Origin: Spirochaetia bacterium
GTDB taxonomy: Bacteria; Spirochaetota; Spirochaetia; UBA9216
DNA length: 64,000 nucleotides
Direction of reading: 5' to 3'
NCBI GenBank assembly: GCA_963675665.1
Contig: OY776510.1
Location: 1,952,001-2,016,000, forward strand
Shown: positions 1 through 64,000 of the stretch, piece by piece
How positions within the stretch are numbered: position 1 is the first letter of the stretch
Layout of the letters: every line of letters starts with the position of its first letter
Program-made: the position numbers and the translations under genes
The notes under the pieces: generated by a model
Database searches by the model: none
Seen by the model: only the letters and a program-made list of their open reading frames with translations
Told to the model about the DNA's origin: nothing

Positions 1-251
1 ATTACAGGCCTTTGATGGGACCGATTCCGATGCTGACGGATACGGAGCTTGACAGTCTGACGATGCCGGTTCAGTATTTCGGCGGATGTCATGATGTTCT
101 TTTGAATAGCGAGGCGTCGGCGAATCGGCTGAAAAAATCGGTCCCACAGGCGGAAATTAATCTTCTTCAGGAAACAGGGCACGTTATCCTGGGGCAGGGA
201 ATGAAGGTTTTGGAGTTTGTAGAGAAAAATTCTTCAGAGTATGTTGTTTGA
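1..251 (+). CDS. Alpha/beta hydrolase, C-terminal part (5' end lies outside the window)
   Basis: Frame is open from the window edge. 'LTMPVQYFGGCHDVLL...LQETGHVI' resembles the catalytic Asp and His loops of alpha/beta hydrolases. Confidence 0.6.
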   Translation, partial: YRPLMGPIPMLTDTELDSLTMPVQYFGGCHDVLLNSEASANRLKKSVPQAEINLLQETGHVILGQGMKVLEFVEKNSSEYVV

Positions 252-281
252 TCTGAAAGAAAGCAGTGATGCGTAGAGAGC

Positions 282-318
282 ACGGAGCAGAATTGACTGG
301 TTGTCAATTCTGCTCCGT
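282..318. terminator. 16-bp perfect hairpin between convergent genes (probable bidirectional terminator)
   Basis: acggagcagaattgac-tggtt-gtcaattctgctccgt; no clear U-tract. Confidence 0.55.
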
Positions 319-422
319 CACCAGCGAAATTTTTAATTCAAGCATACGGTGATTACGGAAAAAGTTTTACTTCAACGGTTTCAGTCCGGGGGAGGTTTGG
401 GGCTGATCTTGCCTGATTAATA

Positions 423-2240
423 CTATTTAATCAGGGGAAATTTTACAGTAAATCTGGTTCCGCCTTTAGGTATGTTTTCTGCTGTAATTTCCCCTTTAAA
501 TTTTGTGATGGTATTGTAGCTGATATACAGCCCCATACCCATGCTCTGATTTCTTTTTTTATTGGAGGAGTAGAACGGCATGAATATAGTATTCATTTTC
601 CCCTCTTCAATACCGGTTCCCGTATCTTCAAAAATGATCGCTACTTTATCATGTTCCTTATCGCTGTATTTGGTGCTGATGAGAAGTTCGCCTCCGTCCG
701 GCATGGCTTCTATTGCATTGCGGATTAGATTGAGAAATACCTGTCTTATTTCTGTCTTGCTGGCATAAATTTCAAAAATCTGTTTTGAATCATCAACAAT
801 AATTCTGACATTACTTTTCTTTGCATTGAATGTTAGAAGCATTACAACTCTTAGGAGCAGATCCGTAACATTGAAAACTTCAAGAGGGGCGTTCTCTTCT
901 GTTGAGAAACCCATCAGGTTGCTGATAGTCTGGGTGATAACCTTGATCTCATCTTCAATTATTTCAATATCAGCTGTAAGTGAAGTTTCATTACAGTTAT
1001 ATTTCATAATCTCAATGATATTTCTGATTATCCCCAGAGGATGATTGATTTCATGAGCAACACCAGCCGCAAGCATCCCGACAGAAGCAAGTTTTTCATT
1101 CTGGATAATATGTTCTCTGAGTGATTCTTCTTCGGTAGTGTCTGTAAGTATAAGAATCTTCCCGATAGAGTTATTATCTTCCATTATCGAAAATGAAGTT
1201 ATATTTGCTATACGTTTGATTCCGTTGAAGAATATCTGGGTTTTAACTGTCTTTGGAGTTGCATCTGAATTCATCAGCGATGTTTCATACTCTTTGGGAA
1301 CGGTAAGAAGCGCCCTCATGGGTCGGTTAAGCAATTGGGAGGTTTTAATCTGAAAGTAATTTTCGGCATGCAGATTCAGAAATTTAATATTGTAGTTATT
1401 GTCGACAGCGATAAGTACTACAGGCAGATCTATCAAAATGGCCTGATTGTATTTTATCAGGTTATAAAAATCTTTATTTGATGTGATCGTATTATGATTC
1501 AGAACATGGCTGTAGAGAATTTTAAGCAGATTATATTTGTCAAGATTGCCGTAAAGATCTGTAAGTATTATTTCACCCTGTCTCAATACAGAAAGATTTG
1601 TCGTAATCGGCGGAATGTAATCAATATGATTTATAAGAAGCAGGATTACGCCTCCGTTTGAAGCGAGTGTCTTTATTATTGCAATAGTCTTGTTGAAATT
1701 ATCAGCTGTCAGTTTGGACAGCACTTCATCAAGTATAAGAACTTTAGGTTTGCAGAAAATGGATATAAGTATTTCCAGAAAAATCTTTTCTGATTCGCTC
1801 AAACTGCCGATTGGCGTCTCTGCAGTAAAATCAGTATCGTAATCTTTAAGAAATTTATTCACCTCTATATTATATGATTTTGAGTCAAAGACCTTGCTGT
1901 ATTTTTTAATCTGGATATAAATGAAAAATTGTTCGCCTACGGTTATGTTTTCAAGAAGAAATCTGCTGTCGGTTATTACTTCAATGCCCAGCCTTCTGGA
2001 TTCTTTTATTGTAAGATTTCTGTAGGATTTGCTGCCGATTCTTATGCGGCCAGTTGATGCTTTCAGACTGCCTTTAAGTATATTGCTGATCAGACTTTTA
2101 CCGGATTCCTTTTCTCCAAGAATTGTATGAATATCTCCGGGGTGGAGTATAATATTTAAAGGTTTGAGCTCTGTTTTTTGAGCGTTCTTTTTTTGTGGTA
2201 TATATGTAATATTTTCTATTGAAATATCGTCTTTGTTCAT
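423..2240 (-). CDS. Soluble sensor histidine kinase with N-terminal degenerate sugar-ABC ATPase domain (ABC-PAS-HisKA-HATPase_c)
   Basis: N-terminus: 'GDIHTILGEKESGKS' (Walker A-like), 'VLILDE' (Walker B), 'VLRQGEI'. Middle is PAS-like. C-terminus: H-box 'AGVAHEINHPL', N-box 'NLIRNAIEA', G1 'DTGTGI', F-box 'IFMPF', G2 'GMGL'. No hydrophobic TM stretch. Confidence 0.85.
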   Translation of the reverse strand: MNKDDISIENITYIPQKKNAQKTELKPLNIILHPGDIHTILGEKESGKSLISNILKGSLKASTGRIRIGSKSYRNLTIKESRRLGIEVITDSRFLLENITVGEQFFIYIQIKKYSKVFDSKSYNIEVNKFLKDYDTDFTAETPIGSLSESEKIFLEILISIFCKPKVLILDEVLSKLTADNFNKTIAIIKTLASNGGVILLLINHIDYIPPITTNLSVLRQGEIILTDLYGNLDKYNLLKILYSHVLNHNTITSNKDFYNLIKYNQAILIDLPVVLIAVDNNYNIKFLNLHAENYFQIKTSQLLNRPMRALLTVPKEYETSLMNSDATPKTVKTQIFFNGIKRIANITSFSIMEDNNSIGKILILTDTTEEESLREHIIQNEKLASVGMLAAGVAHEINHPLGIIRNIIEIMKYNCNETSLTADIEIIEDEIKVITQTISNLMGFSTEENAPLEVFNVTDLLLRVVMLLTFNAKKSNVRIIVDDSKQIFEIYASKTEIRQVFLNLIRNAIEAMPDGGELLISTKYSDKEHDKVAIIFEDTGTGIEEGKMNTIFMPFYSSNKKRNQSMGMGLYISYNTITKFKGEITAENIPKGGTRFTVKFPLIK

Positions 2241-3574
2241 ACATCGACCTTTTTAAGAGAAATCCTGTACCTGGTGATTTTCCTGTAAAGGGTAGTTCTG
2301 CTGATTCCAAGAGCTTTTGCAGTATCGATTTTGTTGTAATTATACTTCTGCAGAGCCAGTTCAATTCTCTCTCTATCAATTTCAGGTTCAGTTTCAATCG
2401 GGTTGAACTCCCTGGTTTTTACAGCAGGTTTCATGAATTCCGGAAGGCTGTCGACCCCTATAGTATCGTTCAGTGAAGTAGCGCAGGAATATGAAATAAT
2501 ATTTATCAGTTCGCGAATATTTCCAGGCCAGTCGTAATCCATCAGCTTGCCGAAGACATCGTCCTTAATGAAGATCTCTTTCTGGTAATCCCTGTTGTAT
2601 TTATCAACAATATTTTTTACCAGAAGCGGAATGTCGTCTTTACGCTCTCGCAGCGGAGGTATTGTGAAGATTCCGGTATTTAACCTGTAGAAAAGATCTT
2701 CCCTGAATGAATTCTGCTGTACCAGGGTATAAAGGTCCTTATTTGTAGCTGCAATAAACCTGACATCAACTTTAATTATTTCCTTGCCTCCGATTCTTCG
2801 CAGTTCCTTGTTTTGTATTGCGCGCAGGATCTTTGCCTGAAGCGCCATCGACATATCGCCAAGCTCATCAAGAAATAATGAGCTGTTATGTGAGCGCTCA
2901 AAAATTCCCTTATACTGTTTGTCTGCGCCGGTAAAAGCGCCTCTGTCATGTCCGAAAAGTTCATTATCAAGCAGTGATTCCGGAAAGGCGGCGCAGTTTA
3001 TTTTCTGCAGCTGCTGATTCCTCCTTAGTGAATTTGAATGAATGAATTCGGCAAGGAGCTCTTTTCCGGTGCCGCTTTCACCGTTAATAAGTGCCGGCAG
3101 ATCTGTGGAAGCATATAAGGAGGCTTTTTCAAGAAGTTCCAGCATCTTCCGGTTTCTGGTAATTATCCCGTGCGTATGCGAGAAGTATTTTTGAAGTTCG
3201 AACTGTTCGATATTATTATTGCAGTACTTCTCAATCAGGCTTACAAGGTGCTCAATTGAAATAGGCTTCTGTATATAGTCTACCGCACCGGCCTGCATGG
3301 ATATTACCGCTGTTGAGATGGTGCCGTAGGCCGTAATCATGATTACAGGAATTCTGGGATATTTGTCGGCAAATTTTAAAAGCAGATCCATTCCTGATTC
3401 TTCACCGAGCATAATATCAAGAAGTATCATATCTATTTGTTTATCCAACAGAATATTAAAAGCCGAACTGCCGTTTAATGCGCTGAAAGCATTATATCCC
3501 CTTATTTTTAATAATCTGGAAAGCGATATATTATGCATCTCCTGATCGTCGACGATGAGTATGTTCTGTTTCAT
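2237..3574 (-). CDS. NtrC-family sigma54-dependent response regulator (REC-AAA+-HTH_8)
   Basis: 'ILIVDD...LLDIML...QKP' receiver, 'GESGTGKE', 'GAFTGA', 'WPGNIREL', 'ALGISRTTLYRK'. ATG at 3574 follows an AGGAG RBS. ATGA overlap with the kinase start. Confidence 0.93.
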   Translation of the reverse strand: MKQNILIVDDQEMHNISLSRLLKIRGYNAFSALNGSSAFNILLDKQIDMILLDIMLGEESGMDLLLKFADKYPRIPVIMITAYGTISTAVISMQAGAVDYIQKPISIEHLVSLIEKYCNNNIEQFELQKYFSHTHGIITRNRKMLELLEKASLYASTDLPALINGESGTGKELLAEFIHSNSLRRNQQLQKINCAAFPESLLDNELFGHDRGAFTGADKQYKGIFERSHNSSLFLDELGDMSMALQAKILRAIQNKELRRIGGKEIIKVDVRFIAATNKDLYTLVQQNSFREDLFYRLNTGIFTIPPLRERKDDIPLLVKNIVDKYNRDYQKEIFIKDDVFGKLMDYDWPGNIRELINIISYSCATSLNDTIGVDSLPEFMKPAVKTREFNPIETEPEIDRERIELALQKYNYNKIDTAKALGISRTTLYRKITRYRISLKKVDV

Positions 3575-3584
3575 TAAATCCTCC

Positions 3585-3648
3585 TGAAACAATAATGTTT
3601 CACTTTGTGGTACATTATTGTTACGGTTGGTGGTACATTATTGTACCA
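3585..3648. promoter_or_regulatory. Three tandem palindromic sites at 23-bp period (putative enhancer/UAS for the adjacent NtrC-type activator)
   Basis: TGAAACA-ATAA-TGTTTCA (3585), TGGTACA-TTAT-TGTTACG (3608), TGGTACA-TTAT-TGTACCA (3631), about 130-190 bp upstream of the sigma54 promoter. Confidence 0.7.
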
Positions 3649-3774
3649 CTTTAACATTGAATTCAAATTTATAAAAGTAAAATGTTTAGCTGTTCCAAAT
3701 AAAAGGTTAAGTAATTTCATAATATATAAGGCATTATAAATTTACTTGTGTATTGTGTTGTATAAAACCGACGA

Positions 3775-3790
3775 TGGCATGTTTGTTGCT
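3775..3790 (+). promoter_or_regulatory. sigma54 (-24/-12) promoter of the polyol ABC/dehydrogenase operon
   Basis: TGGCAT-GTTTG-TTGCT; GG (3776-3777) and GC (3788-3789) are separated by exactly 10 nt. Confidence 0.82.
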
Positions 3791-3877
3791 CTAAGAGGGT
3801 GGGCAGCAATAAGTCGAATAATTCGGCTTCGTCCGTTATAATTAATTTAAGCCTGGAACAGGCTAAAAGGAGAGTTT

Positions 3878-5167
3878 ATGAAATTAAGAAAGCAGTTGGT
3901 TCTTTTATTATGCTTTCTGTTGCTCGGAGCCGTCGTCTTTGCGACCGGTGATCAGGAAAGCAGCTCTGCTGATACAGCAGCAGCCGATTCAGATCTTCAT
4001 GAGATCTACCGGATCCTTCCGAAAGTACCTTTGTCAGGTGTTTTTGATCCTAACATGAAAGACCGATCCGGAATAGAAAAAGCATTTCCTGTTAAACCTA
4101 ATGATCCGGACAACATCGTAATTGGCTGGTCTGAAATAACACTTGCAAATCCCTGGTTTGTAGGCGTTTCGGATGAAGCACATCGTCTGGCTGAAAAATA
4201 CGGATACGAGTTGAAATTTCTTGTTGCTGATTACGATATTCAGAGACAGAGTCAGCACATTGATACTTTCATTACTCAGGATGTTGATATTATTGTTGTT
4301 GACCCGGTTGATATAATGGCTCCTGCTGCAGATATCAAGAGAGCTGTAGATGCCGGTATTCCTACGATATGTATAGGAACAGTACCGGACTATTCTGCTC
4401 CGATTCTCACAACTGTGATTCCCAATCCTTTTGAAAACGGATTTGCATCCGGTGAGTATATCGGTAAAACGTGGAGTGTTAATGAAGAAATCAATGCCGG
4501 GTATATCATCGGCGTTATGGGCAGTTCTACATCTGAAAGTCGGGGTTGTGGAGCAGTTTCCGGTATAGTTTATGGCAGGGCTCAGAAGCTGGGCGTTGAT
4601 ATGAGCAGAGAAGACGCCATGCTTCTGGGCTATAATCTGTTTGAAGAAATAAAAACAAAAGGTAAATTTTCCTATCCTAAACTTAAATTCAATGTTCTCG
4701 CCTGGGGTGTTGGTTCATGGACTGATGAAGGCGGAATGACAGCGGCCGAAGATATGATTACTGCTCATAAGGAAGATATGAATCTTATATTGGGTGGAAA
4801 TGATTTTATGGCAATGGGCGCTCTAAAGGCTGTTACCAACAATGGTCTTAAATCCCAGATTAAAGTAGCCGCCTGTGGGGCTGACGGGTTCAGGGAAGCG
4901 CTTGAACTGATTAAATCGGGAGACCTTATGTGTACTGGTCCATTTGCCGGAACAGCAGTTGGTGCGGCTGCAGTTGAACTGATTCACAAGATATTTGCTG
5001 AAGGTTATGACGCGGGTAATATGCCGATGGGTTCGTATTTCCCTGCTTCCGTAATTTCTCCGGAAACTATTGATGATTATTATGATCCGGACACTTCTAA
5101 TCCGTTTTATAAGCTGCAGCCTGTTCTTTTCAGATCCATTCCTGAAATACTGGCCAGCGGGAAATAA
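3878..5167 (+). CDS. Sugar ABC transporter substrate-binding protein (RbsB/Peripla_BP_4 family, extended)
   Basis: Signal peptide; 'NPWFV', 'VDIIVVDP', 'NDFMAMGA', 'GADG'; AGGAG RBS. Confidence 0.88.
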   Translation: MKLRKQLVLLLCFLLLGAVVFATGDQESSSADTAAADSDLHEIYRILPKVPLSGVFDPNMKDRSGIEKAFPVKPNDPDNIVIGWSEITLANPWFVGVSDEAHRLAEKYGYELKFLVADYDIQRQSQHIDTFITQDVDIIVVDPVDIMAPAADIKRAVDAGIPTICIGTVPDYSAPILTTVIPNPFENGFASGEYIGKTWSVNEEINAGYIIGVMGSSTSESRGCGAVSGIVYGRAQKLGVDMSREDAMLLGYNLFEEIKTKGKFSYPKLKFNVLAWGVGSWTDEGGMTAAEDMITAHKEDMNLILGGNDFMAMGALKAVTNNGLKSQIKVAACGADGFREALELIKSGDLMCTGPFAGTAVGAAAVELIHKIFAEGYDAGNMPMGSYFPASVISPETIDDYYDPDTSNPFYKLQPVLFRSIPEILASGK

Positions 5168-5180
5168 TTGCAGTTTTTTG

Positions 5181-5211
5181 GAGTTCCGGCTGTAAATGCC
5201 GGAACTCTTTT
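5181..5211 (+). terminator. Intercistronic hairpin after SBP gene
   Basis: gagttccggc-tgtaaat-gccggaactc followed by tttt. Confidence 0.6.
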
Positions 5212-5231
5212 GCAGGCAGGAGATTTTAGTT

Positions 5232-6752
5232 ATGGGAGATTCAGCAATGTACAATGAAACAATCAACTTTGTTGAAATGCGGGACATCTGTAAGCATTTC
5301 GGCGGTGTACAGGCTTTAAATAAGGTTTCATTCAGTGCCGGTAAAGGCGAAGTGCATGCTTTAATGGGAGAGAACGGCGCAGGGAAGTCTACCCTAATGA
5401 AAATTTTATCGGGGGCTCATTTAAAGGATTCCGGAGAGATAAAATTAGACAATGAAGTCGTTGATATCAATAGTCCCAGATGCAGTCACGAAAATGGAAT
5501 ATCCATCATATACCAGGAATTTACCCTTGCAAGGGATTTGACTGTTGCTGAGAATATTTTTATAGACAATCTTGGGAAAGGCCGTTCAATTATCGACTGG
5601 AAAACTCTGAATGCCAAAGCAGCAAAACTGCTTAACAAACTTGGATTCAATGATATTAATGTATCCAGGCCTGTTTCTGAACTGTCGGTCGGATATCAGC
5701 AGGTTGTGGAAATCTGCAAAGCTTTGTCCCGGGATTCCAAAGTAATTATTTTTGACGAACCGACTGCTGTTCTGACGGTAAATGAAGTCACAAAGCTTTT
5801 CGAGATAATCAATACGCTGAAGAAGCATGATGTATGCATTATTTATATCTCTCACAGACTGGAAGAAATATTTGAAATCTGTGATCGTATTACGGTTCTT
5901 AAAGACGGCGGATATGTCGATACAGTTTCAGTTAAAGATACAACCAACAATGCTCTCGTTAGAATGATGATTGGGCGTGACCTTAAAGAGTTTTTCCCAC
6001 CCCGAAATGTAAAAATAGGAGAAACGATCCTTTCGGTAAATAATCTTTCCGCCGGCAAAGCGGTTAGGGACGTATCATTTGAACTTCGCAAAGGTGAAGT
6101 CCTCGGATTTAACGGGCTTGTCGGGGCAGGCCGGACTGAAACAATGCGGGCTATATTCGGAGCAGACAGAATTGATTGCGGAGAAATTTACCTCAGAAAC
6201 AAGCTTGTAAAAATAAAGTCTCCAAAAGAGGCTGTTAAAATGGGTTTGGGCATGCTGCCTGAAGACAGAAAAAATCAGGGAGTTTTATTGGAGCAGTCGG
6301 TACGTGTGAATGCATCATTAAGCTTTCTCAACAGAATCAGCAATTCATTCGGTTTTATTGACGGAAAGAAAGAAAAAGAAATTGTAAATGATTTAATGAA
6401 AAAACTTTCCGTCAAAGCAGAGTCAATCGATATTGAGACTTCAAGTCTTTCAGGCGGAAACCAGCAGAAGGTTTCGCTGATGAAATGGCTCGGTTCAGGC
6501 TGTGATATTTTAATACTGGATGAACCTACACGCGGAGTTGATGTAGGGGCGAAAATAGAAATATATAAAGTAATAAATAAATTAGCTGAAGAAGGAGTGG
6601 CCATAATTATGATCTCATCAGAATTACCTGAAGTTATCGGGATGAGCGACAGGGCAATAATAATGAGACAGGGTGTGGTAATGGGTGAATGTGCTGAAGA
6701 TACTCTTACAGAGCACGGATGCATAGAACTCGCAATGGGAGTAAATGTATGA
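5232..6752 (+). CDS. Sugar ABC transporter ATP-binding protein (CUT2, RbsA/MglA type, two NBDs)
   Basis: 'GENGAGKST', 'IYQE', 'FDEPT', 'ISHRLEE', 'LSGGNQQK', 'DEPTRGVDVGAK'. Start is 5232 or 5247. Confidence 0.93.
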   Translation: MGDSAMYNETINFVEMRDICKHFGGVQALNKVSFSAGKGEVHALMGENGAGKSTLMKILSGAHLKDSGEIKLDNEVVDINSPRCSHENGISIIYQEFTLARDLTVAENIFIDNLGKGRSIIDWKTLNAKAAKLLNKLGFNDINVSRPVSELSVGYQQVVEICKALSRDSKVIIFDEPTAVLTVNEVTKLFEIINTLKKHDVCIIYISHRLEEIFEICDRITVLKDGGYVDTVSVKDTTNNALVRMMIGRDLKEFFPPRNVKIGETILSVNNLSAGKAVRDVSFELRKGEVLGFNGLVGAGRTETMRAIFGADRIDCGEIYLRNKLVKIKSPKEAVKMGLGMLPEDRKNQGVLLEQSVRVNASLSFLNRISNSFGFIDGKKEKEIVNDLMKKLSVKAESIDIETSSLSGGNQQKVSLMKWLGSGCDILILDEPTRGVDVGAKIEIYKVINKLAEEGVAIIMISSELPEVIGMSDRAIIMRQGVVMGECAEDTLTEHGCIELAMGVNV

Positions 6753-7765
6753 GTACAATAATAAACAGCGAAAGCAAAACAGGCAAAAAAATTGACATTG
6801 GTGCCTTGATAATAAAATATAATGCCTTTTTTATGCTTATAGTATTAATAATTGTATCCAGTTTTTTGTCAAAGTCGTTCCTGACTTCAGGTAATATTCT
6901 GAATATTCTTCGTCAGAACACCCCCCTGATGCTTGCAAGTCTCGGAATGCTTCTGGTAATTCTTACCGGTGGAATTGATCTGGCGGTAGGATCAATTGCA
7001 GCAGTCAGCTGCATGATGGTTTCAATCGCAATAGCCAAATGGAATTTCACGTCGGTTTTCGGACTTGTCCTCGCTATCCTGATTTCGGTATTAGTCGGAT
7101 TCCTTCTGGGTGCAGCCACCGGCTCTCTGGTTGCGTTTATGAGAATGGCTCCTTTTGTCGCTTCACTGTCCATGATGACTATCGGCAGGGGAATTGCATA
7201 CCTTCTGACAAACGGGCAGCCCCTCAGGCTTCCGATGGAACGTACTGCTAGCAATATTCTCAATGCAATAGGAAATTCAAAAGTACCTTTTATAAACCTG
7301 CCGTGGCCTATCCTGATTTCGATTATTGCTATTGTGATTCTGTTTCTGGTGATGAAATACACAACATTCGGCCGGCTGCTGATTGCAACCGGAAGTAATG
7401 AAACAGCCGTCCGCCTGGCAGGAATTACCGTTGAGAAGTATAAATTCTTTTCATATGCAATATGCGGAGGATTGTGTGCAGTATCGGGTATTCTTGTAAC
7501 CAGCCGTGCGGCTATCGGAACGCCTGCAACAGGTTTAAATCTCGAACTTGATGCAATAGCCGCCTGCGTTATCGGCGGGGCAAGCCTTTCCGGAGGAAAA
7601 GGTACCGTTGTAAACACGGTTATAGGCGTGCTGGTTCTGGGTCTGATCGGAAATATTATGAACCTTTTAAGTGTTCCGGCATACCCGCAGCAAATTATCA
7701 AGGGGCTGATAATCATAGTTGCAGTTTTTCTGCAGGGAGTAACTGATAAAAAGACTAGAGTTTAA
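6749..7765 (+). CDS. Sugar ABC transporter permease (RbsC/BPD_transp_2)
   Basis: 'ILTGGIDLAVGS', 'GSNETAVRLAGI', 'ELDAIAACVIGGASLSGGKG'; ATGA overlap with the ATPase. Confidence 0.92.
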   Translation: MSTIINSESKTGKKIDIGALIIKYNAFFMLIVLIIVSSFLSKSFLTSGNILNILRQNTPLMLASLGMLLVILTGGIDLAVGSIAAVSCMMVSIAIAKWNFTSVFGLVLAILISVLVGFLLGAATGSLVAFMRMAPFVASLSMMTIGRGIAYLLTNGQPLRLPMERTASNILNAIGNSKVPFINLPWPILISIIAIVILFLVMKYTTFGRLLIATGSNETAVRLAGITVEKYKFFSYAICGGLCAVSGILVTSRAAIGTPATGLNLELDAIAACVIGGASLSGGKGTVVNTVIGVLVLGLIGNIMNLLSVPAYPQQIIKGLIIIVAVFLQGVTDKKTRV

Positions 7766-7800
7766 AGACATGATAAAGAGGTAGATAAAGGAAGTTTGTA

Positions 7801-8331
7801 ATGATTCACGAAAAAGAGGTTGTGAAGGATAGATTGATGGCAACTGCCAAAAGGATGGCTGTTGCCGCCAGAACTGCTCCCAAATGCATGGGAGTAGATA
7901 ATATATTTATTTCCATTCTTGAAGAAGACGAAATTACCGCTGTAGCTGAACATATGCAGAAGATGCACCGTGAAAAAATGGTTCCGGATTATTACATCAG
8001 GGATGCAGAGAATATTATGGCGGTTCAGATTATGCTGCTGATAGGCACAGATTATGTTGCTACCGGAGCTCCCTCCTGCGGCGCCTGCGGTTTTAGAGAT
8101 TGCGGACATAAGGAAAAGGCTGTTCCGTGTGCATTCAATACTGCTGATATGGGTCTCGCTGTCGGGTCTGCAGTCTCGATTGCGGCGGACGACAGAATTG
8201 ATAACCGGATAATGTTTTCTGTAGGCCAGGCGGTTATCGATCTGAAACTTATAGATAAAGATTTGAAGTTTATTTACGGAATACCTTTGAGTATAAGTTC
8301 AAAGAATCCGTTCTTTGACAGAGGCAAATAA
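7801..8331 (+). CDS. DUF2148-family ferredoxin-like protein
   Basis: 'AARTAPK', 'CGACGFRDC', 'DMGLAVGSA', 'DNRIMFSVG', 'GIPLSISSKNPFFDR'. Confidence 0.8.
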   Translation: MIHEKEVVKDRLMATAKRMAVAARTAPKCMGVDNIFISILEEDEITAVAEHMQKMHREKMVPDYYIRDAENIMAVQIMLLIGTDYVATGAPSCGACGFRDCGHKEKAVPCAFNTADMGLAVGSAVSIAADDRIDNRIMFSVGQAVIDLKLIDKDLKFIYGIPLSISSKNPFFDRGK

Positions 8332-8342
8332 CAGAGAGAAAT

Positions 8343-9377
8343 ATGAAGGCATTGGTTCTTGAAAAAAAAGGCGATATCAGGTTGCGGGATATTGATATAG
8401 AAGAAACTCTCGGCCCTGGAGACGTCAGAATATCACCGGTCAGCGTTGGTATCTGCGGCAGTGATATACATTACTATCTCGACGGTGAAATAGGTTCATT
8501 TACTGTCAACGCCCCGATGGTTCTTGGTCATGAGGCTTCCGGTGTAATTATCGAAACCGGTTCGGATGTACATAATCTGAAAGTGGGCGACAGGGTATGT
8601 ATTGAGCCGGGCATTCCTGATTGGTCGGGCAAAGCGTGCAGGGAAGGGTTTTATAATCTCGATCCGGGACTAGTTTTCTGGGCAACTCCGCCGTGGCACG
8701 GTTGTCTACGTGAAAATGTAGTTATGCCTGAATCGCTTGTTTACAGGTTGCCTGATAATGTCGGAAACGAAGAAGGCGCGATGGTTGAACCGCTTGCGGT
8801 CGGGGTACATGCATCGTCAAAGGCGAATATAAAACCGGGCGATATTGCTCTTGTGCTTGGGGCCGGAACAATCGGGTATATGACGGCATTTGCGGCCCTT
8901 GCCTCCGGGTGCAGCCAGGTGATCATTACTGATATTAAACGGGACAGGCTGTCGGCGGCGGAAGAATATGATTCTGTTCTTCCGGTATGCGTTGCCGACT
9001 CGGATCTGTCTGAAATGGTTAACGAAAAGACAGGGAACCGGGGATGCAATATTGTATTTGAAACAACAGGCAGTGCAAGGATTTATGACGATGTTGCTGA
9101 ATATATATGCCCGGGCGGGACATTTATCATAATCGGAACGCCGCCGTGTTCTGTCGGCGTGAATATCGGCGCGCTGCAGGTAAAAGAAGTAACTGTAAAA
9201 CCAATATTCAGGTATGCAAATGTATACGACAGGGCCCTTGCTTTAATCAGCAGCGGACATGTAAACGTTAAACCTCTGATAACCCACCGGTTCGGTTTTA
9301 ATGATAGTGTTGAAGCTTTTAAATTTGCAGCAACCCTGCCTCAGGGTGCAATAAAAACAATGATTAATTTTTCATAA
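8343..9377 (+). CDS. Zn-dependent polyol dehydrogenase (xylitol dehydrogenase/D-xylulose reductase-like)
   Basis: '[10 protein letters not shown]', 'LGHEASG', '[14 protein letters not shown]', 'GAGTIG', 'IFRYANVY'; the structural-Zn Cys cluster is largely absent. Confidence 0.85.
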
Positions 9378-9390
9378 TAAGGAGATTGTA

Positions 9391-10557
9391 ATGAGTCAAT
9401 TCAGTTTTGTAATACCGGGAGAAGTTGTACTGGGCGCAGGTGTGGTAAACAAACTTGCTGAAATAGGAAAATCCTACGGAAGCAAAGCATACCTATGCAT
9501 GGATCCTTTTCTTGAGATCTCAGGAGTAGGGTCCGAGATTGAGGGCCTTCTAAAGAAAGACGGCGTTGATATAGTTAAATTCACGAAGGTTAAACCCAAC
9601 CCGAGTTGCCATGATATTGATGAAGGCGCTGATCTTTGCAGAAAAGAAAAATGTGATTTTATGGTTGCTGTCGGCGGAGGAAGCGCAATAGATACAGCAA
9701 AGGCAATTGCAATCCTCGCAATAAATCCCGGAAACAGCTGGGAGTATATTGCCCGTTCCGATCGTGAATTCAGAACCTTCAGTGAGAGTCTGCCTTTGAT
9801 TGCCGTACCTACTACAGCAGGAACAGGAACTGAAGTAACGCATTATTCAGTAATCAGCAACCCGGACATTCATGAGAAGGGATGTATTCATAACAAGGTC
9901 CTTGTTCCTGACTTCGCACTTGTTGACCCTGAACTTATGGTATCAAAACCCCCGAAACTTACTGCCTATACCGGTATTGATGCAATGTGCCATTCGCTGG
10001 AATCGTTTCTTAATGTAAATTCAACCCCGTTCCCGGATATGATAGCGCTTGAATCAGTAAGCCTTGTAGCAAGATACCTTCCCGAAGCGGTTGCAAACGG
10101 AACAAATATTGTTGCCCGTGAAAAGATGGCTTATGCAAGCACTCTCGGGGGTGTTGCTATTGCTCTGGCAGGAACAATACTGCCGCATGGTCTTGGCCAG
10201 CCGGTAAGCGGTCTTGTTGATATGCCTCACGGTGCAAGTATGGCTGCTTCATTGGGTCATATTATGGAAATATCCTATACAAGTAACATAGAAAAATTTG
10301 CAAGGCTTGCCGAATGTTTCGGAGAACCTCTTGACGGTTTGTCTACCTATGCAAAAGCCGAGATGAGTGTGGAATTTGTGCAGCGTCTGCTGAAAGATAC
10401 CGGCGCAGAAGTGACATTCGGAGAATACGGGCTTACTGAGGCCGATCTGGAAAAGACGGCTGAGATTGCCGTTAATAACTACTCATTTGATTTGAACAAC
10501 AGTCCTCTCAAGGTCTCAAAAGAGGAAATCATTGAAATATACAGAAATTGTCTATAG
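9391..10557 (+). CDS. Iron-containing (group III) alcohol dehydrogenase
   Basis: 'GGGSAIDTAK', 'PTTAGTGTE', 'GIDAMCHSLE', 'HGLGQ...HG'. Confidence 0.9.
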   Translation: MSQFSFVIPGEVVLGAGVVNKLAEIGKSYGSKAYLCMDPFLEISGVGSEIEGLLKKDGVDIVKFTKVKPNPSCHDIDEGADLCRKEKCDFMVAVGGGSAIDTAKAIAILAINPGNSWEYIARSDREFRTFSESLPLIAVPTTAGTGTEVTHYSVISNPDIHEKGCIHNKVLVPDFALVDPELMVSKPPKLTAYTGIDAMCHSLESFLNVNSTPFPDMIALESVSLVARYLPEAVANGTNIVAREKMAYASTLGGVAIALAGTILPHGLGQPVSGLVDMPHGASMAASLGHIMEISYTSNIEKFARLAECFGEPLDGLSTYAKAEMSVEFVQRLLKDTGAEVTFGEYGLTEADLEKTAEIAVNNYSFDLNNSPLKVSKEEIIEIYRNCL

Positions 10558-10569
10558 GGAGCGTGCAGA

Positions 10570-11646
10570 ATGAAAGCAGCAATGTGGTTTAAAAGAGGTG
10601 ATATCAGGGTTATAGATAATGTTCAGGAACCTGAACCCGGCCCGGGACAGGTGAAAATAAAGGTTAAATGGTGCGGAATCTGCGGTTCGGATATTCATGA
10701 ATATACCGACGGTCCCATCAGTATCCCCGGCGACAAGCCGCATCCTGTAACCGGGGAAAAGGCCCCGGTAATTCTGGGCCATGAGTTTTCAGGCGATGTT
10801 GTTTCAGTCGGCAAAGGTGTTACGAAATTCAAAGCTGGCGACCGTGTTGCCGTAGAGCCGATTGTCAGGTGCGGGAAATGCAAGGCCTGTCTGGAAGGTC
10901 GTTACCACAACTGTATGAACCTTGGCTTTCACGGTATCTCCGGCGGCGGCGGCGGTTTTGCCGATTACACTGTATTCACGGAAGAGTTTATCCATAAGCT
11001 TCCCGACGAAATCAGTTATGAACAAGGCGCTACTATTGAACCTTTTTCGGTCGGAATGCACGCAGTACTGAAGGCGGACTTCAGGGCCGGCGGTGAGGCT
11101 CTTGTTCTGGGGGCCGGTCCGATCGGTATAGGTGTTATAGCATGTCTGAAAGCTGCGGGAGCACGCAAGATTGTATGTATGCAGAGAAAGTCCGTCAAAC
11201 AGCAGTATGCAATAGAGGCCGGCGCGGACGTAGTACTTGATCCGAATGAATGCAATGTAGCTGAAGAAATTAAGAAATTAACCGATGGCAACGGTATTGA
11301 ATATGTCTTTGAAACAACAGCAGCCCCGGTAGGCTTTGAAATGGCGCTGGACAGCGTAATGAAAGCGGGAACCATAACAGTGGTCAGTTTCTGGGATAAG
11401 GAAGTATCTTTCAACCTGAACCGGATGATGCTTACCGAAGTAAAAATAATCGGTTCAATCTGTTTTAATGATAATTTTCCGACTGTAATGAAGATGATGG
11501 CTGACAAGAGGATTAATACAGGATCGTATGTCACCAGGAAAATTCATCTTGATAAAATTATGGAAGAAGGTTTCAGCATCCTGATGGGACCGGAGAAGAA
11601 AGAGAATCTGAAAATTCTTGTAACTCCGGATTTGGCGCTGCTATGA
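10570..11646 (+). CDS. Zn-dependent dehydrogenase, 2,3-butanediol dehydrogenase-like
   Basis: '[14 protein letters not shown]', 'GHEFSG', CxxCxxC...C, 'GGGGGFA', 'GAGPIG'. Confidence 0.85.
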   Translation: MKAAMWFKRGDIRVIDNVQEPEPGPGQVKIKVKWCGICGSDIHEYTDGPISIPGDKPHPVTGEKAPVILGHEFSGDVVSVGKGVTKFKAGDRVAVEPIVRCGKCKACLEGRYHNCMNLGFHGISGGGGGFADYTVFTEEFIHKLPDEISYEQGATIEPFSVGMHAVLKADFRAGGEALVLGAGPIGIGVIACLKAAGARKIVCMQRKSVKQQYAIEAGADVVLDPNECNVAEEIKKLTDGNGIEYVFETTAAPVGFEMALDSVMKAGTITVVSFWDKEVSFNLNRMMLTEVKIIGSICFNDNFPTVMKMMADKRINTGSYVTRKIHLDKIMEEGFSILMGPEKKENLKILVTPDLALL

Positions 11647-12689
11647 GTAAAAATACTAAATGCATGAAACAGGCAGTAATGATAAAACCCGGGGAAATCC
11701 GGTTCAGGGAAGTAGATATCCCTGAGATAAACAATAACCAGGTGCTGATCAGGATTCATGAAATCGGAATATGCGGCTCGGATGTCCATGTTTATCACGG
11801 AAAACATCCGACAACAGATTATCCGGTTGTGCAGGGGCATGAAGTAAGCGGTGAAGTGGTTGAAACGGGAGCGAACGTTAAAAGGGTTAAACCCGGTGAT
11901 CGGGTAATAATTCGGCCCCAGATCGTATGCGGAAAATGTATGCATTGCCTTGAGGGTAATTATAACATCTGTGAAGAACTTAAGGTTCTTGGATTCCAGG
12001 CAGACGGTGCCGGTTCTGAATATTATGCTTCAGACGAGGAATACCTGATAAAAATGCCGGATGGACTTTCTTATTCAGGGGGTACTATTGCGGAGCCTTT
12101 GGCGGTAGGTATTCATGCTCTTGAAAAAGCCGGCGGTGTAAGCGGGTTGAATATATTGATAATAGGGGCAGGCCCAATCGGGAATTTAACAGCGCAGGCT
12201 GCCGGAGCAAAAGGTGCTTCCGCCGTGATGATTTCCGATATAAGCGCAAATCGTTTAAAACTGGCTGCAGCTTGCGGTATTGATTTCACTCACAACGCTG
12301 AAAGAGAAGAACTGGGTTCAGCGCTTATTAAGAATTTCGGTTATAAAAAGGCTGATATTATATTCGATTGCGTGGGTTCTGAAGCAAGTCTTGGGGTCTG
12401 TATAAAAAATGCAAGAAAAGGTACCGGAATTATTAATGTCGGTGTGTATGAAGGCGAGATCCTGGCCGACATGAGCAAGGTTCAGGACAATGAGTCAAAG
12501 CTGTCGGGCACTCTCATGTATACCGAAAAGGACATGCTTGAGGCGTTAGCCCTTCTTTCGTCGGGTTCAATCGATTATGACAGTTTAATTACCAGTAAGT
12601 TCCCATTTTCCGAATATCCTGAGGCGTATAAACACCTTGATGCAAACCGTGATGCCGAGATGAAAATTATTATCGACTTATTTAATTAA
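11643..12689 (+). CDS. Zn-dependent (MDR) sugar-alcohol dehydrogenase
   Basis: 'GICGSDVH', 'GHEVSG', 'CGKCMHC...C', 'GAGPIG'. Confidence 0.87.
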   Translation: MSKNTKCMKQAVMIKPGEIRFREVDIPEINNNQVLIRIHEIGICGSDVHVYHGKHPTTDYPVVQGHEVSGEVVETGANVKRVKPGDRVIIRPQIVCGKCMHCLEGNYNICEELKVLGFQADGAGSEYYASDEEYLIKMPDGLSYSGGTIAEPLAVGIHALEKAGGVSGLNILIIGAGPIGNLTAQAAGAKGASAVMISDISANRLKLAAACGIDFTHNAEREELGSALIKNFGYKKADIIFDCVGSEASLGVCIKNARKGTGIINVGVYEGEILADMSKVQDNESKLSGTLMYTEKDMLEALALLSSGSIDYDSLITSKFPFSEYPEAYKHLDANRDAEMKIIIDLFN

Positions 12690-12716
12690 TGTACTTTTAT
12701 ATAGGGAGTATATCTG

Positions 12717-13484
12717 GTGATCAGCAAAGAATATAAAGCCGGGTTCAGGCTTGACGGAAAAACAGCAGTAATTACAGGCGGTGCCTCGGGGATTGGATAT
12801 GAAACAGCAAAACTGTTCGTGGAAAACGGGGCAAAAATATATTTGCTGGATTTCCAACGGGAAAAAGCCGCAAAAGCTGCCGGAGAAATAAAAAATGCTT
12901 CTAGTGCTTTCGTTGATGTGACGGATCCTTCTTCCGTAAGCGGGGTAATTGACTCGATAATTGAAAAAACGGGAGGGATTGATATACTTGTTAACTGTGC
13001 CGGAATAGGTGATATAGACAAAGCTGAAAATTTCTCTCCCGACTCATGGCGGCGGGTAATTAATACAAACCTTAACGGCACTTTCTTTATGTCGCAGCGA
13101 GTTGGTAAAGAAATGATCAGAATCGGTAACGGCGGGAAAATAATCTGTCTTGCATCACAGGCCGGAATAGTAGCTATTGATAAACATGCAGCCTACAGCG
13201 CAAGCAAATCCGGTGTTATATCCGTTGTAAAATCGCTTGCATATGAATGGGGAAAATACGGTATACAGGTGAATGCCATATCGCCTACCGCCACCGAGAC
13301 CCCGATGATCAAGGGATACTGGGATGAAGGCGAGGTCCATGAGAATGCAATCAGCAACACACCTGCCGGAAGATATTGCAAGCCGGCTGAAATCGCTGCT
13401 GCTGCACTTTTCCTCGCATCCGACTCGGCAAACATGATCACCGGAGCTAATCTTGTAATCGACGGCGGATTTACGATCCATTAA
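12717..13484 (+). CDS. SDR dehydrogenase, GolD/DthD (D-threitol dehydrogenase)-like
   Basis: 'TGGASGIG', 'ASQAGIVAIDKHAAYSASK', 'NAISPT', 'TGANLVIDGGFT'. Confidence 0.8.
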   Translation: MISKEYKAGFRLDGKTAVITGGASGIGYETAKLFVENGAKIYLLDFQREKAAKAAGEIKNASSAFVDVTDPSSVSGVIDSIIEKTGGIDILVNCAGIGDIDKAENFSPDSWRRVINTNLNGTFFMSQRVGKEMIRIGNGGKIICLASQAGIVAIDKHAAYSASKSGVISVVKSLAYEWGKYGIQVNAISPTATETPMIKGYWDEGEVHENAISNTPAGRYCKPAEIAAAALFLASDSANMITGANLVIDGGFTIH

Positions 13485-13544
13485 TTTATCAGTGTACAAA
13501 GATACGAACAATATTCTCAATTTTAATTCAGAAGGGAGAAACAA

Positions 13545-14573
13545 ATGAAAGCGGCAGTATTAACTGAATTTAATAAAATAGAAATAATTGATAAAGTCCG
13601 GCCTTCGATAAGTGACGATGAAGTTCTTGTAAAGGTTAAATACAACGGAATCTGCGGCACAGATCTGCATGTTATGCAGGGACATCACCCTGCGGCCGTT
13701 CCGCCTCTTGTTATGGGACATGAATTCAGCGGGACGGTTGAAAAAAAGGGAAAACATGTCGGTGATGAAATAAAAATCAGAGACCGGGTCGTTGTTCAGC
13801 CGTATGAATCCTGCGGCGAATGTGAGCCGTGTAAATCAGGATGCGAGAACGTCTGCCGTGAGTTGAAGATCTTCGGAGTTCACAGGGACGGTGCATATCA
13901 GGAATATGTTAATGTAAAGGCGTCGCGGCTTTTCAGGCTGGATGATTCAATTTCTGATATTGCAGCTGCACTTATTGAGCCGCTGGCTGTTGCTGTTCAT
14001 GATGTAAAAAAGAGCGGTTTGAAGATTGGCGGTTCAGTTATCGTAATAGGCGGAGGCCCGATCGGTTTGCTTATTGCTGTTGTTGCAGGAATTAATGGCG
14101 CTTCGAAGATCGCTATCAGTGAGATAAATCCGGCACGTATTAAAAAAGCACGGCAACTGGGATTCCAGGTGATTAATCCTGCAGAAGAGAACCTTGCCGA
14201 TAAAGCATATAAGATGACTGACGGCCGAGGTTTTGACGCCGTATTCGAGGTTTCGGGCAGCCGGCCCGGAACAGAAGCGATGACTATGCTTGCCAAAACC
14301 AGCGGAACAATTGTAATTGTCGGGATCCCTCCGGAAAAACATCCTGTTGATACAGACACCGTTTTCAAGAAAGAATTGAATATAGTCGGAGTCAGACTTT
14401 ACTCTAAGGTAGATTTTCAGGCTGCCGTTGATATCATGAAGAATGAAGAAAACCGCAGGAAGCTGATGGAGCTTGTATCGGCTGAGTATCCGCTGGAGCA
14501 GTTGACTGAAGCAATTGCTTACCTGCGGAACAGCAGTGATGCGTACAAGGTCCTGATAAAGATTGGGGAGTAG
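13545..14573 (+). CDS. Zn-dependent (MDR) sugar-alcohol/sugar-acid dehydrogenase
   Basis: 'GICGTDLH', 'GHEFSG', 'CGECEPC...C', 'EPLAVAVHD', 'GGGPIG'. Confidence 0.87.
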   Translation: MKAAVLTEFNKIEIIDKVRPSISDDEVLVKVKYNGICGTDLHVMQGHHPAAVPPLVMGHEFSGTVEKKGKHVGDEIKIRDRVVVQPYESCGECEPCKSGCENVCRELKIFGVHRDGAYQEYVNVKASRLFRLDDSISDIAAALIEPLAVAVHDVKKSGLKIGGSVIVIGGGPIGLLIAVVAGINGASKIAISEINPARIKKARQLGFQVINPAEENLADKAYKMTDGRGFDAVFEVSGSRPGTEAMTMLAKTSGTIVIVGIPPEKHPVDTDTVFKKELNIVGVRLYSKVDFQAAVDIMKNEENRRKLMELVSAEYPLEQLTEAIAYLRNSSDAYKVLIKIGE

Positions 14574-14622
14574 TAAGTATTTTTTCCCTTAAAAATCTGA
14601 AATGTTAAAATCTATTTAATTC

Positions 14623-15568
14623 ATGCTTACGATGCAGCGTTTTCCGTGGGAACAGGGAGCAGCCTCCCAGGCGGCGCTTGAAATAGGAGATTTCACGACT
14701 GCAAAACTGCTTGCCCACGACGCTGTTCTCAGGCAGTCGCCTGACGGTCGCCTGAGCACAGCTTTTTACCGCGACGATATCGCTATCTTCGGCGATAATA
14801 TCACGGTTACCGACTCATCGGCAAACGGGGAGGCGGTGCTCTACTTCGCCGATAAAGATAAGGACGACGCCCTTCGCAAAGCTGCCGACTTACAGCCTAC
14901 ATGGCTTGCCGAATGCGCGCCGAGAACTAAAGGCGGGGTACTCTACCATGTTAAAAACAACAGACAAGTTTGGGTAGATTCGATATTCATGGCCCTGCCG
15001 TTCATGGTTTTAATGGGTGCAGACCTCGAAGCAGAGCAGCCGTTTGACGGTTTCTACCGTATTCTGCATGATTCCGAAACAAGCCTGCTCTCACACATCT
15101 GGGATGAGGCAACCGGAGACTTCGCCCACAGGGATTTCTGGGATGTGGGCAACGGATGGGCTGCGGCGGGCATGGCCAAGATAATCCGCTTTCTGCCGGA
15201 CTCCGAAGATTTATTTAAAACAAAGACAATCGGAATGGTAACGGATATAGTAGATGCAGTACTGAAATACAGGAACGACAAATATTTATTCAACAATATC
15301 ATAGATCGTCCTGAAACATTCGTTGAAGTAAACCAGGCTCAAATGATTTGCACACGATCTTTTCCGGTGTTTCGGAGGGCTGGATGAATGATTCCTATGC
15401 CGATGTAGCAATTAAAATCCGGACTGCCGTACTGGAAAACGTCGATGAGCTAGAGTTAGTTCATAACCTCTGAGGCTCGCAACCTTCGCGGAACCGGGGA
15501 CTGCTGTCGAAGGCCAGGCGTTTTTCCTCCTGATGGAAGCGGCCTACGCGAGGTATTCTGAACAGTAA
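14623..15568 (+). pseudogene. GH105/GH88-type (YteR-like) glycoside hydrolase pseudogene
   Basis: The ORF 14623..15387 has 'WEQG', 'WVDSIFMALP' and 'WDVGNGW'. The family-like sequence continues in other frames ('TIFSGVSEGWMNDSY...', a stop, then 'PGTAVEGQAFFLLMEAA' to TAA at 15568), implying frameshifts and a premature stop. Confidence 0.72.
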
Positions 15569-15804
15569 TTAATCTCAAACCGTTTGCACCATTCACAGAT
15601 TGCCTTAACGCTGGTCTGATACTTGTACTGCAGGTTAATTGCCATGCTTTTTCGAGGTTCAACTATTGCGTTAATAAAGTGTGTAAGTTATTTACATGTT
15701 TCCAGTCTTTATGTTTCTTTACATTGAAAGGTAACACTTTCTTAAATACGGTCTTTTGTATATAATTCTTTACTATGAAAAGATTTAGTTGAATTCGTTT
15801 GGAT

Positions 15805-15820
15805 TGGTACAGGAATTGCA
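15805..15820 (+). promoter_or_regulatory. sigma54 (-24/-12) promoter of the ABC/glycyl radical enzyme operon
   Basis: TGGTAC-AGGAA-TTGCA with GG-N10-GC spacing. A candidate UAS palindrome TGTAA-GTTAT-TTACA lies at 15682-15696. Confidence 0.8.
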
Positions 15821-15857
15821 TTATATTAAACCGAATAATCAACAGAGGAGGAGAAAA

Positions 15858-16865
15858 ATGTTGAGAAAATCTTTACTTTTCATCCTGGTGCTTCTTTTAG
15901 TCGGCGCGTTTTTTGCAGTAGCGGGCGGCCAGCAGGAAGCAGGCACAAATCCGGACGACGCTGAATTTCTTGTCGGCTTTGCAAACAGTTCAGTTGAACA
16001 CCCATGGAGGATTGCAATTCAGAACGCGATTCTTGATGAAGCTGCAAAGTATGATGATATTGCCATCATTACTACAGAAGCCGGTGAAGACCCGGTTCGG
16101 CAGGTACATAACGTTGAGGATATGCTGGCCAGGGGAATCGATCTCCTACTGGTCTGTACAGTGGAAGGCGAACCTTTCAAACCTGCAGTCGAGATGGTTA
16201 AGGACGCAGGAATCCCGCTTGTTCCTGTTGACAGGGCGATTATCGGAGATGATTATACCTGTTATATCGAACAGAGCAATATTGATATAGGAAAGAGAGC
16301 TGCCGACTGGATTGCCGAGCAGATGGTGAAGAAGTACGGTGAAGCCAGAGGCAAAGTCGTTGAACTTCAGGGGTTTCCCGGAAATATTCCTGCTGAACAC
16401 AGAAGAATCGGTTTTCATGACCAGGTAGAAGCAAAATACCCGAAACTTGAAATTGTTTCCGCACAGCCTACTGATTATACAAGAGCGAATTCATTACAGG
16501 TAATGGAAAATATCATTCAGGGACAACCCGAGATTGACGCTGTATATACTCATGAAGATGAAATTGCTTTCGGCGCAATTGATGCGTTAAAAGAAGCTAA
16601 AAGACTTGATGGCGTTATTATTACCGGTAACGGCGGTTCCGACAGAGCTCTGGAATCAATAAAAAAGGGAGAAATGACAGCATGCTTTACATATTCTCCG
16701 ATTGATTTCGGCCTTGTAGGTATGCAGATGGCCGCAAAGATTCTTCATGGTGAAGAGGTTCCGCGCATAGTCAATCTTCAGGGTGATATAATCACTTCTG
16801 AGAATGTCGACAAGTATATTGCCCAGCTTAAAGCAAACGGTGAAGTTTACGTAACAACAAGATAA
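15858..16865 (+). CDS. Sugar ABC transporter substrate-binding protein (RbsB family)
   Basis: ATG 15858 follows GAGGAGGAG; signal 'MLRKSLL...AGGQQE'; 'HPWR', 'PVDR', 'VVELQG', 'HEDEIAFGA'. Confidence 0.9.
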   Translation: MLRKSLLFILVLLLVGAFFAVAGGQQEAGTNPDDAEFLVGFANSSVEHPWRIAIQNAILDEAAKYDDIAIITTEAGEDPVRQVHNVEDMLARGIDLLLVCTVEGEPFKPAVEMVKDAGIPLVPVDRAIIGDDYTCYIEQSNIDIGKRAADWIAEQMVKKYGEARGKVVELQGFPGNIPAEHRRIGFHDQVEAKYPKLEIVSAQPTDYTRANSLQVMENIIQGQPEIDAVYTHEDEIAFGAIDALKEAKRLDGVIITGNGGSDRALESIKKGEMTACFTYSPIDFGLVGMQMAAKILHGEEVPRIVNLQGDIITSENVDKYIAQLKANGEVYVTTR

Positions 16866-16885
16866 CAATAAAAAATAATGTTTGT

Positions 16886-16911
16886 ACCTCCCGGATTGCC
16901 GGGAGGTTTTT
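16886..16911 (+). terminator. Intercistronic hairpin after SBP gene
   Basis: acctcccgg-attg-ccgggaggt followed by tttt. Confidence 0.6.
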
Positions 16912-16927
16912 CACCAAAGGAGACAGG

Positions 16928-18439
16928 ATGTCAAACGATTTCTTTTGTATTGATAAAATTGATAAATCATTCAGTGGAACACAGGTCCTGACTGATGTCA
17001 GTTTTTCCATGAAGAAGGGAGAGGTCCGGGCGCTGGTTGGAGAAAACGGCGCCGGTAAATCTACCCTAATGAAAATACTGTCGGGTGTACATCTTCCCGA
17101 CGGCGGAACAATGACATTGGACGGCAACAATATTCCTTTCGGGCATCTTTTAACAATTCAGGAATTGGGCGTAAGCGTTATATATCAGGAATTCAGCCTG
17201 GTTGAAGAACTTTCGGTAGCAGAGAATATTTTTCTGCGTCAGGCTGCTGAGGAATTTCCCCTGCGTATGATTTCCTGGAAAGATTATAACGAGCGAACTG
17301 TAGAAATACTGAAGGATTTGGGAATAGAAGGGATATTGCCTCAGGCTAAAGTAAAAACCTTAAGTGTAGCGCATAAGCAGATGGTTGAGATTGCCAAGGC
17401 CTTAACGATCGATGCCGGATTGATTGTAATGGACGAACCTTCTGCAACTTTAAATCAGAAAGAAACTGATCACCTTTTGGCAATTATTAAAGATTTAAAA
17501 GCGAAAGGTAAATCAATAATATATATAACACACAGACTTGAAGAGGTTAAACGAATTTGTGATTCGGTAACGATTCTAAAAGACGGCAGGGTCATCGAGA
17601 CAAGGGATATAGATACTATTGATAATGAGGAAATTATTTCATTGATGGTCGGGCGGGAAATGTCTGATTATTTTCCGTCCCGGCTTGATAGAGAGCTTGA
17701 TAAGGATAATCCGATTCTCGAAGTTCATTGTTTAAGAAGCAATAAAATTTCAGCTTCATCGTTCAAACTTTGCCGCGGAGAAATACTCGGCATAGGCGGT
17801 TTAACCGGTTCAGGCAGAACCGAACTTGTTCGCGCATTATGCGGGCTTGACAACAGCAAGGCAGATGAAATGTTTCTTGACGGCAATCCTGTGAATATAC
17901 GTTCTGTAAAAGACGCCATTTCTCACGGAATAGCATATCTGCCGGAAGAAAGAAAGACGCAGGGTCTTATTTTGGGAATGAGTATCAGACATAATGCTTC
18001 ATATACCGCTTTAAGGAAATTTATCAGAACACTTATAATTAATCAGGGAAAAGAAAGAGAAGCGGTTATGAAACAGGTTTCAGCACTTAGAATTAAATGT
18101 TCGGATATTGAACAAAGAGTTAAAGAGCTTAGCGGCGGGAATCAGCAGAAGGTTGTTCTTGCAAAGTGGCTTCTTAATGATCCCAAAATATATATCATGG
18201 ACGAACCTACCCGAGGAATTGATGTAGGAGCAAAAAAAGAAATTTATGAAATAATGCATAAGCTTGCGGTGTCGGGAGCGTCGATAATATTCATTTCATC
18301 CGAAATGCCGGAATTGCTTAACATGAGCGATAAAATTCTTGTTATGGCAAACGGTTCTCTTGTTGATGAAATAGACGCGGAATTTGCAACAGAAGAAAAA
18401 ATACTTACTATGGCAATTAAGGAAAAGGAGGCATGTTGA
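16928..18439 (+). CDS. Sugar ABC transporter ATP-binding protein (CUT2)
   Basis: 'GENGAGKST', 'MDEPS', 'ITHRLEE', 'LSGGNQQK', 'DEPTRGIDVGAK'. Confidence 0.93.
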   Translation: MSNDFFCIDKIDKSFSGTQVLTDVSFSMKKGEVRALVGENGAGKSTLMKILSGVHLPDGGTMTLDGNNIPFGHLLTIQELGVSVIYQEFSLVEELSVAENIFLRQAAEEFPLRMISWKDYNERTVEILKDLGIEGILPQAKVKTLSVAHKQMVEIAKALTIDAGLIVMDEPSATLNQKETDHLLAIIKDLKAKGKSIIYITHRLEEVKRICDSVTILKDGRVIETRDIDTIDNEEIISLMVGREMSDYFPSRLDRELDKDNPILEVHCLRSNKISASSFKLCRGEILGIGGLTGSGRTELVRALCGLDNSKADEMFLDGNPVNIRSVKDAISHGIAYLPEERKTQGLILGMSIRHNASYTALRKFIRTLIINQGKEREAVMKQVSALRIKCSDIEQRVKELSGGNQQKVVLAKWLLNDPKIYIMDEPTRGIDVGAKKEIYEIMHKLAVSGASIIFISSEMPELLNMSDKILVMANGSLVDEIDAEFATEEKILTMAIKEKEAC

Positions 18440-19407
18440 TGTCGGGAGTGATATCGGTTTCAAACAGTTCCAAAGAAAAGGTTATAAAAATTATAAATAT
18501 AAAGGGTTTGCCGATTTTGATCGGTTTTATTGTACTTGTCGTGTTGGCAAGTGTGTTATCGCCGTCTTTCCTGCAACCAACTAACCTGTTTAATATTTTA
18601 AGGCAGGTCTCATCCAATTGCATAATAGCAGTCGGCATGACCTTTGTTATCCTGACCGGGGGCATAGATTTATCGGTTGGTTCGATTGTTGCTCTTGCGA
18701 GTGTTCTTGTTGCGCTTGCACAGAATTACGGAATGAACAGTTTTGTAACCGTTATAATCGGTTTAGGCACCGGAGCTTTTTGCGGTTTGTTTAACGGCTT
18801 TATAATTGTAAACAGAAAACTTCAGCCTTTTATTGTTACTCTCGCAACCATGACCATAGCGCGCGGTTTTGCTTATATAATCTCTGGCGGGCGTCCGATT
18901 ATGGGAATCAGCGACAATTTCAGGGTGATTGCAACCAGTTATATTGGGCCTTTGCCGATACCTGCTGTTTACATGATAGTAATTATTGTCCTTTCCTATA
19001 TAGTATTGACCAGAACCTATTGGGGAAGGGCTTATTTTGCAATCGGAGGCAATGAAGAAGCTGCCAGGCTGTCCGGCACCAGGGTAGATCTCTATAAATC
19101 ACTTGCATATGTGTTATCGGGGATGTTGTGTGGGTTTGTTGCTATCACTGTTGTAGCCAGGGTAACTGTCGGAGAACCTATTATTGGTCAGGGTTGGGAA
19201 CTTGATGCTATAGCTGCAGTTGTAATAGGCGGAACATCGCTGTCGGGCGGAGTCGGGGGTGTAATAGGCACTTTAATAGGGGCCCTGATCCTTGGGGTTT
19301 TAAGCAATATATTTAACCTGCTGAATATTTCCGCTTATGTGCAAATGGTTTTTAAAGGCATAATCATACTTGTTGCTGTTCTGGCATCAACAAAGAAGGA
19401 TTCCTGA
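18433..19407 (+). CDS. Sugar ABC transporter permease (RbsC family)
   Basis: 'ILTGGIDLSVGS', 'GGNEEAARLSG', 'WELDAIAAVVIGGTSLSGGVG'. Confidence 0.92.
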   Translation: MLMSGVISVSNSSKEKVIKIINIKGLPILIGFIVLVVLASVLSPSFLQPTNLFNILRQVSSNCIIAVGMTFVILTGGIDLSVGSIVALASVLVALAQNYGMNSFVTVIIGLGTGAFCGLFNGFIIVNRKLQPFIVTLATMTIARGFAYIISGGRPIMGISDNFRVIATSYIGPLPIPAVYMIVIIVLSYIVLTRTYWGRAYFAIGGNEEAARLSGTRVDLYKSLAYVLSGMLCGFVAITVVARVTVGEPIIGQGWELDAIAAVVIGGTSLSGGVGGVIGTLIGALILGVLSNIFNLLNISAYVQMVFKGIIILVAVLASTKKDS

Positions 19408-19425
19408 TATATTAATGAGGTTTGA

Positions 19426-21852
19426 ATGGAAAATATAATCAGCAATGAAGCTTATTTTAAATTGAAAACGGAGTTTTCCGTGCCTTCGGAAAGGTTCACT
19501 GAGCTTAGGGCCAGGTTGCTGGCTGTAAAACCCGAATTGTGCCCGGAGCGTGCACGATATTTGACACAGTCGTTTAAAGAAACAGAGGGCGAACCGTATA
19601 TAATCAGACGGGCAAAGGGTTTCTATAATGTCCTTGCCAATATGTCGTTGTTTATAAATGAAAAAGAACTGTTTGCAGGTAACCAGGCAGGTTCGCTCAG
19701 GGCTTGTCCGTTTTATCCTGAAACGGAAAGTGTATACTTTAAGGAAGAAATTGATCTTTTTCCTGTCAGAGAAAACGATCGTGTTCAGATAAATCCTGAA
19801 GTCAGGGAAGAAGTGCTAAATGAAATCATCCCGTACTGGATTGACAAGAACACGGAAAAGATTTCTCTGAAACGTATTCCTCCGGAAACCCTTGAGTTGA
19901 TAAATGCGCCTCACCAGATCTTTTCTCCCCAGATACATATGAGGGGAAGTCTTGCGCATACTATTGCAGATTATTCCATGGTTCTGGATAAAGGCATACT
20001 TAATATCAGGGAAGAGCTTTTACAAAGGCAAAAAGCCCTGGATTTGACGATACCGGAAAACCTTGAACACTATCATTTTTGCGAAGCAGAAATCATAATT
20101 TGTAATGCGCTTATGCTGCTGGCTTCAAGATACTCCGACCTTGCTTATAAAATGGCTGATGAAGAAACCGATCCCGTCCGTTCGGAAGAGCTTCGTACTA
20201 CAGCTGCAGCATGTGCAAGGGTCCCTGCGTATCCCGTAGAAAGTTTCTTTGAAGCGTTGCAATCCTTCTGGCTTGTTCACCTCGGACTTTATATAGAACA
20301 GAACGGTTTGGCCATTTCGGTAGGACGGTTTGATCAGTATATGTATCCTTACCTGAATGCTGATCTTAAAAATAAAAAAATTACTCTTTCAGAGGCTCAG
20401 GAGTATCTGGATATTTTATGGATTAAATTCACGGAAATAATGAGGGCATATGATCTTAAATCCGCCAGATACTACGGCGGGTTTGCCATATCCGAGAATC
20501 TTGTTCTCGGCGGAATCCTTGAAAACGGGAAAGATGCTACGAACATTCTCTCTTATATGTGCCTTGATTCAGAGTTTAAAACGAGGTTGAGCCAGCCGAA
20601 TGTTGCCGTAAGGATGCATCAGAATATTCCCCGCGCCCTTTTGATAAAGGCATGTAAAATTATAAGAGAGGGCGGCGGAAAACCCGAACTGTTCAATGAT
20701 GACGTCGGTATTCCATTGCTTCTCAGGACCGGCGTCACGCTGGAAGATTCACGCAATTATGATATCTCCGGCTGTGTAGAGCCGGTTCCTCCGGGGACTC
20801 TGGGAATCACGAACGCTTCGATGTCCAACCTTGCAAAGGCGCTGGAGCTTGCCCTTAATAACGGAAAATGCCGTCTGAGCGGAACTCAGATGGGTCCCGT
20901 GACCGGCACGCCCGATAAATTCAAATCAATAGAAGACGTAATATACGCTTTCAGGCAGCAGGTCGAAGCGTATGTAGAGCATATGATTATCGCTATTAAT
21001 ACCATTGAGAGTGTCCACAGGGAGTTTCTGCAGATACCTTTTACTTCGCTTACGCTTACAGGATGTTTAGAGAAGTGTCTTGACGCCACCGCCGGAGGAG
21101 CAATTTATAATTACACAGGACCGCAGGGAGTCGGCGTGGCTGATGTAGCTGACTCTCTTGCCGCAATCCAGAAACTTGTTTTTGAGGATCATTTTATTTC
21201 AATGGATGAACTGAATGCTGCTCTTGATAATAATTTCGAATCATTGCCTGAACTTCTCAATATGGCCCGTAAGGTTCCCAAATACGGTAACGATGATGAT
21301 TATGTCGATCAATATGCATCCGTGATTGCAAAAATTTACTGTGATGCTGTAGAAAAGTATAAAAACCCGAGAGGCGGGGCCTACAGGCCCGGGTTATATC
21401 CGGTATCGGCCAATGTGCCTTTGGGGGAAGCTGTAGGTGCGCTTCCTTCAGGCAGGAAAGCCGGAACTCCTCTTGCTGACGGGATATCCCCGGAACATTT
21501 TATGGACACAAACGGGCCTACGGCGGTTATGAGATCGGCTGCAAAAATGGATCATACTATCGTTTCAAACGGCACGCTTCTTAATCAAAAATTTGATCCG
21601 GTTTATTTAAAAACCGATGAGAACATAAACCGGTTGGTGGATATGATCAGGGCGTATTTTGATCTTGGCGGGTGGCACGTTCAATTCAATGTTGTAAACA
21701 AGGAAACACTGTTGAAGGCCCAGGCTAATCCCGGGGAATATTCAGGACTCCTGGTCAGGGTAGCAGGATACAGCGCTTTCTTTGCCGAGTTAAGCGATGT
21801 TATCCAGAATGATATAATCGACCGAACAGAGTTCTCAGAAATTATAAACTAG
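19426..21852 (+). CDS. Glycyl radical enzyme, PFL2/glycerol-dehydratase (eliminase) class, substrate unknown
   Basis: Cys loop 'SGCVEP', glycyl loop 'LLVRVAGYS', 'GRFDQY', 'PKYGND', 'PLADGISP', 'HVQFNVV'; 808 aa; lacks the CC pair of true PFL. Confidence 0.9.
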   Translation: MENIISNEAYFKLKTEFSVPSERFTELRARLLAVKPELCPERARYLTQSFKETEGEPYIIRRAKGFYNVLANMSLFINEKELFAGNQAGSLRACPFYPETESVYFKEEIDLFPVRENDRVQINPEVREEVLNEIIPYWIDKNTEKISLKRIPPETLELINAPHQIFSPQIHMRGSLAHTIADYSMVLDKGILNIREELLQRQKALDLTIPENLEHYHFCEAEIIICNALMLLASRYSDLAYKMADEETDPVRSEELRTTAAACARVPAYPVESFFEALQSFWLVHLGLYIEQNGLAISVGRFDQYMYPYLNADLKNKKITLSEAQEYLDILWIKFTEIMRAYDLKSARYYGGFAISENLVLGGILENGKDATNILSYMCLDSEFKTRLSQPNVAVRMHQNIPRALLIKACKIIREGGGKPELFNDDVGIPLLLRTGVTLEDSRNYDISGCVEPVPPGTLGITNASMSNLAKALELALNNGKCRLSGTQMGPVTGTPDKFKSIEDVIYAFRQQVEAYVEHMIIAINTIESVHREFLQIPFTSLTLTGCLEKCLDATAGGAIYNYTGPQGVGVADVADSLAAIQKLVFEDHFISMDELNAALDNNFESLPELLNMARKVPKYGNDDDYVDQYASVIAKIYCDAVEKYKNPRGGAYRPGLYPVSANVPLGEAVGALPSGRKAGTPLADGISPEHFMDTNGPTAVMRSAAKMDHTIVSNGTLLNQKFDPVYLKTDENINRLVDMIRAYFDLGGWHVQFNVVNKETLLKAQANPGEYSGLLVRVAGYSAFFAELSDVIQNDIIDRTEFSEIIN

Positions 21853-22779
21853 ATGAATGGTAATTACGGTATAATTTCGGAGATACAACGATTCTGTATT
21901 CATGACGGGAAGGGTTTAAGGACCACAGTATTTTTAAAAGGCTGTCCGCTTAGATGTGCATGGTGTTCAAATCCTGAAACACAGTCAGCAGAAAAAGAAC
22001 TGATGTATTTTCAAAAAAACTGCGTCGGGTGCGGGCGTTGCATTAACAGTTGTCCAAATAATGCCTTAAGTTTCGATAATCAAAGGGTTGTTGTCGAAAA
22101 GGATAAATGCGATCTATGCGGGAAATGTGAAAAAAGCTGTTTTTATAATGCGCTTAAAATCAAAGGCGAAGAAATGGAAGTCTTTGAAATAATTGAGCTG
22201 CTGATGAAGGATTTCAAGTTTTTTGAAAAGAGCGGCGGAGGCCTGACGATTTCGGGAGGCGAACCTACATCACAACCGGAGTTTACAAAAAAGTTATTAA
22301 TCACTGCTGGAAAGCTGGGAATAAATACAGCTATTGAGACCTGCGCCCTGTGCAGGCAGGAAACCTTGCTGGATATTGCTGAATATTGTGATGAAATATT
22401 TATTGATCTGAAAATTGCGGATGCGGTGGCGCACAGCAAATGGACCGGGGCGGATAACAGGACGATTGTTGAAAATATAAGAATATTATTGAAGACTATG
22501 GCATCCAAAGTAAATATTCGAATTCCTGTGATTGAGGGAATAAATACCGGATATAATGATATTTTTCAAATTTCAAAACTTTTGAAAGATCTTTATTGTG
22601 ATCTTTTACCCAAAGAAATTGTTATAGAGTTAATGCCTTATCATCGTTTGGGCAGCGGCAAGTATGATGCTCTTCAGATGAAATATTCCCTGGAAAATCT
22701 TAAGCCGATGAGTATGGAAAGAATTGAAGATATAAAGAATATTTTTAAAGAAAACGGTATTACAGCCATTACCCCGTAA
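21853..22779 (+). CDS. Glycyl radical enzyme activating protein (radical SAM with 2x[4Fe-4S] insert)
   Basis: 'HDGKGLRTTVFLKGCPLRCAWCSNPE', two CxxCxxCxxxC motifs, 'GGLTISGGEP', 'MPYHRLG'. Confidence 0.93.
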   Translation: MNGNYGIISEIQRFCIHDGKGLRTTVFLKGCPLRCAWCSNPETQSAEKELMYFQKNCVGCGRCINSCPNNALSFDNQRVVVEKDKCDLCGKCEKSCFYNALKIKGEEMEVFEIIELLMKDFKFFEKSGGGLTISGGEPTSQPEFTKKLLITAGKLGINTAIETCALCRQETLLDIAEYCDEIFIDLKIADAVAHSKWTGADNRTIVENIRILLKTMASKVNIRIPVIEGINTGYNDIFQISKLLKDLYCDLLPKEIVIELMPYHRLGSGKYDALQMKYSLENLKPMSMERIEDIKNIFKENGITAITP

Positions 22780-22780
22780 T

Positions 22781-24595
22781 TTACGGGGTAATAACAGGGA
22801 GCTCGATCAGAAATTGAGCTCCCTTCCCGATATCCCTGCCGATTGTGATGTTCCCCTCATGTTTTGTGATAATGCTATGGATAATTGACAAACCCATACC
22901 CAGATGGGTCCCGGTTTTTGTTTTTGTCGAGAAAAAAGGAAGAAAAATATCGCTTATAATATCTGTCGAAATTCCGGGGCCATTATCCTCAAATGTTAAT
23001 TTTAGTTTATCATTAGTATTCTCAAGAGTGATATTGATCTCTCCATTTCCTGTCAGAACATCATTACTGTTTCTTATTAAATTTAACATAATTTGTTTAT
23101 ATTCGTTTTGGGTTATCGGACAAAATGCAAGATCCTCAAGTTTATTTAGAAGATTGATTCTCAACCCGTCATATTGCGGATTATGTTTGATAAAGCTTAT
23201 TATTTGGGCTGTTGTTTCATAAATATTGACATAGTCGTTCTTTGTCGGGTTTTTATCCGAAAAGGATATAAGGTTGTCGACTACATTCTCAATGAAATCC
23301 AACTCCTCTCTTATATGATCATACAGTTCAATATCTTCAGACTTTGTTCTTTTAAACAACAGCAGGTTAGAGAAACTGTTCAGGGCCTCGAGAGAGTTGT
23401 TAATTTCATGGGCAATGCCTGCGGACAGAATACCAATTGAGGAAAGATTCTGTGCGAGGATAAGTTTTTCCTGCAAAGTCACAAGTTCAGAAACATCTTC
23501 AATTAAAAAAATATTCCCGATATTCATACTGTCTTCTGTAATCGGTAAAATTTTTATATTTACACTCGTCTGTCTGTTCCCTATTATCATCGGGACATGG
23601 TAAAAACTGTGAATTTGATTTGTATTTGATGATTCTTCAATTATATGAAGAAATGAATTATTATTCTTTGCAAAAAAATCATTAAGCCGGCTTTTCAGGT
23701 AGTCTTCATTTTCAATATTAAAATATTTCTTGAAATAGTTGTTTACCATTATAATTTCCATTTGACGATTTGTAACAATTATATTTGACGGAAGGCTTTC
23801 AAGAATTGCTTCGTTGAATTTCAGGAAATGATAAAATGACTTATTTAATTCTTCCATATTATATGTAAGCGAAGGATTTGTGTATGTAAGTCTGATAAGA
23901 TTAATTTTGTCAATGCTGTCTATTTTATCCGAAAAGATTATTTCGCCGTTTTTTATTATACTGACTCTTTCGGCGATATCGTAAATATAACTTATTTTTG
24001 TTGTAAAGAATAATACTGATCCACCTTTTTGGGAGTAATCCTTAAGTATCTCGTAAACCCTGACAAGATCCGCCGAGTTGATTTTGGAAAACATCTCGTC
24101 AATAATCAGCAATTCAGGAACAGGTTCCAGCTTGTTTAATAATTCAAGAATTGCAATATCTGATTGATTAAGATTTTTAAGCTGTGCAAAGGGGTCGATA
24201 TCAAAACCATACTTGTGAAAGTCTCTTTTTGCCATACTCACAAATCTTTTTCTGCTGCTGAAGCCTATTATATGTTTGCTAAACTTGTTGTGGTACAGAT
24301 ACTCCCCGGCTATAAAGGCCTGATTAAGAATAAGATGCTGGGGTACCATGGTTATTGACGGTTTATTTTTTATTCTGGCAAGTTTAGAATGGGTTTGCCC
24401 CCGGTATGTAAATGTTCCGGAAGAATTCAGCAATTGATTTTTCAGCAGTTTTCCCAGCAATGTTTTTCCGGCTCCGGATTCTCCGATTATTGCATGAACC
24501 TCGCCCCTGTTTAAATCAAGATTTATTATATTCAGATACATTTTATCTTTAAAATGGACTTTTATATTGTTCAGACTTAATAACGGATTAATCAT
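22781..24595 (-). CDS. Second soluble ABC-ATPase-like/PAS/histidine kinase fusion
   Basis: 'GEVHAIIGESGAGKT', 'VPQH', 'LLIIDE', 'IIKNGEI'; PAS-like middle; 'AGIAHEINNSL', 'NLIRNS', 'DNGPGI', 'IFLPFFST', 'GMGLSI'. No TM. ATG 24595 overlaps the regulator stop (ATGA); an alternative start is at 24610. Confidence 0.85.
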   Translation of the reverse strand: MINPLLSLNNIKVHFKDKMYLNIINLDLNRGEVHAIIGESGAGKTLLGKLLKNQLLNSSGTFTYRGQTHSKLARIKNKPSITMVPQHLILNQAFIAGEYLYHNKFSKHIIGFSSRKRFVSMAKRDFHKYGFDIDPFAQLKNLNQSDIAILELLNKLEPVPELLIIDEMFSKINSADLVRVYEILKDYSQKGGSVLFFTTKISYIYDIAERVSIIKNGEIIFSDKIDSIDKINLIRLTYTNPSLTYNMEELNKSFYHFLKFNEAILESLPSNIIVTNRQMEIIMVNNYFKKYFNIENEDYLKSRLNDFFAKNNNSFLHIIEESSNTNQIHSFYHVPMIIGNRQTSVNIKILPITEDSMNIGNIFLIEDVSELVTLQEKLILAQNLSSIGILSAGIAHEINNSLEALNSFSNLLLFKRTKSEDIELYDHIREELDFIENVVDNLISFSDKNPTKNDYVNIYETTAQIISFIKHNPQYDGLRINLLNKLEDLAFCPITQNEYKQIMLNLIRNSNDVLTGNGEINITLENTNDKLKLTFEDNGPGISTDIISDIFLPFFSTKTKTGTHLGMGLSIIHSIITKHEGNITIGRDIGKGAQFLIELPVITP

Positions 24596-25911
24596 TTTTT
24601 CTCTTGGCATGGAATCTTATATTTATCGATTTTATTGTAAAGGGTTTTTCTGGATATTCCCAATTCTTCTGCTGTCCGTTTCTTGTTAAATTTATTTTTC
24701 CTCAACGAGTTGAAGATTGTATTGTATTCAACATTGGCGATAGGGCTGGGATTAAAATTGGAGTTCTTTAAACTGTATAAATTGTGCGGCAGGTCTGATA
24801 TTTTGATATTATTATCAGTACAAACCGCAGAAGCATATTCAATAACATTTTTGAGTTCGCGAATATTCCCCGGCCAATGATATTTACAAAGCAGTTTTAT
24901 AACTTCCTTGTCAATTGAAATACTATTGTCTGATATTTCAATAAAATGAGTAATCAGCAGCGGTATGTCCTCACGTCTTTCCCTTAAAGGGGGAATCTCA
25001 AATATTACAGTATTTAACCTGAAATATAGGTCCTCCCGGAATGTGTTATTATGCATCATCTGTTGTATATTTTTATTTGTTGCCGCTATAAATCTTGTAT
25101 TTATTTTGATAATTTCATCTCCGCCAAGCCTTCTTATTTCATTGTTTTGCAAAGTTCGTAGTATCTTTGCTTGGATATCCAGAGACATATCGCCTATCTC
25201 ATCAAGAAACAGGCTGCTGTTATCAGCACGTTCGAATACGCCTTTATATTGTCTGTCTGCACCTGTGAAAGCTCCTCTTTCATGTCCGAAAAGTTCATTG
25301 TCGAGCAGGTTCTCCTGAAAAGCAGCGCAATTAATTTTCAGTATTCTGTTTTCTTTTCGGGGAGAATGAAAGTGCAGTTTCTCGGCTATATTTTCTTTTC
25401 CGACACCATTTTCGCCCAAGATAAGGACAGGTAGGTTTGTCGGCCCTATCTTTTCAATCCTGCTGATTATTTCAAGCATTCTTGGGTTCTGGGTAATTAT
25501 CCGGGTTTCAAATGAGTCTTCAGATGTTTTTTTATCAATACTTTTAAAATTGTTTAGTATGGAACTTTTAACTGTATTATAAAGCTGATCGTATTTAATC
25601 GGTTTCTGAATATAATCATATGCCCCGTATTTCATTGCGTCAACAGCAGACACTACAGTTCCAAAGCCGGTTATTATGATGACAGGTACTGACGGAATCA
25701 TTTTTTTTAATTTTTTCAGGACCTCTATGCCGTTCTCATCGCCCAACATTAAATCAAGAAGAATACAATGCGGATTAAATTTGATAATACGATGAAATAC
25801 ACTTTTAGAAGAGAGCGCGTATTCCGCTTGATATCCATTTTTTTCGAAGTTTTTCTTCAGGCCTATACAAATATTTTCTTTATCATCTATAATAAAAAGT
25901 CTGTATTTCAT
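24592..25911 (-). CDS. NtrC-family sigma54-dependent response regulator
   Basis: REC 'IIDD...LLDLML...QKP', 'GENGVGKE', 'GAFTGA', 'WPGNIREL', 'LGISRKTLY'. Confidence 0.93.
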   Translation of the reverse strand: MKYRLFIIDDKENICIGLKKNFEKNGYQAEYALSSKSVFHRIIKFNPHCILLDLMLGDENGIEVLKKLKKMIPSVPVIIITGFGTVVSAVDAMKYGAYDYIQKPIKYDQLYNTVKSSILNNFKSIDKKTSEDSFETRIITQNPRMLEIISRIEKIGPTNLPVLILGENGVGKENIAEKLHFHSPRKENRILKINCAAFQENLLDNELFGHERGAFTGADRQYKGVFERADNSSLFLDEIGDMSLDIQAKILRTLQNNEIRRLGGDEIIKINTRFIAATNKNIQQMMHNNTFREDLYFRLNTVIFEIPPLRERREDIPLLITHFIEISDNSISIDKEVIKLLCKYHWPGNIRELKNVIEYASAVCTDNNIKISDLPHNLYSLKNSNFNPSPIANVEYNTIFNSLRKNKFNKKRTAEELGISRKTLYNKIDKYKIPCQEKK

Positions 25912-26090
25912 ATTTATTTTTTCCAGCTGATCAAATCAACCAGATTAATAGAATTGCCTCCGATCTTTTAATAGATCCAATTATTGTACATTGTACACTA
26001 AAATTGAATGGCTGTATATAAATTTCAGTTTATTGATATTATTCTGCTGTGCCGGAAAGTTAATTGGGATGTGTTGTTTGAATTATAGAT

Positions 26091-26129
26091 AAACCTCTGA
26101 TAACACTAAATCAATGTTGTCAGAGGTTT
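26091..26129 (-). terminator. Probable terminator of the ytf-like operon
   Basis: aaacctctgataaca ... tgttgtcagaggttt inverted repeat just past the stop at 26153. Confidence 0.55.
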
Positions 26130-26152
26130 GCTTAATATAAGCAGTTAATAAG

Positions 26153-26677
26153 TTATTCCGGAAAAAATTTCACTTCGCTGGTTTCAGTCCAGGGGATGTC
26201 CGGCGGTGTGCCGAAATTTTTCACCATTTCGATACGTATGTACTTTGCATTTACAGGCTTATCCAGTTTGAAGGTCTGCCAGCTTTCCTCTTTTTTAATT
26301 TTGCATTCTAGGACCTTTGTCCATTCGACCGAATCTATATCATCCAGATCAGATTTAAGCTCCCGCGGAGCTTCTGTATTGCAGATATAGATATTAATGT
26401 CGCTTGCGAGTTCTTCCAGTATGCTTATCGGCAGTCCGACGTTTGTGAAAAACCTGACTGTTTTGACGGGCTGCTCTTCCCCGAAAAAACTCAGAATTAC
26501 GTTTACCGGCCCCATTGTATTGGCGCCGTATGTTCCTCCGCTGCGTTCAATATCATCATCGATTATGTTGAGTACCCAGAAAAGCGGGTTGCTTTCCGTG
26601 TGACTGGCCCATTCAATCCTGGTGTAATAGGAGCCGTCGCGTCTGAGCCCCAGCGGATATAGTTCTTTATTATTCAT
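26153..26677 (-). CDS. Hypothetical cytoplasmic protein, galactose-binding/discoidin (F5/8 type C)-like
   Basis: GGAGG RBS. The C-terminal 'WQTFKLDKPVNAKYIRIEMVKNFG...SEVKF' resembles F5/8C strands. No signal peptide. Confidence 0.6.
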   Translation of the reverse strand: MNNKELYPLGLRRDGSYYTRIEWASHTESNPLFWVLNIIDDDIERSGGTYGANTMGPVNVILSFFGEEQPVKTVRFFTNVGLPISILEELASDINIYICNTEAPRELKSDLDDIDSVEWTKVLECKIKKEESWQTFKLDKPVNAKYIRIEMVKNFGTPPDIPWTETSEVKFFPE

Positions 26678-26692
26678 GTCATTCCTCCAATA

Positions 26693-27655
26693 TTATGCGG
26701 CGTTGTCCACGCCGATTCGTTTTTTACGGAATTTTTCAGATTGCGACTGCGCAACAACCACACCGAGCAGCAGAAGGGCAGTGAAGATGTTTATCCACCA
26801 GACCATTACGTTGAAACGGCCCAACAGCGTTTCAATTACTGCATAGATGAGTACGCCGTAAACGGTTCCGCTGCAGTTGCCGCGCCCTCCTGTCAGAAGT
26901 GTGCCTCCGAGAACAACGGATGCTATTGCAGTCAGCTCCCAGCCCTGTCCGGCTGTGTTCTGGGCCGAACTGAGCCTTGCCGTAAGCAGCAGGCCTGCAA
27001 GGCCTGAACAGAAGCCGCTGATCCCGTATACAATCATTTTTACTTTTACAACATTTATGCCCATCATCTTGGCGGCTTCTTCATTGCCTCCGACTGCATA
27101 GACTTCCCGCCCGAATTTTGTGTAGTTCAGAACGATGATCGAAATAAATACAATGACAGCGAAAAGCCAGATCAGAATTGGGAAACCCAGGAAGTTTCCC
27201 TGTCCCAGTCTTGTGAATGAGTCCGAGATTTCTTTCAGTCCCAGTGGTTTCTCGCCGGAGATAATCAGAGATGCGCCTCTTGCTCCCATCATCATTGCAA
27301 GGGTTGCAACAAAAGGCGGAACCTTAAGCTTTCCGACGACAAAACCGTTAAAAAGACCCAGAGCTGCGCCGGCTACCAGCGGTACAATAATGGGCAGAAG
27401 CCAGAAGCTGTCTGTGAGTACTGCGGCGCTGAACCCTGCAACTGCCGCTATTGAGCCGACAGAAAGATCAATTCCGCCGGTAAGAATAATAAATGTCATT
27501 CCGACTGCGACAATTCCCACCATGCTGTAACCTCTTACTATATCCATTGCAACATTAAACGAAAGAAGTGAGGGGAATTTTATGATGCCGAAGAGAATCA
27601 GCAACAGCAAAGCGGATAGTGCCGCCCGCTTTTTGAAAAAATTGAAAATAAACAT
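26693..27655 (-). CDS. Sugar ABC permease, YjfF-like
   Basis: 'ILTGGIDLSVGS', 'GGNEEAAKMMG', 'WELTAIASVVLGGTLLTGGRG'. Confidence 0.88.
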   Translation of the reverse strand: MFIFNFFKKRAALSALLLLILFGIIKFPSLLSFNVAMDIVRGYSMVGIVAVGMTFIILTGGIDLSVGSIAAVAGFSAAVLTDSFWLLPIIVPLVAGAALGLFNGFVVGKLKVPPFVATLAMMMGARGASLIISGEKPLGLKEISDSFTRLGQGNFLGFPILIWLFAVIVFISIIVLNYTKFGREVYAVGGNEEAAKMMGINVVKVKMIVYGISGFCSGLAGLLLTARLSSAQNTAGQGWELTAIASVVLGGTLLTGGRGNCSGTVYGVLIYAVIETLLGRFNVMVWWINIFTALLLLGVVVAQSQSEKFRKKRIGVDNAA

Positions 27656-27668
27656 CGCTCAAGCTCCT

Positions 27669-28628
27669 TTAATCTTTTTTACGGTACACGTTGGGTATAA
27701 CTGCCAGAATAAGAATTGCTGCCTTTGCCACCTTTCCCCAGCTGGAGAGTATGCCGTTCATATTTACCGTCATGACTACCAGCTGCATAATCAGGGCGCC
27801 GATTATTGTTCCCCAGAGATATGCCTTGCCTCCGTTCAGGGATGTTCCGCCGACGGCTACAGCGGCTATTGCATTCATCTCCATGTTTATTCCCATCCGG
27901 GCCGCTTCCGCCTGGCTTTCCCGTCCTACTTCGATTACCGATGCAATACCGGCTGCAAAAGCGCTGATAATATAGACAAGGGCTGTAATTTTAAAGGTAT
28001 CTATTCCGGTAAAGTTTGCTGCTGTGCGGTTATTGCCTATGCACTGTATCTGGCTGCCGAAAACTGTTCTTTTAATGATAAAAACAGCTGCGACGGTGAA
28101 AATTAATATCAGTGCAAACTGCAGCGGCATTCCCTGCTTCCAGAAACGGAATGAAGCGATGGTGTTTAACGGTGTGTAGGAGAACGGTACAGGCCTTCCT
28201 GCCGTCACTACCTGGGCAAACCCGCGGATGGCCAGCATGGTCACAAGAGTCATGACTATAGGCTGTACTTCGAATTTTGCAATAAAATATCCGTTTACTG
28301 CGCCGACGAGAATACCGATTGAGAGTGCAACGATTATACAAATAATCAGCGGAATTCCGGATACCATCATCGCGGCCAGGATTGTACCTGTCAGAGCCAT
28401 TGTTGCCCCTACGGAAATATCAATGCCGCCGGAGGATATCACAAAGGTCATGCCGAGACCCACTATAGCAATCGGAAAAGCCTGTACAACCAGAAGCCAG
28501 AGCGTTCTCAGGCTTAAAAAATTATTTGTAAATATACAGTTGAATATTACCATTACCAGCAGAAAAATTGCTGCGCCCCACTTCTGAATAAAAGAAGCAT
28601 CGTAATTATCAGTTTTTATCCCTTTCAT
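27669..28628 (-). CDS. Sugar ABC permease, YtfT-like
   Basis: 'SSGGIDISVGA', 'QPIVMTL', 'EMNAIAAVAVGGTSLNGGK'. Confidence 0.88.
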   Translation of the reverse strand: MKGIKTDNYDASFIQKWGAAIFLLVMVIFNCIFTNNFLSLRTLWLLVVQAFPIAIVGLGMTFVISSGGIDISVGATMALTGTILAAMMVSGIPLIICIIVALSIGILVGAVNGYFIAKFEVQPIVMTLVTMLAIRGFAQVVTAGRPVPFSYTPLNTIASFRFWKQGMPLQFALILIFTVAAVFIIKRTVFGSQIQCIGNNRTAANFTGIDTFKITALVYIISAFAAGIASVIEVGRESQAEAARMGINMEMNAIAAVAVGGTSLNGGKAYLWGTIIGALIMQLVVMTVNMNGILSSWGKVAKAAILILAVIPNVYRKKD

Positions 28629-30142
28629 TTGTCCCTCTCATGAACTCTGGCCATTGCATTCATCAGGTTCTTTTCGGAAATCTCCTCTCCGATAAACTCT
28701 CCGGCCTTTCTGCCTTCGGAAAGTACTGCAATCCGGTCGCATGCCCTTACCAGTTCTTCAACTTCGGAAGAAATCATCAGGACGCCGATATTATCATCTG
28801 CAAGTCCTTTGATAATTTCTTCAATTTCTTTTTTCGCTCCGACATCTATTCCCCGTGTCGGTTCGTCGAGAATCAGAAGTTCAGGATTAAGACACAGCCA
28901 TCTTGCAAGCAGAACCTTTTGTTGATTTCCTCCGGAAAGGTTTTTTATAAGCTGATTTTCACTGGGGGTCTTGATTCTGAGAATATCAATAAATTTATTA
29001 ACAATTTCATTTATCCTGGTTTCATCTTTAAGCCCGAATTTACTTATCCGCGGCAGAAGTGCAACAATCAGGTTGTCCTTGATGGACATGTCGGGGAATA
29101 TCCCCTCGGCTTTTCTGTCTTCAGAACAGAAGCCCATTCCACTCTTAATGGCTTCCAGTGATTTCTTTAACACAACCTCGTTGCCATGAATACTGACAGT
29201 TCCGGAATCTCTCTCGTCAATACCGAAAAGCACTCGTGCAAATTCAGTTCTGCCGGATCCGAGCAGCCCCGATAACCCTACAACCTCGCCTTTTTTCAGC
29301 TCCAGGCTCAGGTCTCTGAGTTTGATGCCTGACGCTATGCCCTGACTTTTGCAGATGGTTTCTCCGGTAATCGGTTTATAATCTTTTTTATAATCAAGAA
29401 CAGTTGATGCGTTTCTTCCGATCATTCTGGTAACAAGGTCAAGCTTGTCGGTTTCCGAGGTCGGCATGGTCCCAACCATTTTGCCGTCCCTGAGAATGGT
29501 AACCGTATCAGCTATTTCAAAAATCTCATCCAGCCTGTGCGAGACAAAGATTATTGAAATACCGTTTGACTTGAGATCATTTATAATTTTAAAAAGAATC
29601 TTTACTTCATGTTCGTCAAGAGAAGATGTCGGTTCGTCCATGACAACCAGTTTAGCCTGTGTGGAAATAGCACGGGCAATGGCCGTCAGCTGGGAAATCG
29701 CGGTGCTGCATTCTTCAAGGGGTTTCAGGGTATCCATTTCAAGTCCGAAATTATCCAGAAAAATTGCTTTGGATTCTTTCTCCATTAAAGTCCAGTCGAT
29801 TAACCCCGTCTTTTTCCGCGGCTGTCTTCCGATGAAAATATTCTCGGCAATTGAAAGATATGGTATCAGGTTAAGTTCCTGATAGATTGTGCTTATTCCG
29901 ATGTGCTGGGCTTCCAGCGGCGACTGCGGTCTGATCGAGTCTCCGTCAAGCAAAATCGAGCCCTCGTCCATACTGAAAACACCGGTGAGAATTTTGATTA
30001 ATGTTGATTTTCCGGCGCCGTTTTCTCCCATTAAAGCGTGTACTTCATTTCTTTTTACTGTGAAATCGACATTCTGAAGGGCCTGGACGCCGGTGAATGA
30101 TTTTGAAATATTCGACATTTCAAGCAGGTTGTTAGTATCCAA
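28625..30142 (-). CDS. Sugar ABC ATP-binding protein, YtfR-like
   Basis: 'GENGAGKST', 'MDEPTSSLD', 'GLLGSGRTE', 'SEDRKAEG', 'LSGGNQQK'; TTG start after GAGGT. Confidence 0.92.
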   Translation of the reverse strand: MDTNNLLEMSNISKSFTGVQALQNVDFTVKRNEVHALMGENGAGKSTLIKILTGVFSMDEGSILLDGDSIRPQSPLEAQHIGISTIYQELNLIPYLSIAENIFIGRQPRKKTGLIDWTLMEKESKAIFLDNFGLEMDTLKPLEECSTAISQLTAIARAISTQAKLVVMDEPTSSLDEHEVKILFKIINDLKSNGISIIFVSHRLDEIFEIADTVTILRDGKMVGTMPTSETDKLDLVTRMIGRNASTVLDYKKDYKPITGETICKSQGIASGIKLRDLSLELKKGEVVGLSGLLGSGRTEFARVLFGIDERDSGTVSIHGNEVVLKKSLEAIKSGMGFCSEDRKAEGIFPDMSIKDNLIVALLPRISKFGLKDETRINEIVNKFIDILRIKTPSENQLIKNLSGGNQQKVLLARWLCLNPELLILDEPTRGIDVGAKKEIEEIIKGLADDNIGVLMISSEVEELVRACDRIAVLSEGRKAGEFIGEEISEKNLMNAMARVHERDK

Positions 30143-30158
30143 TTTAAACCTCACATAA

Positions 30159-30182
30159 ACAGCCGGGCATTAGCCCGGCTGT
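30159..30182 (-). terminator. Intercistronic hairpin after SBP gene
   Basis: acagccgggc-atta-gcccggctgt, 10-bp perfect stem. Confidence 0.6.
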
Positions 30183-30200
30183 GATAAATCTCTTTTACTG

Positions 30201-31286
30201 TCAGAGTGCTTCGTGGTACAGTTTGGTTACATTTGAAGCGTCGTATACCTTACCCGGCACTACTACCCTCATCGGGACTTCCTTTCCTGCTTCAAGCGCT
30301 TCGATAATATCGAATACAAGTGTTCCGAGAGCTGCGGTACATTCTACGGAAGCTCCGAGTTCTCCGGCTATGATTCCGTCAAAGGCTTCTTTATATCCGC
30401 ACATTGAAACTGTAACAATTTCGCCGTTTTTGATGTCTGTTCCGGGAGTATAACCGGCGGCTTTGAGCGCCTGCGCGGCGGCAATAGCTGCATCATCAAC
30501 ATGTCCGAACACGCAGTTGAACTGGCCGTCATAAGCCTGGATGATGTTTTCCATTGCAGCAAGTGATTCGGCCCTTCCGAAATTCCCGTCTGCTGAGGTT
30601 ACAATATTGAAATTACCGTCATTCTCAGCGAACATCCGGAATCCTTCGCTGAGGTCCCTGGCTACAGATGAACCGGCAGTTCCGGTAATTTCAACAGCGT
30701 TTATTGTCTGGTTGCCGAATTCTGATCTCAGCCATTTGGCTGCATCGTGTCCGACCTGAACAAAGTCTCCGAGAACGCTGCAGACATAATCTTCTCCGCG
30801 TACGCCGGCGGCTTCCCTGTCGGAAAGAATGACAGGCACGCCTTTTTTGGCGGCTTCAGCAAGCGCGGGGCCGAGGCCTTCGTATTCGTACGGTGAGAGA
30901 ACAAGGTAGTCTACGCCTTCATTAAGAATATCAATAACATCCCTGTTCTGTTTTTCTATTGAAGACTGGGCATCCCTGTAAACAAGCTCAATCCCGCGCA
31001 CTTTTGCTGCATGTTGAAAAGATTCGTTGTTAACAATCCTCCATGTATTGTTGACTTCCATCTGTGAAAAGCCTACTTTCAAAGGTCTTCCGGGATTAAC
31101 AGGGTCAATACTAATCTTTCCGTATTTCTCTCCGTTCATCAGTTCAACATCCTGAACATCGTCAAGTGTATACTCAACGCGCAGATATTCGTCTTCTTCA
31201 GAGTCCTGTTGTCCTCCTGCAAATAAAGCAGGTGCGCTCAGTACCAGAATGAGCACGCAGGCAACCAGTAAAAATCTTTTTTTCAT
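30201..31286 (-). CDS. Sugar ABC substrate-binding protein, YtfQ (galactofuranose-type)-like
   Basis: 'ALFAGGQQ' signal, 'VGFSQME', 'WR', 'DAQSSIEKQ', 'PVILSDR', 'VEITGTAGSS', 'SVEC'. Confidence 0.87.
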   Translation of the reverse strand: MKKRFLLVACVLILVLSAPALFAGGQQDSEEDEYLRVEYTLDDVQDVELMNGEKYGKISIDPVNPGRPLKVGFSQMEVNNTWRIVNNESFQHAAKVRGIELVYRDAQSSIEKQNRDVIDILNEGVDYLVLSPYEYEGLGPALAEAAKKGVPVILSDREAAGVRGEDYVCSVLGDFVQVGHDAAKWLRSEFGNQTINAVEITGTAGSSVARDLSEGFRMFAENDGNFNIVTSADGNFGRAESLAAMENIIQAYDGQFNCVFGHVDDAAIAAAQALKAAGYTPGTDIKNGEIVTVSMCGYKEAFDGIIAGELGASVECTAALGTLVFDIIEALEAGKEVPMRVVVPGKVYDASNVTKLYHEAL

Positions 31287-31429
31287 ACAATCCTCCTGAT
31301 ATGTATACTGTGTGTTTAAACAACCCTATCGTAAGCCCACGGATTTTTGAATTAAATATTTTTGGAACAGTTTTAAAACTTTTTGAATTCCCGCTTTTCA
31401 GATTGACATCTGCTATGTCTGAATTTAAT

Positions 31430-31451
31430 GTGCAATGTATACAATGCACTA
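31430..31451. promoter_or_regulatory. Putative GntR/FadR-type operator downstream of TTGACA (31403)
   Basis: GTGCAATGTATACAATGCAC near-palindrome; related sites at 25984, 44658, 49913 and 50012. Confidence 0.55.
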
Positions 31452-31466
31452 TGTGAGGGAGAGTTG

Positions 31467-32405
31467 ATGGGAAAAATAATCAAGCAGCGTGAGGTTACAT
31501 TATTTCTGGTTGTTGTATTAATGATGATAACCCTTAGCGTTACAAGTCCTATCTTTTTTAAAGTTTCAAATTTCCTGTCTCTGGCCAGGAGTTTTTCCAT
31601 AGAAGGGATTGTCCTGATAGGCATGACAGTTTTACTTGTATCCGGTTACATGGATCTGTCGGCAGGATCGGTTATGGCGCTGTCCGGTGTTTTTGCAGCT
31701 TTACTCATAGAAGCGGGAATGCCGTTTATTATTGCTGTTGCAGGAGCTGTTACCGTCGGACTTTTATGCGGTTTTATAAACGGCTGGATAATTACCAAAT
31801 TCAAAATTCATCCGTTTATTATAACTTTTGGAATGATGTCGATAGCAAGAGGCATTGCCCTGTCAATTACGCAGGGACAGCCCATCAGAATATTTAACGA
31901 GTCATTTGATTTTATCGGTCAGGCGGCAGTGTTCGGAATACCGCTTGTAACCATAATTTTTCTGCTGTTTGTAATTTTCTTTGATTTCTGTATGAGAAAG
32001 ATACGATTTTTCAGACAGTTTTATTTTATCGGCGGAAATGCGCTTTCAGCAGAACTGACCGGAATCAATGTAGACCGGGTAAGAATTTTCGGGTTTGTTC
32101 TGACGGGTTTTCTGGCTTCTGTAAGCGGAATATTTGCCACGGCCCGTTTTCAGGGCGCAATCCCGACCGCATTTAACGGCATTGAACTGAAGCTGATAGT
32201 TGCGGCAGTTGTCGGCGGCTGCACCCTGGACGGCGGTGAAGGTTCGGTCCTCGGAGCAGTTCTCGGGATCATTTTTCTTTTTCTGCTGTCCAACGGTATG
32301 ACACTTCTCGGGGTTTCAATGTATTGGGAAAACTTTGTACTCGGAGCATTTCTTGTTGTTGTGGTGTTCTTTAATTCTTCAATCGGAAGACATCTTACGA
32401 AATAA
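31467..32405 (+). CDS. Sugar ABC permease (RbsC family)
   Basis: 'GYMDLSAGS', 'HPFIITFG', 'GGNALSAELTGI', 'VVGGCTLDGGEG'; ATG after GGGAG. Confidence 0.88.
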   Translation: MGKIIKQREVTLFLVVVLMMITLSVTSPIFFKVSNFLSLARSFSIEGIVLIGMTVLLVSGYMDLSAGSVMALSGVFAALLIEAGMPFIIAVAGAVTVGLLCGFINGWIITKFKIHPFIITFGMMSIARGIALSITQGQPIRIFNESFDFIGQAAVFGIPLVTIIFLLFVIFFDFCMRKIRFFRQFYFIGGNALSAELTGINVDRVRIFGFVLTGFLASVSGIFATARFQGAIPTAFNGIELKLIVAAVVGGCTLDGGEGSVLGAVLGIIFLFLLSNGMTLLGVSMYWENFVLGAFLVVVVFFNSSIGRHLTK

Positions 32406-32443
32406 TAACCTTCAGTATGAGGGAAAAAAGATAGGGGGTGTTT

Positions 32444-33490
32444 ATGAAAAGCATAAACAGAAGACTTTTATTGGCGGCAGCAGTGCTCTTTGTATTTGCG
32501 GCAATCCTTTACGGTTGCGGTAACGGCAAAGACGCAGTTGCAGCAGAGAGCGGAGCCGTAGAAGCGGCCACGGGTTATGAAGTGACAACCGGAGAATCCG
32601 AAAACTATGAATACATTGCGTACTGCACCAGTGTACCGTACTGGCTGGACGGCCGCCGGGGTCTTGATAAGGCTTGCGAACTTTTAGGCGTGTCCTATAA
32701 TTTCTCAGGCCCGGTAGAATTTGATGCCCAGGCCCAGGCTAGAGCAATGGAAGAAGCAATAGCCAAGGGTGTAGACGGTATTATATTAAGCCCTGCTGAT
32801 CCGGATGTCCTGGCCGGTCCTTCGGAGAAAGCTATAGCGGCAGGTATTCCCGTTGTTATGGTCATCTCTGATGTTAACAGCAAGCTCGGCGAAGGCAGTT
32901 ACGGCTGGCTTGGCGGCCTTAACTATAACGTAGGTGTGTCCGGCGGAACATTTGCAGCGGAAGAGCTTCTAAATAAAAAGGGGAAGGTCGGAATCCTTAC
33001 AATGCCCGGAGTAACAGTTCACGAAGAGCGTAAAGCAGGTTATGTTGATACCTTTGCAAAATATCCCGATATTGAAGTTGTTGAAATTGTCGACACGAGG
33101 GCTGATCCCGCAATCGGCCTTGACAAAGCTGCCGCGATAATACAGAAACATCCTGATCTCAAGCTTCTGATCGGTACCGATTCTGTCGGCGGGGCGGCGG
33201 CTGCCCGTGCTGTGCAGGAAGCCGGCAAGGTTGGCGAGATTTTTATCATCGGTATGGATCGTGACCAGGACCTGCTGAATTATATCAAGGACGGTGTTGT
33301 TACGGCAACAATTGCCTCCAAGTCCTTTACCACCAAGTTTATGGCTTTACATTACCTGTACTGGATAAATCACGACATTATGCAGGATGCTCCCGACTGG
33401 AGAAAAGCAGGGATTAATCCTGTTCCTACCATTACCGACACAGGCAACATGGTAATCAACCAGGATAACGTTGATTTATTTCTTAAGTAA
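32444..33490 (+). CDS. Sugar ABC substrate-binding lipoprotein
   Basis: Lipobox-like 'LYGC'; 'PYW', 'GVDGIILSP', 'AGIPVV', 'IIGMD'. Confidence 0.87.
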   Translation: MKSINRRLLLAAAVLFVFAAILYGCGNGKDAVAAESGAVEAATGYEVTTGESENYEYIAYCTSVPYWLDGRRGLDKACELLGVSYNFSGPVEFDAQAQARAMEEAIAKGVDGIILSPADPDVLAGPSEKAIAAGIPVVMVISDVNSKLGEGSYGWLGGLNYNVGVSGGTFAAEELLNKKGKVGILTMPGVTVHEERKAGYVDTFAKYPDIEVVEIVDTRADPAIGLDKAAAIIQKHPDLKLLIGTDSVGGAAAARAVQEAGKVGEIFIIGMDRDQDLLNYIKDGVVTATIASKSFTTKFMALHYLYWINHDIMQDAPDWRKAGINPVPTITDTGNMVINQDNVDLFLK

Positions 33491-33518
33491 TAATTAACGG
33501 TCACATTAAATTAATTTT

Positions 33519-33542
33519 AGAGCATCTTCTGTAAGATGCTCT
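33519..33542 (+). terminator. Intercistronic hairpin after SBP gene
   Basis: agagcatctt-ctgt-aagatgctct. Confidence 0.55.
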
Positions 33543-33562
33543 TCATTTTAAAGGTGAAGAAT

Positions 33563-35056
33563 TTGGAACATCAGAATCTGTTATCAATATCCAATGTAAA
33601 AAAAGCGTTTGGAGGAACGGAAGCTCTTAAAGGTGTAAATTTTAATATCAAAAAAGGTGAAATTCATGCGCTGGTAGGAGAAAACGGGGCGGGAAAATCA
33701 ACGCTTGTAAAGATAATATCCGGGGTTATTCCCCTGGATTCCGGTGAAATAAAACTTGAAGGAACCCCGGTTGTTTTCAGAAGCGTTCAGGAAGCCAGGA
33801 GGCGGGGCGTTAATGTTGTTTACCAGGAACTGTCGCTGGCAATGAACCTGACTGTTGCTGAAAATATCAGCGCCTCAAGCGCCGAGATGAATTCATTCTC
33901 GATAATGCAGCTGGATGATATTGATGCGGAAGCAAAATCGCTGCTTGAGGGGTCCGGAATAAAGATCGACACACGGGTAAGCGAGCTCGGTATAGCCGCC
34001 CAGCAGATGGTTGAGATTGCCGGGGCTATTTCCAGGAAATGCAGGATCCTTATTCTGGATGAGCCTACGGCTTCATTAACGGACGATGAAACCTCAAACC
34101 TTTTCAGGATTATAGATCATCTGAAAACCCGGGGTGTTACAATCATCTATATAAGCCACAGGCTTGAAGAAATTTTCAGGATCTGCGACACGGTAACGGT
34201 TTTCAAGGACGGTGCCTATGTCGGGACCCGGCCCGTGGCAGGAATGACCCAACATGACCTGGTCTGCCTGATGATCGGTCGGGAAATGAGGGACATGTTT
34301 CCGGTAAAAAAGAATACGGCAAAAGAAACAGTGCTTGAACTGAAGAATTTCTCGGGAAAGGGTTTCAGAAATGTATCGATAAATATCCGGGCAGGCGAGA
34401 TTATCGGTTTCGCCGGGCTGACCGGGGCGGGCCGCACCGAACTGTTTACGGCTGTTTTCGGTTTGAATACAGTCTATTCCGGGAAAATGCTTTTTAAAGG
34501 GGAAGAAGTTTCAATTCATTCCGCGAAAGACGCCCTTAAGCTGGGTATCGGGTATCTTCCCGAAGATCGCAAACAGATTGGTATTTTCAGTACCCTGTCG
34601 GTAAGGGAGAATATTATTGCGGCCAGTCTCGGAGCACACAGCAAAGGGGCGCTGCTCGACAAGGATAAAATCATTGAAAGTTCAAAAAATATAATCGAAA
34701 GCCTGGGAATAAAAGCGCTTTCCGGAAACTCGAAAATACACTCTCTGAGCGGGGGAAACCAGCAGAAAGTTCTGCTTGGACGGTGGATGTTGAGCAAGCC
34801 CAGAGTCTTTATTGCAGACGAGCCCACCCGGGGTATTGATGTCGGAGCCAAGCAGGAGGTGTTTCAGCTTCTGAGGGAGATGGCCGACTCGGGCGTGGCC
34901 GTAATTATGATTTCGTCTGAACTTGAAGAGGTCCTGGGAATGAGCAACCGGATCTTTTCGATGTACAGGGGCGAGGTGAACGGAATCCTTGAAGGCGATA
35001 TGTGCACCGAAGCCAGGCTTGGGCCGATGATTGTCGGAGTTGGAGGAAACAGATAA
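33563..35056 (+). CDS. Sugar ABC ATP-binding protein (CUT2)
   Basis: 'GENGAGKST', 'LDEPTASL', 'ISHRLEE', 'LSGGNQQK', 'DEPTRGIDVGAK'; probable TTG start after AAGGTG. Confidence 0.92.
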   Translation: MEHQNLLSISNVKKAFGGTEALKGVNFNIKKGEIHALVGENGAGKSTLVKIISGVIPLDSGEIKLEGTPVVFRSVQEARRRGVNVVYQELSLAMNLTVAENISASSAEMNSFSIMQLDDIDAEAKSLLEGSGIKIDTRVSELGIAAQQMVEIAGAISRKCRILILDEPTASLTDDETSNLFRIIDHLKTRGVTIIYISHRLEEIFRICDTVTVFKDGAYVGTRPVAGMTQHDLVCLMIGREMRDMFPVKKNTAKETVLELKNFSGKGFRNVSINIRAGEIIGFAGLTGAGRTELFTAVFGLNTVYSGKMLFKGEEVSIHSAKDALKLGIGYLPEDRKQIGIFSTLSVRENIIAASLGAHSKGALLDKDKIIESSKNIIESLGIKALSGNSKIHSLSGGNQQKVLLGRWMLSKPRVFIADEPTRGIDVGAKQEVFQLLREMADSGVAVIMISSELEEVLGMSNRIFSMYRGEVNGILEGDMCTEARLGPMIVGVGGNR

Positions 35057-36066
35057 TGAAGTCTAATCTTTCCGGGATATTTAACCGGGCCAGAAAAAGT
35101 GAAATCCTGAATAACAGGTTTGTTCCCGGACTGAAGGCGTATAGCCAGTCAAGGATACTGATCCTGCTGACAATAATTGCGGCGATGGTTGTATGTCTTT
35201 CAATAATAAATCCCCGGTTTCTGTCGTATTATAATTTCAGCGCGATTACCGGCAATGATTCCATGAAGGGGCTTGTTCTTATAGGTATGACCCTGATCCT
35301 GATAACCGGAAACTTCGACGTCTCCGTCGGTTCCAATATCGCGCTGGTCGGAATTGTCACGGCATGGATGATGCAGGCCGGTTTGTCTCCATTGGCCGCG
35401 TCGATGCTGGGTATTGCATCCGGTATGCTTATAGGCCTGTTCAACGGGCTGATGGTAACCAGGCTGAAGATCCATTCCTTTATTGCGACCCTCGGCTCGC
35501 TGTATATGGCCAGGAGCCTTGCGCAGGTTATCACCCAGGGGACTCCCATCGGGAAATTTCCGCAGTCGTTTATCGAATTCGGAGATCTGTATATTTTCAA
35601 AATACCCTTTGTGCTGATTATTCTTGTTGTTTCGGTAATAGCGGCAAACTATCTTCTTCAGCACAGCCGGCTTCTCAGATCGGCGGTTTATATCGGCACC
35701 AACAAAAGAGGGGCTGATTATATCGGCCTGAGGACAGACGCCATCCAGCTTGCAATATTTGTTCTGGTCGGTTTGCTTGTCGGTATCGCCGGTGTTTTCC
35801 TTACTGCAAAGATGCGTTCCGGCCTTCCGACAGCCTTTACCGGGCTTGAGTTTAAAATGATAGCTGCAGCGGTGCTGGGGGGCGCCTCGCTTAACGGCGG
35901 GCAGGGGAATATGCTGGGTTCGATAATGGGACTGATTGTGCTGATTCTTATCAGTAACGCAATGACTATTCTGGGCATTTCGGTGTATATGGACGGGGTA
36001 ATAATGGGAATTGTCCTGATCGGGGCGTCTGTTCTCGACAGCGTTTCGCAGAAAAACGTAATATAA
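35056..36066 (+). CDS. Sugar ABC permease (RbsC family)
   Basis: 'GNFDVSVGS', 'HSFIATLG', 'AAVLGGASLNGGQG'; TAATG coupling with the ATPase. Confidence 0.88.
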   Translation: MKSNLSGIFNRARKSEILNNRFVPGLKAYSQSRILILLTIIAAMVVCLSIINPRFLSYYNFSAITGNDSMKGLVLIGMTLILITGNFDVSVGSNIALVGIVTAWMMQAGLSPLAASMLGIASGMLIGLFNGLMVTRLKIHSFIATLGSLYMARSLAQVITQGTPIGKFPQSFIEFGDLYIFKIPFVLIILVVSVIAANYLLQHSRLLRSAVYIGTNKRGADYIGLRTDAIQLAIFVLVGLLVGIAGVFLTAKMRSGLPTAFTGLEFKMIAAAVLGGASLNGGQGNMLGSIMGLIVLILISNAMTILGISVYMDGVIMGIVLIGASVLDSVSQKNVI

Positions 36067-36185
36067 AAATACTTCCATGTATTTTTATATTTTGAAGTTT
36101 GTAAAGGAATCAGCAAAGCGGATTTTTTACAAACTTCATCTCACAAGCCTGCCGTCCATGGCAGGAATTTTTTACAGGGGATAGT

Positions 36186-37268
36186 ATGGCAATATTATTT
36201 GGAAAAGAATACTCGAGGATGCAGCTGCTGGAAAGAGTGGGCGACATAACACAGCTGTGTCATGCAAACCGGTGCCGGCTTGCCGGCGGCAAACGCGAAG
36301 GCGTGGAGTCTGTTTTTTTCAATAATTCATCGGGTTTGAATTTCTCGGTAATTCCCGGCAGGGGCATGGATTTCGGGCCCTTTATCTATAAGGGTATGTC
36401 TCTGTCATGGCGGTCTGCTGCAGGCGAGGCCGCCCCGGCTTTTTTCGAACCGCAGGGGGCCGGTATGGACCGGAATTACCACGGCGGGCTGATGCATATA
36501 AGCGGGATAAGCTATGCGGGCCTTCCGTGCGAGGATGAAGGAGAATCACTCGGCCTGCACGGCAGAATATCTAACACCCCTGCCGACGAGGTTTACACCG
36601 AAGGATGCTGGATTGGAGACGATTATGAGCTCAGACTTAAAGGCAGGGTCCGCGAGGCGACGGCCACCGGGAAACGGCTGGAGCTGACGCGTACCGTAAG
36701 CGTCCGCCTTGGAGAACCCGCTGTTTATCTGGATGATGTTGTTGAAAATATCGGAATGGAACCGGCGGAACACATGCTGCTTTACCATACTAATTTCGGC
36801 TTCCCGCTGCTGGATGATGGAACGGAGTTTATTATCCCGTCGACCCGGGTTGTTCCTTTTAATGATTTTTCCGCAGCCAAAACCGGAGACTGTTTTACTT
36901 TCCCCGGCCCGGATTCTGAAACGCCCGGAGAATTGTTTTATCATGAACTGTCCGGTGACAACGATGGTAATACCGGCTACGCAGTAATAAACAGGGATAT
37001 TAATAACGGTAAAGGCCTCTGCTTTTCGATTGAGTTCAACCGAAACGTTCTGAACAGGTTTGTCGAATGGAAATACAGCCGCAGGGGATATTACGCGGCC
37101 GAACTCGGACCGTCAAACTGTCACGTGGCGGGAAGGGCAAAAGAGCGGGCCGACGGCACGCTGAAATTCCTTGGCCCCGGAGAAAAAGTAAACTACAGGC
37201 TTAAAATCAGGGTATCAGAAGGAACCGGTATTGCGGCAGTTGAAGATAAAATCCGTAGGTTAACTTAA
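36186..37268 (+). CDS. DUF4432 / aldose 1-epimerase-like protein
   Basis: 'PGRGMD', 'GLHGRISN', 'MLLYHTNFGFP', 'ELGP'. Confidence 0.8.
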   Translation: MAILFGKEYSRMQLLERVGDITQLCHANRCRLAGGKREGVESVFFNNSSGLNFSVIPGRGMDFGPFIYKGMSLSWRSAAGEAAPAFFEPQGAGMDRNYHGGLMHISGISYAGLPCEDEGESLGLHGRISNTPADEVYTEGCWIGDDYELRLKGRVREATATGKRLELTRTVSVRLGEPAVYLDDVVENIGMEPAEHMLLYHTNFGFPLLDDGTEFIIPSTRVVPFNDFSAAKTGDCFTFPGPDSETPGELFYHELSGDNDGNTGYAVINRDINNGKGLCFSIEFNRNVLNRFVEWKYSRRGYYAAELGPSNCHVAGRAKERADGTLKFLGPGEKVNYRLKIRVSEGTGIAAVEDKIRRLT

Positions 37269-37428
37269 AATATTTAGTTGTATGCTGAGTTATTCATAAA
37301 CCAGGCATTATAAGTTTTTAGCGAGTGCTTCTGTAAAAGCTGCTTTTAAGAATAGTTAAATTCAGATGATAATTATTAATTCCTCTGTTCTTTTTGTAGT
37401 AGAATTATTATCGTCACAGAGATTATTT

Positions 37429-38019
37429 TTAATTTGAAATATCATCCAAATAAAGTTGGATAAGATAATTTCCTTTTTCAACAAGATTGAATCTTGTGTC
37501 TTTCAGATACCAGTTAAATAAAACGCCTCTCATTATCATCATAATGTTTTCTACAATTTCATTTGAAGCAAGGACGCTTCTGAAATCATTATTGCTTATT
37601 GCAGCGTCGACCAGTTCATATAGTATCCTGAAGATCCCGCGTTTTTCGTCCAAAATAAATTTCTTATGATAAGGCAGATCCAGCTGGGATTTATAAAGAT
37701 ATTTTGCATTCAGGATTGTTATATCATTGTCCGTACTCCTGTAATATATTTCCAATACGAAATTCAGGAAGTTCTTCAAACGCTGAAGCGGCGGCAGATT
37801 GTCCGGCAGAGACAAGATGAACTCATCAAATTCAATATCATGCTCATCAAGAATATATCCAAGTAATTCCTTCTTTGCTTCAAAATAATGATAGAAGGTT
37901 CCTTTGGATACTCCTGAGTCTTCAATAATCTGATTAACTGTTACGTTTTCATAACCTAGTTTTATAAAAAGCTTGTTTGCAGTAGAAATTATTTTATCTT
38001 TTTTAGTTTTTGTTTTCAT
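37429..38019 (-). CDS. TetR/AcrR family transcriptional regulator
   Basis: 'KDKIISTANKLF..LGYENVTVNQI...SGVSKGTFYHYF..KKEL'. Confidence 0.92.
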   Translation of the reverse strand: MKTKTKKDKIISTANKLFIKLGYENVTVNQIIEDSGVSKGTFYHYFEAKKELLGYILDEHDIEFDEFILSLPDNLPPLQRLKNFLNFVLEIYYRSTDNDITILNAKYLYKSQLDLPYHKKFILDEKRGIFRILYELVDAAISNNDFRSVLASNEIVENIMMIMRGVLFNWYLKDTRFNLVEKGNYLIQLYLDDISN

Positions 38020-38158
38020 AGTAATAAAACCTCATTAAAGCAGTTTGACCATATTATTAGAAAATACAACTAATCACCGGGGAAAGCAATAATTTATATT
38101 ATTACAATAAATAATAATCAACCCTGAAAACGAACCCTGAAAACAGAAATTTAAAATA

Positions 38159-38212
38159 TTGACAGATGATGAATCTAATGGTAAAGTAGACCACGGTCTA
38201 GAACGCGTTCTA
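38159..38212 (+). promoter_or_regulatory. sigma70 promoter with two overlapping palindromic TetR-type operators
   Basis: TTGACA(38159)-17-TAAAGT with a TG extension, then TAGACCACGGTCTA (38187-38200) and TAGAACGCGTTCTA (38199-38212). Confidence 0.7.
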
Positions 38213-38263
38213 TTTTTTATTAACCGCCTTACATGGCAGGAATTCTTTTATAGGAGAAACAAT

Positions 38264-39544
38264 ATGGGATTTGTGGGAATTTTTATAGGTTTTGGAATTC
38301 TATTACTTGGCGTCTGGAAAAAATATAATCTTATACTCGTTACACTTTTAACAACCTTAGTAATAGGATTGACAAACGGAATGGGTGTAATGGAAGTCTG
38401 GCAGGGTCCGTTCATCCAGGGGTTTACCGGTTTCGCTGCACCTTTTATGCTTCTTTTTTGTTTCGGGGCTTTGTTTGGAAAGCTTATGGAAAAGAGCGGA
38501 GCGACAGAGAAGATTGGACTAAGCATGCTGGGGATTTTCGGTGAAAAATTTACAATCTTTGCTTATATGCTGGCAACTGCCTTATTGACATACGGCGGAG
38601 TGAGCGGTTTTGTTATTGTTTTTGTTATGCTTCCTCTGGCGAAAGTCCTGTTTAATAAGGGAAAAATACCCTGGTACCTTTTTCCTGCAGTTACCTATGC
38701 GGCAATGCTGCCGGCAATTGGTATAATGCCCGGGAGCCTTCAGATTCAGAATATGATACCTACGAAATATTTGGGAACAACATTAACATCCGCCCCTGTG
38801 CTGGGAATAATATTATCTTTGATTTATCTTGCAATGATCTTGCCTTATCTGTGGTGGAGAGTTAAGAAAGGCAGAAAAGATCAGTCTTCGATGGATTATG
38901 CTGTTACTGCAAACGGCAAGGCTTTAGAGCTGACTGATGATAAGAATCTGCCGGGATTTATTATTTCGATAATACCGATTGTCATTGCTCTGGTTTCTAT
39001 AAATATAATAAAAATTAATATTGTATATGGTTTAATCCTTGCCTGTATATCCTGTATTGTTTTATTTTGGAAGAGGTATGAAAATCTTCTGGATGCTCTT
39101 AATTCAGGAATCAGCAATGGAATAATGCCTACTGTATTAGTTGGTGTTGTTGTTGGTGTAGCGAAGGTTGTTGCTTCAACATCTGCCTTTTCACTTTTTA
39201 AAACCTGGCTGCTTGAGATTCCAGTCAGCGGTTTTATGAAGTTATTTGTAGTGACTAATTCTGTAGCATTCATTACTGGTTCAGGAACAGGGGCAATATC
39301 TACAACACTTGAGATCTTTGCAAAGCATTTTATTGATTTAGGTTTAAATCCGGGTATTATCCATAAGATTGTTATAATGTCCGCCTGCGGTTTTGATTCA
39401 ATGCCGTGGAACAGCTTTATAGTATTATTAATTGCCATGTCGGGTGTCAGTTACAAAACAAGTTATAAATATATCTTTATGACAACCGTTGTTTTTACAC
39501 TTGTTACCGGTTTAATCGGTGTACTGATGGCAAGTCTGATCTAA
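38264..39544 (+). CDS. GntP/IT-superfamily permease
   Basis: Many hydrophobic segments; 'FGALFGKLMEKSGA', 'LTYGGVSGFV', 'PGSLQIQN', 'TGSGTG', 'DSMPWN'. ATG 38264 after AGGAG. Confidence 0.82.
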   Translation: MGFVGIFIGFGILLLGVWKKYNLILVTLLTTLVIGLTNGMGVMEVWQGPFIQGFTGFAAPFMLLFCFGALFGKLMEKSGATEKIGLSMLGIFGEKFTIFAYMLATALLTYGGVSGFVIVFVMLPLAKVLFNKGKIPWYLFPAVTYAAMLPAIGIMPGSLQIQNMIPTKYLGTTLTSAPVLGIILSLIYLAMILPYLWWRVKKGRKDQSSMDYAVTANGKALELTDDKNLPGFIISIIPIVIALVSINIIKINIVYGLILACISCIVLFWKRYENLLDALNSGISNGIMPTVLVGVVVGVAKVVASTSAFSLFKTWLLEIPVSGFMKLFVVTNSVAFITGSGTGAISTTLEIFAKHFIDLGLNPGIIHKIVIMSACGFDSMPWNSFIVLLIAMSGVSYKTSYKYIFMTTVVFTLVTGLIGVLMASLI

Positions 39545-39557
39545 AAGGAGTTATCGA

Positions 39558-40169
39558 ATGAGTCAATTTATAATAGACAAGATAAAGAGATGCAAAGGTT
39601 TCTTCGAGGTTGATTATGGAACAGATAAAGCTGAAGAGATTGTAAACAGGGCCCTGGAGATATTTGAAATTGAAAAAGTGAAGATGCCTTTGCTTAAGAG
39701 CAAAAGTAATCAGGGTTTTATGGCATTCATGGATTTCATGGTTTTCATTTATAAAGCTTTACTGGAAAAAGAAGAAAAAGAAAAAGCCCTGGAACTTTGT
39801 AAGGATTGTATTAATTATTCAATCGATATTGATTTTCTGGATGAAAACATGAAAAAGGCATGGAAGGATCATGATTTAATTCGTGCTAAACGAAAGCAGA
39901 TAATAGATGATGTAAATCAGGCAGATGAAAAATTCGGCTGGATTTATAAAAACGCAAAGTATGATGAAGGCATACTGTATAGTTTCGATATCACCCGCTG
40001 CGGAATGTATGACTTATGTCGATTGTTTGAAGTTGAAGAATTAATGCCGTCAATTTGTCAGGCTGATTTCTATATGGTGAAATTTCTTCCTGACGGATGT
40101 GTCTTTCACAGAAATGCCACTCTTGCTGATGGCGCTGACTGCTGTGATTTTCTTTATACCTATGAATAA
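39558..40169 (+). CDS. L-2-amino-thiazoline-4-carboxylic acid hydrolase-family protein
   Basis: 'FDITRC.MY...C', 'ICQAD', 'RNATLADGADCCDF' signature. Confidence 0.72.
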   Translation: MSQFIIDKIKRCKGFFEVDYGTDKAEEIVNRALEIFEIEKVKMPLLKSKSNQGFMAFMDFMVFIYKALLEKEEKEKALELCKDCINYSIDIDFLDENMKKAWKDHDLIRAKRKQIIDDVNQADEKFGWIYKNAKYDEGILYSFDITRCGMYDLCRLFEVEELMPSICQADFYMVKFLPDGCVFHRNATLADGADCCDFLYTYE

Positions 40170-40285
40170 AATTTACTGAATATAAAAATAATATACTGAA
40201 AATGCCCGGAGATGCGGGAATACCTCTCCGGGTAAGTTAAGACAAACAAGATAACAACAGCCCAATACGCGAAAAGGAGAATTAG

Positions 40286-41875
40286 ATGTGTGATCTGCTG
40301 CTTAAGAATGCAAAGATTCTCACGGGAAATCTGGAGCCTGTATATTCCGGAGACATAGGAATTAAAAACGGCAATATTGATAAACTGGGAAAAGTAACCC
40401 CCGGTGAGAATACAAGAATTATTAATTGTGAGAACAAATATGTGTCTCCGGGGTTTATAGACAGTCATGCTCATGAGGATCTTGTATACGGTGATAAACT
40501 GCCGGAACTGGGCAAAATATCCCAGGGAATAACAACAGTATTCACAGGAATGTGCGGTTTAAGTTTATACCCGACAAACAAGAAAACGTCACAGGAACTC
40601 CGAAGCAGAATCCTGTCATTCGGCAAGGACGTGCCTATGGAAAATTTAAACCGGAATTATTCTTATAAAAGCTACATAGAGCAGCTTGGAAAAGGAAAAT
40701 CAAGAATTAACTATAAAATGCTTATCGGACATGGGACACTCAGGACTGCTGTAATGGGAGAGAGTAACCGGGCTCCGTCTTCGGTTGAGATGGAGGCTAT
40801 GAAGAAGCTGCTGCGTGAAGCCATGGAAGAAGGGGTTCCGGGGCTGTCAGCCGGTTTGGTTTATCCTCCGGGAAGTTTTTCCACTGAGGCTGAAATAACT
40901 GAATTATTGAAGGTTGTTGCTGAATACAACGGTTTTTATTCTGTTCATTTAAGAAATGAATCGGACGGTGTTGTAGAAGCAGTAGAAGAAGCGATAAGAT
41001 CTGCCGGAAATGCGGAGGTTCCGCTTTGGATATCTCACCATAAGATTGCAGGAATGCAGAATTGGAAAAAATCAGATGAAACCCTTAAGATAATAAAGGA
41101 AAATATTGAGAAGGGGATGAAGATTACTCTAGATATTTATCCGTATGAAGCAGCATCAACACTGCTTACGGTTGTTCTTCCCCCTGAATTTCTGAATGAG
41201 GGGACACCTGCTGCCGTTGCAAAACTGAAAGATAAAAATCAAAGGGCAATTGTAAAAGAGGAAATTATTAACCCCTCATATGTCTGGGATAATTTTTATA
41301 AAAATTGCGGGGGCTTTTCCGGGATATTTATAATTGATTCTCCTTATAACGAGGAGGCGAAGAATATGACAATAGCTGATTATGCTGAAAAGACAGGAAA
41401 AGATGAATTTGAAACCTTCTTTGATTTATTAGTAGAGAATGAAGGGAATGTAATGGCCGTATATTTTATGATGAATGAATATGATATTAAAAAAGTGCTT
41501 ACTTTTCCCGAGACAGTAATAGGTTCCGACGGGGCAAGTTTTAATCCTGCTTCATCAGCGCATCCGAGAGGATATGGTACCTTCCCTAAAGTGATAAGAA
41601 AGTATGTATTGGATGAGCAATTATTTTCCTTAAATGAAGCAGTTTATAAAATGACAGGATTACCTGCAAAAAAATTAAACCTTGATAAAAAAGGATTAAT
41701 TAAGACCGGCTGCGATGCTGATCTGGTTGTTTTTGATTTAGCCGAATTGAAAGATAATGCAACGTATGAGAATCCGTATGAGTTAAGCGACGGTATCGAG
41801 TACGTTATAGTTGACGGAAAAATTGCATACAGGAACAAAGAGCTTACGGATGTTTTTGCAGGAAAACTTATCTGA
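40286..41875 (+). CDS. N-acyl-D-amino acid deacylase (D-aminoacylase family)
   Basis: 'PGFIDSHAH.D', 'QGITT..GMCG', 'GLVYPPG', 'HLRNE', 'SHHK', 'GSDG', 'HPRGYGTFP'. Confidence 0.9.
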   Translation: MCDLLLKNAKILTGNLEPVYSGDIGIKNGNIDKLGKVTPGENTRIINCENKYVSPGFIDSHAHEDLVYGDKLPELGKISQGITTVFTGMCGLSLYPTNKKTSQELRSRILSFGKDVPMENLNRNYSYKSYIEQLGKGKSRINYKMLIGHGTLRTAVMGESNRAPSSVEMEAMKKLLREAMEEGVPGLSAGLVYPPGSFSTEAEITELLKVVAEYNGFYSVHLRNESDGVVEAVEEAIRSAGNAEVPLWISHHKIAGMQNWKKSDETLKIIKENIEKGMKITLDIYPYEAASTLLTVVLPPEFLNEGTPAAVAKLKDKNQRAIVKEEIINPSYVWDNFYKNCGGFSGIFIIDSPYNEEAKNMTIADYAEKTGKDEFETFFDLLVENEGNVMAVYFMMNEYDIKKVLTFPETVIGSDGASFNPASSAHPRGYGTFPKVIRKYVLDEQLFSLNEAVYKMTGLPAKKLNLDKKGLIKTGCDADLVVFDLAELKDNATYENPYELSDGIEYVIVDGKIAYRNKELTDVFAGKLI

Positions 41876-41907
41876 AGCGGCTGTTATGAAAGGAGATTCT
41901 GATCTTA

Positions 41908-42978
41908 ATGAAGAAAGATGAAGTAAAAAGATTTAATCTGGGATTGGAAAAGACGCCCATCCAGCGGCTTGAAAATGTAAACCGGGATTTAGGCGTAAAC
42001 CTGTACATTAAAAGAGACGATCTGAACGGCCTGGGAGCCGGCGGAAACAAGCTCAGAAAGCTGAATTATCTTGCCAAAGATGCTGTTCAAAGCGGCTGCA
42101 ATGTATTACTGACTTTCGGCGGCGTGCAGACAAACCACGGCAGAATGACGGCTGCGGTTGCTGCCAGGCTGGGTCTTAAAAGCTGTATAATTTTAAACGG
42201 CCCTCCCCCTGAAAAAGCTACCGGCAACCTTATTTTAGACAAAATGTTGAATTCAGAATTGGTATTTATGGATAATTCAGAATTTAAGAATGCTCCGGAT
42301 GCAGAAGAAAAAATGAATGTCCTTCGTGAAAAAACACTGAAGTCAGTAATAAAAAGCTATGAAGAAAATGGCGACAAGGTATATATAATTCCTCTCGGCG
42401 GCAGTAATCCGTTAGGCGCATTAGGTTATGTTGATGCTGTTGATGAAATTGAAACGCAGCTGTCTGAAATGCATTTAGACCTTGATTATATGATAACCGC
42501 TTATGGTTCCATCGGTACATACGCGGGGCTTATTGTCGGAAGCAGGATGAGGAACCATAATTATAAATTGATAGGTATGAATGTGCTGCATGATTTTATC
42601 AGCCATCCGGAACTGCTAAATGAACATCTGGATTATATCAACGATATCAGCCGTATGTATGATTTAGGCGTAACCATAACGTCTGAGGATCTGTGGATAG
42701 AAAAAGAAACAATACGCAGCGGTTATAATATTCCTGATCCGCTAACCCAGGAGAGGGTGATGTATCTTGCAGCCCGGGAAGCAATTTTTCTCGACTACTG
42801 TTACACAGGCAAAGCCTTCAGCGGGCTGGTTGATCTGGTTAATCAGAAAAAAATCCCGCGGGGTTCAAATATTCTGTTCATGCATACCGGGGGGCTTCCG
42901 GGGATATTCTCTGATATTCACGAAGACGCCATGCAGGAAAAACTTTGGTCGGGTAATCAGAAAGTTTTTACGCTATAA
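41908..42978 (+). CDS. D-cysteine desulfhydrase/ACC deaminase family PLP enzyme
   Basis: 'KRDDL...GGNKLRKL', 'GGVQTNH', 'GGSN', 'YTGKA', 'HTGG'. Confidence 0.88.
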   Translation: MKKDEVKRFNLGLEKTPIQRLENVNRDLGVNLYIKRDDLNGLGAGGNKLRKLNYLAKDAVQSGCNVLLTFGGVQTNHGRMTAAVAARLGLKSCIILNGPPPEKATGNLILDKMLNSELVFMDNSEFKNAPDAEEKMNVLREKTLKSVIKSYEENGDKVYIIPLGGSNPLGALGYVDAVDEIETQLSEMHLDLDYMITAYGSIGTYAGLIVGSRMRNHNYKLIGMNVLHDFISHPELLNEHLDYINDISRMYDLGVTITSEDLWIEKETIRSGYNIPDPLTQERVMYLAAREAIFLDYCYTGKAFSGLVDLVNQKKIPRGSNILFMHTGGLPGIFSDIHEDAMQEKLWSGNQKVFTL

Positions 42979-42995
42979 ACAAAGGAGTCAATATT

Positions 42996-43379
42996 ATGGG
43001 TAAAAAAATTATTAATACAGAAAATGCGCCGAAAGCAATCGGGCCATATTCCCAGGCAGTCATTTCAGGCAATTTAATTTTTATTTCCGGACAACTTCCA
43101 ATAAACCCTGATTCTAATGAAATGGCGGAAGCCGACTACGCAGAACAGACAAAGCAGTGTATGAAAAATATTATCGGGATTCTGAGAGAACAAAAATTGG
43201 GTGTCGGGAATATATTAAAAACTACAATCTTTATGAAAGACTTATCTGCTTTTCAGAAAGTAAACGAAGCATATGCAGGGTTTTTTGATAAAGATTTTCC
43301 AGGACGGGCATGTGTAGAAATCAGCAGACTTCCTAAAGATGCATTGGTTGAAATCGAGGCCGTCGCAGCGATTTTCTAG
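42996..43379 (+). CDS. ridA: RidA family enamine/imine deaminase
   Basis: 'APKAIGPYSQA', 'SGQLP', 'PGRACVE', 'LVEIE'. Confidence 0.9.
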   Translation: MGKKIINTENAPKAIGPYSQAVISGNLIFISGQLPINPDSNEMAEADYAEQTKQCMKNIIGILREQKLGVGNILKTTIFMKDLSAFQKVNEAYAGFFDKDFPGRACVEISRLPKDALVEIEAVAAIF

Positions 43380-43397
43380 AGTATGAATGTTTTTTAT

Positions 43398-43428
43398 GTT
43401 GCCTGATTTATATAGTTTCAGGCAGCAT
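43398..43428. terminator. Hairpin between convergent genes
   Basis: tgttgcctga ... tcaggcagca. Confidence 0.5.
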
Positions 43429-43445
43429 TATTCGAAATGATAGGC

Positions 43446-44657
43446 TTACAACCGGGTGAAACCGCCGATATACCTCTTTAAAAAAGGCACATCCTTATTT
43501 ATTCCCGGGCCGTAAAGCTTGAAGATTATGAGCTCCTCTTTTCCTTCATTCCTGATGACTAATTCGCTTGCCGCTTTTTCATGCACTACAAGAAGCTCAT
43601 CGTTTCCGACGTCTTTTCCTGTGAATGGAACTCCGTCGATACTGCCGCTTCCTTTCCAGACAAAAAAGGTGTATATGCCTTTGTCCCTTGATTTGTATGT
43701 TTTTCCGGGGTATACGGTCAGTTTTTTTGCGCTGAATTTATGCGTGTTGTAACTAATCCATTCTTCAAAACCGCCGGTTTGGACGCTGCCCTGAATTTTT
43801 ATCGGAGTAAGGTGACGGTTCTCGTAAAAGTAGGGGTCTCCGTTAAGTTCCCAGTCGGCAAGATCAAGCGCCGAGGCTTCATGTTTTGAATTCCAGCGAT
43901 CATCCGGAATGTCTTTATGAAGCAATGATTTATCAATCCTGATATCTCCTATTTTGGCCTGGAGAACCGAAAAAACGTCCGAAGGTTCCTGCAACTCAAG
44001 CGTCAGCGCGGTGCCCGGAGCATGCAGTCCCCCCGCGGGAAGATGAAACCCCTCTCCCGGAACATTCATGTACGCCTTTGAGTGTTTCAGTATTAAATCG
44101 CTGTTCCAGTCCTCGAGATACGGCAGCAGGGTTTCATACTGAATATTCTGCTCTACAAGGCAGGGGTGGACCCCGAAAAAGGTTTCCGGATACGTCCCAG
44201 TCGGAGCGTCCTCCAGAAAATAGTATGTTTCTTCCTTGGGTTTCTTGCCGACGAGGGCGGCGTCCTTCTCCATCAGGTGGATATGGTAGTAAAGCCTGCA
44301 TTTAAAGTCGAAAACCTTCGCAAGAAGCCCTATGCAGTTTGTTTTTTCTGCGCGTTCCTTTCCCAGAAACATTTCTCCGGAGAGGTTAACGGCCTCTTTG
44401 AGGGTTATATTTTCTCCGTCGATGTCCAGATACGACAGCCCCTCGTCGGGAGGGCCAAGCGGCGTGTCGGCTGTTGTTTCCGAAGCAAGACAGCGCGCAA
44501 TAATTTCGCCCCGTTCTCCCTTGTTGTACTCCTCTTCCGGCAGGCCCAGTCTGCGTCCCGACGGAAGCCCTTTTCTGGCTATAAATGCGGGTCTTAACCG
44601 CAGAATTCCGTTCTGATTTTCTATAAACTTTTCAACTGTTTCTCGCCTCTTGATCAT
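43446..44657 (-). CDS. Cupin-fold protein resembling type I phosphomannose isomerase (putative sugar isomerase)
   Basis: Metal-ligand pattern 'HIH...KEETYYF...FHLPAGGLHAPG...LELQEPSD'; ATG at 44657. Confidence 0.62.
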   Translation of the reverse strand: MIKRRETVEKFIENQNGILRLRPAFIARKGLPSGRRLGLPEEEYNKGERGEIIARCLASETTADTPLGPPDEGLSYLDIDGENITLKEAVNLSGEMFLGKERAEKTNCIGLLAKVFDFKCRLYYHIHLMEKDAALVGKKPKEETYYFLEDAPTGTYPETFFGVHPCLVEQNIQYETLLPYLEDWNSDLILKHSKAYMNVPGEGFHLPAGGLHAPGTALTLELQEPSDVFSVLQAKIGDIRIDKSLLHKDIPDDRWNSKHEASALDLADWELNGDPYFYENRHLTPIKIQGSVQTGGFEEWISYNTHKFSAKKLTVYPGKTYKSRDKGIYTFFVWKGSGSIDGVPFTGKDVGNDELLVVHEKAASELVIRNEGKEELIIFKLYGPGINKDVPFLKRYIGGFTRL

Positions 44658-44692
44658 TTGTGCATTGTACACGATGTACAATTAGCTGTCAA
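44658..44692 (-). promoter_or_regulatory. sigma70 promoter (leaderless) overlapped by a putative GntR operator
   Basis: TTGACA (44692-44687), 17 nt, TACAAT (44669-44664), 6 nt, ATG. Confidence 0.68.
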
Positions 44693-44708
44693 ACGGATGT
44701 TAAAAAAA

Positions 44709-44737
44709 TTGCCGGGTATTCTTTTGCGTGATATAAT
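44709..44737 (+). promoter_or_regulatory. sigma70 promoter of the YesM/YesN/SBP operon
   Basis: TTGCCG-17-TATAAT. Confidence 0.55.
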
Positions 44738-44797
44738 ATGTAAACCTTAAAACATCAGCGGGGGTCACAAATTAAAGCTAATTCGTTTCAGGGCTCA

Positions 44798-46579
44798 TTG
44801 CGTACCAGGCTTCTTGTCACTTTGATTCTCATATCAGTGCTTCCTTCCAGCTTTATTGGGGTAGTGGCGTTCAAGATATCTTCTAAAGTTTTAAATGATA
44901 TGGCTATCGAATCCAGTACTGAATTAATAGACAGGATCGGCGGTGAACTGGACAGCCTTTTTTTTGAAGCCTATAAACTGTCGGTAATTATATCGGACAA
45001 TCTCAAGATTCAGACAGTACTAAGGAAGGACTTTGCCGACAATTCAGAGAAGTATGCAATTGATCTTGAGGCAAGTACCGAGCTTTATTTTATCAAGGAT
45101 TATAAAAAGGAAATCTTTGGTCTTTATGTAATAGGCGAAAACGGAGGACGATACCGTTCAAATTTCTATACTTTCAAGGAAGTTAATTTTCAGACCAAAC
45201 GCTGGTATCAGGATATTATAGAGTCGGATTCCCCGGTCTGGACCGGTCCGAATAAAGGTTCAAAAGTTGTTGTTACAACCGGCGATGAGGTGTTTGAACT
45301 GGGCATTCCGATCATTGACAAGGCTTCAGGCAACAAAATGGGGATTGTTCTGTCTGAAATTACGGAAAAGAAGATTCGGAGTATAATAAATGCCAGGCTC
45401 GGTAAAACCGGTTTTATTGTTGTTCTTAATGAAGACAATGAAATAATATCAGGAAAAGAGAACGCTGAAGACCTGACGGAATTGGAGCTAAGTTCTTTTC
45501 AGAAGATTAAAGCGGCAAGCTATGAGGAGCTTGATACCGTAATAAGGGGTGTCGGCACTTTTTTAAATGATTCGGCTGTCGATGTGATAAGCGATTTGCC
45601 GCTTGTAATTGTAAAATCATTTCCTATCAATGGCTGGAAGGTTGTAGGCTTTATTCCCAGAGAAGAATTAACTAAAAACTCCAAACGAATAGGAATCATA
45701 GTAGCAATACTGATTCTGCTTTTATCAGTACTCTCGGTTCTGCTTTCATGGTATTTTTCGGGGCAGATAGTAAAACCTATCAGATCGCTTATAGGACTCA
45801 TGGGCCGGGTTGAAGACGGAGATCTTGATGTTAATATGAAACTGACCCGCGATGATGAAATAGGCCATCTCGGCAACAGTTTTAACATGATGATAAAAAG
45901 AATAAAAGCGCTGATGCAGCAGATATACGATGAGCATAAAAAGCTTGAAAAGGCCAAGTATAAAACCTTGCAGGCGCAGATAAATCCTCATTTCCTGTAT
46001 AATACTCTTGATTCGGTAATATGGCTGGCAAGGGCCCGGTCATATAACAAGATTGTTACAATGACTACAGCGCTGACTAAGTTTTTCAGAATAGGTTTAA
46101 GCCGGGGAAAGGATCTGATTACAATACAGGAAGAATTTGCCCATGTTGAAAATTACCTGATTATTCAGAGTATCAGGTATGAAGACAAATTTAATTACAG
46201 TATAGATTACGATGAAGATATTGCGCAGCTTAAGATTATCAAGATTGTGCTTCAACCCCTTGTCGAGAACGCAATATATCATGGCGTTAAAATGAAGCGG
46301 GGGGGTGGTGAAATCAGGATCTCCGGAAAAAGAACGGGTGATGACGTCCGAATCGTGATTACCGACACCGGTGCAGGTATGTCGTCTGAACAGTTGAATG
46401 CTCTTAACAACACGCTGAACAGAACAGGCAGTGATAAACTTGACAGTTACGGCGTAATTAATGTAAATGAGCGTATCAGAATCTTTTTCGGTGACAAATA
46501 CGGGTTGACATATAAGAGTATTGCAGGAGAAGGAACGGAAGTTACAATGAACATTCCGGCTGTGACAGATTATGAATGA
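44798..46579 (+). CDS. YesM/LytS-type membrane sensor histidine kinase (Cache-HAMP-His_kinase)
   Basis: Two TM segments, HAMP 'DEIGHLGNSFNMM', 'LQAQINPHFLYNTL', 'LQPLVENAIYHG', 'DTGAG'. Confidence 0.9.
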   Translation: MRTRLLVTLILISVLPSSFIGVVAFKISSKVLNDMAIESSTELIDRIGGELDSLFFEAYKLSVIISDNLKIQTVLRKDFADNSEKYAIDLEASTELYFIKDYKKEIFGLYVIGENGGRYRSNFYTFKEVNFQTKRWYQDIIESDSPVWTGPNKGSKVVVTTGDEVFELGIPIIDKASGNKMGIVLSEITEKKIRSIINARLGKTGFIVVLNEDNEIISGKENAEDLTELELSSFQKIKAASYEELDTVIRGVGTFLNDSAVDVISDLPLVIVKSFPINGWKVVGFIPREELTKNSKRIGIIVAILILLLSVLSVLLSWYFSGQIVKPIRSLIGLMGRVEDGDLDVNMKLTRDDEIGHLGNSFNMMIKRIKALMQQIYDEHKKLEKAKYKTLQAQINPHFLYNTLDSVIWLARARSYNKIVTMTTALTKFFRIGLSRGKDLITIQEEFAHVENYLIIQSIRYEDKFNYSIDYDEDIAQLKIIKIVLQPLVENAIYHGVKMKRGGGEIRISGKRTGDDVRIVITDTGAGMSSEQLNALNNTLNRTGSDKLDSYGVINVNERIRIFFGDKYGLTYKSIAGEGTEVTMNIPAVTDYE

Positions 46580-48191
46580 GATGTTGAAGGTCCTTATTGT
46601 TGATGATGAGAAAATCATCCGTGAAGGTATGGTTTCCGGTATAGAATGGGAAAGTCTGGGGTTTAAAGTGTCCGGGCAGGCCGAAGACGGAGAGACAGCA
46701 ATAGAAATAATAGACGCAATAAAACCCGATCTTGTAATCACGGATATCAAGATGCCGTTTATAGACGGATTGCAGCTGGTTGAAATACTTAAAGATAAAC
46801 ACCCGGGTATTCTGACTGTGATAATCAGCGGTCATGACGAATTTGAATATGCCCAGAAAGCAGTCAAACTGGGAGCTTATGACTATCTGCTGAAACCCCT
46901 TGATCTGCAATATCTGTGTCAAATGCTGATCGATATAAAAGAATATATTTTCCAGCACAGGGAAATGAAGAGCGACAGTGAGGAATTACGTCTTTTAAAA
47001 ATATTCAGGAAGATCTGGGGGTCATATCAGATTCCGGAGCAGGACAGTAGCTACCTCGAAAAATTGTGGAACAGCAAATTGCAGGATTTGATCTACTGTG
47101 CTGCCGTACTTTCGGTTGACAAGGTCGGTTGTAACCCTCCCAGTGAAAAAGAAACTGAACATCAGCTGCTCGATTATTTTATCAGGGAGCTGATTCAGAA
47201 TACCGATGTTGATTTTTACATTGAGAAATCGGTCCTGTATCTTGAAGACGGAAAATACGGAATGATCCTGGTAGGCAGGGATTTTGAGAGCATGAAAAAA
47301 GATACGGAGGTTTTTGTCGAAAAGATTGAGGATTCTTTTAAAACCATGCTTGGAGTGCAGACTTTTATATCCGTAAGCGGAATTCACAAAGGTGTTAACG
47401 GTCTTGGTGTAGCAGTTAAGGAAGCCGGAAAAGCTTTTGAGTTTCGGTATATCGCAGGGGCCAAGAAGATTGTTTCATTCAATAACATCAAAAATCAAAG
47501 CGGCCTGGAGAATTCTTATTATGATATTTCGGGAATTCTGACGTCAGTTAAATTCGGAGATAAAATCCTTCTTTCGGAAGAATTGAGAATGGTGCTTAAA
47601 GCAGCGGTAGCCAGAAGAGAGAATGCAAAAGGTTTTATAGATTTTATCTGTGCGGGACTGTTGAGTGTAGCAGTTGATATTATTCAGGAATACGGAGGCA
47701 GTATTGAGGATATCTTTGATGATCCGGTATTTGAATTCAACAGACTGTCGTCCATGACTTCTCTTGATATTGCAATTGAACAGCTTAACCAGCTTCTGAA
47801 CAGAATTATCGATTACCTGGATAAAATAAGAAAAACAGGCATAACAGGAAAGGTTGAAGACGCCAGAAAATATATAGATGCCGAATACGCCAATAAACAG
47901 ATATCATTGCAGTTGGTAGCGGATTATGTTCATATTAATCTTTGTTACCTGAGTGAACTGTTTAAAAAGCAGACGGGACAGTCCTATATTGAATATCTTA
48001 CCGGACGACGGATTGGGAAAGCGGAGGAACTTCTTGCCTGTACAGACTTTAAAAGTTATGAAATTGCCGATATGATCGGATATGAAAATGCAACCTATTT
48101 CAGTACAACATTTAAAAAGATGACCGGCGTATCGCCGATGGATTACAGAAGAAACGCAAAAAGGACTGTTGAAAATGAACTTCAGGATTAA
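46572..48191 (+). CDS. YesN-type response regulator (REC + AraC HTH)
   Basis: 'VLIVDDE', 'TDIKMP', 'YLLKP', C-terminal 'YLSELFKK...YFSTTFKKMTGVSP'. Confidence 0.92.
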   Translation: MNEMLKVLIVDDEKIIREGMVSGIEWESLGFKVSGQAEDGETAIEIIDAIKPDLVITDIKMPFIDGLQLVEILKDKHPGILTVIISGHDEFEYAQKAVKLGAYDYLLKPLDLQYLCQMLIDIKEYIFQHREMKSDSEELRLLKIFRKIWGSYQIPEQDSSYLEKLWNSKLQDLIYCAAVLSVDKVGCNPPSEKETEHQLLDYFIRELIQNTDVDFYIEKSVLYLEDGKYGMILVGRDFESMKKDTEVFVEKIEDSFKTMLGVQTFISVSGIHKGVNGLGVAVKEAGKAFEFRYIAGAKKIVSFNNIKNQSGLENSYYDISGILTSVKFGDKILLSEELRMVLKAAVARRENAKGFIDFICAGLLSVAVDIIQEYGGSIEDIFDDPVFEFNRLSSMTSLDIAIEQLNQLLNRIIDYLDKIRKTGITGKVEDARKYIDAEYANKQISLQLVADYVHINLCYLSELFKKQTGQSYIEYLTGRRIGKAEELLACTDFKSYEIADMIGYENATYFSTTFKKMTGVSPMDYRRNAKRTVENELQD

Positions 48192-49185
48192 AAACGCCAT
48201 GTTTTTTTTTATTACACTATCGGTTTTCTTTATCCTGCTTTCAGGATGTTCGAATAAGGAAGATTCTTCGGCGGACGATGTCCAGGCTGATAATAAACAG
48301 TTGAAATATGATAAACAAATTAAGGTCGGCTTCTCCCAGATGGAGAACGATAATCCGTGGAGAATATGCGAAACAAACAGTGTGCTCTCCGAAGCGTCGA
48401 TTCGGGGTTATGAAGTTGTTTACAGAGACGCTGAAAGCCAGGTATTCAGGCAGATTGAGGATGTTGAGTACATGATTTCCCAGGGGGTTGATATTATTCT
48501 TCTTGCGCCCAGGCAGTACGAAGAAGCCCGTCAGGCGCTGGTTCTTGCACGTGAAGCCGGAGTTCCAATAATCCTTCTGGACAGAACGGTAAGAGGCGAA
48601 CCCGGCGTTGATTATGTAACGAATATTATGGGCAATTTCATTGAAGTCGGAAGTCGGGCCTGCAGGATAATAGCAGAAAAATATGAAGGAAAAAGGTGTA
48701 ATGTTGTGGAGCTTAGAGGGACTGAAGGCGCTTCATGTGCGATAGAACTTTCAGAAGGATTCAGGCAGGAAATGGCAAACCATCCCAATATGAAAATAAT
48801 CGCCTCTGAGTCCGGGGATTTCAACCGTTCGGATGCCCAAAAAGTAATAGAGACCATTATCCAGAATTACGGTTCCGAGATAGACGCTGTTTTTGGTCAT
48901 AGCGATGAAGAGGGTATAGCAGCCATCCAGGCTTTCAAGGCTGTGGGGATTAAACCCAACGAAGATGTATTCATCGTAACAATGTGCGGGATGAAAGACG
49001 CGTTAAAGGCAATTGTCGGCGGCGACCTGCTGGCTTCGATAGAATGTTCACCGCGTCTTGGACCGATTGCTTTTGATACGATTGAAGCTTATTTTCGTGG
49101 TGAGGATATTCCCGTTTATATTGAAATGCCCGGGAAAACCTATGATATTACAAATGCCGAGGAATTAATGTCTGAGGGTTATTAA
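48169..49185 (+). CDS. YtfQ-like sugar-binding lipoprotein (orphan, probable sensory component)
   Basis: Lipobox 'LSGC'; 'VGFSQMENDNPWR', 'PIILLDR', 'IECSP'; overlaps yesN; no adjacent permease. Confidence 0.85.
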   Translation: MKMNFRIKNAMFFFITLSVFFILLSGCSNKEDSSADDVQADNKQLKYDKQIKVGFSQMENDNPWRICETNSVLSEASIRGYEVVYRDAESQVFRQIEDVEYMISQGVDIILLAPRQYEEARQALVLAREAGVPIILLDRTVRGEPGVDYVTNIMGNFIEVGSRACRIIAEKYEGKRCNVVELRGTEGASCAIELSEGFRQEMANHPNMKIIASESGDFNRSDAQKVIETIIQNYGSEIDAVFGHSDEEGIAAIQAFKAVGIKPNEDVFIVTMCGMKDALKAIVGGDLLASIECSPRLGPIAFDTIEAYFRGEDIPVYIEMPGKTYDITNAEELMSEGY

Positions 49186-49232
49186 TCATTGAAAGATTTA
49201 AATATCCGATAGATACAAACAGCTTTCAGAGA

Positions 49233-49883
49233 TTAACCGGGATAATAAAAAGCCTCCAGGTGTTCCTTTATCAGAGCTTTCGCTTCGCGTTTTTTCCGCT
49301 TTCGTATGGCTTCCGTCAGCGGAAGGTGATGTGAGGGGCCTTTCTTGATATCTTCTTCAGAAGAGTAGACAGTTGCTCGTAAAAGCTGCACTTTCACGTC
49401 GAGATTCTGCATTATTTCGAACAGGTAAGGGTTTCCGCTGATCCTGGCCAGTTCCATATGGAACTGGCTGTCCTTTTCAAAAAGCTCTGAGTGCATTCCC
49501 CTGGAAGCCAGTGATATACATTCTCTTGCTATTTCCTCAAGGTGATCGCAGTCTTCGTCGGTAGCATTGCCGATGCATTCATCAACGGCAAGCGTATCAA
49601 GCAGTATTCGAATTTTCCCGATATGTTCTTTATCTTCCAGAGACAGCTTAACTACCTCGGCATACTGTCGGGGTTTTATTGTTATAAGGCCGTATCTTTC
49701 AAGACGTCTTAAAGCTTCTCTTATGGGAGTCCTGGAAAGTCCGAAAGATTTGGCAATTTCTTCTTCGGAGATCCTTTCTCCTCCCTTGATTTCGCTGTTA
49801 AGGATCATTCTCTTTATTCTGTCGTATACCTGTTCACTCAGATTCTTTTTGTCGATGGGTTGATTCATAGGTATTTTTGCCAT
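49233..49883 (-). CDS. GntR/FadR-subfamily regulator (HTH + FCD)
   Basis: 'LSEQVY..IK', 'SRTPIREAL..LE', 'DSQFH...ISGN', 'H..L..AI'. Confidence 0.9.
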   Translation of the reverse strand: MAKIPMNQPIDKKNLSEQVYDRIKRMILNSEIKGGERISEEEIAKSFGLSRTPIREALRRLERYGLITIKPRQYAEVVKLSLEDKEHIGKIRILLDTLAVDECIGNATDEDCDHLEEIARECISLASRGMHSELFEKDSQFHMELARISGNPYLFEIMQNLDVKVQLLRATVYSSEEDIKKGPSHHLPLTEAIRKRKKREAKALIKEHLEAFYYPG

Positions 49884-49966
49884 GGGTTCCTTCTCGTTAC
49901 ATCTTTTATTTTATGTATATTGTACACCAAAACCAAAGGATAGTACATATGCATGTTTTCAATAAC

Positions 49967-50029
49967 TTGACAAAAGGCTCTAACAGATCTATATTTTAAG
50001 TGTATTGAGCATTGTGCATTGTGTACAAT
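49967..50029 (+). promoter_or_regulatory. sigma70 promoter of the aor-tkt operon with downstream putative GntR operator
   Basis: TTGACA(49967)-17-TATATT, then TTGTGCATTGTGTACAAT (50012-50029). Confidence 0.62.
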
Positions 50030-50043
50030 TAGGAGGGATTTTA

Positions 50044-51867
50044 ATGGAAGGATACTACAACAGGCTGATTGAAATAGATTTGTCTTCAGGTTTTAAAAAT
50101 GTAAAAGAGATAGGAAAAGATGTGTTGCAGAAATATATAGGCGGTAGCGGCCTCGGAGCCAGAATTTTATATGATTCAACAGGTCCTCAAACTGATCCGC
50201 TTGGGCCGGAAAATGTAATGATCTGGGCAACGGGACCTGTCTCAGCCACTGCGGGGTTTAATTCGGACCGCTTCGAAGTTGTAAGTAAATCTCCGCAGTC
50301 CGGAATTTACGGCGAGGCTTCGTGCGGTGGTAAGTGGGGCAGCCGTTTTAAAAAGACGGGTTATGATGCGATTGTTGTAAAAGGAAAGGCTGATTTCCCT
50401 GTATATCTGAAAATAAGCGATCAGGAAATAGAGATAAAAAGTGCGGAGAACCTCTGGGGGCTAGATACATTTCAAACACAGAGAATATTAAAAGAACTGG
50501 AAGGGAAATCATGCGAAGTTGCATGCATAGGACCGTCCGGAGAAAAAATGGTCAGAATAGCGGCAATAATAGCCGACGGGGCGCACGGCAGGGCCGCCGG
50601 AAGATGCGGGCTTGGGGCGGTCATGGGTTCAAAAAATCTGAAAGCTGTAGTTGTTGCCGGTTCCAGTTCTCCCGATATACACAACCAGGATCAAATTAAG
50701 GAAATTAATAAGTCCCTGAATAAATCCATGAAAGAGGAAGCTGCAGGCATGCGTGAGGCAGGTACAACCTGCGCACTTGATTTCTTTGAAGAGATTGGCA
50801 ATCTCCCGATAAAAAACTGGTATCAGGGCAACTGGCCCGAGGGCGCGGAGAAGATAAAAGGTTATACGACAGTTAAGACCCACAATTTGAAAAATTACGC
50901 CTGCGGCAAATGTCCGATTGCATGCGGTAAGGTCGGAACAGCGAAGGGCGGGCCTTACGACGGTGAAAAGGTTGCCGCCCCTGAGTATGAGACAGTCGGC
51001 CTGATGGGGGCAAATCTGCTCATCGATGATTATGACGTGATACTTAAGGAAAACGAGATATGCAACCGTTACGGGGTTGATACGATAGCCGCCGGAAACA
51101 CGATTGCAGCCGCCATGGAAGCCTTCGAGAAGGGCATTCTGTCGAAAGAAGATACCGAAGGTATTGACCTGCGGTTCGGAAACGGCGAGGCTGCTCTGGA
51201 AGCCCTTGAAAAACTCTGCAACGCGGAAGGCCGGCTTGGAAAACTGCTTTGCGACGGCGTAAGAAGCTTTGCAGAAAAAACCGGGCCCGGGGTTGCCGAG
51301 TTTGCCCAGCATGTGAAAGGCCTTGAATTTCCGGCCCATGATCCAAGGGCCAATTTTTCGCTGGCCCTTGCATATGCCACCTCAAACAGGGGTGCATGTC
51401 ATTTGTCTTTTACCCAGGATTATGAAGAAGCATTCGTAGAGAACCTTGGTGTTGAAGCTTCTGAGGGGAGGTTCTCACCCAAAAAAGCGGCGATAGTAGC
51501 AAGGATGCAGGACTGGTCATGTCTCTTTGATTCTTTATGCATCTGCAAATTTGCGCGGTACGGAGGCTTAATGGTGCAGCATACGCTCGATTATCTTAAT
51601 GCATCTACCGGCTGGAACATGTCGGTAGAAGATTTTCTTAAAACCGGCGAGCGTATATTCAACCTGAAACGATTATATAATCAGCGGCACGGAATCTCCA
51701 GAAAAGACGATACTCTTCCGCCCCGGATACTTACGCACAGACGGGGAGGCGGGACGAATGAGCTTCCGCCGTTGAATTTAATGTTAAGCGATTATTATGA
51801 ATTCCGCGGATGGGATGAAACCGGCAGGGTTTCAGAACAGAAAAAACAGGAGTTGGAGTTAGTATGA
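50044..51867 (+). CDS. aor: Tungsten-type aldehyde:ferredoxin oxidoreductase family protein
   Basis: 'GGSGLG', 'GRCGLGAVMGSKNLKA', 'CGKCPIAC', 'PEYET', 'DTI', 'HDPR', 'RGACH', 'DSLCIC'; ATG after AGGAGG. Confidence 0.88.
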   Translation: MEGYYNRLIEIDLSSGFKNVKEIGKDVLQKYIGGSGLGARILYDSTGPQTDPLGPENVMIWATGPVSATAGFNSDRFEVVSKSPQSGIYGEASCGGKWGSRFKKTGYDAIVVKGKADFPVYLKISDQEIEIKSAENLWGLDTFQTQRILKELEGKSCEVACIGPSGEKMVRIAAIIADGAHGRAAGRCGLGAVMGSKNLKAVVVAGSSSPDIHNQDQIKEINKSLNKSMKEEAAGMREAGTTCALDFFEEIGNLPIKNWYQGNWPEGAEKIKGYTTVKTHNLKNYACGKCPIACGKVGTAKGGPYDGEKVAAPEYETVGLMGANLLIDDYDVILKENEICNRYGVDTIAAGNTIAAAMEAFEKGILSKEDTEGIDLRFGNGEAALEALEKLCNAEGRLGKLLCDGVRSFAEKTGPGVAEFAQHVKGLEFPAHDPRANFSLALAYATSNRGACHLSFTQDYEEAFVENLGVEASEGRFSPKKAAIVARMQDWSCLFDSLCICKFARYGGLMVQHTLDYLNASTGWNMSVEDFLKTGERIFNLKRLYNQRHGISRKDDTLPPRILTHRRGGGTNELPPLNLMLSDYYEFRGWDETGRVSEQKKQELELV

Positions 51868-52715
51868 TGGTAGAAATGGAAGCAGTAGAACTGGAGCAGC
51901 TTCGGGAAAAAGCAAAAAAAATACGATTGCTCACAATCGAAGCTATTGGGAATCTCGGCGTGGGGCATGTCGGCGGTTCCATGTCGATTATTGAAGTGTT
52001 GACCGTACTTTATTACAGTCAGATGAATGTTGATCCGGGTAATCCCGGGATGCCCGGCAGGGATAAACTTGTCCTGTCCAAAGGTCATGCTGGGCCGGCC
52101 CTTTATGCAACCCTTGCAGAAAAAGGTTTTTTCCCTGTTGAATGGCTGGAAACCCTGAATCAGGGCGGAACGAATCTGCCCAGCCATTGCGACAAGAACA
52201 GAACCCCAGGCATTGATATGACAACCGGATCTCTGGGGCAGGGGCTTTCGGCTGCCGTTGGAATTGCTCTGGCGGACAGATTGAAAAAACATGATAATTA
52301 TATCTTTTGCATCGTAGGCGACGGCGAATCGGAAGAAGGTCAGGTGTGGGAAGCTGCAATGGCCGCTGCTCATTATGGTGTCGGTAAGCTGATTGCCTTT
52401 ACCGATTACAACAAAATGAATATTGACGGATATACGAGAGATATCATGAATCTTGATGATCTTGGTGCAAAATGGTCGGCTTTCAACTGGCATGTACAGA
52501 GGGTAAATGGTCACGAAATGGCGGAGATAAATGAGGCTGTAGAAAGGGCAAAGAAAATAACCGAGCGGCCTTCAATGATAATACTCGACACAATTAAAGG
52601 AAAGGGCTGTTCCTTTGCTGAAGGAAAACTCGGAAGTCATAATATGCCGGTCAGTCAGCAGCAAAAAAATGAAGCTATTGCAGCCCTGAATCAGGAGGTC
52701 TCCAGTGGAAGATAA
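51864..52715 (+). CDS. Split transketolase, N-terminal (TPP-binding) subunit
   Basis: 'GHVGGSMS', 'LSKGHAGP', 'TGSLGQG', 'GDGESEEG', 'TIKGKG'. Confidence 0.92.
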   Translation: MMVEMEAVELEQLREKAKKIRLLTIEAIGNLGVGHVGGSMSIIEVLTVLYYSQMNVDPGNPGMPGRDKLVLSKGHAGPALYATLAEKGFFPVEWLETLNQGGTNLPSHCDKNRTPGIDMTTGSLGQGLSAAVGIALADRLKKHDNYIFCIVGDGESEEGQVWEAAMAAAHYGVGKLIAFTDYNKMNIDGYTRDIMNLDDLGAKWSAFNWHVQRVNGHEMAEINEAVERAKKITERPSMIILDTIKGKGCSFAEGKLGSHNMPVSQQQKNEAIAALNQEVSSGR

Positions 52716-53652
52716 AGATATGCGGAATATTTACAGCGACACGCTTTGTGAGCTTGCATCGCAGAATGAAGATATTATTGTACTCGATGCCGATTTATCG
52801 GGAGCAAACGGGATTTCAGAATTCGGAAAGAAATTTCCTGAACGGCTGATAAATGTAGGTGTAGCCGAAGCTAATATGGTAGGTATTGCTTCAGGACTTT
52901 CCGCCGGAGGAATGATCCCGTTTGCTTCCAGTTTTGCCTGCTTTGCCGCAAGACGGGCATTTGATCAGTTTTTTATCTCATCAAATTACGCGAAATGTAA
53001 GATCAATCTTGTGGGTACAGACCCCGGAATATCAGCCCTTTATAACGGCGGAACTCATATGGCCTTTGAAGACATAGGTCTTATGAGAAGTGTTCCCGAA
53101 ATGATAGTTTTTGAACCCTCCGACATTGTTTCGTTGAAAGCCCTTGTAAAAGAAGCCGCTGAAGTGCCGGTTTCAACATACATGCGGCTTCACAGGAAGG
53201 GCACTAACAGGTTATATGATGAATCTGAAAAATTTGAATTCGGAAAAGGCAAGGTGCTGGCAGACGGCAGTGATATTGCCATTTTTGCTACCGGTTTTAT
53301 CCTCGTTAAGGAAGCTCTTGAAGCAGCCGCCTATCTGGAAAAGCACGGCATCAGTGCGGCCGTAATAGATATGATGACGGTTAAACCGATTGACGAGGAA
53401 CTGGTTCTAAAATATGCGGAAAAAACAGGAGCTGTTCTGACTTGTGAAAATCATCAGGTTTCCACAGGAATGGGTTCAGCCGTTGCAGCGCTTTTGTCAG
53501 AGAAATTTCCGGTACCGGTTTGTTTGCATGGAGTGAAAGACCAGTTCGGCGAAGTAGGTGATCTTGAATATTTAAAACAGAGATTCGGTTTTAATTCTGT
53601 AAAAATTATTGAATTGGCCCAAAAGCTTCTGTTGCGGAAAAAAACAGCATAA
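52705..53652 (+). CDS. Split transketolase, C-terminal subunit
   Basis: 'DADL', 'GVAEANM', 'NGGTHM', 'YMRL', 'VKPID', 'ENH'. Confidence 0.92.
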   Translation: MEDKDMRNIYSDTLCELASQNEDIIVLDADLSGANGISEFGKKFPERLINVGVAEANMVGIASGLSAGGMIPFASSFACFAARRAFDQFFISSNYAKCKINLVGTDPGISALYNGGTHMAFEDIGLMRSVPEMIVFEPSDIVSLKALVKEAAEVPVSTYMRLHRKGTNRLYDESEKFEFGKGKVLADGSDIAIFATGFILVKEALEAAAYLEKHGISAAVIDMMTVKPIDEELVLKYAEKTGAVLTCENHQVSTGMGSAVAALLSEKFPVPVCLHGVKDQFGEVGDLEYLKQRFGFNSVKIIELAQKLLLRKKTA

Positions 53653-53666
53653 TAAGGGGACACTTA

Positions 53667-54422
53667 ATGAATCAGGAAATAAACCGGCTTTTTGATCTTG
53701 CAGGTAAATCGGCAATCGTTGTCGGAGGCGCTTCGGGCCTTGGAAAGGCAATGGCTGAAGCTCTTTCCGGAGCAGGGGCCGAAGTCCTTATCGCAGATTT
53801 AAATATTGAATCGGTTAAGGGATATGAAACTTTCCGGCTTGATATAAGAATACAGTCCGAGGTTGAAGCAATGGTTAAAAAAGCTGTAGAAATATTCGGA
53901 ATGATCGATATCCTTGTGGACAGTGCCGGGCTCTCAATTACCGGGATACCGATGATTGATTTTGATGAAAGCAAATGGAATAAAATAATTGATGTAAATA
54001 TGAAAGGAATGTTCTTTGTTAATCAGGCTGTCGCAAAACAGATGATTAAGCAGCAAAGCGGCAAAATCATCAATATTGCTTCAATGTCTTCAGTGATTAT
54101 TAACCAGAATCCCTATGGATCAAGCGGAGTTTACTGCACCTCCAAGGGGGGGGTGGTAAATCTGACGAAAGCTTTTGCATCGGACCTTGCCCCGTATAAT
54201 ATAACTGTCAATGCCATAAGTCCCGGATACATGCGAACGCCGCTGTCGGCTTCTTTCTGGGAGAACAAGGAAGACAGCGCTGAAAAATGTTCTAAAATAC
54301 CGCTCGGCAGACCCGGCGAGCCCGACGAACTGAAAGGTCTTATTGTTTATATGGCTTCAGATTCATCAAACTATATGACCGGATCGAATGTTATGATTGA
54401 CGGCGGGTATACAATCTGGTAG
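53667..54422 (+). CDS. SDR oxidoreductase (gluconate 5-dehydrogenase/polyol dehydrogenase-like)
   Basis: 'GGASGLG', 'ASMS', 'YCTSK', 'NAISPGY', 'IDGGYTIW'. Confidence 0.87.
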   Translation: MNQEINRLFDLAGKSAIVVGGASGLGKAMAEALSGAGAEVLIADLNIESVKGYETFRLDIRIQSEVEAMVKKAVEIFGMIDILVDSAGLSITGIPMIDFDESKWNKIIDVNMKGMFFVNQAVAKQMIKQQSGKIINIASMSSVIINQNPYGSSGVYCTSKGGVVNLTKAFASDLAPYNITVNAISPGYMRTPLSASFWENKEDSAEKCSKIPLGRPGEPDELKGLIVYMASDSSNYMTGSNVMIDGGYTIW

Positions 54423-54573
54423 CCGTGTTCCCGCGGCTGCCTTTAAGGGCAGTGAAAAATATAATGTGAAATTCTTCATTTTTATTTCTCCTTAAAAAGG
54501 TTATTATTAGGCTGTAGGAACCAAAAAAATAAGTTATACAGGATATGTTCTTATAAAAGCACTTGTTAAGGAG

Positions 54574-55476
54574 ATGAGTATGGAAAAAACCCTTGTAGTA
54601 ATGGCGGCCGGAATGGGATCCAGGTACGGCGGTTTGAAACAGCTGGATTCCATAGGCCCCTCAGGGGAAACAATAATAGATTATTCAATTTATGATGCCT
54701 GGAAATCAGGATTTACCAAAGTTATATTTATTATAAGAAAAGATATTGAGTCCGACTTCAGGAAAAAAATAGGGGATAAATATGCCGGGAAAATGGATGT
54801 CAGATATGTTTTCCAGGAACTTGATGATCTCCCTGATGGGTTTTTCCCGCCGTCCGGAAGAAGCAAGCCTTGGGGAACCGGTCATGCAATGCTTACTGCG
54901 GGGAAGGAGATAAATGATCCTTTTTTGATAATAAACGCGGATGATCTCTACGGCAGGGAAGGCTTCAGGGCTGCCGGAGAATATCTGGGATCAATGTCGC
55001 CTGAAAAGCCGGGCGCAGCGATGGTCGGATATTATCTTAAAAACACTCTTTCGGGCAACGGGACAGTGGCCCGCGGGGTATGTATGGCCGACGGGAACGA
55101 CTGCCTTACGCATGTTACCGAAGTTCAGGGAATATACCGGGATAAATCGGGGGAGATTCTTTCTGAAGGCGGGAAAAAACTGGATGATGAACGGATAGTG
55201 TCCATGAATATGTGGATGTTTTCTCCGGCCGTTCTGAGTTATGCCGAATCCCTTTTTACAGAATTCCTGAACAGCAATATGGACAATCCAAAATCCGAGT
55301 TTTTTATCCCAACTGTTGTTCAGAGCCTTATAACTGAACGTGATGCCCGTGTTCCTGTGCTGCGTACCGCCGCAAAATGGTATGGGGTAACTTACAGGGA
55401 GGATAAAGCAGAAGTTGTTGAAATGATTAAAAAAGCCGTAGACAACGGTACATATCCGGGCCGATTGTGGGAATGA
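54574..55476 (+). CDS. Sugar-phosphate nucleotidyltransferase family protein
   Basis: 'AAGMGSRYGGLKQ', 'KPWGTGHA', 'INADD', 'SMNMW', 'WYGVTY'. Confidence 0.85.
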   Translation: MSMEKTLVVMAAGMGSRYGGLKQLDSIGPSGETIIDYSIYDAWKSGFTKVIFIIRKDIESDFRKKIGDKYAGKMDVRYVFQELDDLPDGFFPPSGRSKPWGTGHAMLTAGKEINDPFLIINADDLYGREGFRAAGEYLGSMSPEKPGAAMVGYYLKNTLSGNGTVARGVCMADGNDCLTHVTEVQGIYRDKSGEILSEGGKKLDDERIVSMNMWMFSPAVLSYAESLFTEFLNSNMDNPKSEFFIPTVVQSLITERDARVPVLRTAAKWYGVTYREDKAEVVEMIKKAVDNGTYPGRLWE

Positions 55477-55514
55477 GTTCAGTATTTCCCGGATAAAGAT
55501 TTGATTTTTTTATG

Positions 55515-55577
55515 TTGACACCGGCAGCCTGTTGTAACACAATTGAAATTATGTTAATTATTTAAATATTTCAATTG
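55515..55577 (+). promoter_or_regulatory. Promoter and candidate operator upstream of long nagB
   Basis: TTGACA(55515)-17-CACAAT. The ATTATTTAAATATTT core is shared with the 58628-58647 palindrome. Confidence 0.5.
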
Positions 55578-55590
55578 CCGGAGCATAATA

Positions 55591-57537
55591 ATGACTATTG
55601 GTTTGGTTCATAAAATGAAAGAACCGCTTAAGATATCCGGAACCGGGCCTGAACGTATTAAAACGTCCGTTTATCCCGACTGCGATCAGGCGGCCAGGGA
55701 GCTGGCTTTACTGGTAGTGGAGAAGATTGCAAAGAGGGCGGCAGAAGGAAAAGAACTTGTTCTGTGTCTGCCTACAGGTTTGACGCCCATTCCTTTTTAC
55801 AGGGAAATGATCAGTCTTCACCGTAAAGAGGGGCTTTCATTAAAAAATGTGAAGGTTTTTGTCCTTGATGAATATTATCCTGTGGATCCCGGTTCGCCTC
55901 ATTCCTACAATGCCCTGTTGAGGAGGGAGTTTTTATCCCGGGTTGATATTCCGGAAGAAAATATATACTTCCTTAAAGGAGATATCCCGGAAGAAAGTCT
56001 TTATGATTACTGTGCCGAATATGAAAGGCTCATTGAAAACGCGGGTGGAATTGATATTCAGCTTCTGGGAGTGGGGAAGTCGGGCCATATAGGTTTTAAC
56101 GAACCCGGTTCGCCTACTACTACAAACACAAGGGCAGTAACTCTTGATAAACTGACCAGAATTGATGCTGCGGAAGAATTTCTGGGACTGGAAAATGTGC
56201 CTTCCAAGGCGCTTACGCTTGGAATTGGTACTATCATGAAGGCCCGGAAAGTCTACCTTATGGCCTGGGGCAGCGCCAAATCAGGAATTGTAAAAGAAAG
56301 TCTGGAGGGCGAGGTTTCAACAAAGGTACCGCCTACAGTGCTGCAGCACCACTCCAATGCCGAGTTTTTTCTGGACCAGGAAGCAGCTTCGGAACTTACC
56401 CGTTTTAATACGCCATGGCTTGTAGGTTCCTGTAAGTGGAATGACAGGCTTATAAGAAAAGCGGTTGTCTGGCTGTGTCTCCGTGTCGGGAAACCTGTGC
56501 TGAAACTCACCGACAAACACTATTCGGATAACGGGCTTGGCGAGCTGATCACCAAGCATGGCCCGTCTGGACGGATAAATATCAAGGTTTTTAACGATCT
56601 GCAGCATACTATTTCCGGGTGGCCGGGAGGAAAACCGGAGGTGGATGATACATTCAGGCCCGAAAGAAAAGCACCGTATCCCAAGAGGTGCGTGGTTTTC
56701 AGCCCCCATCCCGACGATGATGTAATTTCCATGGGAGGGACGCTGTCGAGACTGGTAGAACAAAAACATGAAGTGCATGTGGCCTACCAGACTTCAGGAA
56801 GCGTAGCCGTAGCCGATGAGTATATTCTTAAATACTTTCATTTTATGGAAAATTATGAACGTCTTTTCTATCCTTTATCTGAAAAAACCGGTAAAATAAA
56901 CAGGGAAATTGAAGAGTTTTTGCGGAACAGAAAACCGGATGAAATTGAAAGCAGCGAAATCAGAAAGCTGAAAGGTCTTGTCCGAAGGGGAGAAGCCGTG
57001 GCTGCCTGCGGTTATTTCGGAATACCCGAAGAGAGGCTCCATTTTCTGGACCTTCCGTTCTATGAGACCGGTCTGGCGGAAAAACTGCCTGCGGGTAAAG
57101 AAGATGTAGATATAGTCGTTAACATTCTTGAAGAGATAAAACCGCATCAGATTTTTGCCGCAGGCGATTTGGTTGACCCTCACGGGACCCACAAGGTCTG
57201 TATAGGAGTTGTTCTGGAGGCTTTATCGGTTCTCAAAAAAAGGAATACAGCATGGCTTAAAGACTGCTGGGTCTGGCTGTACAGAGGCGCCTGGCAGGAT
57301 TGGGAACTTGACAAGGTTGATATGGCTGTGCCTGTAAGCCCTGATGAATTGTCTGCAAAAACAAGGGCCATACTCAAGCACACCAGCCAGAAAGACGGTG
57401 CTCTTTTTATGGGAGAAGACAGCAGGGAATTCTGGCAGCGCGCAGAAGAAAGAAACCGCGCCACAGCCGGTTTGTACGACAGCCTGGGGATGGCCGAATA
57501 TGAAGCCATGGAATTATTTGTAAGGTATATTTTTTAG
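55591..57537 (+). CDS. nagB: Long glucosamine-6-phosphate deaminase with C-terminal PIG-L/LmbE-like domain (NagB-II type)
   Basis: 'LPTGLTP', 'LDEYY', 'GHIGFNEPGS'; C-terminal 'SPHPDDD', 'DPHGTH'. Confidence 0.88.
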   Translation: MTIGLVHKMKEPLKISGTGPERIKTSVYPDCDQAARELALLVVEKIAKRAAEGKELVLCLPTGLTPIPFYREMISLHRKEGLSLKNVKVFVLDEYYPVDPGSPHSYNALLRREFLSRVDIPEENIYFLKGDIPEESLYDYCAEYERLIENAGGIDIQLLGVGKSGHIGFNEPGSPTTTNTRAVTLDKLTRIDAAEEFLGLENVPSKALTLGIGTIMKARKVYLMAWGSAKSGIVKESLEGEVSTKVPPTVLQHHSNAEFFLDQEAASELTRFNTPWLVGSCKWNDRLIRKAVVWLCLRVGKPVLKLTDKHYSDNGLGELITKHGPSGRINIKVFNDLQHTISGWPGGKPEVDDTFRPERKAPYPKRCVVFSPHPDDDVISMGGTLSRLVEQKHEVHVAYQTSGSVAVADEYILKYFHFMENYERLFYPLSEKTGKINREIEEFLRNRKPDEIESSEIRKLKGLVRRGEAVAACGYFGIPEERLHFLDLPFYETGLAEKLPAGKEDVDIVVNILEEIKPHQIFAAGDLVDPHGTHKVCIGVVLEALSVLKKRNTAWLKDCWVWLYRGAWQDWELDKVDMAVPVSPDELSAKTRAILKHTSQKDGALFMGEDSREFWQRAEERNRATAGLYDSLGMAEYEAMELFVRYIF

Positions 57538-57552
57538 AACAAGGAAGCAACA

Positions 57553-58575
57553 ATGGGAATGAAAATTGACCGGGAAAATCCTCTGCCACTTCAAAGGCAG
57601 CTGTACCTTGCATTGAAGGACTGGTTTATTTCGGATTTTTCTTCAGATGATATTCTTCCTTCCGAAATGGCCATATCCAAACAATTCGAAATATCTCAGG
57701 GTACCGTGAGAATAGCTCTCGATCTGCTGGTAAAAGAGGGTCTTATTGTCCGGACCCCGGGGAAGGGAACATTTTTAAACCCGGACTATAAGATTAAACT
57801 TACCAAATATAATCTGGGGGTAATTCTATCCGACGCTGATTTCTTCAGCAACTCCATCTGGGAACATGATGCCATGCACTATCTGGAAGTGATTAACGGC
57901 ATAGTAGGCTCCAATCTTTCTTATAATGTAACAACAGAATTTATTTCCGAAGATTTTTATACGGAAGAACTTGATAAAACCTATGACGGGTATATTCTGT
58001 GGCCTTTTATCCAGGATTCCGTAAGAAGATCACTGAAGCAGCCTTTTGTTGAACTGAAGAACAGCATTGATATTGAGGACGGTTTCAGAAAAATTGCAAA
58101 ACACATTGTTTCAAAAAAATATAAAAAAGCTGGATATATAGGATTTACATCTCTCGATCGTCTGAAAACCGTAAACAGTATTCTTAAAGATTCCATAATC
58201 GGTCCGATTTCGGACAGCCAGTATGTGGAATGCGGAGGAAGTTCCGATGAAGCGTACAGGTCCTGTATAAAACTCCTCCAGATAAATCCCGACACAGACT
58301 GTATAATCTGCTCAACCGACATGCGGGCACATGGTGTTTTAAAATACCTGGAAAGTATTGGAAAGCAGGTCCCTGAGGATATAGCAGTGTACGGTTTTGA
58401 CGGCACAAGGAATAACCGCAGGATCACCCCCTCTATTACTACCGTAATTTTTGAATGGAAAAGCCTCGGGGCTTTTGCCGTGAAACAGCTTCGAAATATT
58501 CTTGACGGTGTAGAAACAGAGGAATTCAAACCTGCCAGGGGAACTCTCGTACTCCAGGACAGCACTTTCCGCTAG
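57553..58575 (+). CDS. GntR-HTH / LacI-type effector-domain regulator (AraR-like architecture)
   Basis: 'LPSE..I...F.IS.GTVR.AL..L..EG....PGKGTF'; C-terminal 'VPEDIAVYGFD...PSITTV'. Confidence 0.85.
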   Translation: MGMKIDRENPLPLQRQLYLALKDWFISDFSSDDILPSEMAISKQFEISQGTVRIALDLLVKEGLIVRTPGKGTFLNPDYKIKLTKYNLGVILSDADFFSNSIWEHDAMHYLEVINGIVGSNLSYNVTTEFISEDFYTEELDKTYDGYILWPFIQDSVRRSLKQPFVELKNSIDIEDGFRKIAKHIVSKKYKKAGYIGFTSLDRLKTVNSILKDSIIGPISDSQYVECGGSSDEAYRSCIKLLQINPDTDCIICSTDMRAHGVLKYLESIGKQVPEDIAVYGFDGTRNNRRITPSITTVIFEWKSLGAFAVKQLRNILDGVETEEFKPARGTLVLQDSTFR

Positions 58576-58627
58576 GACTGCAATTTTTGTCGGGAATAAA
58601 ATTCTGTTTTTTTTTGCATTAAAATAT

Positions 58628-58647
58628 GTAAATATTTAAATATTTAC
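58628..58647. promoter_or_regulatory. Perfect 20-bp palindrome, candidate operator upstream of the SBP gene
   Basis: GTAAATATTTAAATATTTAC, immediately before TTGACT. Confidence 0.55.
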
Positions 58648-58707
58648 TTGACTTATTGACCGATCAAGACAAATAATAAAACAATCAATCTGAAAGGAGT
58701 TGTATTA

Positions 58708-60042
58708 ATGAAGAGATTAATTTTCGTTAGAGCCATTGTCGCTCTGTGTCTCCTGGCAGCTGTGGTTCTTCCTCTTTCGGCCTCCGGTGCCCAGGAAGAA
58801 GCCTCCACCGCCGGTGAAGAAGTTACAATCCAGTACTGGTCATGGGACCCCGAGTCCAAGGACAAAAATGAAGCCCTTATTGCCGATTTCGAGGCGGCTA
58901 ATCCGGGCATTAAGGTTGAATTGACTACCCTGGAACCCAGTGAGTACTGGACAAAAATCCGGATAATGGCAAATCAGAAAAAGCTTCCGGATGTTTTCAA
59001 CCTTAGTTCCGGTTATGTGGAAGAGTGGGCCAAGAACGATCTTCTTTACAATCTTGATGATCTTGTAAAGACAGAGCTGGATCACAATGCTTATTATATG
59101 AGTCTTTTTGACGCCGGCAGAGATGTAGCCGGAAGGGGAAGCTATTACGCTGTTCCCTATGCCCTTGTTACAACAAACCTGTTTTATAATATGGACATGT
59201 TTGATGAAGCGGGAATTGCTTATCCGGATGAAAACTGGACATGGGCGGATTTCCGGGCCGCGGCTAAAAAACTGACAAAAGACAAAAACGGCGACGGAAT
59301 TACCGATCAGTGGGGTTACTGGTTCTACGGACGCTATGCCCATGTTGAGTCCTGGGTTTATTCCAACAACGGTCGTCTTATTGACAGATCAAACAATACC
59401 TATGCGCCGGATGCAGCCGCCATGGAAGCACTGAAATTCCTTACAGATCTGGTTCTTGTAGACAAGGTTGCTCCGCCCAAAAAGGAAATGAGCGCATTCC
59501 GCCAGCAGGATGTTTTTCCACAGGAAGCAGCCGCCATGTTTGTTGACGGATCATGGAACATAGATAACAACAGAATAGTTGCTGATCCCGGTATGCGTTG
59601 GGGTATCGCTGAAATCCCCGTCGGACCCAAAGGCGACGGAACCATTACCTACGGATGGCCTGATTATCTGGCAATGTCTCCTACAACCAGGAATGCCGAT
59701 GCAGCATGGAAATTCACAAAATACCTTTCAGGTGAAGGTTTGACTATTGATATGTATATGCCGGGCAAGATACCCTCCTATAAAGCCCTTACCGAAAGCG
59801 AAGCATTTCTTGACAAGGGCATGATGCCTCCGAATAAGGATATTCTTATTAAACAGGCCGGCGAGACAATGCGGACTTCATTTACCCTCGGATGGGGTGA
59901 ATGGCGCGGTTACGGTGCCTCTGAAACCCTCGGTTTTAACGGAATAGTAGACGGAATTATCGACGGGGAATTTTCCTTTGAAAAAGGAATGGAAACAGCC
60001 CTGAAGAATGTAAACACAGTATTGGATCGGTATTACCGATAA
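58708..60042 (+). CDS. CUT1 (oligosaccharide/glycerophosphate class) ABC substrate-binding protein
   Basis: 'ASGAQEE' signal, 'FEAANPGIKV', 'PDVF', 'LFYNMDMFDEAG..YP..WTW'. Confidence 0.9.
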   Translation: MKRLIFVRAIVALCLLAAVVLPLSASGAQEEASTAGEEVTIQYWSWDPESKDKNEALIADFEAANPGIKVELTTLEPSEYWTKIRIMANQKKLPDVFNLSSGYVEEWAKNDLLYNLDDLVKTELDHNAYYMSLFDAGRDVAGRGSYYAVPYALVTTNLFYNMDMFDEAGIAYPDENWTWADFRAAAKKLTKDKNGDGITDQWGYWFYGRYAHVESWVYSNNGRLIDRSNNTYAPDAAAMEALKFLTDLVLVDKVAPPKKEMSAFRQQDVFPQEAAAMFVDGSWNIDNNRIVADPGMRWGIAEIPVGPKGDGTITYGWPDYLAMSPTTRNADAAWKFTKYLSGEGLTIDMYMPGKIPSYKALTESEAFLDKGMMPPNKDILIKQAGETMRTSFTLGWGEWRGYGASETLGFNGIVDGIIDGEFSFEKGMETALKNVNTVLDRYYR

Positions 60043-60051
60043 ACCATTTTT

Positions 60052-60081
60052 CCGGCGGGAAGCGGTTCCCGCCGGTTTTTT
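60052..60081 (+). terminator. Intercistronic hairpin after SBP gene
   Basis: ccggcgggaa-gcgg-ttcccgccgg followed by tttttt. Confidence 0.62.
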
Positions 60082-60091
60082 GAGGAATGTT

Positions 60092-60976
60092 ATGGGAAAA
60101 AAGCTTAGCTGGTACCGCAGAATAGACCCCTGGATATTATTGGTACCCACAGTGTTGGGGCTGTTTATCTTCCGGCTCGGACCTATTCTGGCTTCTCTTG
60201 GTTTAAGTTTCACCGACTGGGATATAATAAAAGCTCCAAAGTTTATTTTTCTTGATAATTACAGGGAACTTTTTACGAACCCGGCTTTTGTGAAAGTTTT
60301 GATGAATACCCTTCTTTTCGCTCTTATCTATGTAGTCGGGGTTACCGTGATCGGTCTGTTTCTTGCTGCCCTGTTGAATCGCAAGATCGGCGGGATCGGG
60401 TTTTTCCGTTCGGCATTTTACACGCCTGTAGTTACATCCGCGGTGGCAGTGGGTATCGTCTGGTCATGGATATTAAGTCCCAATTATGGAATTCTCAACA
60501 TTCTGCTTTTAAAATTAGGCATAACACCTCCCTACTGGGTGGGAGATAAAGCCTGGGCCCTTCCAACTGTTGCCTTTGTTCAGGTATGGAAGATGGCCGG
60601 ATATTATATGATTATTTTTCTTTCAGGACTTCAGAATATACCCAAATCCCTGAAAGAAGCGGCATATATAGACGGAGCGAGACCTCTGCAGTCGTTTTTC
60701 AGGATTACTCTTCCGTTGCTGTCGCCGACTACTTTTTTTGTTGTCAGTATTGCTATTATCGATTCTTTCAAGAACTTCGAGCTGATTTACGCCATGACCC
60801 AGGGAGGGCCCCAGAACGCCACCAATACCCTGGTTTATGACGTATATCTGAATGCTTTTGTTTACTACAGAATGGGTTACGCTTCAACCGTTGCCTGGGT
60901 GCTGATGCTCCTGGTTGCCGGGTTTACCGCTCTGAATTTCGCCCTCAAGAAACGTTGGGTTAATTATCAGTATTAA
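60092..60976 (+). CDS. CUT1 ABC permease (MalF/UgpA type)
   Basis: EAA loop 'EAAYIDGA', 'TQGGP', 'MGYAS'. Confidence 0.9.
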   Translation: MGKKLSWYRRIDPWILLVPTVLGLFIFRLGPILASLGLSFTDWDIIKAPKFIFLDNYRELFTNPAFVKVLMNTLLFALIYVVGVTVIGLFLAALLNRKIGGIGFFRSAFYTPVVTSAVAVGIVWSWILSPNYGILNILLLKLGITPPYWVGDKAWALPTVAFVQVWKMAGYYMIIFLSGLQNIPKSLKEAAYIDGARPLQSFFRITLPLLSPTTFFVVSIAIIDSFKNFELIYAMTQGGPQNATNTLVYDVYLNAFVYYRMGYASTVAWVLMLLVAGFTALNFALKKRWVNYQY

Positions 60977-60985
60977 GGGGAAGGC

Positions 60986-61819
60986 ATGAGAAAAGTAGGT
61001 GTTGCAATTATTTATATATTTCTTGGACTGTCCGCTGTTTTTACGCTTTTTCCTTTTCTCTGGATGGTTGGAAACTCTTTCAACACAGAAGGAAATATTT
61101 TCAAGATACCGCCGGATCTGATTCCGGACCTTCTTTTTACCGGCAGGATGTTTGAGAATTACACCAGGGTAATCGGGGAATTCAATTTCGGACGGTATAC
61201 AATTAACTCGTTTATTGTTGCCGGAGCATCTGCCCTCGGGCAGCTGGCAACATGCTCCATGGCGGGATTTACCATTGCATTGATGCGCTTCAGGGGAAGG
61301 AACCTGATCTTTATCCTGCTTCTGGCGTCCATGATGGTCCCTATTCAGGTTACGATCATACCGGAGTTTTTTTTGATGATGAAACTTGACTGGCTTGATT
61401 CATTTTTACCGCTTATAGTTCCCTCCCTGCTTGTGGGTACGTTCGGTACATTCATGTTCAAGGAGCATTACGAGAACATCCCCCGTTCCCTTCTGGAGGC
61501 CAGTGCGATTGACGGCGCCGGTGCCTTTACGATTTTTTTAAGGATTTATCTTCCCCAGAGCCAGAGTCAGGCTGCCACTCTGCTGATCATTGCTTTTATG
61601 AACAACTGGAACGATCTGCTGCGGCCGATTCTTTATATTTCCAACGAGAACCTGCAGACGGTAACCATGGCCCTTACCCAGTTTCAGTCCCAGTATACGG
61701 CGAAGTGGAACTTGCTGCTGACCGGCGGTGTCCTGTCGATCATACCTCTTCTGGCGCTTTATATATTCCTTCAGAGGTATATTATCGAGGGGGTTGCCGG
61801 AACAGGAACCAAGGGATAA
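60986..61819 (+). CDS. CUT1 ABC permease (MalG/UgpE type)
   Basis: 'EASAIDGA', 'WNDLLRP', 'QRYIIEG'. Confidence 0.9.
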   Translation: MRKVGVAIIYIFLGLSAVFTLFPFLWMVGNSFNTEGNIFKIPPDLIPDLLFTGRMFENYTRVIGEFNFGRYTINSFIVAGASALGQLATCSMAGFTIALMRFRGRNLIFILLLASMMVPIQVTIIPEFFLMMKLDWLDSFLPLIVPSLLVGTFGTFMFKEHYENIPRSLLEASAIDGAGAFTIFLRIYLPQSQSQAATLLIIAFMNNWNDLLRPILYISNENLQTVTMALTQFQSQYTAKWNLLLTGGVLSIIPLLALYIFLQRYIIEGVAGTGTKG

Positions 61820-61837
61820 CTCCAAACAGGGAAAATT

Positions 61838-63172
61838 ATGTCGGACCAGAAAATTAATATACAGCTTTGTCAGACTATTACAGCTTCCGGTGAGACAGTA
61901 AGATACCAGACAATTAAACTTCCGGTATCAGCCAGAAAGATTCATCTTGAGGGTTGTACGGATGCGGCAGTTCTGCAGCAGCTTAAAAGGCTGACGGAAA
62001 AACACCTTTTACCCAATAACAAAAACTGGAAATCGGTTTTTCTGTTTAATGCGGCAGCCTCCCGTAATCCTCCGTTTCCGGACCGCGACGGAAATCTTGT
62101 TATCATCGATTCTGTCGCCCGTACACGGTACTGGCTGGAAAAACTCAGAGACAATAACTCCCGATGGCTTGAGCGGTCCTCCGCTTCTTTATTTGTAAAT
62201 GAATTGCTTGATACCGGACAGGGGCTGATGGGCGGGGCTTCGGATGAAAAAATCTTTATAGTTCCCGTATATCCCGGAATGACCAGGTTGAGTGAGCATT
62301 ACGATCCCGGCAGGATTACGATTAATACACATTTCTTCCTTATGGAGCTTACCGATCTGCTTACGCCGTGGGATGTTATGGGCGAACCCTTCGGGTTGAG
62401 AATCCTGAACGGCAAAGTGGAGCTTCCTCCCCTTTACGGCAGAGATGTCCTTCTGTGGTCCCGGGAAAAGGGATGCGTAATAGATTCCATGGATGTCCGG
62501 GATAATATTGTTCTGCTTAACCATGTGAAAATGGAACATGGGGGAAACGCCTTCTTTTTTACCAGACCGGATTATGAAGTTACTCCGGTACAGCCGGGGA
62601 CCGACTGGGTAATCGTCGGAAGAAGGGTCCTTGCCCGGAAATACGGCGGCGGTACACCTGTTCCCGAAGCGGGATTTGTCTGTCATGTGAACGGCAAGTC
62701 TGACGATCTTCCGGTTTCCGCGGAATTCCTGACTGATGCAGAATGGGATTTTGGAATTCAGGGGGGGACCGCCATGGTGAAAAACGGTGAAAAATGCAGT
62801 GAAGTTCCTTTTCCGTTTTATAACGGAAAGGGAATACACTATCCTCCGACTGTATATCCCCAGGACTGGTCTAATGACAGGGCGGCAAGGACCGGTCTGG
62901 GAATTAACGGAGACAGAATGGTGCTCATATGTGTAGAAGGCAGCAAGGAACATTTATACCGTCACGGTGAGGACAGCACCGGGGTGTCTCTCAAGGAATT
63001 TGCCGATCTGGTTATGGAAACGGGAACACCGGATTTTATAAACCTTGACGGGGGCGGTTCCGCGCAGTTAAGCGTTTACGGCAAAAGATCACTCAAGTTA
63101 AGCGACCGGCATTCTACCGGTATGGATTTTGAACGTCCCGTACCTGCGGGAATGGGATTTGAAACCCTCTGA
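61838..63172 (+). CDS. Phosphodiester glycosidase (NAGPA/DUF2233) family protein
   Basis: 'RAARTGLG', 'VEG', 'GVSLKEFA', 'NLDGGGS'; no signal peptide. Confidence 0.75.
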   Translation: MSDQKINIQLCQTITASGETVRYQTIKLPVSARKIHLEGCTDAAVLQQLKRLTEKHLLPNNKNWKSVFLFNAAASRNPPFPDRDGNLVIIDSVARTRYWLEKLRDNNSRWLERSSASLFVNELLDTGQGLMGGASDEKIFIVPVYPGMTRLSEHYDPGRITINTHFFLMELTDLLTPWDVMGEPFGLRILNGKVELPPLYGRDVLLWSREKGCVIDSMDVRDNIVLLNHVKMEHGGNAFFFTRPDYEVTPVQPGTDWVIVGRRVLARKYGGGTPVPEAGFVCHVNGKSDDLPVSAEFLTDAEWDFGIQGGTAMVKNGEKCSEVPFPFYNGKGIHYPPTVYPQDWSNDRAARTGLGINGDRMVLICVEGSKEHLYRHGEDSTGVSLKEFADLVMETGTPDFINLDGGGSAQLSVYGKRSLKLSDRHSTGMDFERPVPAGMGFETL

Positions 63173-63184
63173 CTGTAAAGCGAA

Positions 63185-63976
63185 TTAAATCAGCTGGGCT
63201 TCGATCGACTTGAAGTAATTTACTGTTCCAACTTTCAGCTCAACAGTAGCATCTTCATCACACACAATAATTGCTTTGGGATGAAGCTGCATGCAGCTTA
63301 CCGTCCACATATGATTTACTCCCTGCTGAACAGCCTTTTCCAGGGCCCTTGCCTTGTTCAAACCGCTTGCGGCAAGCAGAACCTCTTCGGAATCCATAAT
63401 CGTTCCCACGCCTACCGTTAAAGCCATGCCGGGAACAGCGTTCACATCATTATTAAAAAATCTTGAATTATTTGCCTTTGTATCATGGGTGAGAGATTTG
63501 ATCCGGGTTCTGGATTTCAGACTGCTGCCGGGTTCATTAAAAGCAATGTGGCCATCTGCACCGACGCCTCCCAGAAAAAGGTTTATCCCACCGCATTCAT
63601 TTATCTTTTCTTCATATCTTCTGCACTCGGCTTCAAGATCGGAAGCCAGACCATTCGGGATGTTTATATTTTCTTCAGGAATATCAACATGCGAGAATAA
63701 TGATTTCTTCATGAAATAATAATAACTTTGTTCGTGTTCAGGCCCAAGCCCAACATATTCATCCATATTAAAGGTTATTACGTGTTTGAAGCTGATTTGT
63801 CTCTCATTATACAGTTTTATGAGTTCTTTATAGATTCCCAGCGGAGTTGACCCGGTCGGAAGTCCCAGTACGAACGGTTTATTTTTTGCAGGTTCAAATT
63901 CCCTGATGCGTCCGGCAATGTATTCAGCTGACCATCTGCTGAGACTGTCGTAATCTTTGTGTATAACTAACCTCAA
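63185..63976 (-). CDS. nagB: Glucosamine-6-phosphate deaminase
   Basis: 'MRLVI', 'LGLPTGSTP', 'FNMDEY', 'GHIAFNEP', 'NHMWT', 'ELKVGTV.YF'; TTG start after GAGGAG. Confidence 0.95.
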
Positions 63977-64000
63977 TCCATTCTCCTCGTCCGTACATTT

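Follow-up and report, generated by a model that had tools for sequence, protein, structure and literature searches.

The window analysed here, a stretch of 64,000 nucleotides from a Spirochaetia bacterium, holds near its start a regulatory pair, consisting of a histidine kinase whose N-terminal part is an ABC nucleotide-binding domain (NBD) and an NtrC-type response regulator, which is divergent from a −24/−12 element and a CUT2 sugar ABC operon. The first locus comprises the following features.

423..2240, minus strand: NBD-histidine kinase P0001, 605 aa (ORF, Pfam, AF2, Foldseek)
1506..2240, minus strand: its NBD1-like domain, aa 1-245 (Pfam, NCBIfam, BLASTP, motif statistics, AF2)
1425..1505, minus strand: low-confidence linker, aa 244-253, then a helix, aa 254-269 (alignments A1 and A2, AF2)
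1137..1424, minus strand: PAS-like fold, aa 273-368 (AF2 and Foldseek)
894..1136, minus strand: DHp/HisKA, aa 369-449 (Pfam HisKA)
1053-1055, minus strand: phospho-acceptor H396 in the box AGVAHEINHPL (invariant across 27 sequences)
432..881, minus strand: HATPase_c catalytic ATP-binding domain, aa 454-603 (Pfam)
2237..3574, minus strand: NtrC-type response regulator with REC, sigma54 AAA+ (GAFTGA) and Fis-type HTH domains (Pfam, translation)
3588..3649, no strand: repeat array, 15-16-nt direct and inverted repeats of GTGGTACATTATTGT and its complement (repeat search; D1, I2-I4)
3775..3790, plus strand: sigma54 −24/−12-like element TGGCATGTTTGTTGCT, facing the transporter operon (pattern search)
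3878..5167, plus strand: sugar-type substrate-binding protein (Peripla_BP_4) with N-terminal hydrophobic signal (Pfam, NCBIfam, hydropathy)
5196..6752, plus strand: complete two-NBD CUT2 ATPase (ABC_tran in two stretches; NCBIfam AraG/XylG/RbsA-like, 535-557 bits)
6719..7765, plus strand: CUT2 permease, BPD_transp_2 (Pfam, NCBIfam)
7801..15387, plus strand: genes for DUF2148, four Zn-ADHs, one Fe-ADH, one SDR and a GH88-like ORF (Pfam)

The domains of P0001 follow one another in the order ABC NBD, linker helix, PAS-like fold, DHp/HisKA and catalytic HATPase_c. Pfam scores place ABC_tran (PF00005; residues 25-173, 64.3 bits vs a cut-off of 25, E 2.3e-17), HisKA (residues 389-449, 29.2 bits vs 26.9) and HATPase_c (residues 496-603, 80.5 bits, E 1.5e-22) above their cut-offs, bearing out the architecture given in the preliminary description. 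Residues N504, N508, D539, G541, G543, F553, G568 and G570 of the catalytic domain are, like H396, invariant across 27 sequences, and with an H-box His and N, G1, F and G2 boxes P0001 is a class I (HisKA) histidine kinase. The PAS-like segment described earlier holds as a fold, but not as a Pfam family: the AF2 model contains a PAS fold at aa 275-367 and the top Foldseek matches of the C-terminal half are PAS/LOV kinases, e.g. 4gcz, but Pfam yields no PAS match in P0001 at E 0.01. The N-terminal half matches the NBDs of LptB and MJ1267 in Foldseek, and the mean pLDDT of the model, 78.6 overall, is about 90 across residues 30-230. A conserved helix, FYxxLKYNEAILxxLP (aa 254-269; consensus of A1/A2, AF2 secondary structure), bridges the NBD and the PAS fold. 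As had been noted, no TM segment is found in P0001, the maximum 19-residue hydropathy, 1.85, being located in the NBD core. Positions 423-3877 are covered gap-free by a 43.6-kb contig from another study and a metagenome contig spans the NBD/PAS junction; the fusion is not an assembly artefact.

The regulator ORF extends over 2237-3592 on the minus strand, with its ATG at 3574. Its Pfam matches (Sigma54_activat, 1.2e-62; Response_reg, 9.4e-25; HTH_8, 2.5e-12) make it an NtrC-type sigma54-dependent response regulator, with no NCBIfam equivalog above its cut-off (best AtoC, 375 vs 714). The kinase ATG and the regulator stop overlap as ATGA, so the coupling reported earlier can be read directly in the sequence. 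The repeat array at 3588..3649 is a candidate enhancer to which the activator might bind. The TGGCATGTTTGTTGCT element, about 100 nt ahead of the binding-protein gene, matches a strict −24/−12 pattern with just 25 occurrences in the 5.15-Mb genome; rpoN is found in the genome as well, and the sigma54 promoter proposed ahead of the transporter is upheld. The genes at 7801..15387 are likely to be a co-regulated catabolic set.

As had been claimed, a second kinase of this type lies further along the window; it is 26-27% identical to P0001 and has its own regulator.

22781..24610, minus strand: second NBD-histidine kinase, 609 aa (Pfam, alignments)
24592..25911, minus strand: NtrC-type sigma54 response regulator of the second pair, upstream of its kinase (Pfam)
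26153..31286, minus strand: second CUT2 operon, co-oriented with the second regulator and upstream of it
30201-31286, minus strand: its binding protein
28625-30154, minus strand: its ATPase
27669-28628 and 26693-27655, minus strand: its permeases
26153-26677, minus strand: a 174-aa ORF of no family

In this kinase, Pfam detects ABC_tran (49.2 bits, E 1.1e-12), HATPase_c and PAS_9, the last at 26.6 bits vs a cut-off of 27. The window also contains, at 44798-49185, genes for a conventional dCache-HAMP-His_kinase, a REC-AraC protein and a Peripla_BP_4 protein.

That the fusion occurs twice here is correct as far as both copies are real, but it is considerably commoner. The genome encodes eight paralogues, with divergent PAS regions (25-42% identity), and the family comprises at least 150 clusters at 50% identity, since all 150 clusters listed are members; their representatives are full-length, about 600 aa, with E <= 1e-119. 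In one member of 474 aa (P0039) the PAS domain is absent and a fully canonical NBD is joined straight to the DHp domain, suggesting that the NBD can be the sole input of such kinases. Forms with an NBD-GAF-kinase arrangement possibly exist in Actinomycetota.

Where does the NBD come from? BLASTP of P0001 against the neighbouring ATPase (5196-6752) yields 28% identity over 189 aa to NBD1 (E 5e-16), as compared to 19% to NBD2 (E 0.002), and reproduces letter for letter the three motif pairs that had been drawn between the kinase N-terminus and the CUT2 NBD1. The N-terminus of P0001 is best matched in NCBIfam by models of the CUT2 ATPases YtfR, LsrA, AlsA, XylG and AraG, in each case by their first half, with scores far below the cut-off for every CUT2 ATPase model. 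An identity of P0001 as a CUT2 (RbsA/XylG/AraG-type) ATPase is excluded by its single NBD, vs two fused in a chain of about 500 aa. The AF2 model of the kinase NBD superimposes on LptB (6mbn; TMt 0.85, rmsd 3.1 over 239 columns) and MJ1267 (TMt 0.74-0.75) in Foldseek, and is predicted to have the RecA-like plus helical-subdomain fold of ABC NBDs. With FastTree, a clade at 95* on the NBD1 side unites 27 kinase NBDs with one odd NBD1, NBD2 forming a separate clade at 100*; in a quick IQ-TREE run of 70 rows, with HKP0018 left out, 26 kinase NBDs constitute one side of a branch with SH-aLRT 78. Judged from the trees, the kinase NBDs are of one origin, in the CUT2 NBD1 lineage, as had been assumed for the input domain. 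P0001 is best explained as a soluble, homodimeric class-I histidine kinase whose input module is a single NBD from this lineage.

Walker A (GEKESGKS, aa 42-49, nt 2094-2117, minus strand; pattern GxxxxGK[ST]) and Walker B (VLILDE, aa 167-172, nt 1725-1742, minus strand) are intact in P0001. The Q-loop position is D91, not Gln, LSESEK (aa 147-152) stands at the signature position, the D-loop region reads VLSKL, and the H-switch His aligns with N204, with H205 one residue further; P0001 accordingly lacks the motifs of the catalytic cycle of ABC NBDs (LSGGQ, Q-loop Gln, D-loop, H-switch His). A comparison of 161 kinase NBDs with 74 NBD1s extends this to the family. The Walker A Lys is present in 96% vs 100%, and the kinase NBDs retain the Walker B Asp and Glu in 95% and 88%, respectively. 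Lost are the signature Gln (86% in NBD1s) and, with the Pro-Thr of the D-loop, the D-loop Pro (96% in NBD1s), while the H-switch His declines from 100% to 61%; the Q-loop Gln is kept in 76% of the kinase NBDs, about a quarter, P0001 included, being without it. The decayed motifs are those on which ATP hydrolysis and the ATP sandwich depend. These statistics fit the earlier suggestion that ATP binding would be kept without transport-type hydrolysis. They also bear on the idea that gene fusion has left the NBD chiefly as a structural scaffold for dimerisation or localisation, with no signalling role, and that the PAS domain is the real sensor. While the decay of signature, D-loop and H-switch would agree with such a relic, as would an overall conservation below that of NBD1s (0.41 vs 0.50 for the "rest" class of residues), the retention of both Walker motifs over 161 sequences speaks against it, as do the preservation of the complete NBD fold across at least 150 clusters without change in length, the PAS-less form, and the family-specific conserved residues P165, D207, D234, L238 and Y243, which cluster in the helix running to the PAS domain. 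We regard it as quite improbable.

What do these kinases control? A CUT2 ATPase and/or permease lies beside the regulator-kinase pair in 26 of the 30 systems examined (7/8 in this genome, 4/6 and 15/16 in two further sets), as compared to two of nine other sigma54 two-component systems of the same genome that adjoin a CUT2 operon (Fisher p 0.015); the expected tie of homologues to CUT2 operons is thereby substantiated. With 70 CUT2 ATPase genes in the genome, the chance that seven of eight paralogues lie within 5 kb of one is 6e-6. A transporter is missing next to three or four of the 30 systems: L086 faces an ADH/glycyl-radical operon and L104 the genes for LacI, FGGY and AraA, L001 stops at a contig edge, and L017b has a binding protein only. 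Of the 25 strict −24/−12 matches genome-wide, seven fall in the 183 kb around the paralogues (about 0.9 expected), and transporter-facing strict elements recur at L003, L004 and twice at L017, with a looser one at L002. The pairing of the kinase with an NtrC-type sigma54 activator upstream of it is conserved, and its neighbours are CUT2 and sugar/polyol catabolic operons with −24/−12 elements; no PhoU-like gene was seen in the loci examined. The adjacency to CUT2 transporters being near-constant, the NBD-kinase therefore probably reads transporter state directly.

The preliminary description had offered two routes for this, docking on the permease or taking an NBD's place as partner of the real ATPase. 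For the first, a complex model of the permease with NBD residues 1-250 reached an ipSAE of 0.69 (runs 0.70, 0.69, 0.69; best of three controls 0.00), a mark attained by 116 of 157 solved complexes and two of 215 mismatched pairs, with contacts agreeing at >= 98% and a partner pLDDT >= 81; as a similar complex has been solved for other ABC transporters, the model attests likeness, not binding, and its score may stem from that likeness. In the modelled interface, the permease cytoplasmic loop aa 213-237 meets the Q-loop and helical subdomain of the NBD in canonical coupling-helix geometry.

We then compared, across systems, the distances of NBD contact residues with those of permease contact residues. 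They co-vary over 19 systems (r 0.39, p 0.0003), over 17 with ortholog partners removed (r 0.19, p 0.022) and over the seven paralogues of this genome (r 0.44, p 0.043), a modest signal derived from a modelled interface, identity distances, related systems and several tests run in sequence. NBD non-contact residues, kinase core and regulator yield r between -0.15 and 0.18 against the permease. Variability-matched random sets of NBD positions attain the observed r in 0.3%, 1.3% and 0.3% of cases (19, 17 and 7 systems, respectively), and matched sets of core positions in 0%, 0% and 2.2%. At non-contact permease positions the NBD contact residues are not special, 39-67% of matched sets attaining the observed r, and a whole-domain mirror-tree of the first 10 systems gives r about 0. 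At the contact positions, the kinase NBD is also nearer to its cognate NBD1 (mean rank 31.8 of 84 vs 42.5 expected, one-sided p 0.020, n=21), compared to a mean rank of 39.5 (p 0.17) at non-contact positions, with no sign of gene conversion. The backing for permease docking is thus computational, from a passing complex model and modest, interface-specific co-variation.

The second route, in which the kinase NBD would pair head-to-tail with the NBD of the transporter ATPase and sense ATP turnover, could draw on the intact Walker A and degenerate signature, which suit a one-sided composite site, on single-NBD ATPases of 265 and 281 aa beside the CUT2-type permeases of L103 and L111, and on a partial r of 0.44 between contact-residue and ATPase distances (19 systems; 0.22 without orthologs). 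However, ATPase and permease themselves strongly co-vary (r 0.78), and the co-varying positions form the Q-loop/helical-subdomain groove, not the dimer face. Because the neighbouring ATPases are complete (self-contained two-NBD chains in 24 or more of the 26 systems with a neighbouring transporter) and the kinase signature and D-loop, the latter making the NBD-NBD contact, are decayed, this pairing is disfavoured, and we give it very little credence.

The completeness of the ATPases also counts against docking on the permease, as no NBD is missing from the adjacent transporters for the kinase to fill. A further alternative would spare the transporter altogether: the NBD could be a soluble regulatory module that binds a nucleotide or metabolite (the ATP/ADP energy state or another ligand) and gates the kinase, perhaps comparable to KdpD, whose P-loop N-terminal domain modulates that kinase; the PAS domain would bind an intracellular sugar or catabolite, and the CUT2 link would merely mirror what the family controls. 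Most sugar loci carry a CUT2 ATPase in any case, because the genome has 70. Within the kinase NBDs, conservation is highest at the nucleotide site (0.72) and lowest at the predicted permease-contact residues (0.28, vs 0.46 in NBD1s), a drop that exceeds the background (Mann-Whitney p 0.025) and could mean relaxed constraint rather than specificity. The loss of the Q-loop Gln in P0001 points the same way, as do L086 and L104, which regulate catabolic operons without an adjacent transporter, and the divergent PAS regions of the eight paralogues, which could bind different ligands. Against this, a generic energy sensor gives no reason for eight locus-specific copies, the PAS-less member has the NBD as its sole input, and other sigma54 systems rarely adjoin CUT2 operons; nor would one expect the interface-specific co-variation with the permease or, at those positions, the resemblance to the cognate NBD1. 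On balance, we hold a purely soluble module to be unlikely.

Our preferred reading, to which we assign an even chance, is that the dimeric kinase, acting as a non-hydrolysing NBD surrogate, docks on the CUT2 permease and signals the state of the transporter. Its two NBDs would occupy the coupling loops on the cytoplasmic face of the cognate permease, like the transporter's own ATPase; ATP-bound and poorly hydrolysing, they would open and close with the permease once substrate-loaded binding protein docks outside. This movement could be transmitted via two helices, the conserved one at the C-terminus of the NBD and that of the linker, to the PAS and DHp domains, switching autophosphorylation at H396, and the phosphorylated regulator would activate the sigma54 promoter at 3775 and, with it, the transporter and downstream dehydrogenase genes. 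In permease docking of this kind, binding protein, permease and NBD-kinase would together act as a transmembrane receptor that has no dedicated sensor protein. In a more specific version, which we rate somewhat short of even, some of the CUT2 permease dimers carry the kinase homodimer instead of the ATPase, giving a dedicated signalling transporter in which the ordinary binding protein senses extracellular sugar and the signal passes via the ordinary permease to two ATP-loaded, non-hydrolysing NBDs, whose closure switches the kinase. If true, this would be a modular transmembrane receptor built of transporter parts, competition with the induced ATPase would provide built-in feedback, and both the PAS-less kinase, with its canonical NBD, and the possible NBD-GAF-kinases of Actinomycetota would be further versions of the same principle.

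How does this arrangement compare to known systems? The C-terminal 350 aa of P0001 (PAS, DHp and catalytic domains), together with a sigma54 regulator of this type, resemble AtoS/NtrB. AtoS (NF008468) is the best NCBIfam model on P0001, matching residues 258-603 only at 196.2 bits vs a cut-off of 646, and this partial-length match rules out an assignment as AtoS, whose input consists of TM and HAMP segments, with no NBD. Coupling of sugar ABC transport to transcription is shared with MalK-MalT, in which the transporter NBD binds a separate regulator, and with three-component sensors of the XylFII-LytS type, in which a binding-protein homologue binds a membrane kinase; neither is known to have an NBD within the kinase. 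Bce-type systems, in which the kinase is intramembrane-sensing, with two TM helices, and the BceB-type permease has a large extracytoplasmic loop, are ruled out here, P0001 being without a TM segment and the permease being BPD_transp_2 (CUT2). According to published accounts, the kinase BceS of BceS/BceR, which lacks its own sensor domain, responds to the activity of the adjacently encoded BceAB and induces it by flux sensing (PMC6978683, PMC3023708). The cognate ABC transporter is likewise encoded beside the kinase in our case; however, BceS sits in the membrane as a separate protein, touches the permease via its TM helices and has no NBD, whereas P0001 is soluble and carries one, lies beside the genes of a binding-protein-dependent CUT2 importer and is paired with a sigma54 activator as regulator. 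PhoR of PhoR/PhoB, according to the first of these sources, is a kinase without a periplasmic sensor controlled by the ABC importer PstSCAB (PMC6978683); coupling proceeds there via the adaptor PhoU and the transporter's NBD PstB, whereas P0001 itself includes a fused NBD homologue. KdpD has an N-terminal cytoplasmic P-loop (Walker A) domain and controls its cognate transporter KdpFABC (PMC11018627, PMC2714519). It is membrane-anchored, unlike P0001, and its N-terminal domain belongs to another family, reported as a serine kinase acting on KdpB and not an ABC NBD; P0001 has no KdpD Pfam match. Closest in principle to a fused, transporter-derived input are CbrA and CrbS, described in two sources as histidine kinases with an SLC5 transporter domain as input (PMC7096432, PMC5715377). 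The fused part there, however, is the membrane permease domain of a secondary transporter, whereas here it is a soluble ABC ATPase domain and the permease is separate. Our literature search found no publication on a histidine kinase with an ABC-NBD input; direct reading of transporter state, as yet undescribed for this type of kinase, would be an extension of transporter-coupled two-component signalling.

What can be discerned about the input domain of the kinase P0001? The gene lies beside a regulator and a CUT2 transporter operon, in the following arrangement, and a second such pair is found further on.

423-2240 (-): open reading frame of the NBD-histidine kinase P0001, 605 aa, the downstream member of two overlapping genes in 423-3592
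2237-3574 (-): NtrC-type response regulator, the gene upstream of the kinase; ATG at 3574, alternative TTG at 3592
3588-3649, divergent from the regulator: array of 15-16-nt repeats
3775-3790, divergent from the regulator: TGGCATGTTTGTTGCT element
3878-5167, 5196-6752 and 6719-7765, divergent from the regulator: CUT2 operon of binding protein, two-NBD ATPase and permease
22781-25911 (-): second regulator-kinase pair with the same architecture as the first

Three Pfam profiles match the kinase: ABC_tran over residues 25-173, with 64.3 bits against a cut-off of 25, then HisKA over 389-449 and HATPase_c over 496-603. For residues 17-275 the top NCBIfam models are those of CUT2 sugar ATPases (YtfR, LsrA, AlsA, XylG and AraG), matched over their first halves, and for residues 258-603 the top model is AtoS, with a score far under the AtoS cut-off. 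In BLASTP, P0001 aligns with the first nucleotide-binding domain (NBD1) of the neighbouring ATPase at 28% identity (E 5e-16) and with the second (NBD2) at 19% (E 0.002), recovering exactly the motif pairs that the preliminary description had drawn between the two proteins. An AF2 model from a 27-sequence alignment (mean pLDDT 78.6) divides the chain as follows.

Residues 30-230: confident NBD, pLDDT about 90
Residues 244-253: low-confidence linker
Residues 254-269: conserved helix
Residues 275-367: PAS-like fold
Residues 369-443: long DHp hairpin, after which comes the catalytic domain

Neither the model nor the sequence contains a transmembrane segment. In Foldseek, the N-terminal half resembles isolated NBDs (LptB, TMt 0.85) and the C-terminal half PAS/LOV kinases (4gcz), and no single solved chain was found with both halves. 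The architecture described at first reading, a histidine kinase with a sugar-ABC ATPase-like input domain, is correct by profile, alignment and structure comparison.

In Pfam the regulator shows a receiver domain, a sigma54-interaction AAA+ domain that contains GAFTGA, and an HTH of the Fis type; its stop overlaps the kinase start as ATGA. The source genome encodes rpoN; the strict element TGGCAY-N5-TTGCN has 25 matches in it, and against an expectation of about 0.9, seven of them fall in the 183 kb that surround the paralogues. Sigma70 and terminator scans of window 1-4000 did not exceed shuffle expectation and yielded no usable signal. Downstream of the CUT2 operon come DUF2148, several alcohol dehydrogenases of the Zn and Fe types and one SDR; the dehydrogenases and the SDR suggest that the inducing substrate is a polyol or sugar alcohol. 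A 254-aa ORF at 14623-15387 matches GH88 only at profile positions 72-256 of 352 and is possibly a truncated glycoside hydrolase gene. The second pair lies immediately downstream of another CUT2 operon, with which it shares its strand, and converges with the genes for a glycyl-radical enzyme and its activase. A 174-aa ORF matching no Pfam family (26153-26677, -) sits between the last permease gene of that operon and the second regulator. Glycyl-radical (PFL-like) enzymes adjoin two sister NBD-kinase paralogues, at window 19426-22779 and at 14483-16894 of locus L086, with the activase in the window copy. The window also holds a conventional sugar-sensing set at 44798-49185, comprising a dCache-HAMP-His_kinase (PF06580) kinase, a REC-AraC regulator and a Peripla_BP_4 binding-protein homologue, which offers a built-in comparison for the design of the NBD-kinase.

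That the fusion occurs more than once is borne out by eight full-length paralogues in the one-contig genome of 5.15 Mb. An assembly artefact is ruled out as its source: positions 423-3877 are covered gap-free by a contig of 43.6 kb that comes from another study, and the junction between kinase NBD and PAS domain is also crossed by a contig from a marine metagenome. Searched with a profile, 1.84 billion 50%-identity representatives yielded at least 150 NBD-kinase clusters; all 150 listed belong to the family at E <= 1e-119, and most are full-length, at about 600 aa. In a word-indexed search, all three Pfam domains were present in 15 among the 120 matches listed. The family is found mostly in Spirochaetota, the named records being from this phylum and one KSB3 genome. 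Within the phylum sample, near-full-coverage matches (>400 bits, query covered at least from 51 to 605) occur in at least 14 of 401 genomes with seven family codes, a floor because three candidates were scored per genome; as E-values are per genome, a cut-off of 1e-60 is too lenient in this survey. Three family matches in other genomes carry one in-frame stop each (TAG in G048:C4:28837-30657, TAA in G281:C2:14722-16548 and TGA in G281:C3:33734-35170) and are possible pseudogenes or sequencing errors. A scan of genome contigs with an H-box peptide gave 80 loci, 75 with ordinary kinases and five with full-length NBD-kinases. One of the NBD-kinase loci, L017, has two regulator/NBD-kinase pairs back to back (4896-11746), and one of its regulators, of 632 aa, has an extra N-terminal region of about 190 aa. 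Source names of the relatives are generic ('ATP-binding cassette domain-containing protein [Oceanispirochaeta sp. M1]', 'histidine kinase', 'AtoS'), so that current annotation conceals the architecture and misassigns the function. A search of full-text literature, in a collection with few of the subscription journals, found no description of an ABC-NBD/histidine-kinase fusion. The family is real, sizeable and, in the literature searched, uncharacterised.

The association of the homologues with CUT2 operons also holds. Across 30 systems (eight of the source genome, six in the five full-length loci of the contig scan and 16 of the phylum sample), a CUT2 ATPase and/or permease lies beside the regulator-kinase pair in 26, usually divergently. 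The second system of L017 has a binding protein only, and three of the 30 have no transporter: the pair of L086 faces an ADH-ADH-glycyl-radical operon with its own -24/-12 element, that of L104 faces LacI, FGGY and AraA genes, and L001 is cut by a contig end. Within the source genome, seven of eight NBD-kinases are adjacent to CUT2 genes, against two of nine other sigma54 two-component systems (Fisher p 0.015), whose kinases have dCache, PocR, SBP_bac_3, sCache, HAMP or PAS inputs. This genome has 17 NtrC-like sigma54 regulators and 70 two-NBD CUT2 ATPase genes, the latter an unusually large complement for 5.15 Mb. Two loci with NBD-kinases also contain single-NBD ATPases of 262-281 aa beside CUT2-type permeases (L103 5703-6500(-); L111 5908-6753(-) and 2623-3411(-)), which could be genuine half-size ATPases or else genes that were split in draft assemblies.

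Does the kinase NBD contact the permease, as was proposed from the sequence? A complex of permease (21-row alignment) and kinase residues 1-250 (27-row alignment) was predicted with an ipSAE of 0.69 (runs 0.70, 0.69, 0.69), against 0.00 for the top of three controls; among solved complexes 116 of 157 attain this mark, among mismatched pairs 2 of 215. Contact agreement was at least 98% and partner pLDDT at least 81. The predicted interface joins the cytoplasmic loop 213-237 of the permease (conserved GRxxYAxGGNExAAxxSGI) and its residues 293-294 to the Q-loop and helical subdomain of the NBD (58, 77-79, 82, 92-99, 103, 106-108, 110-111, 114-119). The complex passes in the model, but since the geometry is that of the canonical ABC coupling helix, the pass may reflect mere likeness to solved transporters, and contact positions were therefore checked for tracking of the cognate transporter. 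Whole-domain distances in 10 systems gave r about 0 between NBD and ATPase, permease or binding protein, showing a signal weak at best; this mirror-tree test was superseded by position-resolved tests on 19 systems.

Co-variation of NBD contact positions with permease contact positions (systems; r; p; matched random NBD non-contact sets reaching the observed r; matched random kinase-core sets reaching it)
19 systems; 0.39; 0.0003; 0.3%; 0%
17 systems, ortholog partners L097 and L110 removed; 0.19; 0.022; 1.3%; 0%
7 paralogues of the source genome; 0.44; 0.043; 0.3%; 2.2%

NBD non-contact positions, kinase core and regulator gave r between -0.15 and 0.18. With non-contact permease positions the NBD contact set is not special: 39-67% of the matched sets give an r at least as high. 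At contact positions, moreover, the kinase NBD is somewhat closer to the NBD1 of its cognate ATPase than to those of the 83 others, with a mean rank of 31.8 where 42.5 is expected (one-sided p 0.020, n 21), and non-contact positions have no such preference (mean rank 39.5, p 0.17). Gene conversion between kinase NBD and neighbouring ATPase was considered as an explanation for this cognate likeness and rejected, identity over residues 75-120 being 14-40% and no higher than in the flanks.

Several observations speak against docking. Of the position classes in kinase NBDs, the contact class has the lowest conservation, at 0.28 where NBD1s have 0.46, and the drop exceeds the background (p 0.025). 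The adjacent transporters already have full ATPases, and a few systems have no neighbouring transporter. We also count against it that the co-variation tests were run in sequence, on related systems and with an interface taken from the model. The alternative that the NBD is a soluble sensor of nucleotide or ligand appears rather unlikely. That it pairs with the transporter's ATPase is the least probable reading we considered.

The kinase NBDs appear to share an origin. A FastTree phylogeny of 175 NBDs places 27 of them, with one compositionally odd NBD1, in a clade on the NBD1 side (support 95), all NBD2s forming a separate clade (100); in a quick IQ-TREE run on 70 rows, which left out the long-branched HKP0018, 26 kinase NBDs form one side of a branch with moderate support (SH-aLRT 78). 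The odd NBD1, from a CUT2 ATPase of the source genome (G000 C1:2672702 region), does not join them in IQ-TREE, and its grouping in FastTree is probably long-branch attraction. As kinase NBDs are not sister to the NBD1s of their neighbouring ATPases, the trees point to one old fusion that later spread, and not to repeated local fusions. Comparing 161 kinase NBDs with 74 NBD1s, we found the Walker A Lys in 96%, the Walker B Asp in 95%, the Walker B Glu in 88%, the Q-loop Gln in 76% and the H-switch His in 61%, all 100% in NBD1s; the signature Gln (86% in NBD1s) and the D-loop Pro-Thr (96% and 89%) are lost. P0001 itself carries D91 in place of the Q-loop Gln and N204 in place of the H-switch His. 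Most of the residues conserved in the kinases only (P165, D207, D234, L238, Y243) fall in the final helix of the NBD, which leads to the PAS domain. As judged from these motifs, the pattern fits nucleotide binding without efficient hydrolysis and a conserved output path.

Other architectures bear on the possibility that the NBD is a scaffold and the PAS domain the sensor. The metagenome protein P0039 (474 aa, NBD-HisKA-HATPase_c) joins its NBD directly to the DHp domain without a PAS fold, so that here the NBD is the sole input; its Walker A, Q-loop, LSGGQ, D-loop and H-switch are canonical. We regard the scaffold reading as improbable, more so than a soluble sensor. An ESM Atlas query with the homologue P0017, in which scores under 0.9 are leads only, listed its own cluster (617 aa, 62 members) and a 515-aa ABC_tran+HisKA cluster (136 members), both of Spirochaetota. 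Two Actinomycetota clusters of about 830-850 aa with ABC_tran and HisKA, one with GAF_2 (166 and 64 members; scores 0.83-0.84, thus leads), may represent an independent fusion.

The best-supported reading, to which we would give roughly even chances, is that the kinase dimer docks on its cognate CUT2 permease. It would sit there as an ATP-binding, poorly hydrolysing NBD surrogate, and the conformation of the transporter would be turned into phosphorylation of the sigma54 activator. A kinase with an ABC NBD as input would naturally read the conformational cycle of a binding-protein-dependent importer, and this would explain how a soluble kinase responds to an extracellular sugar. The long-standing question of how binding-protein docking reaches the NBDs would become directly testable, with kinase activity or a sigma54 reporter as signal. 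Eight NBD-kinases in one genome with 70 CUT2 systems provide a natural specificity panel, and the design suggests modular biosensors built from existing pairs of binding protein and permease. To our knowledge, transporter-coupled signalling is otherwise known only from separate proteins (Bce, Pst/PhoU/PhoR, DctA/DcuS) or from fused secondary-transporter domains (CbrA). With Bce, Pst/PhoU/PhoR and CbrA the NBD-kinase would share a transporter-coupled way of working, but it is a member of none of these systems.

Follow-up and report, generated by a model that had tools for sequence, protein, structure and literature searches.

A reusable cassette of an ABC-PAS histidine kinase and an NtrC-type activator beside CUT2 importers of a Spirochaetia genome

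Introduction

The window analysed here, a 64,000-nucleotide stretch of a Spirochaetia genome, encodes two histidine kinases whose input is an ABC nucleotide-binding domain (NBD) and which lie beside CUT2 importer operons with sigma54-type promoters. This raises the question of what such a kinase senses, and whether the neighbouring importer tells it. We find that the kinase and its activator form a reusable regulatory module that has moved among importers, and we weigh several ways in which the NBD could take part in signalling.

Two kinase-activator pairs and two importer operons

The features of the locus are collected in Table 1. Both window kinases have N-terminal ABC_tran and C-terminal HATPase_c matches in Pfam, and kinase 1 also matches HisKA, kinase 2 PAS_9; the Pfam assignments for the family cover these two proteins and seven relatives. 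AlphaFold (pLDDT 89.7) places the domains of kinase 1 in the order NBD, PAS, DHp, CA. The kinases are 28% identical, and the initial annotation was right to describe two diverged ABC-PAS-kinase/NtrC pairs. NBD and PAS are the only input domains seen by Pfam and in the AF2 model, and only 4 of 135 rows exceed a 19-residue hydropathy maximum of 1.9, which speaks against a membrane or periplasmic sensor. Both activators contain receiver, sigma54-interaction and Fis HTH domains (Pfam); activator 1 starts at an ATG (3574) preceded by GGAG and overlaps the start of kinase 1 by 4 nt.

Table 1. Features of the two modules and of the adjoining CUT2 operons (positions in the window)
Feature	Coordinates	Strand	Description
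Kinase 1	423-2240	-	605 aa; CUT2 NBD1-like ABC domain (residues ~6-248), linker helix, PAS, DHp (His396), CA; soluble; from Pfam, AF2 model, motifs, hydropathy
Activator 1	2237-3574	-	NtrC-type sigma54 activator; receiver Asp53, GAFTGA, Fis HTH
Candidate enhancer, operon 1	3608-3650		Two tandem inverted repeats GTACA-N4-TGT[T/A]AC, ~-165 and -142 from the sigma54 site
Sigma54 -24/-12 site, operon 1	3775-3790	+	TGGCA-N6-TTGCT, 103 nt before SBP start codon
CUT2 importer 1	3878-7765	+	SBP 3878-5167, tandem-NBD ATPase 5196-6752, single permease 6719-7765
Cargo 1	7801-14573	+	DUF2148 and six dehydrogenases: Zn-type at 8343, 10570, 11643, 13545; Fe-ADH 9391; GolD/DthD-family SDR 12717
Decayed GH88-like gene	14623-15570	+	Between operons 1 and 2; ORF stops at 15387, coding-like text goes on in other frames
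Candidate enhancer sites, operon 2	15680-15735		TGTGTA-N5-TTTACA at -125 and neighbours
Sigma54 -24/-12 site, operon 2	15805-15820	+	TGGTA-N6-TTGCA, 53 nt before SBP start codon
CUT2 importer 2	15858-19407	+	SBP 15858-16865, ATPase 16928-18439, single permease 18433-19407
Cargo 2	19426-22779	+	Glycyl radical enzyme (glycerol/diol dehydratase group) and activase
Kinase 2	22781-24610	-	609 aa; architecture of kinase 1, His401; convergent on operon 2
Activator 2	24592-25911	-	NtrC-type sigma54 activator; receiver Asp53, GAFTGA, Fis HTH
Other CUT2 operon	26693-31286		Two permeases (pair at 26693-28628); sigma54 score 4
Other CUT2 operon	31428-36066		Two permeases; no sigma54 score

The best NCBIfam matches are AtoS (196 and 184 bits against a cut-off of 646) and AtoC (375 and 387 against 714), and neither pair reaches the AtoS/AtoC, NtrB/NtrC or ZraS/ZraR equivalog cut-offs. 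Pairs 1 and 2 have different specificity segments in DHp and receiver; in each pair these segments co-vary with those of its nearest paralogue, and the two pairs are probably insulated from each other.

All components described for a twofold module recur, including the order SBP, ATPase, single permease in both operons, with six dehydrogenases as cargo in one and a glycyl radical enzyme in the other; the layout does not. Pair 1 is divergent from operon 1. Pair 2 lies ~7 kb downstream of the operon 2 promoter, its kinase gene meeting the activase gene tail-to-tail (stop positions 22779 and 22781), and it is also immediately preceded by a two-permease CUT2 operon that runs in the same direction. 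Orthologues 65% and 55% identical to kinase 2 exist as proteins, and we searched for their loci: a first metagenome scan gave no relatives, a second gave only two distant full-length kinase matches among 80 loci, and a scan of 400 genomes of the class gave one match, which is not orthologous. The grounds for pairing kinase 2 with operon 2 are therefore the sigma54 site, adjacency and paralogy, and conserved synteny is not among them.

Operon 1 is probably concerned with polyol or sugar oxidation, a substrate range deduced from its cargo, in which the SDR scores above the GolD/DthD cut-off (298 bits against 286). The glycyl radical enzyme of operon 2 exceeds the TIGR01774 cut-off (772 against 678 bits), also matches TIGR02494, has intact Cys and Gly-radical motifs and has 1r8w and 5i2a as its top PDB matches; it does not reach the cut-offs of the named equivalogs HypD, HpsG, HpfG, CutC and PflD. 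Its operon probably serves polyol dehydration by radical chemistry. PDB matches of the binding proteins were of a generic ribose type only, and a literature search combining glycyl radical enzyme and polyol found no papers.

The other two CUT2 operons of the window do have two permeases and no sigma54 site, as first noted, and are not beside GntR or YesMN regulators as had been claimed. The regulators closest to them are activator 2 and a TetR (37429); YesMN (44798-48191) adjoins a lone binding protein, and the GntR genes lie by a CUT1 operon (57553) and by an AFOR/transketolase operon (49233).

Sigma54 sites are significant by position

The -24/-12 motif has no value as stand-alone evidence, as the window contains 3 matches where 3.15 are expected by chance, and so only the position and enrichment of the sites count. 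An automatic rule finds a sigma54 score of at least 6 ahead of 6 of 7 kinase-linked CUT2 operons, the seventh coming from an intergenic scan, compared with 6 of the 63 remaining CUT2 operons and 5 of 2000 windows drawn at random. The promoters proposed at 3775 and 15805 are supported on this footing. Among divergent regions, scores of at least 6 occur on the target strand in 33 of 37 and on the opposite strand in 0 of 37, and the genome has an rpoN gene over cut-off. Given their His and CA domains, the Asp, GAFTGA and Fis features of the activators, the promoters and rpoN, we assign both pairs, from sequence, to the NtrC-type sigma54 two-component systems.

The candidate enhancers were recognised by their letters alone. 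In a PWM test against the paralogous enhancer the operon 2 candidate gives p=0.15, and the enhancer PWM did not link a distant importer (G000:C1:4366732-4374212) with the eighth kinase of the genome (below), the p values being 0.78, 0.08, 0.09 and 0.015.

A family of kinases beside single-permease importers

The genome contains 70 CUT2 ATPases and 34 single-permease importers; a single permease alone is not distinctive, being found in 27 of 56 CUT2 importers away from the kinases.

Eight ABC-PAS-kinases are present, each behind an NtrC gene, and a CUT2 importer adjoins seven of them. In relatives G001 and G004 a single gene separates the enzyme operon of the eighth from a single-permease CUT2 operon with a sigma54 site. 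All seven kinase-linked importers of this genome have a single permease (Fisher p=0.0097 against the other CUT2 importers). In other genomes an importer is nearby in 36 of 44 cases, with one permease in 32 of the 36 and two in 4, and among dereplicated modules 16 of 20 have one (binomial p 0.004-0.015). Pairing with homodimeric-permease CUT2 transporters, as originally proposed, is thus a strong bias, tempered by the four two-permease cases and by two kinases (L138 and L141) with no importer within ~19 kb.

Clustering at 50% identity gives at least 133 full-length kinase clusters. Importer context and sigma54 sites are kept across loci of Spirochaetota and KSB3/Moduliflexota, and importer context is kept in two Planctomycetota loci too. 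No NBD1 on other output domains was seen in the 49 of 80 metagenome loci that were translated, mostly single-NBD matches; 2 of these are kinases, and the others look like normal tandem ATPases or fragments. We found no study of an ABC NBD-PAS-kinase fusion in a literature consisting mainly of open-access main texts, the accessible part of PMC12316311 included.

The cassette re-assorts among importers

The kinase input matches the first half of CUT2 tandem ATPases. In a quick IQ-TREE tree the kinase NBDs form one clade and none is sister to the ATPase of its neighbour. Copying of the NBD from the adjacent ATPase was considered and rejected; seven of the eight fall in a clade marked 99*, and the eighth joins at 92 with one long-branch ATPase. 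The permeases and ATPases linked to kinases are scattered among unlinked importers, with 16 and 18 label changes respectively, of which at least 8 and at least 11 are forced by starred branches. Direct swaps are visible: permeases 64-66% identical are paired with NBDs only 28-29% identical, and NBDs 60% identical with permeases 35% identical. The family has a single origin and has later been re-assorted among importers. The view of the cassette as a reusable regulatory module is supported by its eight copies, the single NBD clade, the scattered partners and these swaps.

Across 20 dereplicated modules kinase and activator distances go together (Mantel r 0.70), as do those of ATPase and permease (0.62), and the kinase tracks neither the ATPase (r -0.10, with no correlation at any threshold) nor, over whole domains, the permease (0.05); over all 40 modules NBD-permease r is 0.28. 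Duplication of regulators and importer as one block is ruled out at depth by these tests and by the scattered importers, and holds among close kin. For the NBD and PAS regions a slight residual correlation is left with the permease (partial r 0.15-0.29, uncorrected p 0.008-0.15), and none with ATPase or SBP. No permease residue separates linked from unlinked single-permease importers beyond 12 permutations, leaving the choice of the kinase's own importer among the 34 without an explanation. The co-evolution test suggested earlier thus gives no NBD-ATPase signal and at most a weak one between input domains and permease; with no permease signature either, the earlier proposal that the transporter itself supplies specificity is not demonstrated.

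A retained but incomplete nucleotide-binding site

Among the 133 full-length relatives the HEIN His of the H-box is invariant (133/133), and most retain the ATP-binding residues: Walker A Lys (127) and Ser/Thr (127), Q-loop Gln (100), Walker B Asp (126) and Glu (115), and H-switch His (85). Both window kinases keep the Walker A Lys and Walker B Asp-Glu; kinase 1 lacks the Q-loop Gln and H-switch His, and kinase 2 the H-switch His. The LSGGQ signature and the D-loop Pro are missing from the relatives as well: all eight kinases of the genome have a degenerate signature and have lost the D-loop Pro, and three of the eight have the H-switch His. Of the features of a competent homodimeric ABC ATPase, Walker A and B are present, and the set of LSGGQ, D-loop and H-switch is not complete. 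We infer that a pair of kinase NBDs would bind ATP yet be unable to hydrolyse it as a pair.

How the kinase might read its importer

The reading we lean towards, while still doubting it, is that the kinase docks on the permease, reads the importer and activates the sigma54 operon. The NBD1 of a CUT2 importer ATPase would have fused once to a soluble NtrB-like kinase, and the resulting two-gene cassette (NtrC activator, then ABC-PAS-kinase) would have multiplied by duplication and joined many importer lineages in turn. A kinase dimer would offer two identical NBD1-like domains; a homodimeric permease likewise has an identical pair of coupling helices, on which these domains could dock, and on some permease dimers the kinase would stand in for the usual ATPase. 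A change imposed on the permease by substrate-loaded binding protein would be relayed through the conserved NBD-to-PAS helix, the kinase would phosphorylate its own activator, and the activator would fire the promoter of importer and catabolic cargo in a positive feedback. We regard as conceivable, and as more speculative, a portable adaptor in which the soluble kinase dimer replaces the motor on a symmetric permease, and binding protein, permease and kinase make up a non-transporting sensor. If so, gripping the conserved coupling helices would permit re-attachment to new importers without long co-evolution, and this would account for the eight copies in this one genome and the swaps across phyla. 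Counted against docking are the lack of whole-domain co-evolution, the two-permease and importer-less kinases, and the lost Q-loop Gln and H-switch His.

The predicted complex of a permease dimer with the kinase 1 NBD scores 0.43 against 0.01 for the best control, in a control set that held no non-cognate permease. Contact agreement between runs is at least 98% and partner pLDDT at least 73. The mark for a complex is reached by 116 of 157 solved pairs and 2 of 215 mismatched pairs, and at 0.60 or below by only 18 of the 157 plus both mismatches; no solved chain matches the module 1 permease at E<=0.01. The score may reflect a generic NBD-permease likeness and is silent on specificity, and the model weakly supports a kinase NBD-permease complex.

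We think it unlikely, if credible, that sensing is cytoplasmic, with the importer only delivering the inducer, PAS binding the imported sugar or polyol or its first metabolite, and the NBD acting as an ATP (energy) gauge, a dimerisation module or a non-specific anchor near importers. This would explain the free re-assortment of importers without co-evolution and the kinases without an adjacent importer, and it agrees with the retained nucleotide-binding residues and with PAS being the most variable region (mean identity 26% against 34% for the NBD). However, PAS distance does not follow SBP distance (r 0.07-0.12), the near-constant CUT2 partner with its single-permease bias and the CUT2 NBD1 nature of the input are left unaccounted for, and the weak docking prediction also counts against it.

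Quite improbable, in our judgement, is a flux sensor in which NBD2 of the tandem ATPase, as LSGGQ donor, is the trans partner of the kinase NBD, letting the kinase read the ATPase cycle. The kinase keeps exactly the Walker A/B/H half-site of NBD1, and LSGGNQQK is intact on NBD2 in all seven cognate ATPases of the genome; but as NBD1 sits on the same chain as NBD2 it should out-compete the kinase NBD, no NBD-ATPase correlation is seen, and the single-permease bias is again unaccounted for. One ATPase loop column does separate linked from unlinked importers (Lys in 0 of 24 against 15 of 26, p=4e-6, below 12 permuted minima), and was discarded as a linkage signature for poor loop alignment and genome composition bias. 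That the NBD is a vestige of fusion between neighbouring genes, the kinase answering an unrelated cue beside a passive importer, is scarcely credible: the loss of signature and D-loop and the decay of several catalytic residues in single copies agree with it, but the full-length fusion and its Walker A Lys persist through the clusters, the NBD-PAS linker is nearly invariant between orthologues, and importer context and sigma54 sites are kept across phyla.

Comparison with known systems

The regulator of BceS is OmpR-type, and Dintner in 2011 reportedly described co-evolution of transporter and two-component system in Bce modules. Here kinase-transporter co-evolution was tested and not found beyond the weak residual signal. 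As in Bce, the kinase has no extracellular sensor and is encoded beside an ABC transporter; BceS, though, is membrane-embedded without an NBD, where the kinases described here are soluble, lack a TM segment and have their own NBD, and BceAB is an antimicrobial-peptide exporter where the partners here are SBP-dependent CUT2 importers. In Firmicutes such a kinase induces the genes of its transporter, with direct BceAB-BceS interaction (accessible part of PMC6978683). The same portion of that source describes Pst-PhoU-PhoR, in which a kinase without a canonical periplasmic sensor is controlled by an ABC importer whose genes form the output. PstSCAB-PhoU-PhoR/PhoB requires the adaptor PhoU, which contacts PstB; the present modules lack an adaptor gene, their kinase is a soluble protein with its own NBD, and the output is a sigma54 activator. 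No PhoU or Pst phosphate importer genes were found among the window proteins scanned.

CrbS is an SLC5 symporter fused to a histidine kinase through a STAC domain (PMC5715377, in part). The likeness of CbrA/CrbS lies in fusing a transporter part to a kinase; there the membrane domain is joined to the kinase, whereas in the present family the fused part is a soluble ABC NBD, with the membrane subunit encoded by a gene of its own. In RbsA-type ATPases one site is degenerate, and the stoichiometry is RbsAC2B (PMC11466899, in excerpt). The kinase NBD shares the NBD1 pattern of CUT2 tandem ATPases (RbsA, AraG, MglA, YtfR), namely intact Walker A with degenerate signature, and differs in being single, without NBD2, with the D-loop lost and fused to PAS-DHp-CA. 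The PAS-DHp-CA core and REC-AAA-HTH activator are those of NtrB/NtrC, AtoS/AtoC and ZraS/ZraR; the difference is that the input is an ABC NBD.

The family adds a new class of input domain for histidine kinases and offers a concrete, testable form of transporter-coupled signalling. Its modules flag uncharacterised catabolic operons such as dehydrogenase clusters and glycyl radical enzymes. Unlike in Bce, regulator and transporter re-assort, which poses the question of how specificity is kept with eight kinases and 70 CUT2 ATPases per cell. If the docking model is true, the cassette could be a plug-in sensor for sugar importers.

Components of the two modules

The gene positions in the initial annotation are correct, and both -24/-12 sites that it claimed are confirmed ahead of the genes for the substrate-binding proteins (SBPs). 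Both kinases have an N-terminal ABC domain and a C-terminal HATPase_c by Pfam, with additional calls of HisKA in kinase 1 and PAS_9 in kinase 2, and the ABC part resembles the first half of CUT2 ATPases (e.g. YtfR, LsrA, AlsA, AraG). An AlphaFold model of kinase 1 (135 relatives as input; mean pLDDT 89.7, pTM 0.58) has the order NBD (ABC ATP-binding domain), helical linker, PAS, DHp, CA; every PDB match listed for it by Foldseek is either a PAS-kinase or an ABC NBD, with no entry named as the two together. Both activators combine a receiver, a GAFTGA-bearing AAA+ domain and a Fis HTH, and rpoN is found in the genome.

The module had been described as occurring twice in the same form. Pair, promoter and importer do recur, but the layout does not, as pair 2 is not divergent from operon 2; it lies tail-to-tail behind the activase of operon 2, and immediately upstream of it is a two-permease CUT2 operon without a sigma54 site. 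The other, two-permease ABC operons had been placed near GntR or YesMN regulators; in the Pfam-annotated window neither adjoins the two-permease CUT2 operons. Identities between the modules (kinases 28%, activators 47%, ATPases 43%, permeases 40%, SBPs 20%) show that there has been no recent duplication.

Operon 1 carries DUF2148, four Zn-dehydrogenases, an Fe-ADH and a GolD/DthD-family SDR, a gene content that suggests polyol oxidation. The operon 2 glycyl radical enzyme is nearest to glycerol and diol dehydratases, with Cys and Gly motifs intact, and falls below every named equivalog cut-off.

Features of the window and of related loci (bare coordinates are window positions; G000 is the window's genome, L numbers are loci elsewhere)
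Feature	Position	Remarks
Kinase 1	423-2240 (-)	
Kinase 2	22781-24610 (-)	
-24/-12 site, operon 1	3775	103 nt before SBP start
-24/-12 site, operon 2	15805	53 nt before SBP start
GH88-like gene between operons 1 and 2	14623-15570	Broken by frameshifts and stops; probable pseudogene
ATTATTGTAC half-site upstream of activator 2	25975-26000	In common with operon 1 enhancer; could be cross-regulation or chance
174-aa ORF, no Pfam/NCBIfam match at thresholds used	26153-26677	Last gene of a two-permease CUT2 operon
411-aa ORF, no Pfam/NCBIfam match at thresholds used	43446-44681	
YesM/YesN-type pair, then lone YtfQ-like binding protein	44798-49185	Likely binding-protein-assisted three-component sensor, conventional counterpart of the ABC kinase
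GntR, AFOR, split transketolase, SDR	49233-54422	
CUT2 operons with identical NBD1, near-identical permeases	G000:C1:1379910, 2422487	Sigma54 site upstream of only one
Two more strong sigma54 sites ahead of dehydrogenase genes	G000:C1:4860363 (-), 4870313 (-)	Near module at 4865923, whose pair may control several operons
Eighth kinase and radical-enzyme operon	G000:C1:4312120-4320915	Relatives' loci L147, L148, L149 listed with this pair of operons
Distant importer operon without adjacent regulator	G000:C1:4366732-4374212	
Tandem modules, co-directional	L160:1-14829	Own sigma54 site per importer
Tandem modules, back-to-back	L027:1239-15895	Own sigma54 site per importer
Divergent sigma54 target: 824-aa flavoprotein-like oxidoreductase	L138:4096-10718	Not importer
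Divergent sigma54 target: 586-aa lipoprotein-like protein	L141:4704-10704	Not importer

Distribution, promoters and permease number

NBD and kinase part are combined in eight G000 proteins, each with an NtrC-type gene directly ahead. Six pairs diverge from a CUT2 importer, window pair 2 is convergent, and the eighth, without importer, faces a sigma54 operon that encodes two dehydrogenases, a glycyl radical enzyme and an activase. By itself the -24/-12 motif is at chance level in the 64 kb (3 found, 3.15 expected). Using a simple ad hoc score devised for this analysis (threshold ≥6), sites are present upstream of 6/7 kinase-linked CUT2 operons, 6/63 other CUT2 operons and 5/2000 random windows; the seventh linked operon escaped the automatic rule owing to an SBP start called too early, and an intergenic scan recovered the site. 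In divergent regions such sites lie on the target strand in 33/37 and on the opposite strand in 0/37. All seven kinase-linked importers in G000 have a single permease, versus 27/56 others (Fisher p=0.0097; 7 of the 70 CUT2 ATPases were left out for want of a linked permease).

The best 150 matches of a profile search include 133 proteins of 560-660 aa. Matches occur in 15/40 relatives, in at least 11/400 phylum genomes (a lower bound, with three candidates scored per genome), and on KSB3/Moduliflexota and Planctomycetota contigs. One 851-aa variant (P0117) has an ABC domain and two HisKA stretches ahead of one HATPase_c. Mapping, which the initial annotation had proposed for Spirochaetota genomes, places 44 kinases outside G000 (excluding L011, a duplicate of L123), with the activator directly upstream in 42 and the other 2 truncated at contig ends. 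Importers are near 36 (31 divergent, 5 downstream); of the other eight, short or cut contigs account for four and the radical-enzyme case for two, and the remaining two (L138, L141) are importer-free over ~19 kb, an "SBP" call in L141 having been rejected as a LacI-type regulator. The L138/L141 kinase clade offers the best naturally occurring test of whether signalling can be independent of an importer. Two further contigs yield another three kinases, each lying by a single-permease importer.

The proposed pairing with single-permease importers stands as a bias (7/7 in G000, 32/36 elsewhere, a few of the latter calls being near contig ends) and fails as a rule, four loci having two permeases (L012, L015, L021, L122) and L138/L141 no importer. 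Among dereplicated modules 16/20 are single-permease (binomial p 0.004-0.015 versus the G000 base rate; kin are not independent). No orthologous locus of either window module was found among the relatives, metagenome loci and class genomes examined, and the tandem arrangements in L027 and L160 mean that the doubled module is not unique.

Re-assortment of kinases and importers

The description of the module as reusable is borne out by the NBD clade, scattered importers and direct swaps. In a quick tree of G000 proteins, 7/8 kinase NBDs form one starred clade, which the eighth joins at 92, and none of them groups with the neighbouring NBD1. FastTree phylogenies require 16 label changes for linked permeases (130 rows; starred branches force at least 8) and 18 for linked ATPases (93 rows; at least 11 forced), versus ~33 and ~30 with shuffled labels; kin therefore cluster, yet there are many origins or losses. 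Over 20 dereplicated modules, NBD distance tracks activator distance (r=0.70) and ATPase tracks permease (r=0.62), and NBD distance is tracked by neither ATPase (r=-0.10) nor permease (r=0.05). Between L008 and the loci L001 and L130-L132, permeases share 64-66% identity and NBDs 28-29%; conversely, L027 and L143 share 60% identity in the NBD, 35% in the permease and 18% in the SBP. What is inherited together is therefore the activator-kinase pair, and importers can be swapped along with their cargo.

Both parts of the specificity surface, the stretch following the H-box and helix 1 of the receiver, differ between the pairs. The former reads HEINHPLGII in kinase 1 and its paralogue at 4865923, and HEINNSLEAL in kinase 2, with a similar segment in the eighth kinase; receivers match within the same pairings. 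Candidate enhancers of operons 1 and 2 differ, and from these sequences pairs 1 and 2 are predicted to be insulated from each other.

The eighth kinase is the nearest paralogue of kinase 2 (support 96*), and its glycyl radical enzyme shares 56% identity with that of the window. Searching with window SBP 2 identified the distant importer operon, a single-permease operon (ATPase-permease-SBP-transketolase-AFOR) with a conserved sigma54 site. A single gene separates it from the radical-enzyme operon in relatives G001 and G004, and 46 kb in G000; G005 has them on different short contigs. In G000, none of the other activators from the list that gave the eight kinases is nearer to it. An enhancer PWM from the radical-enzyme operon, tried on the importer promoter, does not clearly single it out (p values of 0.78, 0.08, 0.09 and 0.015). 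Co-regulation is plausible, and the two operons probably belong to a single polyol regulon that is split in G000. The window AFOR and transketolase share 64-81% identity with their counterparts in the distant importer operon's orthologues from relatives, and their locus is therefore a paralogous pathway under different control.

Sensing mechanism

We tentatively propose, at a little short of an even chance, that the kinase docks on the permease, a symmetric kinase dimer docking on a symmetric permease dimer; such a fit would account for the single-permease bias. The kinases are soluble. Their NBDs lack LSGGQ and the D-loop Pro, and Walker A Lys (127/133), Walker B Asp (126), Glu (115), Gln (100) and His (85) are kept, such that by established ABC chemistry the homodimer should bind ATP and not hydrolyse it. 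A single degenerate site is likewise present in RbsA-type ATPases, which act on an RbsC2 homodimer (PMC11466899). The NBD-to-PAS linker hardly varies among three orthologues, in keeping with a role in signal transmission.

The complex predicted for two permease 1 copies and the kinase 1 NBD scores 0.43 versus 0.01 for the best control (controls without a non-cognate permease), runs agreeing in ≥98% of contacts with partner pLDDT ≥73. Of the reference pairs, 116/157 solved and 2/215 mismatched ones attain the score mark, but at ≤0.60 just 18 of the solved and both of the mismatched pairs do so. The complex lends docking weak support; no solved chain resembles permease 1 by sequence, and the predictor may have remembered generic NBD-permease docking. 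With the kinase core controlled, NBD and PAS still correlate slightly with permease (partial r 0.15-0.29, p 0.008-0.15, without correction for 12 tests) and with neither ATPase nor SBP. No permease column marks kinase-linked importers, which counts against docking, and docking is weakened by the kinases with two-permease or no importers.

Cytoplasmic sensing by the PAS domain is possible if rather doubtful. That the kinase NBD pairs with NBD2 of the importer ATPase is improbable, and that the NBD is a vestige, very improbable.

Relation to known systems

If docking holds, the modules would work like BceRS-BceAB and Pst-PhoU-PhoR (PMC6978683), and the ABC kinase is reminiscent of CrbS-type fusions (PMC5715377). 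They nonetheless differ from these classes in having a soluble kinase, its own NBD, an importer partner, sigma54 output and no co-evolution. In the literature searched, which included few subscription papers, we found no description of the ABC-kinase fusion.

The ABC-kinase modules are real and are a kind of transporter-linked two-component signalling, for which the mechanism is a proposal. Added here are a modularity test, measured single-permease and sigma54 enrichment, a negative co-evolution result, and the linking of an "importer-less" kinase to a "kinase-less" importer.

Follow-up and report, generated by a model that had tools for sequence, protein, structure and literature searches.

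The glycyl radical enzymes (GREs) characterised so far as eliminases or isomerases act, according to a review of June 2026, on small diols, amino acid derivatives, choline, sulfonates and sugar phosphates. That review includes no GRE acting on an unphosphorylated sugar or polyol and records whole GRE clades still without assigned function, so the protein described below and its clade are a good candidate, but one of many, and no anomaly. It locates a Cys-x-Glu pair in the Cys loop, the Glu serving as base towards a substrate hydroxyl (sections 5.6 and 5.7), assigns catalytic roles to Cys433, Glu435 and His164 of glycerol dehydratase (GD), and describes how the C-S lyases IslA, IseG and HpsG bind sulfonate through two Arg and one Gln (section 5.6.3). 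Our literature searches gave no GRE with a sugar alcohol, erythritol or free anhydroglucitol as substrate.

The closest described systems are the B12-independent GD of Clostridium butyricum (DhaB1; 1r8w, 1r9d), whose context is the dha regulon, and the propanediol dehydratase (PD) of Roseburia inulinivorans (5i2a and 5i2g; also 9rco-9rcr). PflD and YbiW (8yjo, 8id0, 8id7) act on 1,5-anhydro-hexitol 6-phosphates, which are phosphorylated substrates supplied by a PTS in the E. coli context. The window analysed here, a stretch of 64,000 nucleotides from a spirochaete, carries a GRE gene and an activase gene side by side:

19426..21852, + strand: GRE (P0001), 808 aa, with PF02901 and PF01228
21853..22779, + strand: GRE activating enzyme, radical SAM, 308 aa, from TIGR02494 and the translation

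P0001 matches the PFL-like family PF02901 (E 4e-202) and the Gly_radical family PF01228 (E 4e-33), and thus has the PFL-like barrel and the C-terminal radical domain with RVxG[FWY] that mark the GRE superfamily. All seven motifs quoted in an earlier note on this DNA are present: the presumed pocket segments GSLAHTIAD (174-182), EQNGLAIS (291-298), YYGGFAISEN (349-358), GITNASMS (460-467) and LYPVSANV (657-664), and the Cys-loop and Gly-loop motifs GCVEP (449-453) and RVAGYS (778-783). The Cys loop is G449-C450-V451-E452-P453, the Gly loop is R778-V-A-G781-Y-S, and the alignment points to His178 as general acid. The activase ORF begins at the base right after the GRE stop codon, and its product has a CPLRCAWC cluster motif (CX3CX2C) with two ferredoxin-type Cys motifs and scores 323 bits against TIGR02494 (cut-off 174), as would be expected of the dedicated radical SAM activase of a GRE; no activase-specific NCBIfam equivalog is above its cut-off for it. 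In HMMER alignments GD Cys433, Glu435 and His164 align with C450, E452 and H178, and the G-C450-V-E452-P loop is that of the CXE class, which comprises 1,2-eliminases and isomerases. The intact gene and its activase gene argue that P0001 is a functional, oxygen-sensitive GRE of the 1,2-eliminase class, which forms part of the best explanation developed below.

The specificity of this enzyme was called unassigned in the earlier note, and several lines of evidence agree. The sole NCBIfam model above its cut-off is the subfamily TIGR01774, and no equivalog for a specific enzyme reaches its own: HypD scores 617 bits (cut-off 1100), CutC 556 (1050), HpsG 628 (1000), HpfG 594 (1000) and the PflD-type NF007437 629 (1109). 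The nearest solved GREs are GD (41% identity, 663 bits) and PD (40%, 646 bits); the C-S lyase comparison gave whole-protein scores of 466-479 bits to 7kq3, 5ymr and 6lon, and an AlphaFold model (pLDDT 89) has a TM of 0.94-0.96 to GD 1r8w and to the top fold match, PD 5i2g. In a FastTree tree of 63 rows, from which GD and PD themselves are absent and in which GD-signature homologues stand in for them, P0001 falls in a 6-row clade (support 100) nested within a larger one of 32 rows (support 99). Rows with the GD signature group by themselves (support 100) outside this larger clade, and E. coli PflD and YbiW do not belong to it either; P0001 is closer to the GD-like clade than to either of these two.

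It is in the pocket that P0001 departs from its solved relatives. The Cys-x-Glu loop, the equivalents of GD His164 and Tyr640, the RVAGYS motif and the adjacent activase gene are all kept, and the LYPVSANV strand is identical in PD, including the Val that replaces GD Ser642. By contrast, of ten further GD pocket positions compared, nine are replaced: H281 and S282 by L295 and A296, Y339 and Q340 by S356 and E357, W445, H446 and D447 by I461, T462 and N463, and F450 and F451 by M466 and S467. Thus QNGLA and GITN of P0001 stand opposite SNGHS and GWHD in GD and SSGHS and GWHD in PD, and its SEN stands opposite FQN in PD, so the contrast drawn in the earlier note ('NGHS' and 'WHD' against 'NGLA' and 'ITN') holds. 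Among His164, His281/Ser282, Asp447 and Tyr339 (Phe in PD), the last three of which we take to be pocket residues, only the His164 equivalent remains. Several bulky residues have become small and no Arg or Lys has been gained at the positions compared; these substitutions suggest a larger pocket.

The replacements are not peculiar to one protein. The signature L295, E357, T/S462 and N463 occurs in 76 of 119 database matches, the GD signature in 19 and neither in 24. The pocket replacements are fixed across those 76 clade members, including Glu357 in place of GD Gln340 (invariant, 76/76), while the catalytic Cys and Glu are each conserved in all 76 and the His in 75, the lone exception being a gap. 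Judged by sequence comparison, P0001 is from a rare, unstudied GRE branch whose pocket differs from that of every characterised relative. The clustering with a characterised GRE and the conserved active site that the earlier note had named as grounds for abandoning its view were not found, in that P0001 lies in a clade of its own (in the tree where homologues represent GD and PD) and has the pocket changes just described. Its further claim of new radical chemistry was too strong, since P0001 retains the Cys-x-Glu loop and the general-acid His found in the known C-O eliminases; the chemistry is probably a known 1,2-elimination on a new substrate.

The source genome has at least nine GRE paralogues, among them PflD-like and YbiW-like ones at contig positions 2052876 and 2043315 and one with the P0001 signature at 4317636-4319981. 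Relatives with this signature come from Spirochaetales, Clostridia, Aerophobetes and Clostridium tyrobutyricum, and all are uncharacterised. The group of the same-signature paralogue is 54-56% identical to P0001 and shares its pocket signature; it differs next to the pocket (P0001 has LAH, YPVS and GG before F353, the paralogue group IGH, YSVS and AG) and in its operons, in which two MDR dehydrogenase genes precede the GRE and activase genes behind canonical sigma-54 promoters. P0001, in contrast, is joined to an importer operon. Its own sister group is smaller and otherwise known from metagenomes only (62-63% identity, and one 636-aa partial at 73%). A metagenome scan with peptide patterns gave mostly distant GREs, the best full-length one 44% identical and partial ones up to 51%. 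When genome contigs were scanned with the clade alignment, 6 of 79 loci were at least 50% identical, and the others, GD-like or PflD-like, were dropped. Among 400 genomes sampled from the class of one related locus (L097), a clade-level match occurred in the centre genome alone; four further matching genomes of that class were dropped, their GREs being 44-47% identical.

Directly upstream of the GRE on the same strand lies a CUT2 importer (15858-19407), as had been noted earlier, with gaps of 63, -7 and 19 bases between successive genes:

15805..15820, + strand: candidate sigma-54 promoter TGGTAC-N5-TTGCA, 38 bases 5' of the binding-protein ATG
15858..16865, + strand: CUT2 substrate-binding protein (Pfam Peripla_BP_4; signal peptide)
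16928..18439, + strand: CUT2 ABC ATPase with two nucleotide-binding domains (Pfam ABC_tran, twice)
18433..19407, + strand: CUT2 ABC permease (Pfam BPD_transp_2)

The binding protein starts at ATG 15858, which has a Shine-Dalgarno sequence, and not at TTG 15789 of the ORF list. It is ribose-binding-protein-like (best solved match 2ioy, 187 bits) with a different ligand pocket, keeping D89, R90 and R141 of eleven E. coli ribose contacts. The system does not score as a ribose importer (RbsB 153 bits against a cut-off of 337, RbsA 503 against 745, RbsC 275 against 398), and all named sugar equivalogs for the ATPase are under cut-off. The importer had been called dedicated to the GRE; this may be presumed from adjacency only, and the importer is not a conserved partner, since binding proteins beside related GREs share no more than 31-34% identity with this one. 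At these identities an attempt to name the ligand through binding-protein orthology was abandoned.

Farther upstream, the same-strand row of genes is headed by a second CUT2 importer and a DUF2148 gene (3878..8331) and continues through a series of dehydrogenases (assigned by Pfam except where stated):

3775..3790, + strand: candidate sigma-54 promoter TGGCAT-N5-TTGCT (pattern match)
3878-5167, 5196-6752 and 6719-7765, + strand: binding protein, ATPase and permease of the second CUT2 importer
7801-8331, + strand: DUF2148 ferredoxin-domain protein
8343-9377, + strand: zinc MDR dehydrogenase
9391-10557, + strand: iron-type ADH
10570-11646, + strand: zinc MDR dehydrogenase
11643-12689, + strand: zinc MDR dehydrogenase
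12717-13484, + strand: GolD/DthD-family SDR (NF005309, 298 bits, cut-off 286)
13545..14573, + strand: zinc MDR polyol-type dehydrogenase, orthologue of the dehydrogenase upstream of related GREs
14623..15568, + strand: GH88/GH105-like remnant, N-terminus missing, in three frames

These genes bear on the one statement of the earlier note about the locus that did not survive. The GRE and activase genes, the motifs, the importer and the missing microcompartment (BMC) and kinase genes were all as described, but the locus was also said to lack aldehyde-processing genes, and there are four zinc MDRs, one SDR and one iron ADH upstream (8343-14573), besides a tungsten oxidoreductase at 50005-51867. 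Both the SDR and the MDR enzymes are similar to dehydrogenases of sorbitol and other polyols; the best solved match of the SDR is the sorbitol dehydrogenase 4npc (231 bits). The product of 13545-14573, which has catalytic and structural zinc motifs and among solved structures is closest to threonine, sorbitol and ketose dehydrogenases, is 51-53% identical to the GRE-adjacent dehydrogenases of two related loci (L097, L011) and 40-42% identical to those of four others (L009, L012, L013, L014), whereas for the remaining three window MDRs the identity to each of the compared GRE-locus dehydrogenases is 24-36%. The gene 13545-14573 is set apart from the GRE by a decayed gene, a gap of 290 bases and the genes of the importer. 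In the decayed gene the GH88 match covers profile positions 72-256 only, the frame resuming at 15327-15473 and 15467-15568. A GH88-like gene also adjoins the GRE at a related locus (L175) and was rejected as a clue, the two proteins having no BLAST match at E 1e-5.

Absences were recorded over defined ranges: no BMC shell gene lies in the window (1952-2016 kb of the contig), the only PF00936 matches of the genome being at 370-373 kb; no sugar-kinase family was found among the 52 window ORFs scanned; and Pfam scans found no PTS in the window and no aminotransferase or deaminase in the GRE operon.

The gene row is flanked by two kinase/regulator pairs assigned by Pfam, one divergent from its start at 3878 and one convergent with the activase gene, and a further group of genes lies downstream:

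423-2240, - strand: sensor kinase headed by an ABC-ATPase domain, the second of its kind
2237-3592, - strand: second sigma-54 response regulator
22781-24610, - strand: sensor kinase with an N-terminal ABC-ATPase domain
24592-25911, - strand: sigma-54 response regulator
49233-49883, - strand: GntR/FCD regulator (Pfam)
50005-51867: tungsten aldehyde:ferredoxin oxidoreductase (Pfam)
51864-53652: split transketolase (Pfam)
53667-54422: SDR (Pfam)

Co-transcription and sigma-54 control of the locus may be inferred. The pattern TGGNA-N6-TTGCW occurs twice in the 64-kb window, each time immediately 5' of a binding-protein gene; since 1.68 are expected by chance anywhere in the window, the sites are suggestive by placement only. 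The strict consensus with two mismatches allowed gave fewer matches than in shuffles. A palindrome, TGTAAGTTATTTACA, at 15682-15696 is unique within the window, and repeated GGTACATTATTGT(A/T)AC elements occur at about 3608-3650, near the candidate promoter at 3775..3790. A sigma-70 promoter and terminator scan of 3400-23200 is uninformative on operon limits, its counts being no higher than in shuffled sequence.

The genes at 49233..54422 could possibly be a downstream module of the GRE pathway. The window transketolase and oxidoreductase proteins are 65-79% identical to GRE-operon-adjacent counterparts at the same-genus loci L012 and L013; the link is weak, because they lie some 28-30 kb from the GRE in a genome with 11 transketolase-N and 16 oxidoreductase matches. 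Among the papers listed that pair 'glycyl radical' with 'transketolase', most concern sulfoquinovose.

The neighbourhoods of related GREs were compared over 12 loci, the window included and a 3.6-kb locus of compact type (L099) left out. Because four of the 12 come from one genus the counts overstate independence, and several contigs are short. A zinc MDR dehydrogenase is present in 10/12 loci and directly upstream of the GRE in 8/12; CUT2 ABC genes occur in five, no ABC genes being seen in the other seven; a tungsten aldehyde oxidoreductase lies within 10 kb of the GRE in 4/12 and a split transketolase is found in 4/12. The scanned ORFs of all 12 loci yielded no sugar kinase of the FGGY, PfkB or ROK type. 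A VOC/glyoxalase gene (2/12) and a tandem DJ-1/PfpI gene (3/12) in the vicinity of related GREs could be a sign of a reactive dicarbonyl product, which a simple dehydratase model leaves unaccounted for.

The best explanation, to which we give a probability of roughly 0.55 as a whole, is that P0001 cleaves a C-O bond as the dehydratase of a neutral polyol or sugar that is imported unphosphorylated. A neutral sugar, polyol or cyclitol, the substrate class proposed earlier, is reasonable in view of the CUT2 importer, the polyol-type dehydrogenases and the pocket without new Arg or Lys. The substrate would be neither glycerol nor 1,2-propanediol, and is most likely a larger neutral polyhydroxy compound, for instance a sugar or a C4-C6 sugar alcohol. 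It would enter through the adjacent CUT2 importer without being phosphorylated. The activase would install a radical on Gly781 and, by analogy with GD, this would generate a thiyl radical on Cys450 that takes a hydrogen off one of the substrate's carbinol carbons; Glu452 would take the proton of that carbinol hydroxyl, His178 would protonate the neighbouring oxygen so that it leaves, and return of the hydrogen would yield a deoxy-aldehyde or deoxy-ketone. The zinc dehydrogenase 13545-14573 and the other upstream NAD(P) dehydrogenases would handle the product or a substrate precursor, and the tungsten aldehyde oxidoreductase and split transketolase may carry the product further.

The same Cys/Glu/His set serves E. 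coli PflD and YbiW, so a ring-opening 'isomerase' has to be considered, in which a ring or ether oxygen in place of hydroxide is expelled from an unphosphorylated anhydro-alditol, other cyclic ether or glycoside-like compound to give a 1-deoxy-ketose for the zinc dehydrogenases. The adjacent sugar-type importer and the lack of a detected kinase would suit such a substrate, and also set the locus apart from the PTS-fed PflD and YbiW. We nevertheless regard this as unlikely: P0001 is 34-38% identical to the two enzymes, its pocket motifs are unlike theirs, its PflD-type score is little more than half the cut-off, it is nearer the GD-like clade in the tree, and the genome already holds PflD-like and YbiW-like paralogues.

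CutC and HypD hold the amine with acidic residues, and the invariant Glu357 could equally be compatible with a cationic (amino) substrate. P0001 would then be a C-N-cleaving eliminase on an amino-polyol or amino-alcohol, in which Glu357 holds the ammonium group while the leaving group is ammonia or an amine. We consider this very improbable, since the CutC and HypD scores are far under their cut-offs and the genes around it encode polyol dehydrogenases and sugar-type importers, with neither aminotransferase nor deaminase found in the operon. Least probable of all is that P0001 is an ordinary GD or PD whose pocket has drifted and which works with the iron-type ADH 9 kb upstream in a reductive branch of polyol fermentation. 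GD and PD are indeed the best sequence and fold matches, and one pocket strand is identical in PD, but the nine replacements extend clade-wide, GD-signature proteins form a separate clade, no microcompartment genes are near, and glycerol and propanediol need no sugar-type ABC importer, in a locus where GD's dha regulon has given way to such an importer and polyol dehydrogenases.

The dehydratase reading may be carried over to the clade as a tentative proposal, namely that its members are free-alditol or free-sugar dehydratases in a kinase-independent radical fermentation of imported C4-C6 polyols, the product passing through zinc dehydrogenases, split transketolase and tungsten oxidoreductase to central metabolism or an electron sink. 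The clade offers handles in its fixed pocket signature, a conserved dehydrogenase partner for a coupled assay and a binding protein for ligand screening. If true, the pathway would be a larger-substrate analogue of the branch from glycerol to 1,3-propanediol and the substrate class would be new for GREs, and dehydration of a free sugar alcohol or sugar would explain how some anaerobes, this spirochaete among them, ferment reduced carbohydrates without oxygen or B12.

A row of same-strand genes occupies 3878-22779 and ends with the glycyl radical enzyme (GRE) and its activating enzyme; together with the regulatory genes that flank it, the row comprises:

423-3592 and 22781-25911: on either side of the row, a sigma-54 response regulator paired with a soluble histidine kinase that has an ABC-ATPase domain at its N-terminus
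3878-7765: CUT2 importer, at the start of the row, followed by a DUF2148 ferredoxin-domain protein
starts at 8343, 10570, 11643 and 13545: zinc MDR dehydrogenases
start at 9391: iron-type alcohol dehydrogenase
start at 12717: GolD/DthD-family SDR (298 bits, cut-off 286), best solved match a sorbitol dehydrogenase
14623-15568: GH88/GH105-like gene lacking its N-terminal third and continuing at 15327-15473 and 15467-15568 in two different frames
15858-19407: second CUT2 importer
19426-21852 (+): GRE, 808 uninterrupted codons
21853-22779 (+): activase, abutting the 3′ end of the GRE gene with zero gap

The GRE feature is real and intact. Its product matches PFL-like (E 4e-202) and Gly_radical (E 4e-33) in Pfam, and all seven motifs that the earlier note had quoted are present, at residues 174-182, 291-298, 349-358, 449-453, 460-467, 657-664 and 778-783. 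The adjoining gene product exceeds the TIGR02494 cut-off of 174 bits with a score of 323, which identifies it as a glycyl-radical activating enzyme, and carries a CX3CX2C cluster motif and two ferredoxin-type motifs. An AlphaFold2 model of the GRE, built from a 56-sequence clade alignment (mean pLDDT 89, pTM 0.90), superimposes on 1,2-propanediol dehydratase (PD, 5i2g) and glycerol dehydratase (GD, 1r8w) with TM scores of 0.94-0.96 at 40-41% identity. The activase stop codon is separated by 1 base from that of the convergent kinase gene (22779-22781), so there is no space for an intervening terminator.

The unassigned specificity proposed by the earlier note is borne out by the family models, since the broad subfamily TIGR01774 is the sole NCBIfam model above its cut-off and the specific equivalogs all fall far below theirs: PflD type (629 bits, cut-off 1109), HpsG (628, cut-off 1000), HypD (617, cut-off 1100), HpfG (594, cut-off 1000) and CutC (556, cut-off 1050). 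Against solved structures the scores run from GD (663 bits) through PD (646), a second PD (9rco, 618), PflD (561) and CutC (541) to HypD and others. A June 2026 review (PMC13450708) lists as characterised eliminases GD, PD, HpfG, HypD, HpyG, HpzG, CutC, IslA/IseG and HpsG, and as isomerases HplG, YbiW and PflD; none of these has an unphosphorylated sugar or polyol as its substrate. A GRE acting on such a compound was likewise not found among the papers listed by full-text searches of the openly accessible literature.

A homologue search of 5.8 billion proteins listed 119 matches besides the query. Among these, the nearest relatives are metagenomic GREs at 62-63% identity, with one 636-aa partial sequence at 73%, followed by a large group at 50-57% that takes in metagenome-assembled genomes of Spirochaetales and Aerophobetes as well as Clostridium algifaecis and C. 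tyrobutyricum. The signature L295, E357, T/S462 and N463 is shared by 76 of the 119 in a joint alignment; another 19 carry the His and Asp of GD at the equivalent places, and 24 have neither. Q292, L295, E357, C450, E452, N463, Y658 and V660 are invariant in all 76 signature carriers; 75 of these also have H178, and the last one has a gap at that position. The compact GREs P0080-P0085 (about 723 aa) have the same pocket signature (EQDGLA, ISEN, TNA); the Gly-radical domain was not seen in four of the five (P0080, P0082, P0083 and P0085) in a precomputed Pfam list and the alignment.

A FastTree phylogeny of 63 rows (selected matches, eight same-genome paralogues, and E. coli PflD and YbiW) places the window GRE in a 6-row clade (support 100) nested in a 32-row clade (support 99); the distance to characterised GD, PD, HypD, CutC and the sulfonate lyases, which the tree omits, is taken from scores and structure comparison. 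A separate clade (support 100) unites the GD-signature proteins; more distant still are PflD and YbiW, each next to a paralogue from the window's genome. That genome encodes at least nine GRE-like genes. A GRE paralogue there (contig 5048463-5050883, 36% identical to the window GRE) has one in-frame TAG in an otherwise full-length match; the gene may be a pseudogene, the codon recoded, or the sequence in error. Matches at E 1e-200 or better occur in 8 of 401 sampled same-class genomes, the window's own included; apart from the window's own gene all are 54-56% identical, so no orthologue of the window GRE was found among the genomes searched. Among 400 sampled genomes of the class of L097, one of the loci with a related GRE, only the centre genome gave a clade-level match.

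The pocket was compared with that of GD residue by residue in an HMMER alignment, at positions that we take to line the GD and PD pocket. GD H281 S282 correspond to L295 A296, Y339 Q340 to S356 E357, W445 H446 D447 to I461 T462 N463, and F450 F451 to M466 S467; Tyr640 is retained, and Ser642 is replaced by Val, as it is in PD. Because several bulky residues have become small, one acid has been gained and no Arg or Lys has been gained, the aligned changes suggest a substrate that is larger and uncharged, or possibly cationic. The catalytic residues Cys433, Glu435 and His164 of GD are matched by C450, E452 and H178; according to the review (PMC13450708, section 5.6.1), these abstract hydrogen, deprotonate the C1 hydroxyl and protonate the leaving C2 hydroxyl, respectively.

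Eleven further loci with clade members of at least 50% identity were annotated (L009, L011, L012, L013, L014, L095, L096, L097, L100, L174 and L175), of which L009 holds a 56% paralogue in the window's own genome.

Table. Genes near clade GREs (n=12 loci, window counted; one genus contributes 4 of the loci, and several of the contigs are short).
Activase directly downstream of GRE: 10/12
Zinc MDR dehydrogenase in locus: 10/12
Zinc MDR dehydrogenase directly upstream of GRE: 8/12
CUT2 ABC genes: 5/12
Sigma-54 regulator and ATPase-headed kinase: 4/12, all one genus
Tungsten aldehyde:ferredoxin oxidoreductase within 10 kb: 4/12
Split transketolase: 4/12
Tandem DJ-1/PfpI: 3/12
VOC/glyoxalase: 2/12
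Iron-type alcohol dehydrogenase: 2/12
Class II aldolase: 1/12
FGGY, PfkB or ROK kinase: 0/12, among ORFs scanned

The dehydrogenase at 13545-14573 is, judging by sequence identity, the conserved partner, since in an all-against-all comparison it shares 51-53% identity with the dehydrogenases next to the GRE in L097 and L011 and 40-42% with those beside the GREs of L009, L012, L013 and L014, whereas the other three MDRs of the window reach only 24-36% with every GRE-locus dehydrogenase compared. The importer, described earlier as dedicated to the GRE, is not a conserved partner, because the binding proteins found next to related GREs share only 31-34% identity with the one at 15858. Ribose was rejected as the ligand of this binding protein because it keeps only three (D89, R90 and R141) of the 11 E. 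coli residues that contact ribose; its resemblance is to ribose-binding proteins (2ioy, 187 bits). The GH88/GH105-like gene, probably a pseudogene, separates the dehydrogenase block from the block of importer and GRE, with a 290-base gap before the second importer. The earlier note was right that BMC shell genes are missing (the sole BMC-domain matches of the genome lie 1.6 Mb off), a sugar kinase was not found either, and the note was wrong that aldehyde-processing genes are missing, as the zinc MDRs, the iron-type alcohol dehydrogenase and the GolD/DthD-family SDR stand in the same-strand row.

Further off, 49233-54422 encodes a GntR/FCD regulator, a tungsten aldehyde:ferredoxin oxidoreductase, a split transketolase and an SDR. 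The oxidoreductase and transketolase (50005-53652) are 65-79% identical to those adjoining the GRE operons of L012 and L013, in same-genus genomes; the sequence link to the GRE is weak because the genome has 16 oxidoreductase and 11 transketolase-N matches. A protein of 437-439 aa with two DJ-1/PfpI domains (L009 7481-8797, L012 3108-4418, L013 17954-19264) always adjoins the kinase of the paralogous GRE operon, and in L011 and L174 there is instead a VOC/glyoxalase gene, directly upstream of the GRE. The Spirochaetaceae locus L095 encodes, a few kb upstream of its clade GRE, another GRE that is shorter (769 aa) and comes with an activase of its own (2961-6162); behind these lie two ORFs (766 and 173 aa) without a Pfam match; L096 also has a second, clade-like GRE upstream.

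The window's only matches to the sigma-54-type −24/−12 pattern TGGNA-N6-TTGCW (3775-3790 and 15805-15820) each lie just upstream of a binding-protein gene, and since two matches are close to the 1.68 expected by chance, only their placement, not their number, is suggestive. The dehydrogenase-GRE operons of L009, L012 and L013 each have a canonical TGGCAC-N5-TTGC[AT] element at their head and are adjoined by the same architecture of ABC-ATPase-headed kinase and sigma-54 regulator. Just upstream of the window's second sigma-54 regulator, a 174-aa ORF (26153-26677) whose match to F5/8 type C (discoidin) is weak ends a minus-strand CUT2 importer operon.

Both the enzyme class and the catalytic machinery speak for ordinary 1,2-elimination. 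A new substrate is suggested by the clade's separate position and by its pocket, which is remodelled and conserved. We favour, at a probability of roughly 0.55, dehydration by 1,2-elimination of a polyhydroxy compound without charge, a sugar alcohol or a sugar being likeliest, because the partner is a polyol-type dehydrogenase, the importers are of sugar type, and kinases and anion-binding residues are lacking. The earlier note had envisaged new radical chemistry on an unphosphorylated sugar, polyol or cyclitol; polyol context and pocket favour the substrate half of that proposal, and its chemistry half probably gives way to the ordinary elimination. Opening of the ring or ether of an unphosphorylated anhydro-sugar is an unlikely alternative, though the least unlikely of the others. 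Glu357 would suit an amino-polyol, yet C-N cleavage of such a compound seems improbable. Slightly less probable still is a glycerol or propanediol dehydratase that has drifted. The GRE does not cluster with a characterised enzyme while keeping all its active-site residues, a pattern that the earlier note had taken as contrary to its proposal. Taken with the aldehyde oxidoreductases, the genes of glyoxalase and DJ-1 type found near relatives suggest that the product is a reactive aldehyde or dicarbonyl compound, which goes beyond a simple model of dehydration.

Overall, it is well supported that these GREs form an uncharacterised clade, distinct in its pocket and with a dehydrogenase as conserved partner. 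The kind of system is already known rather than new, and the clade is a good target for biochemical discovery.
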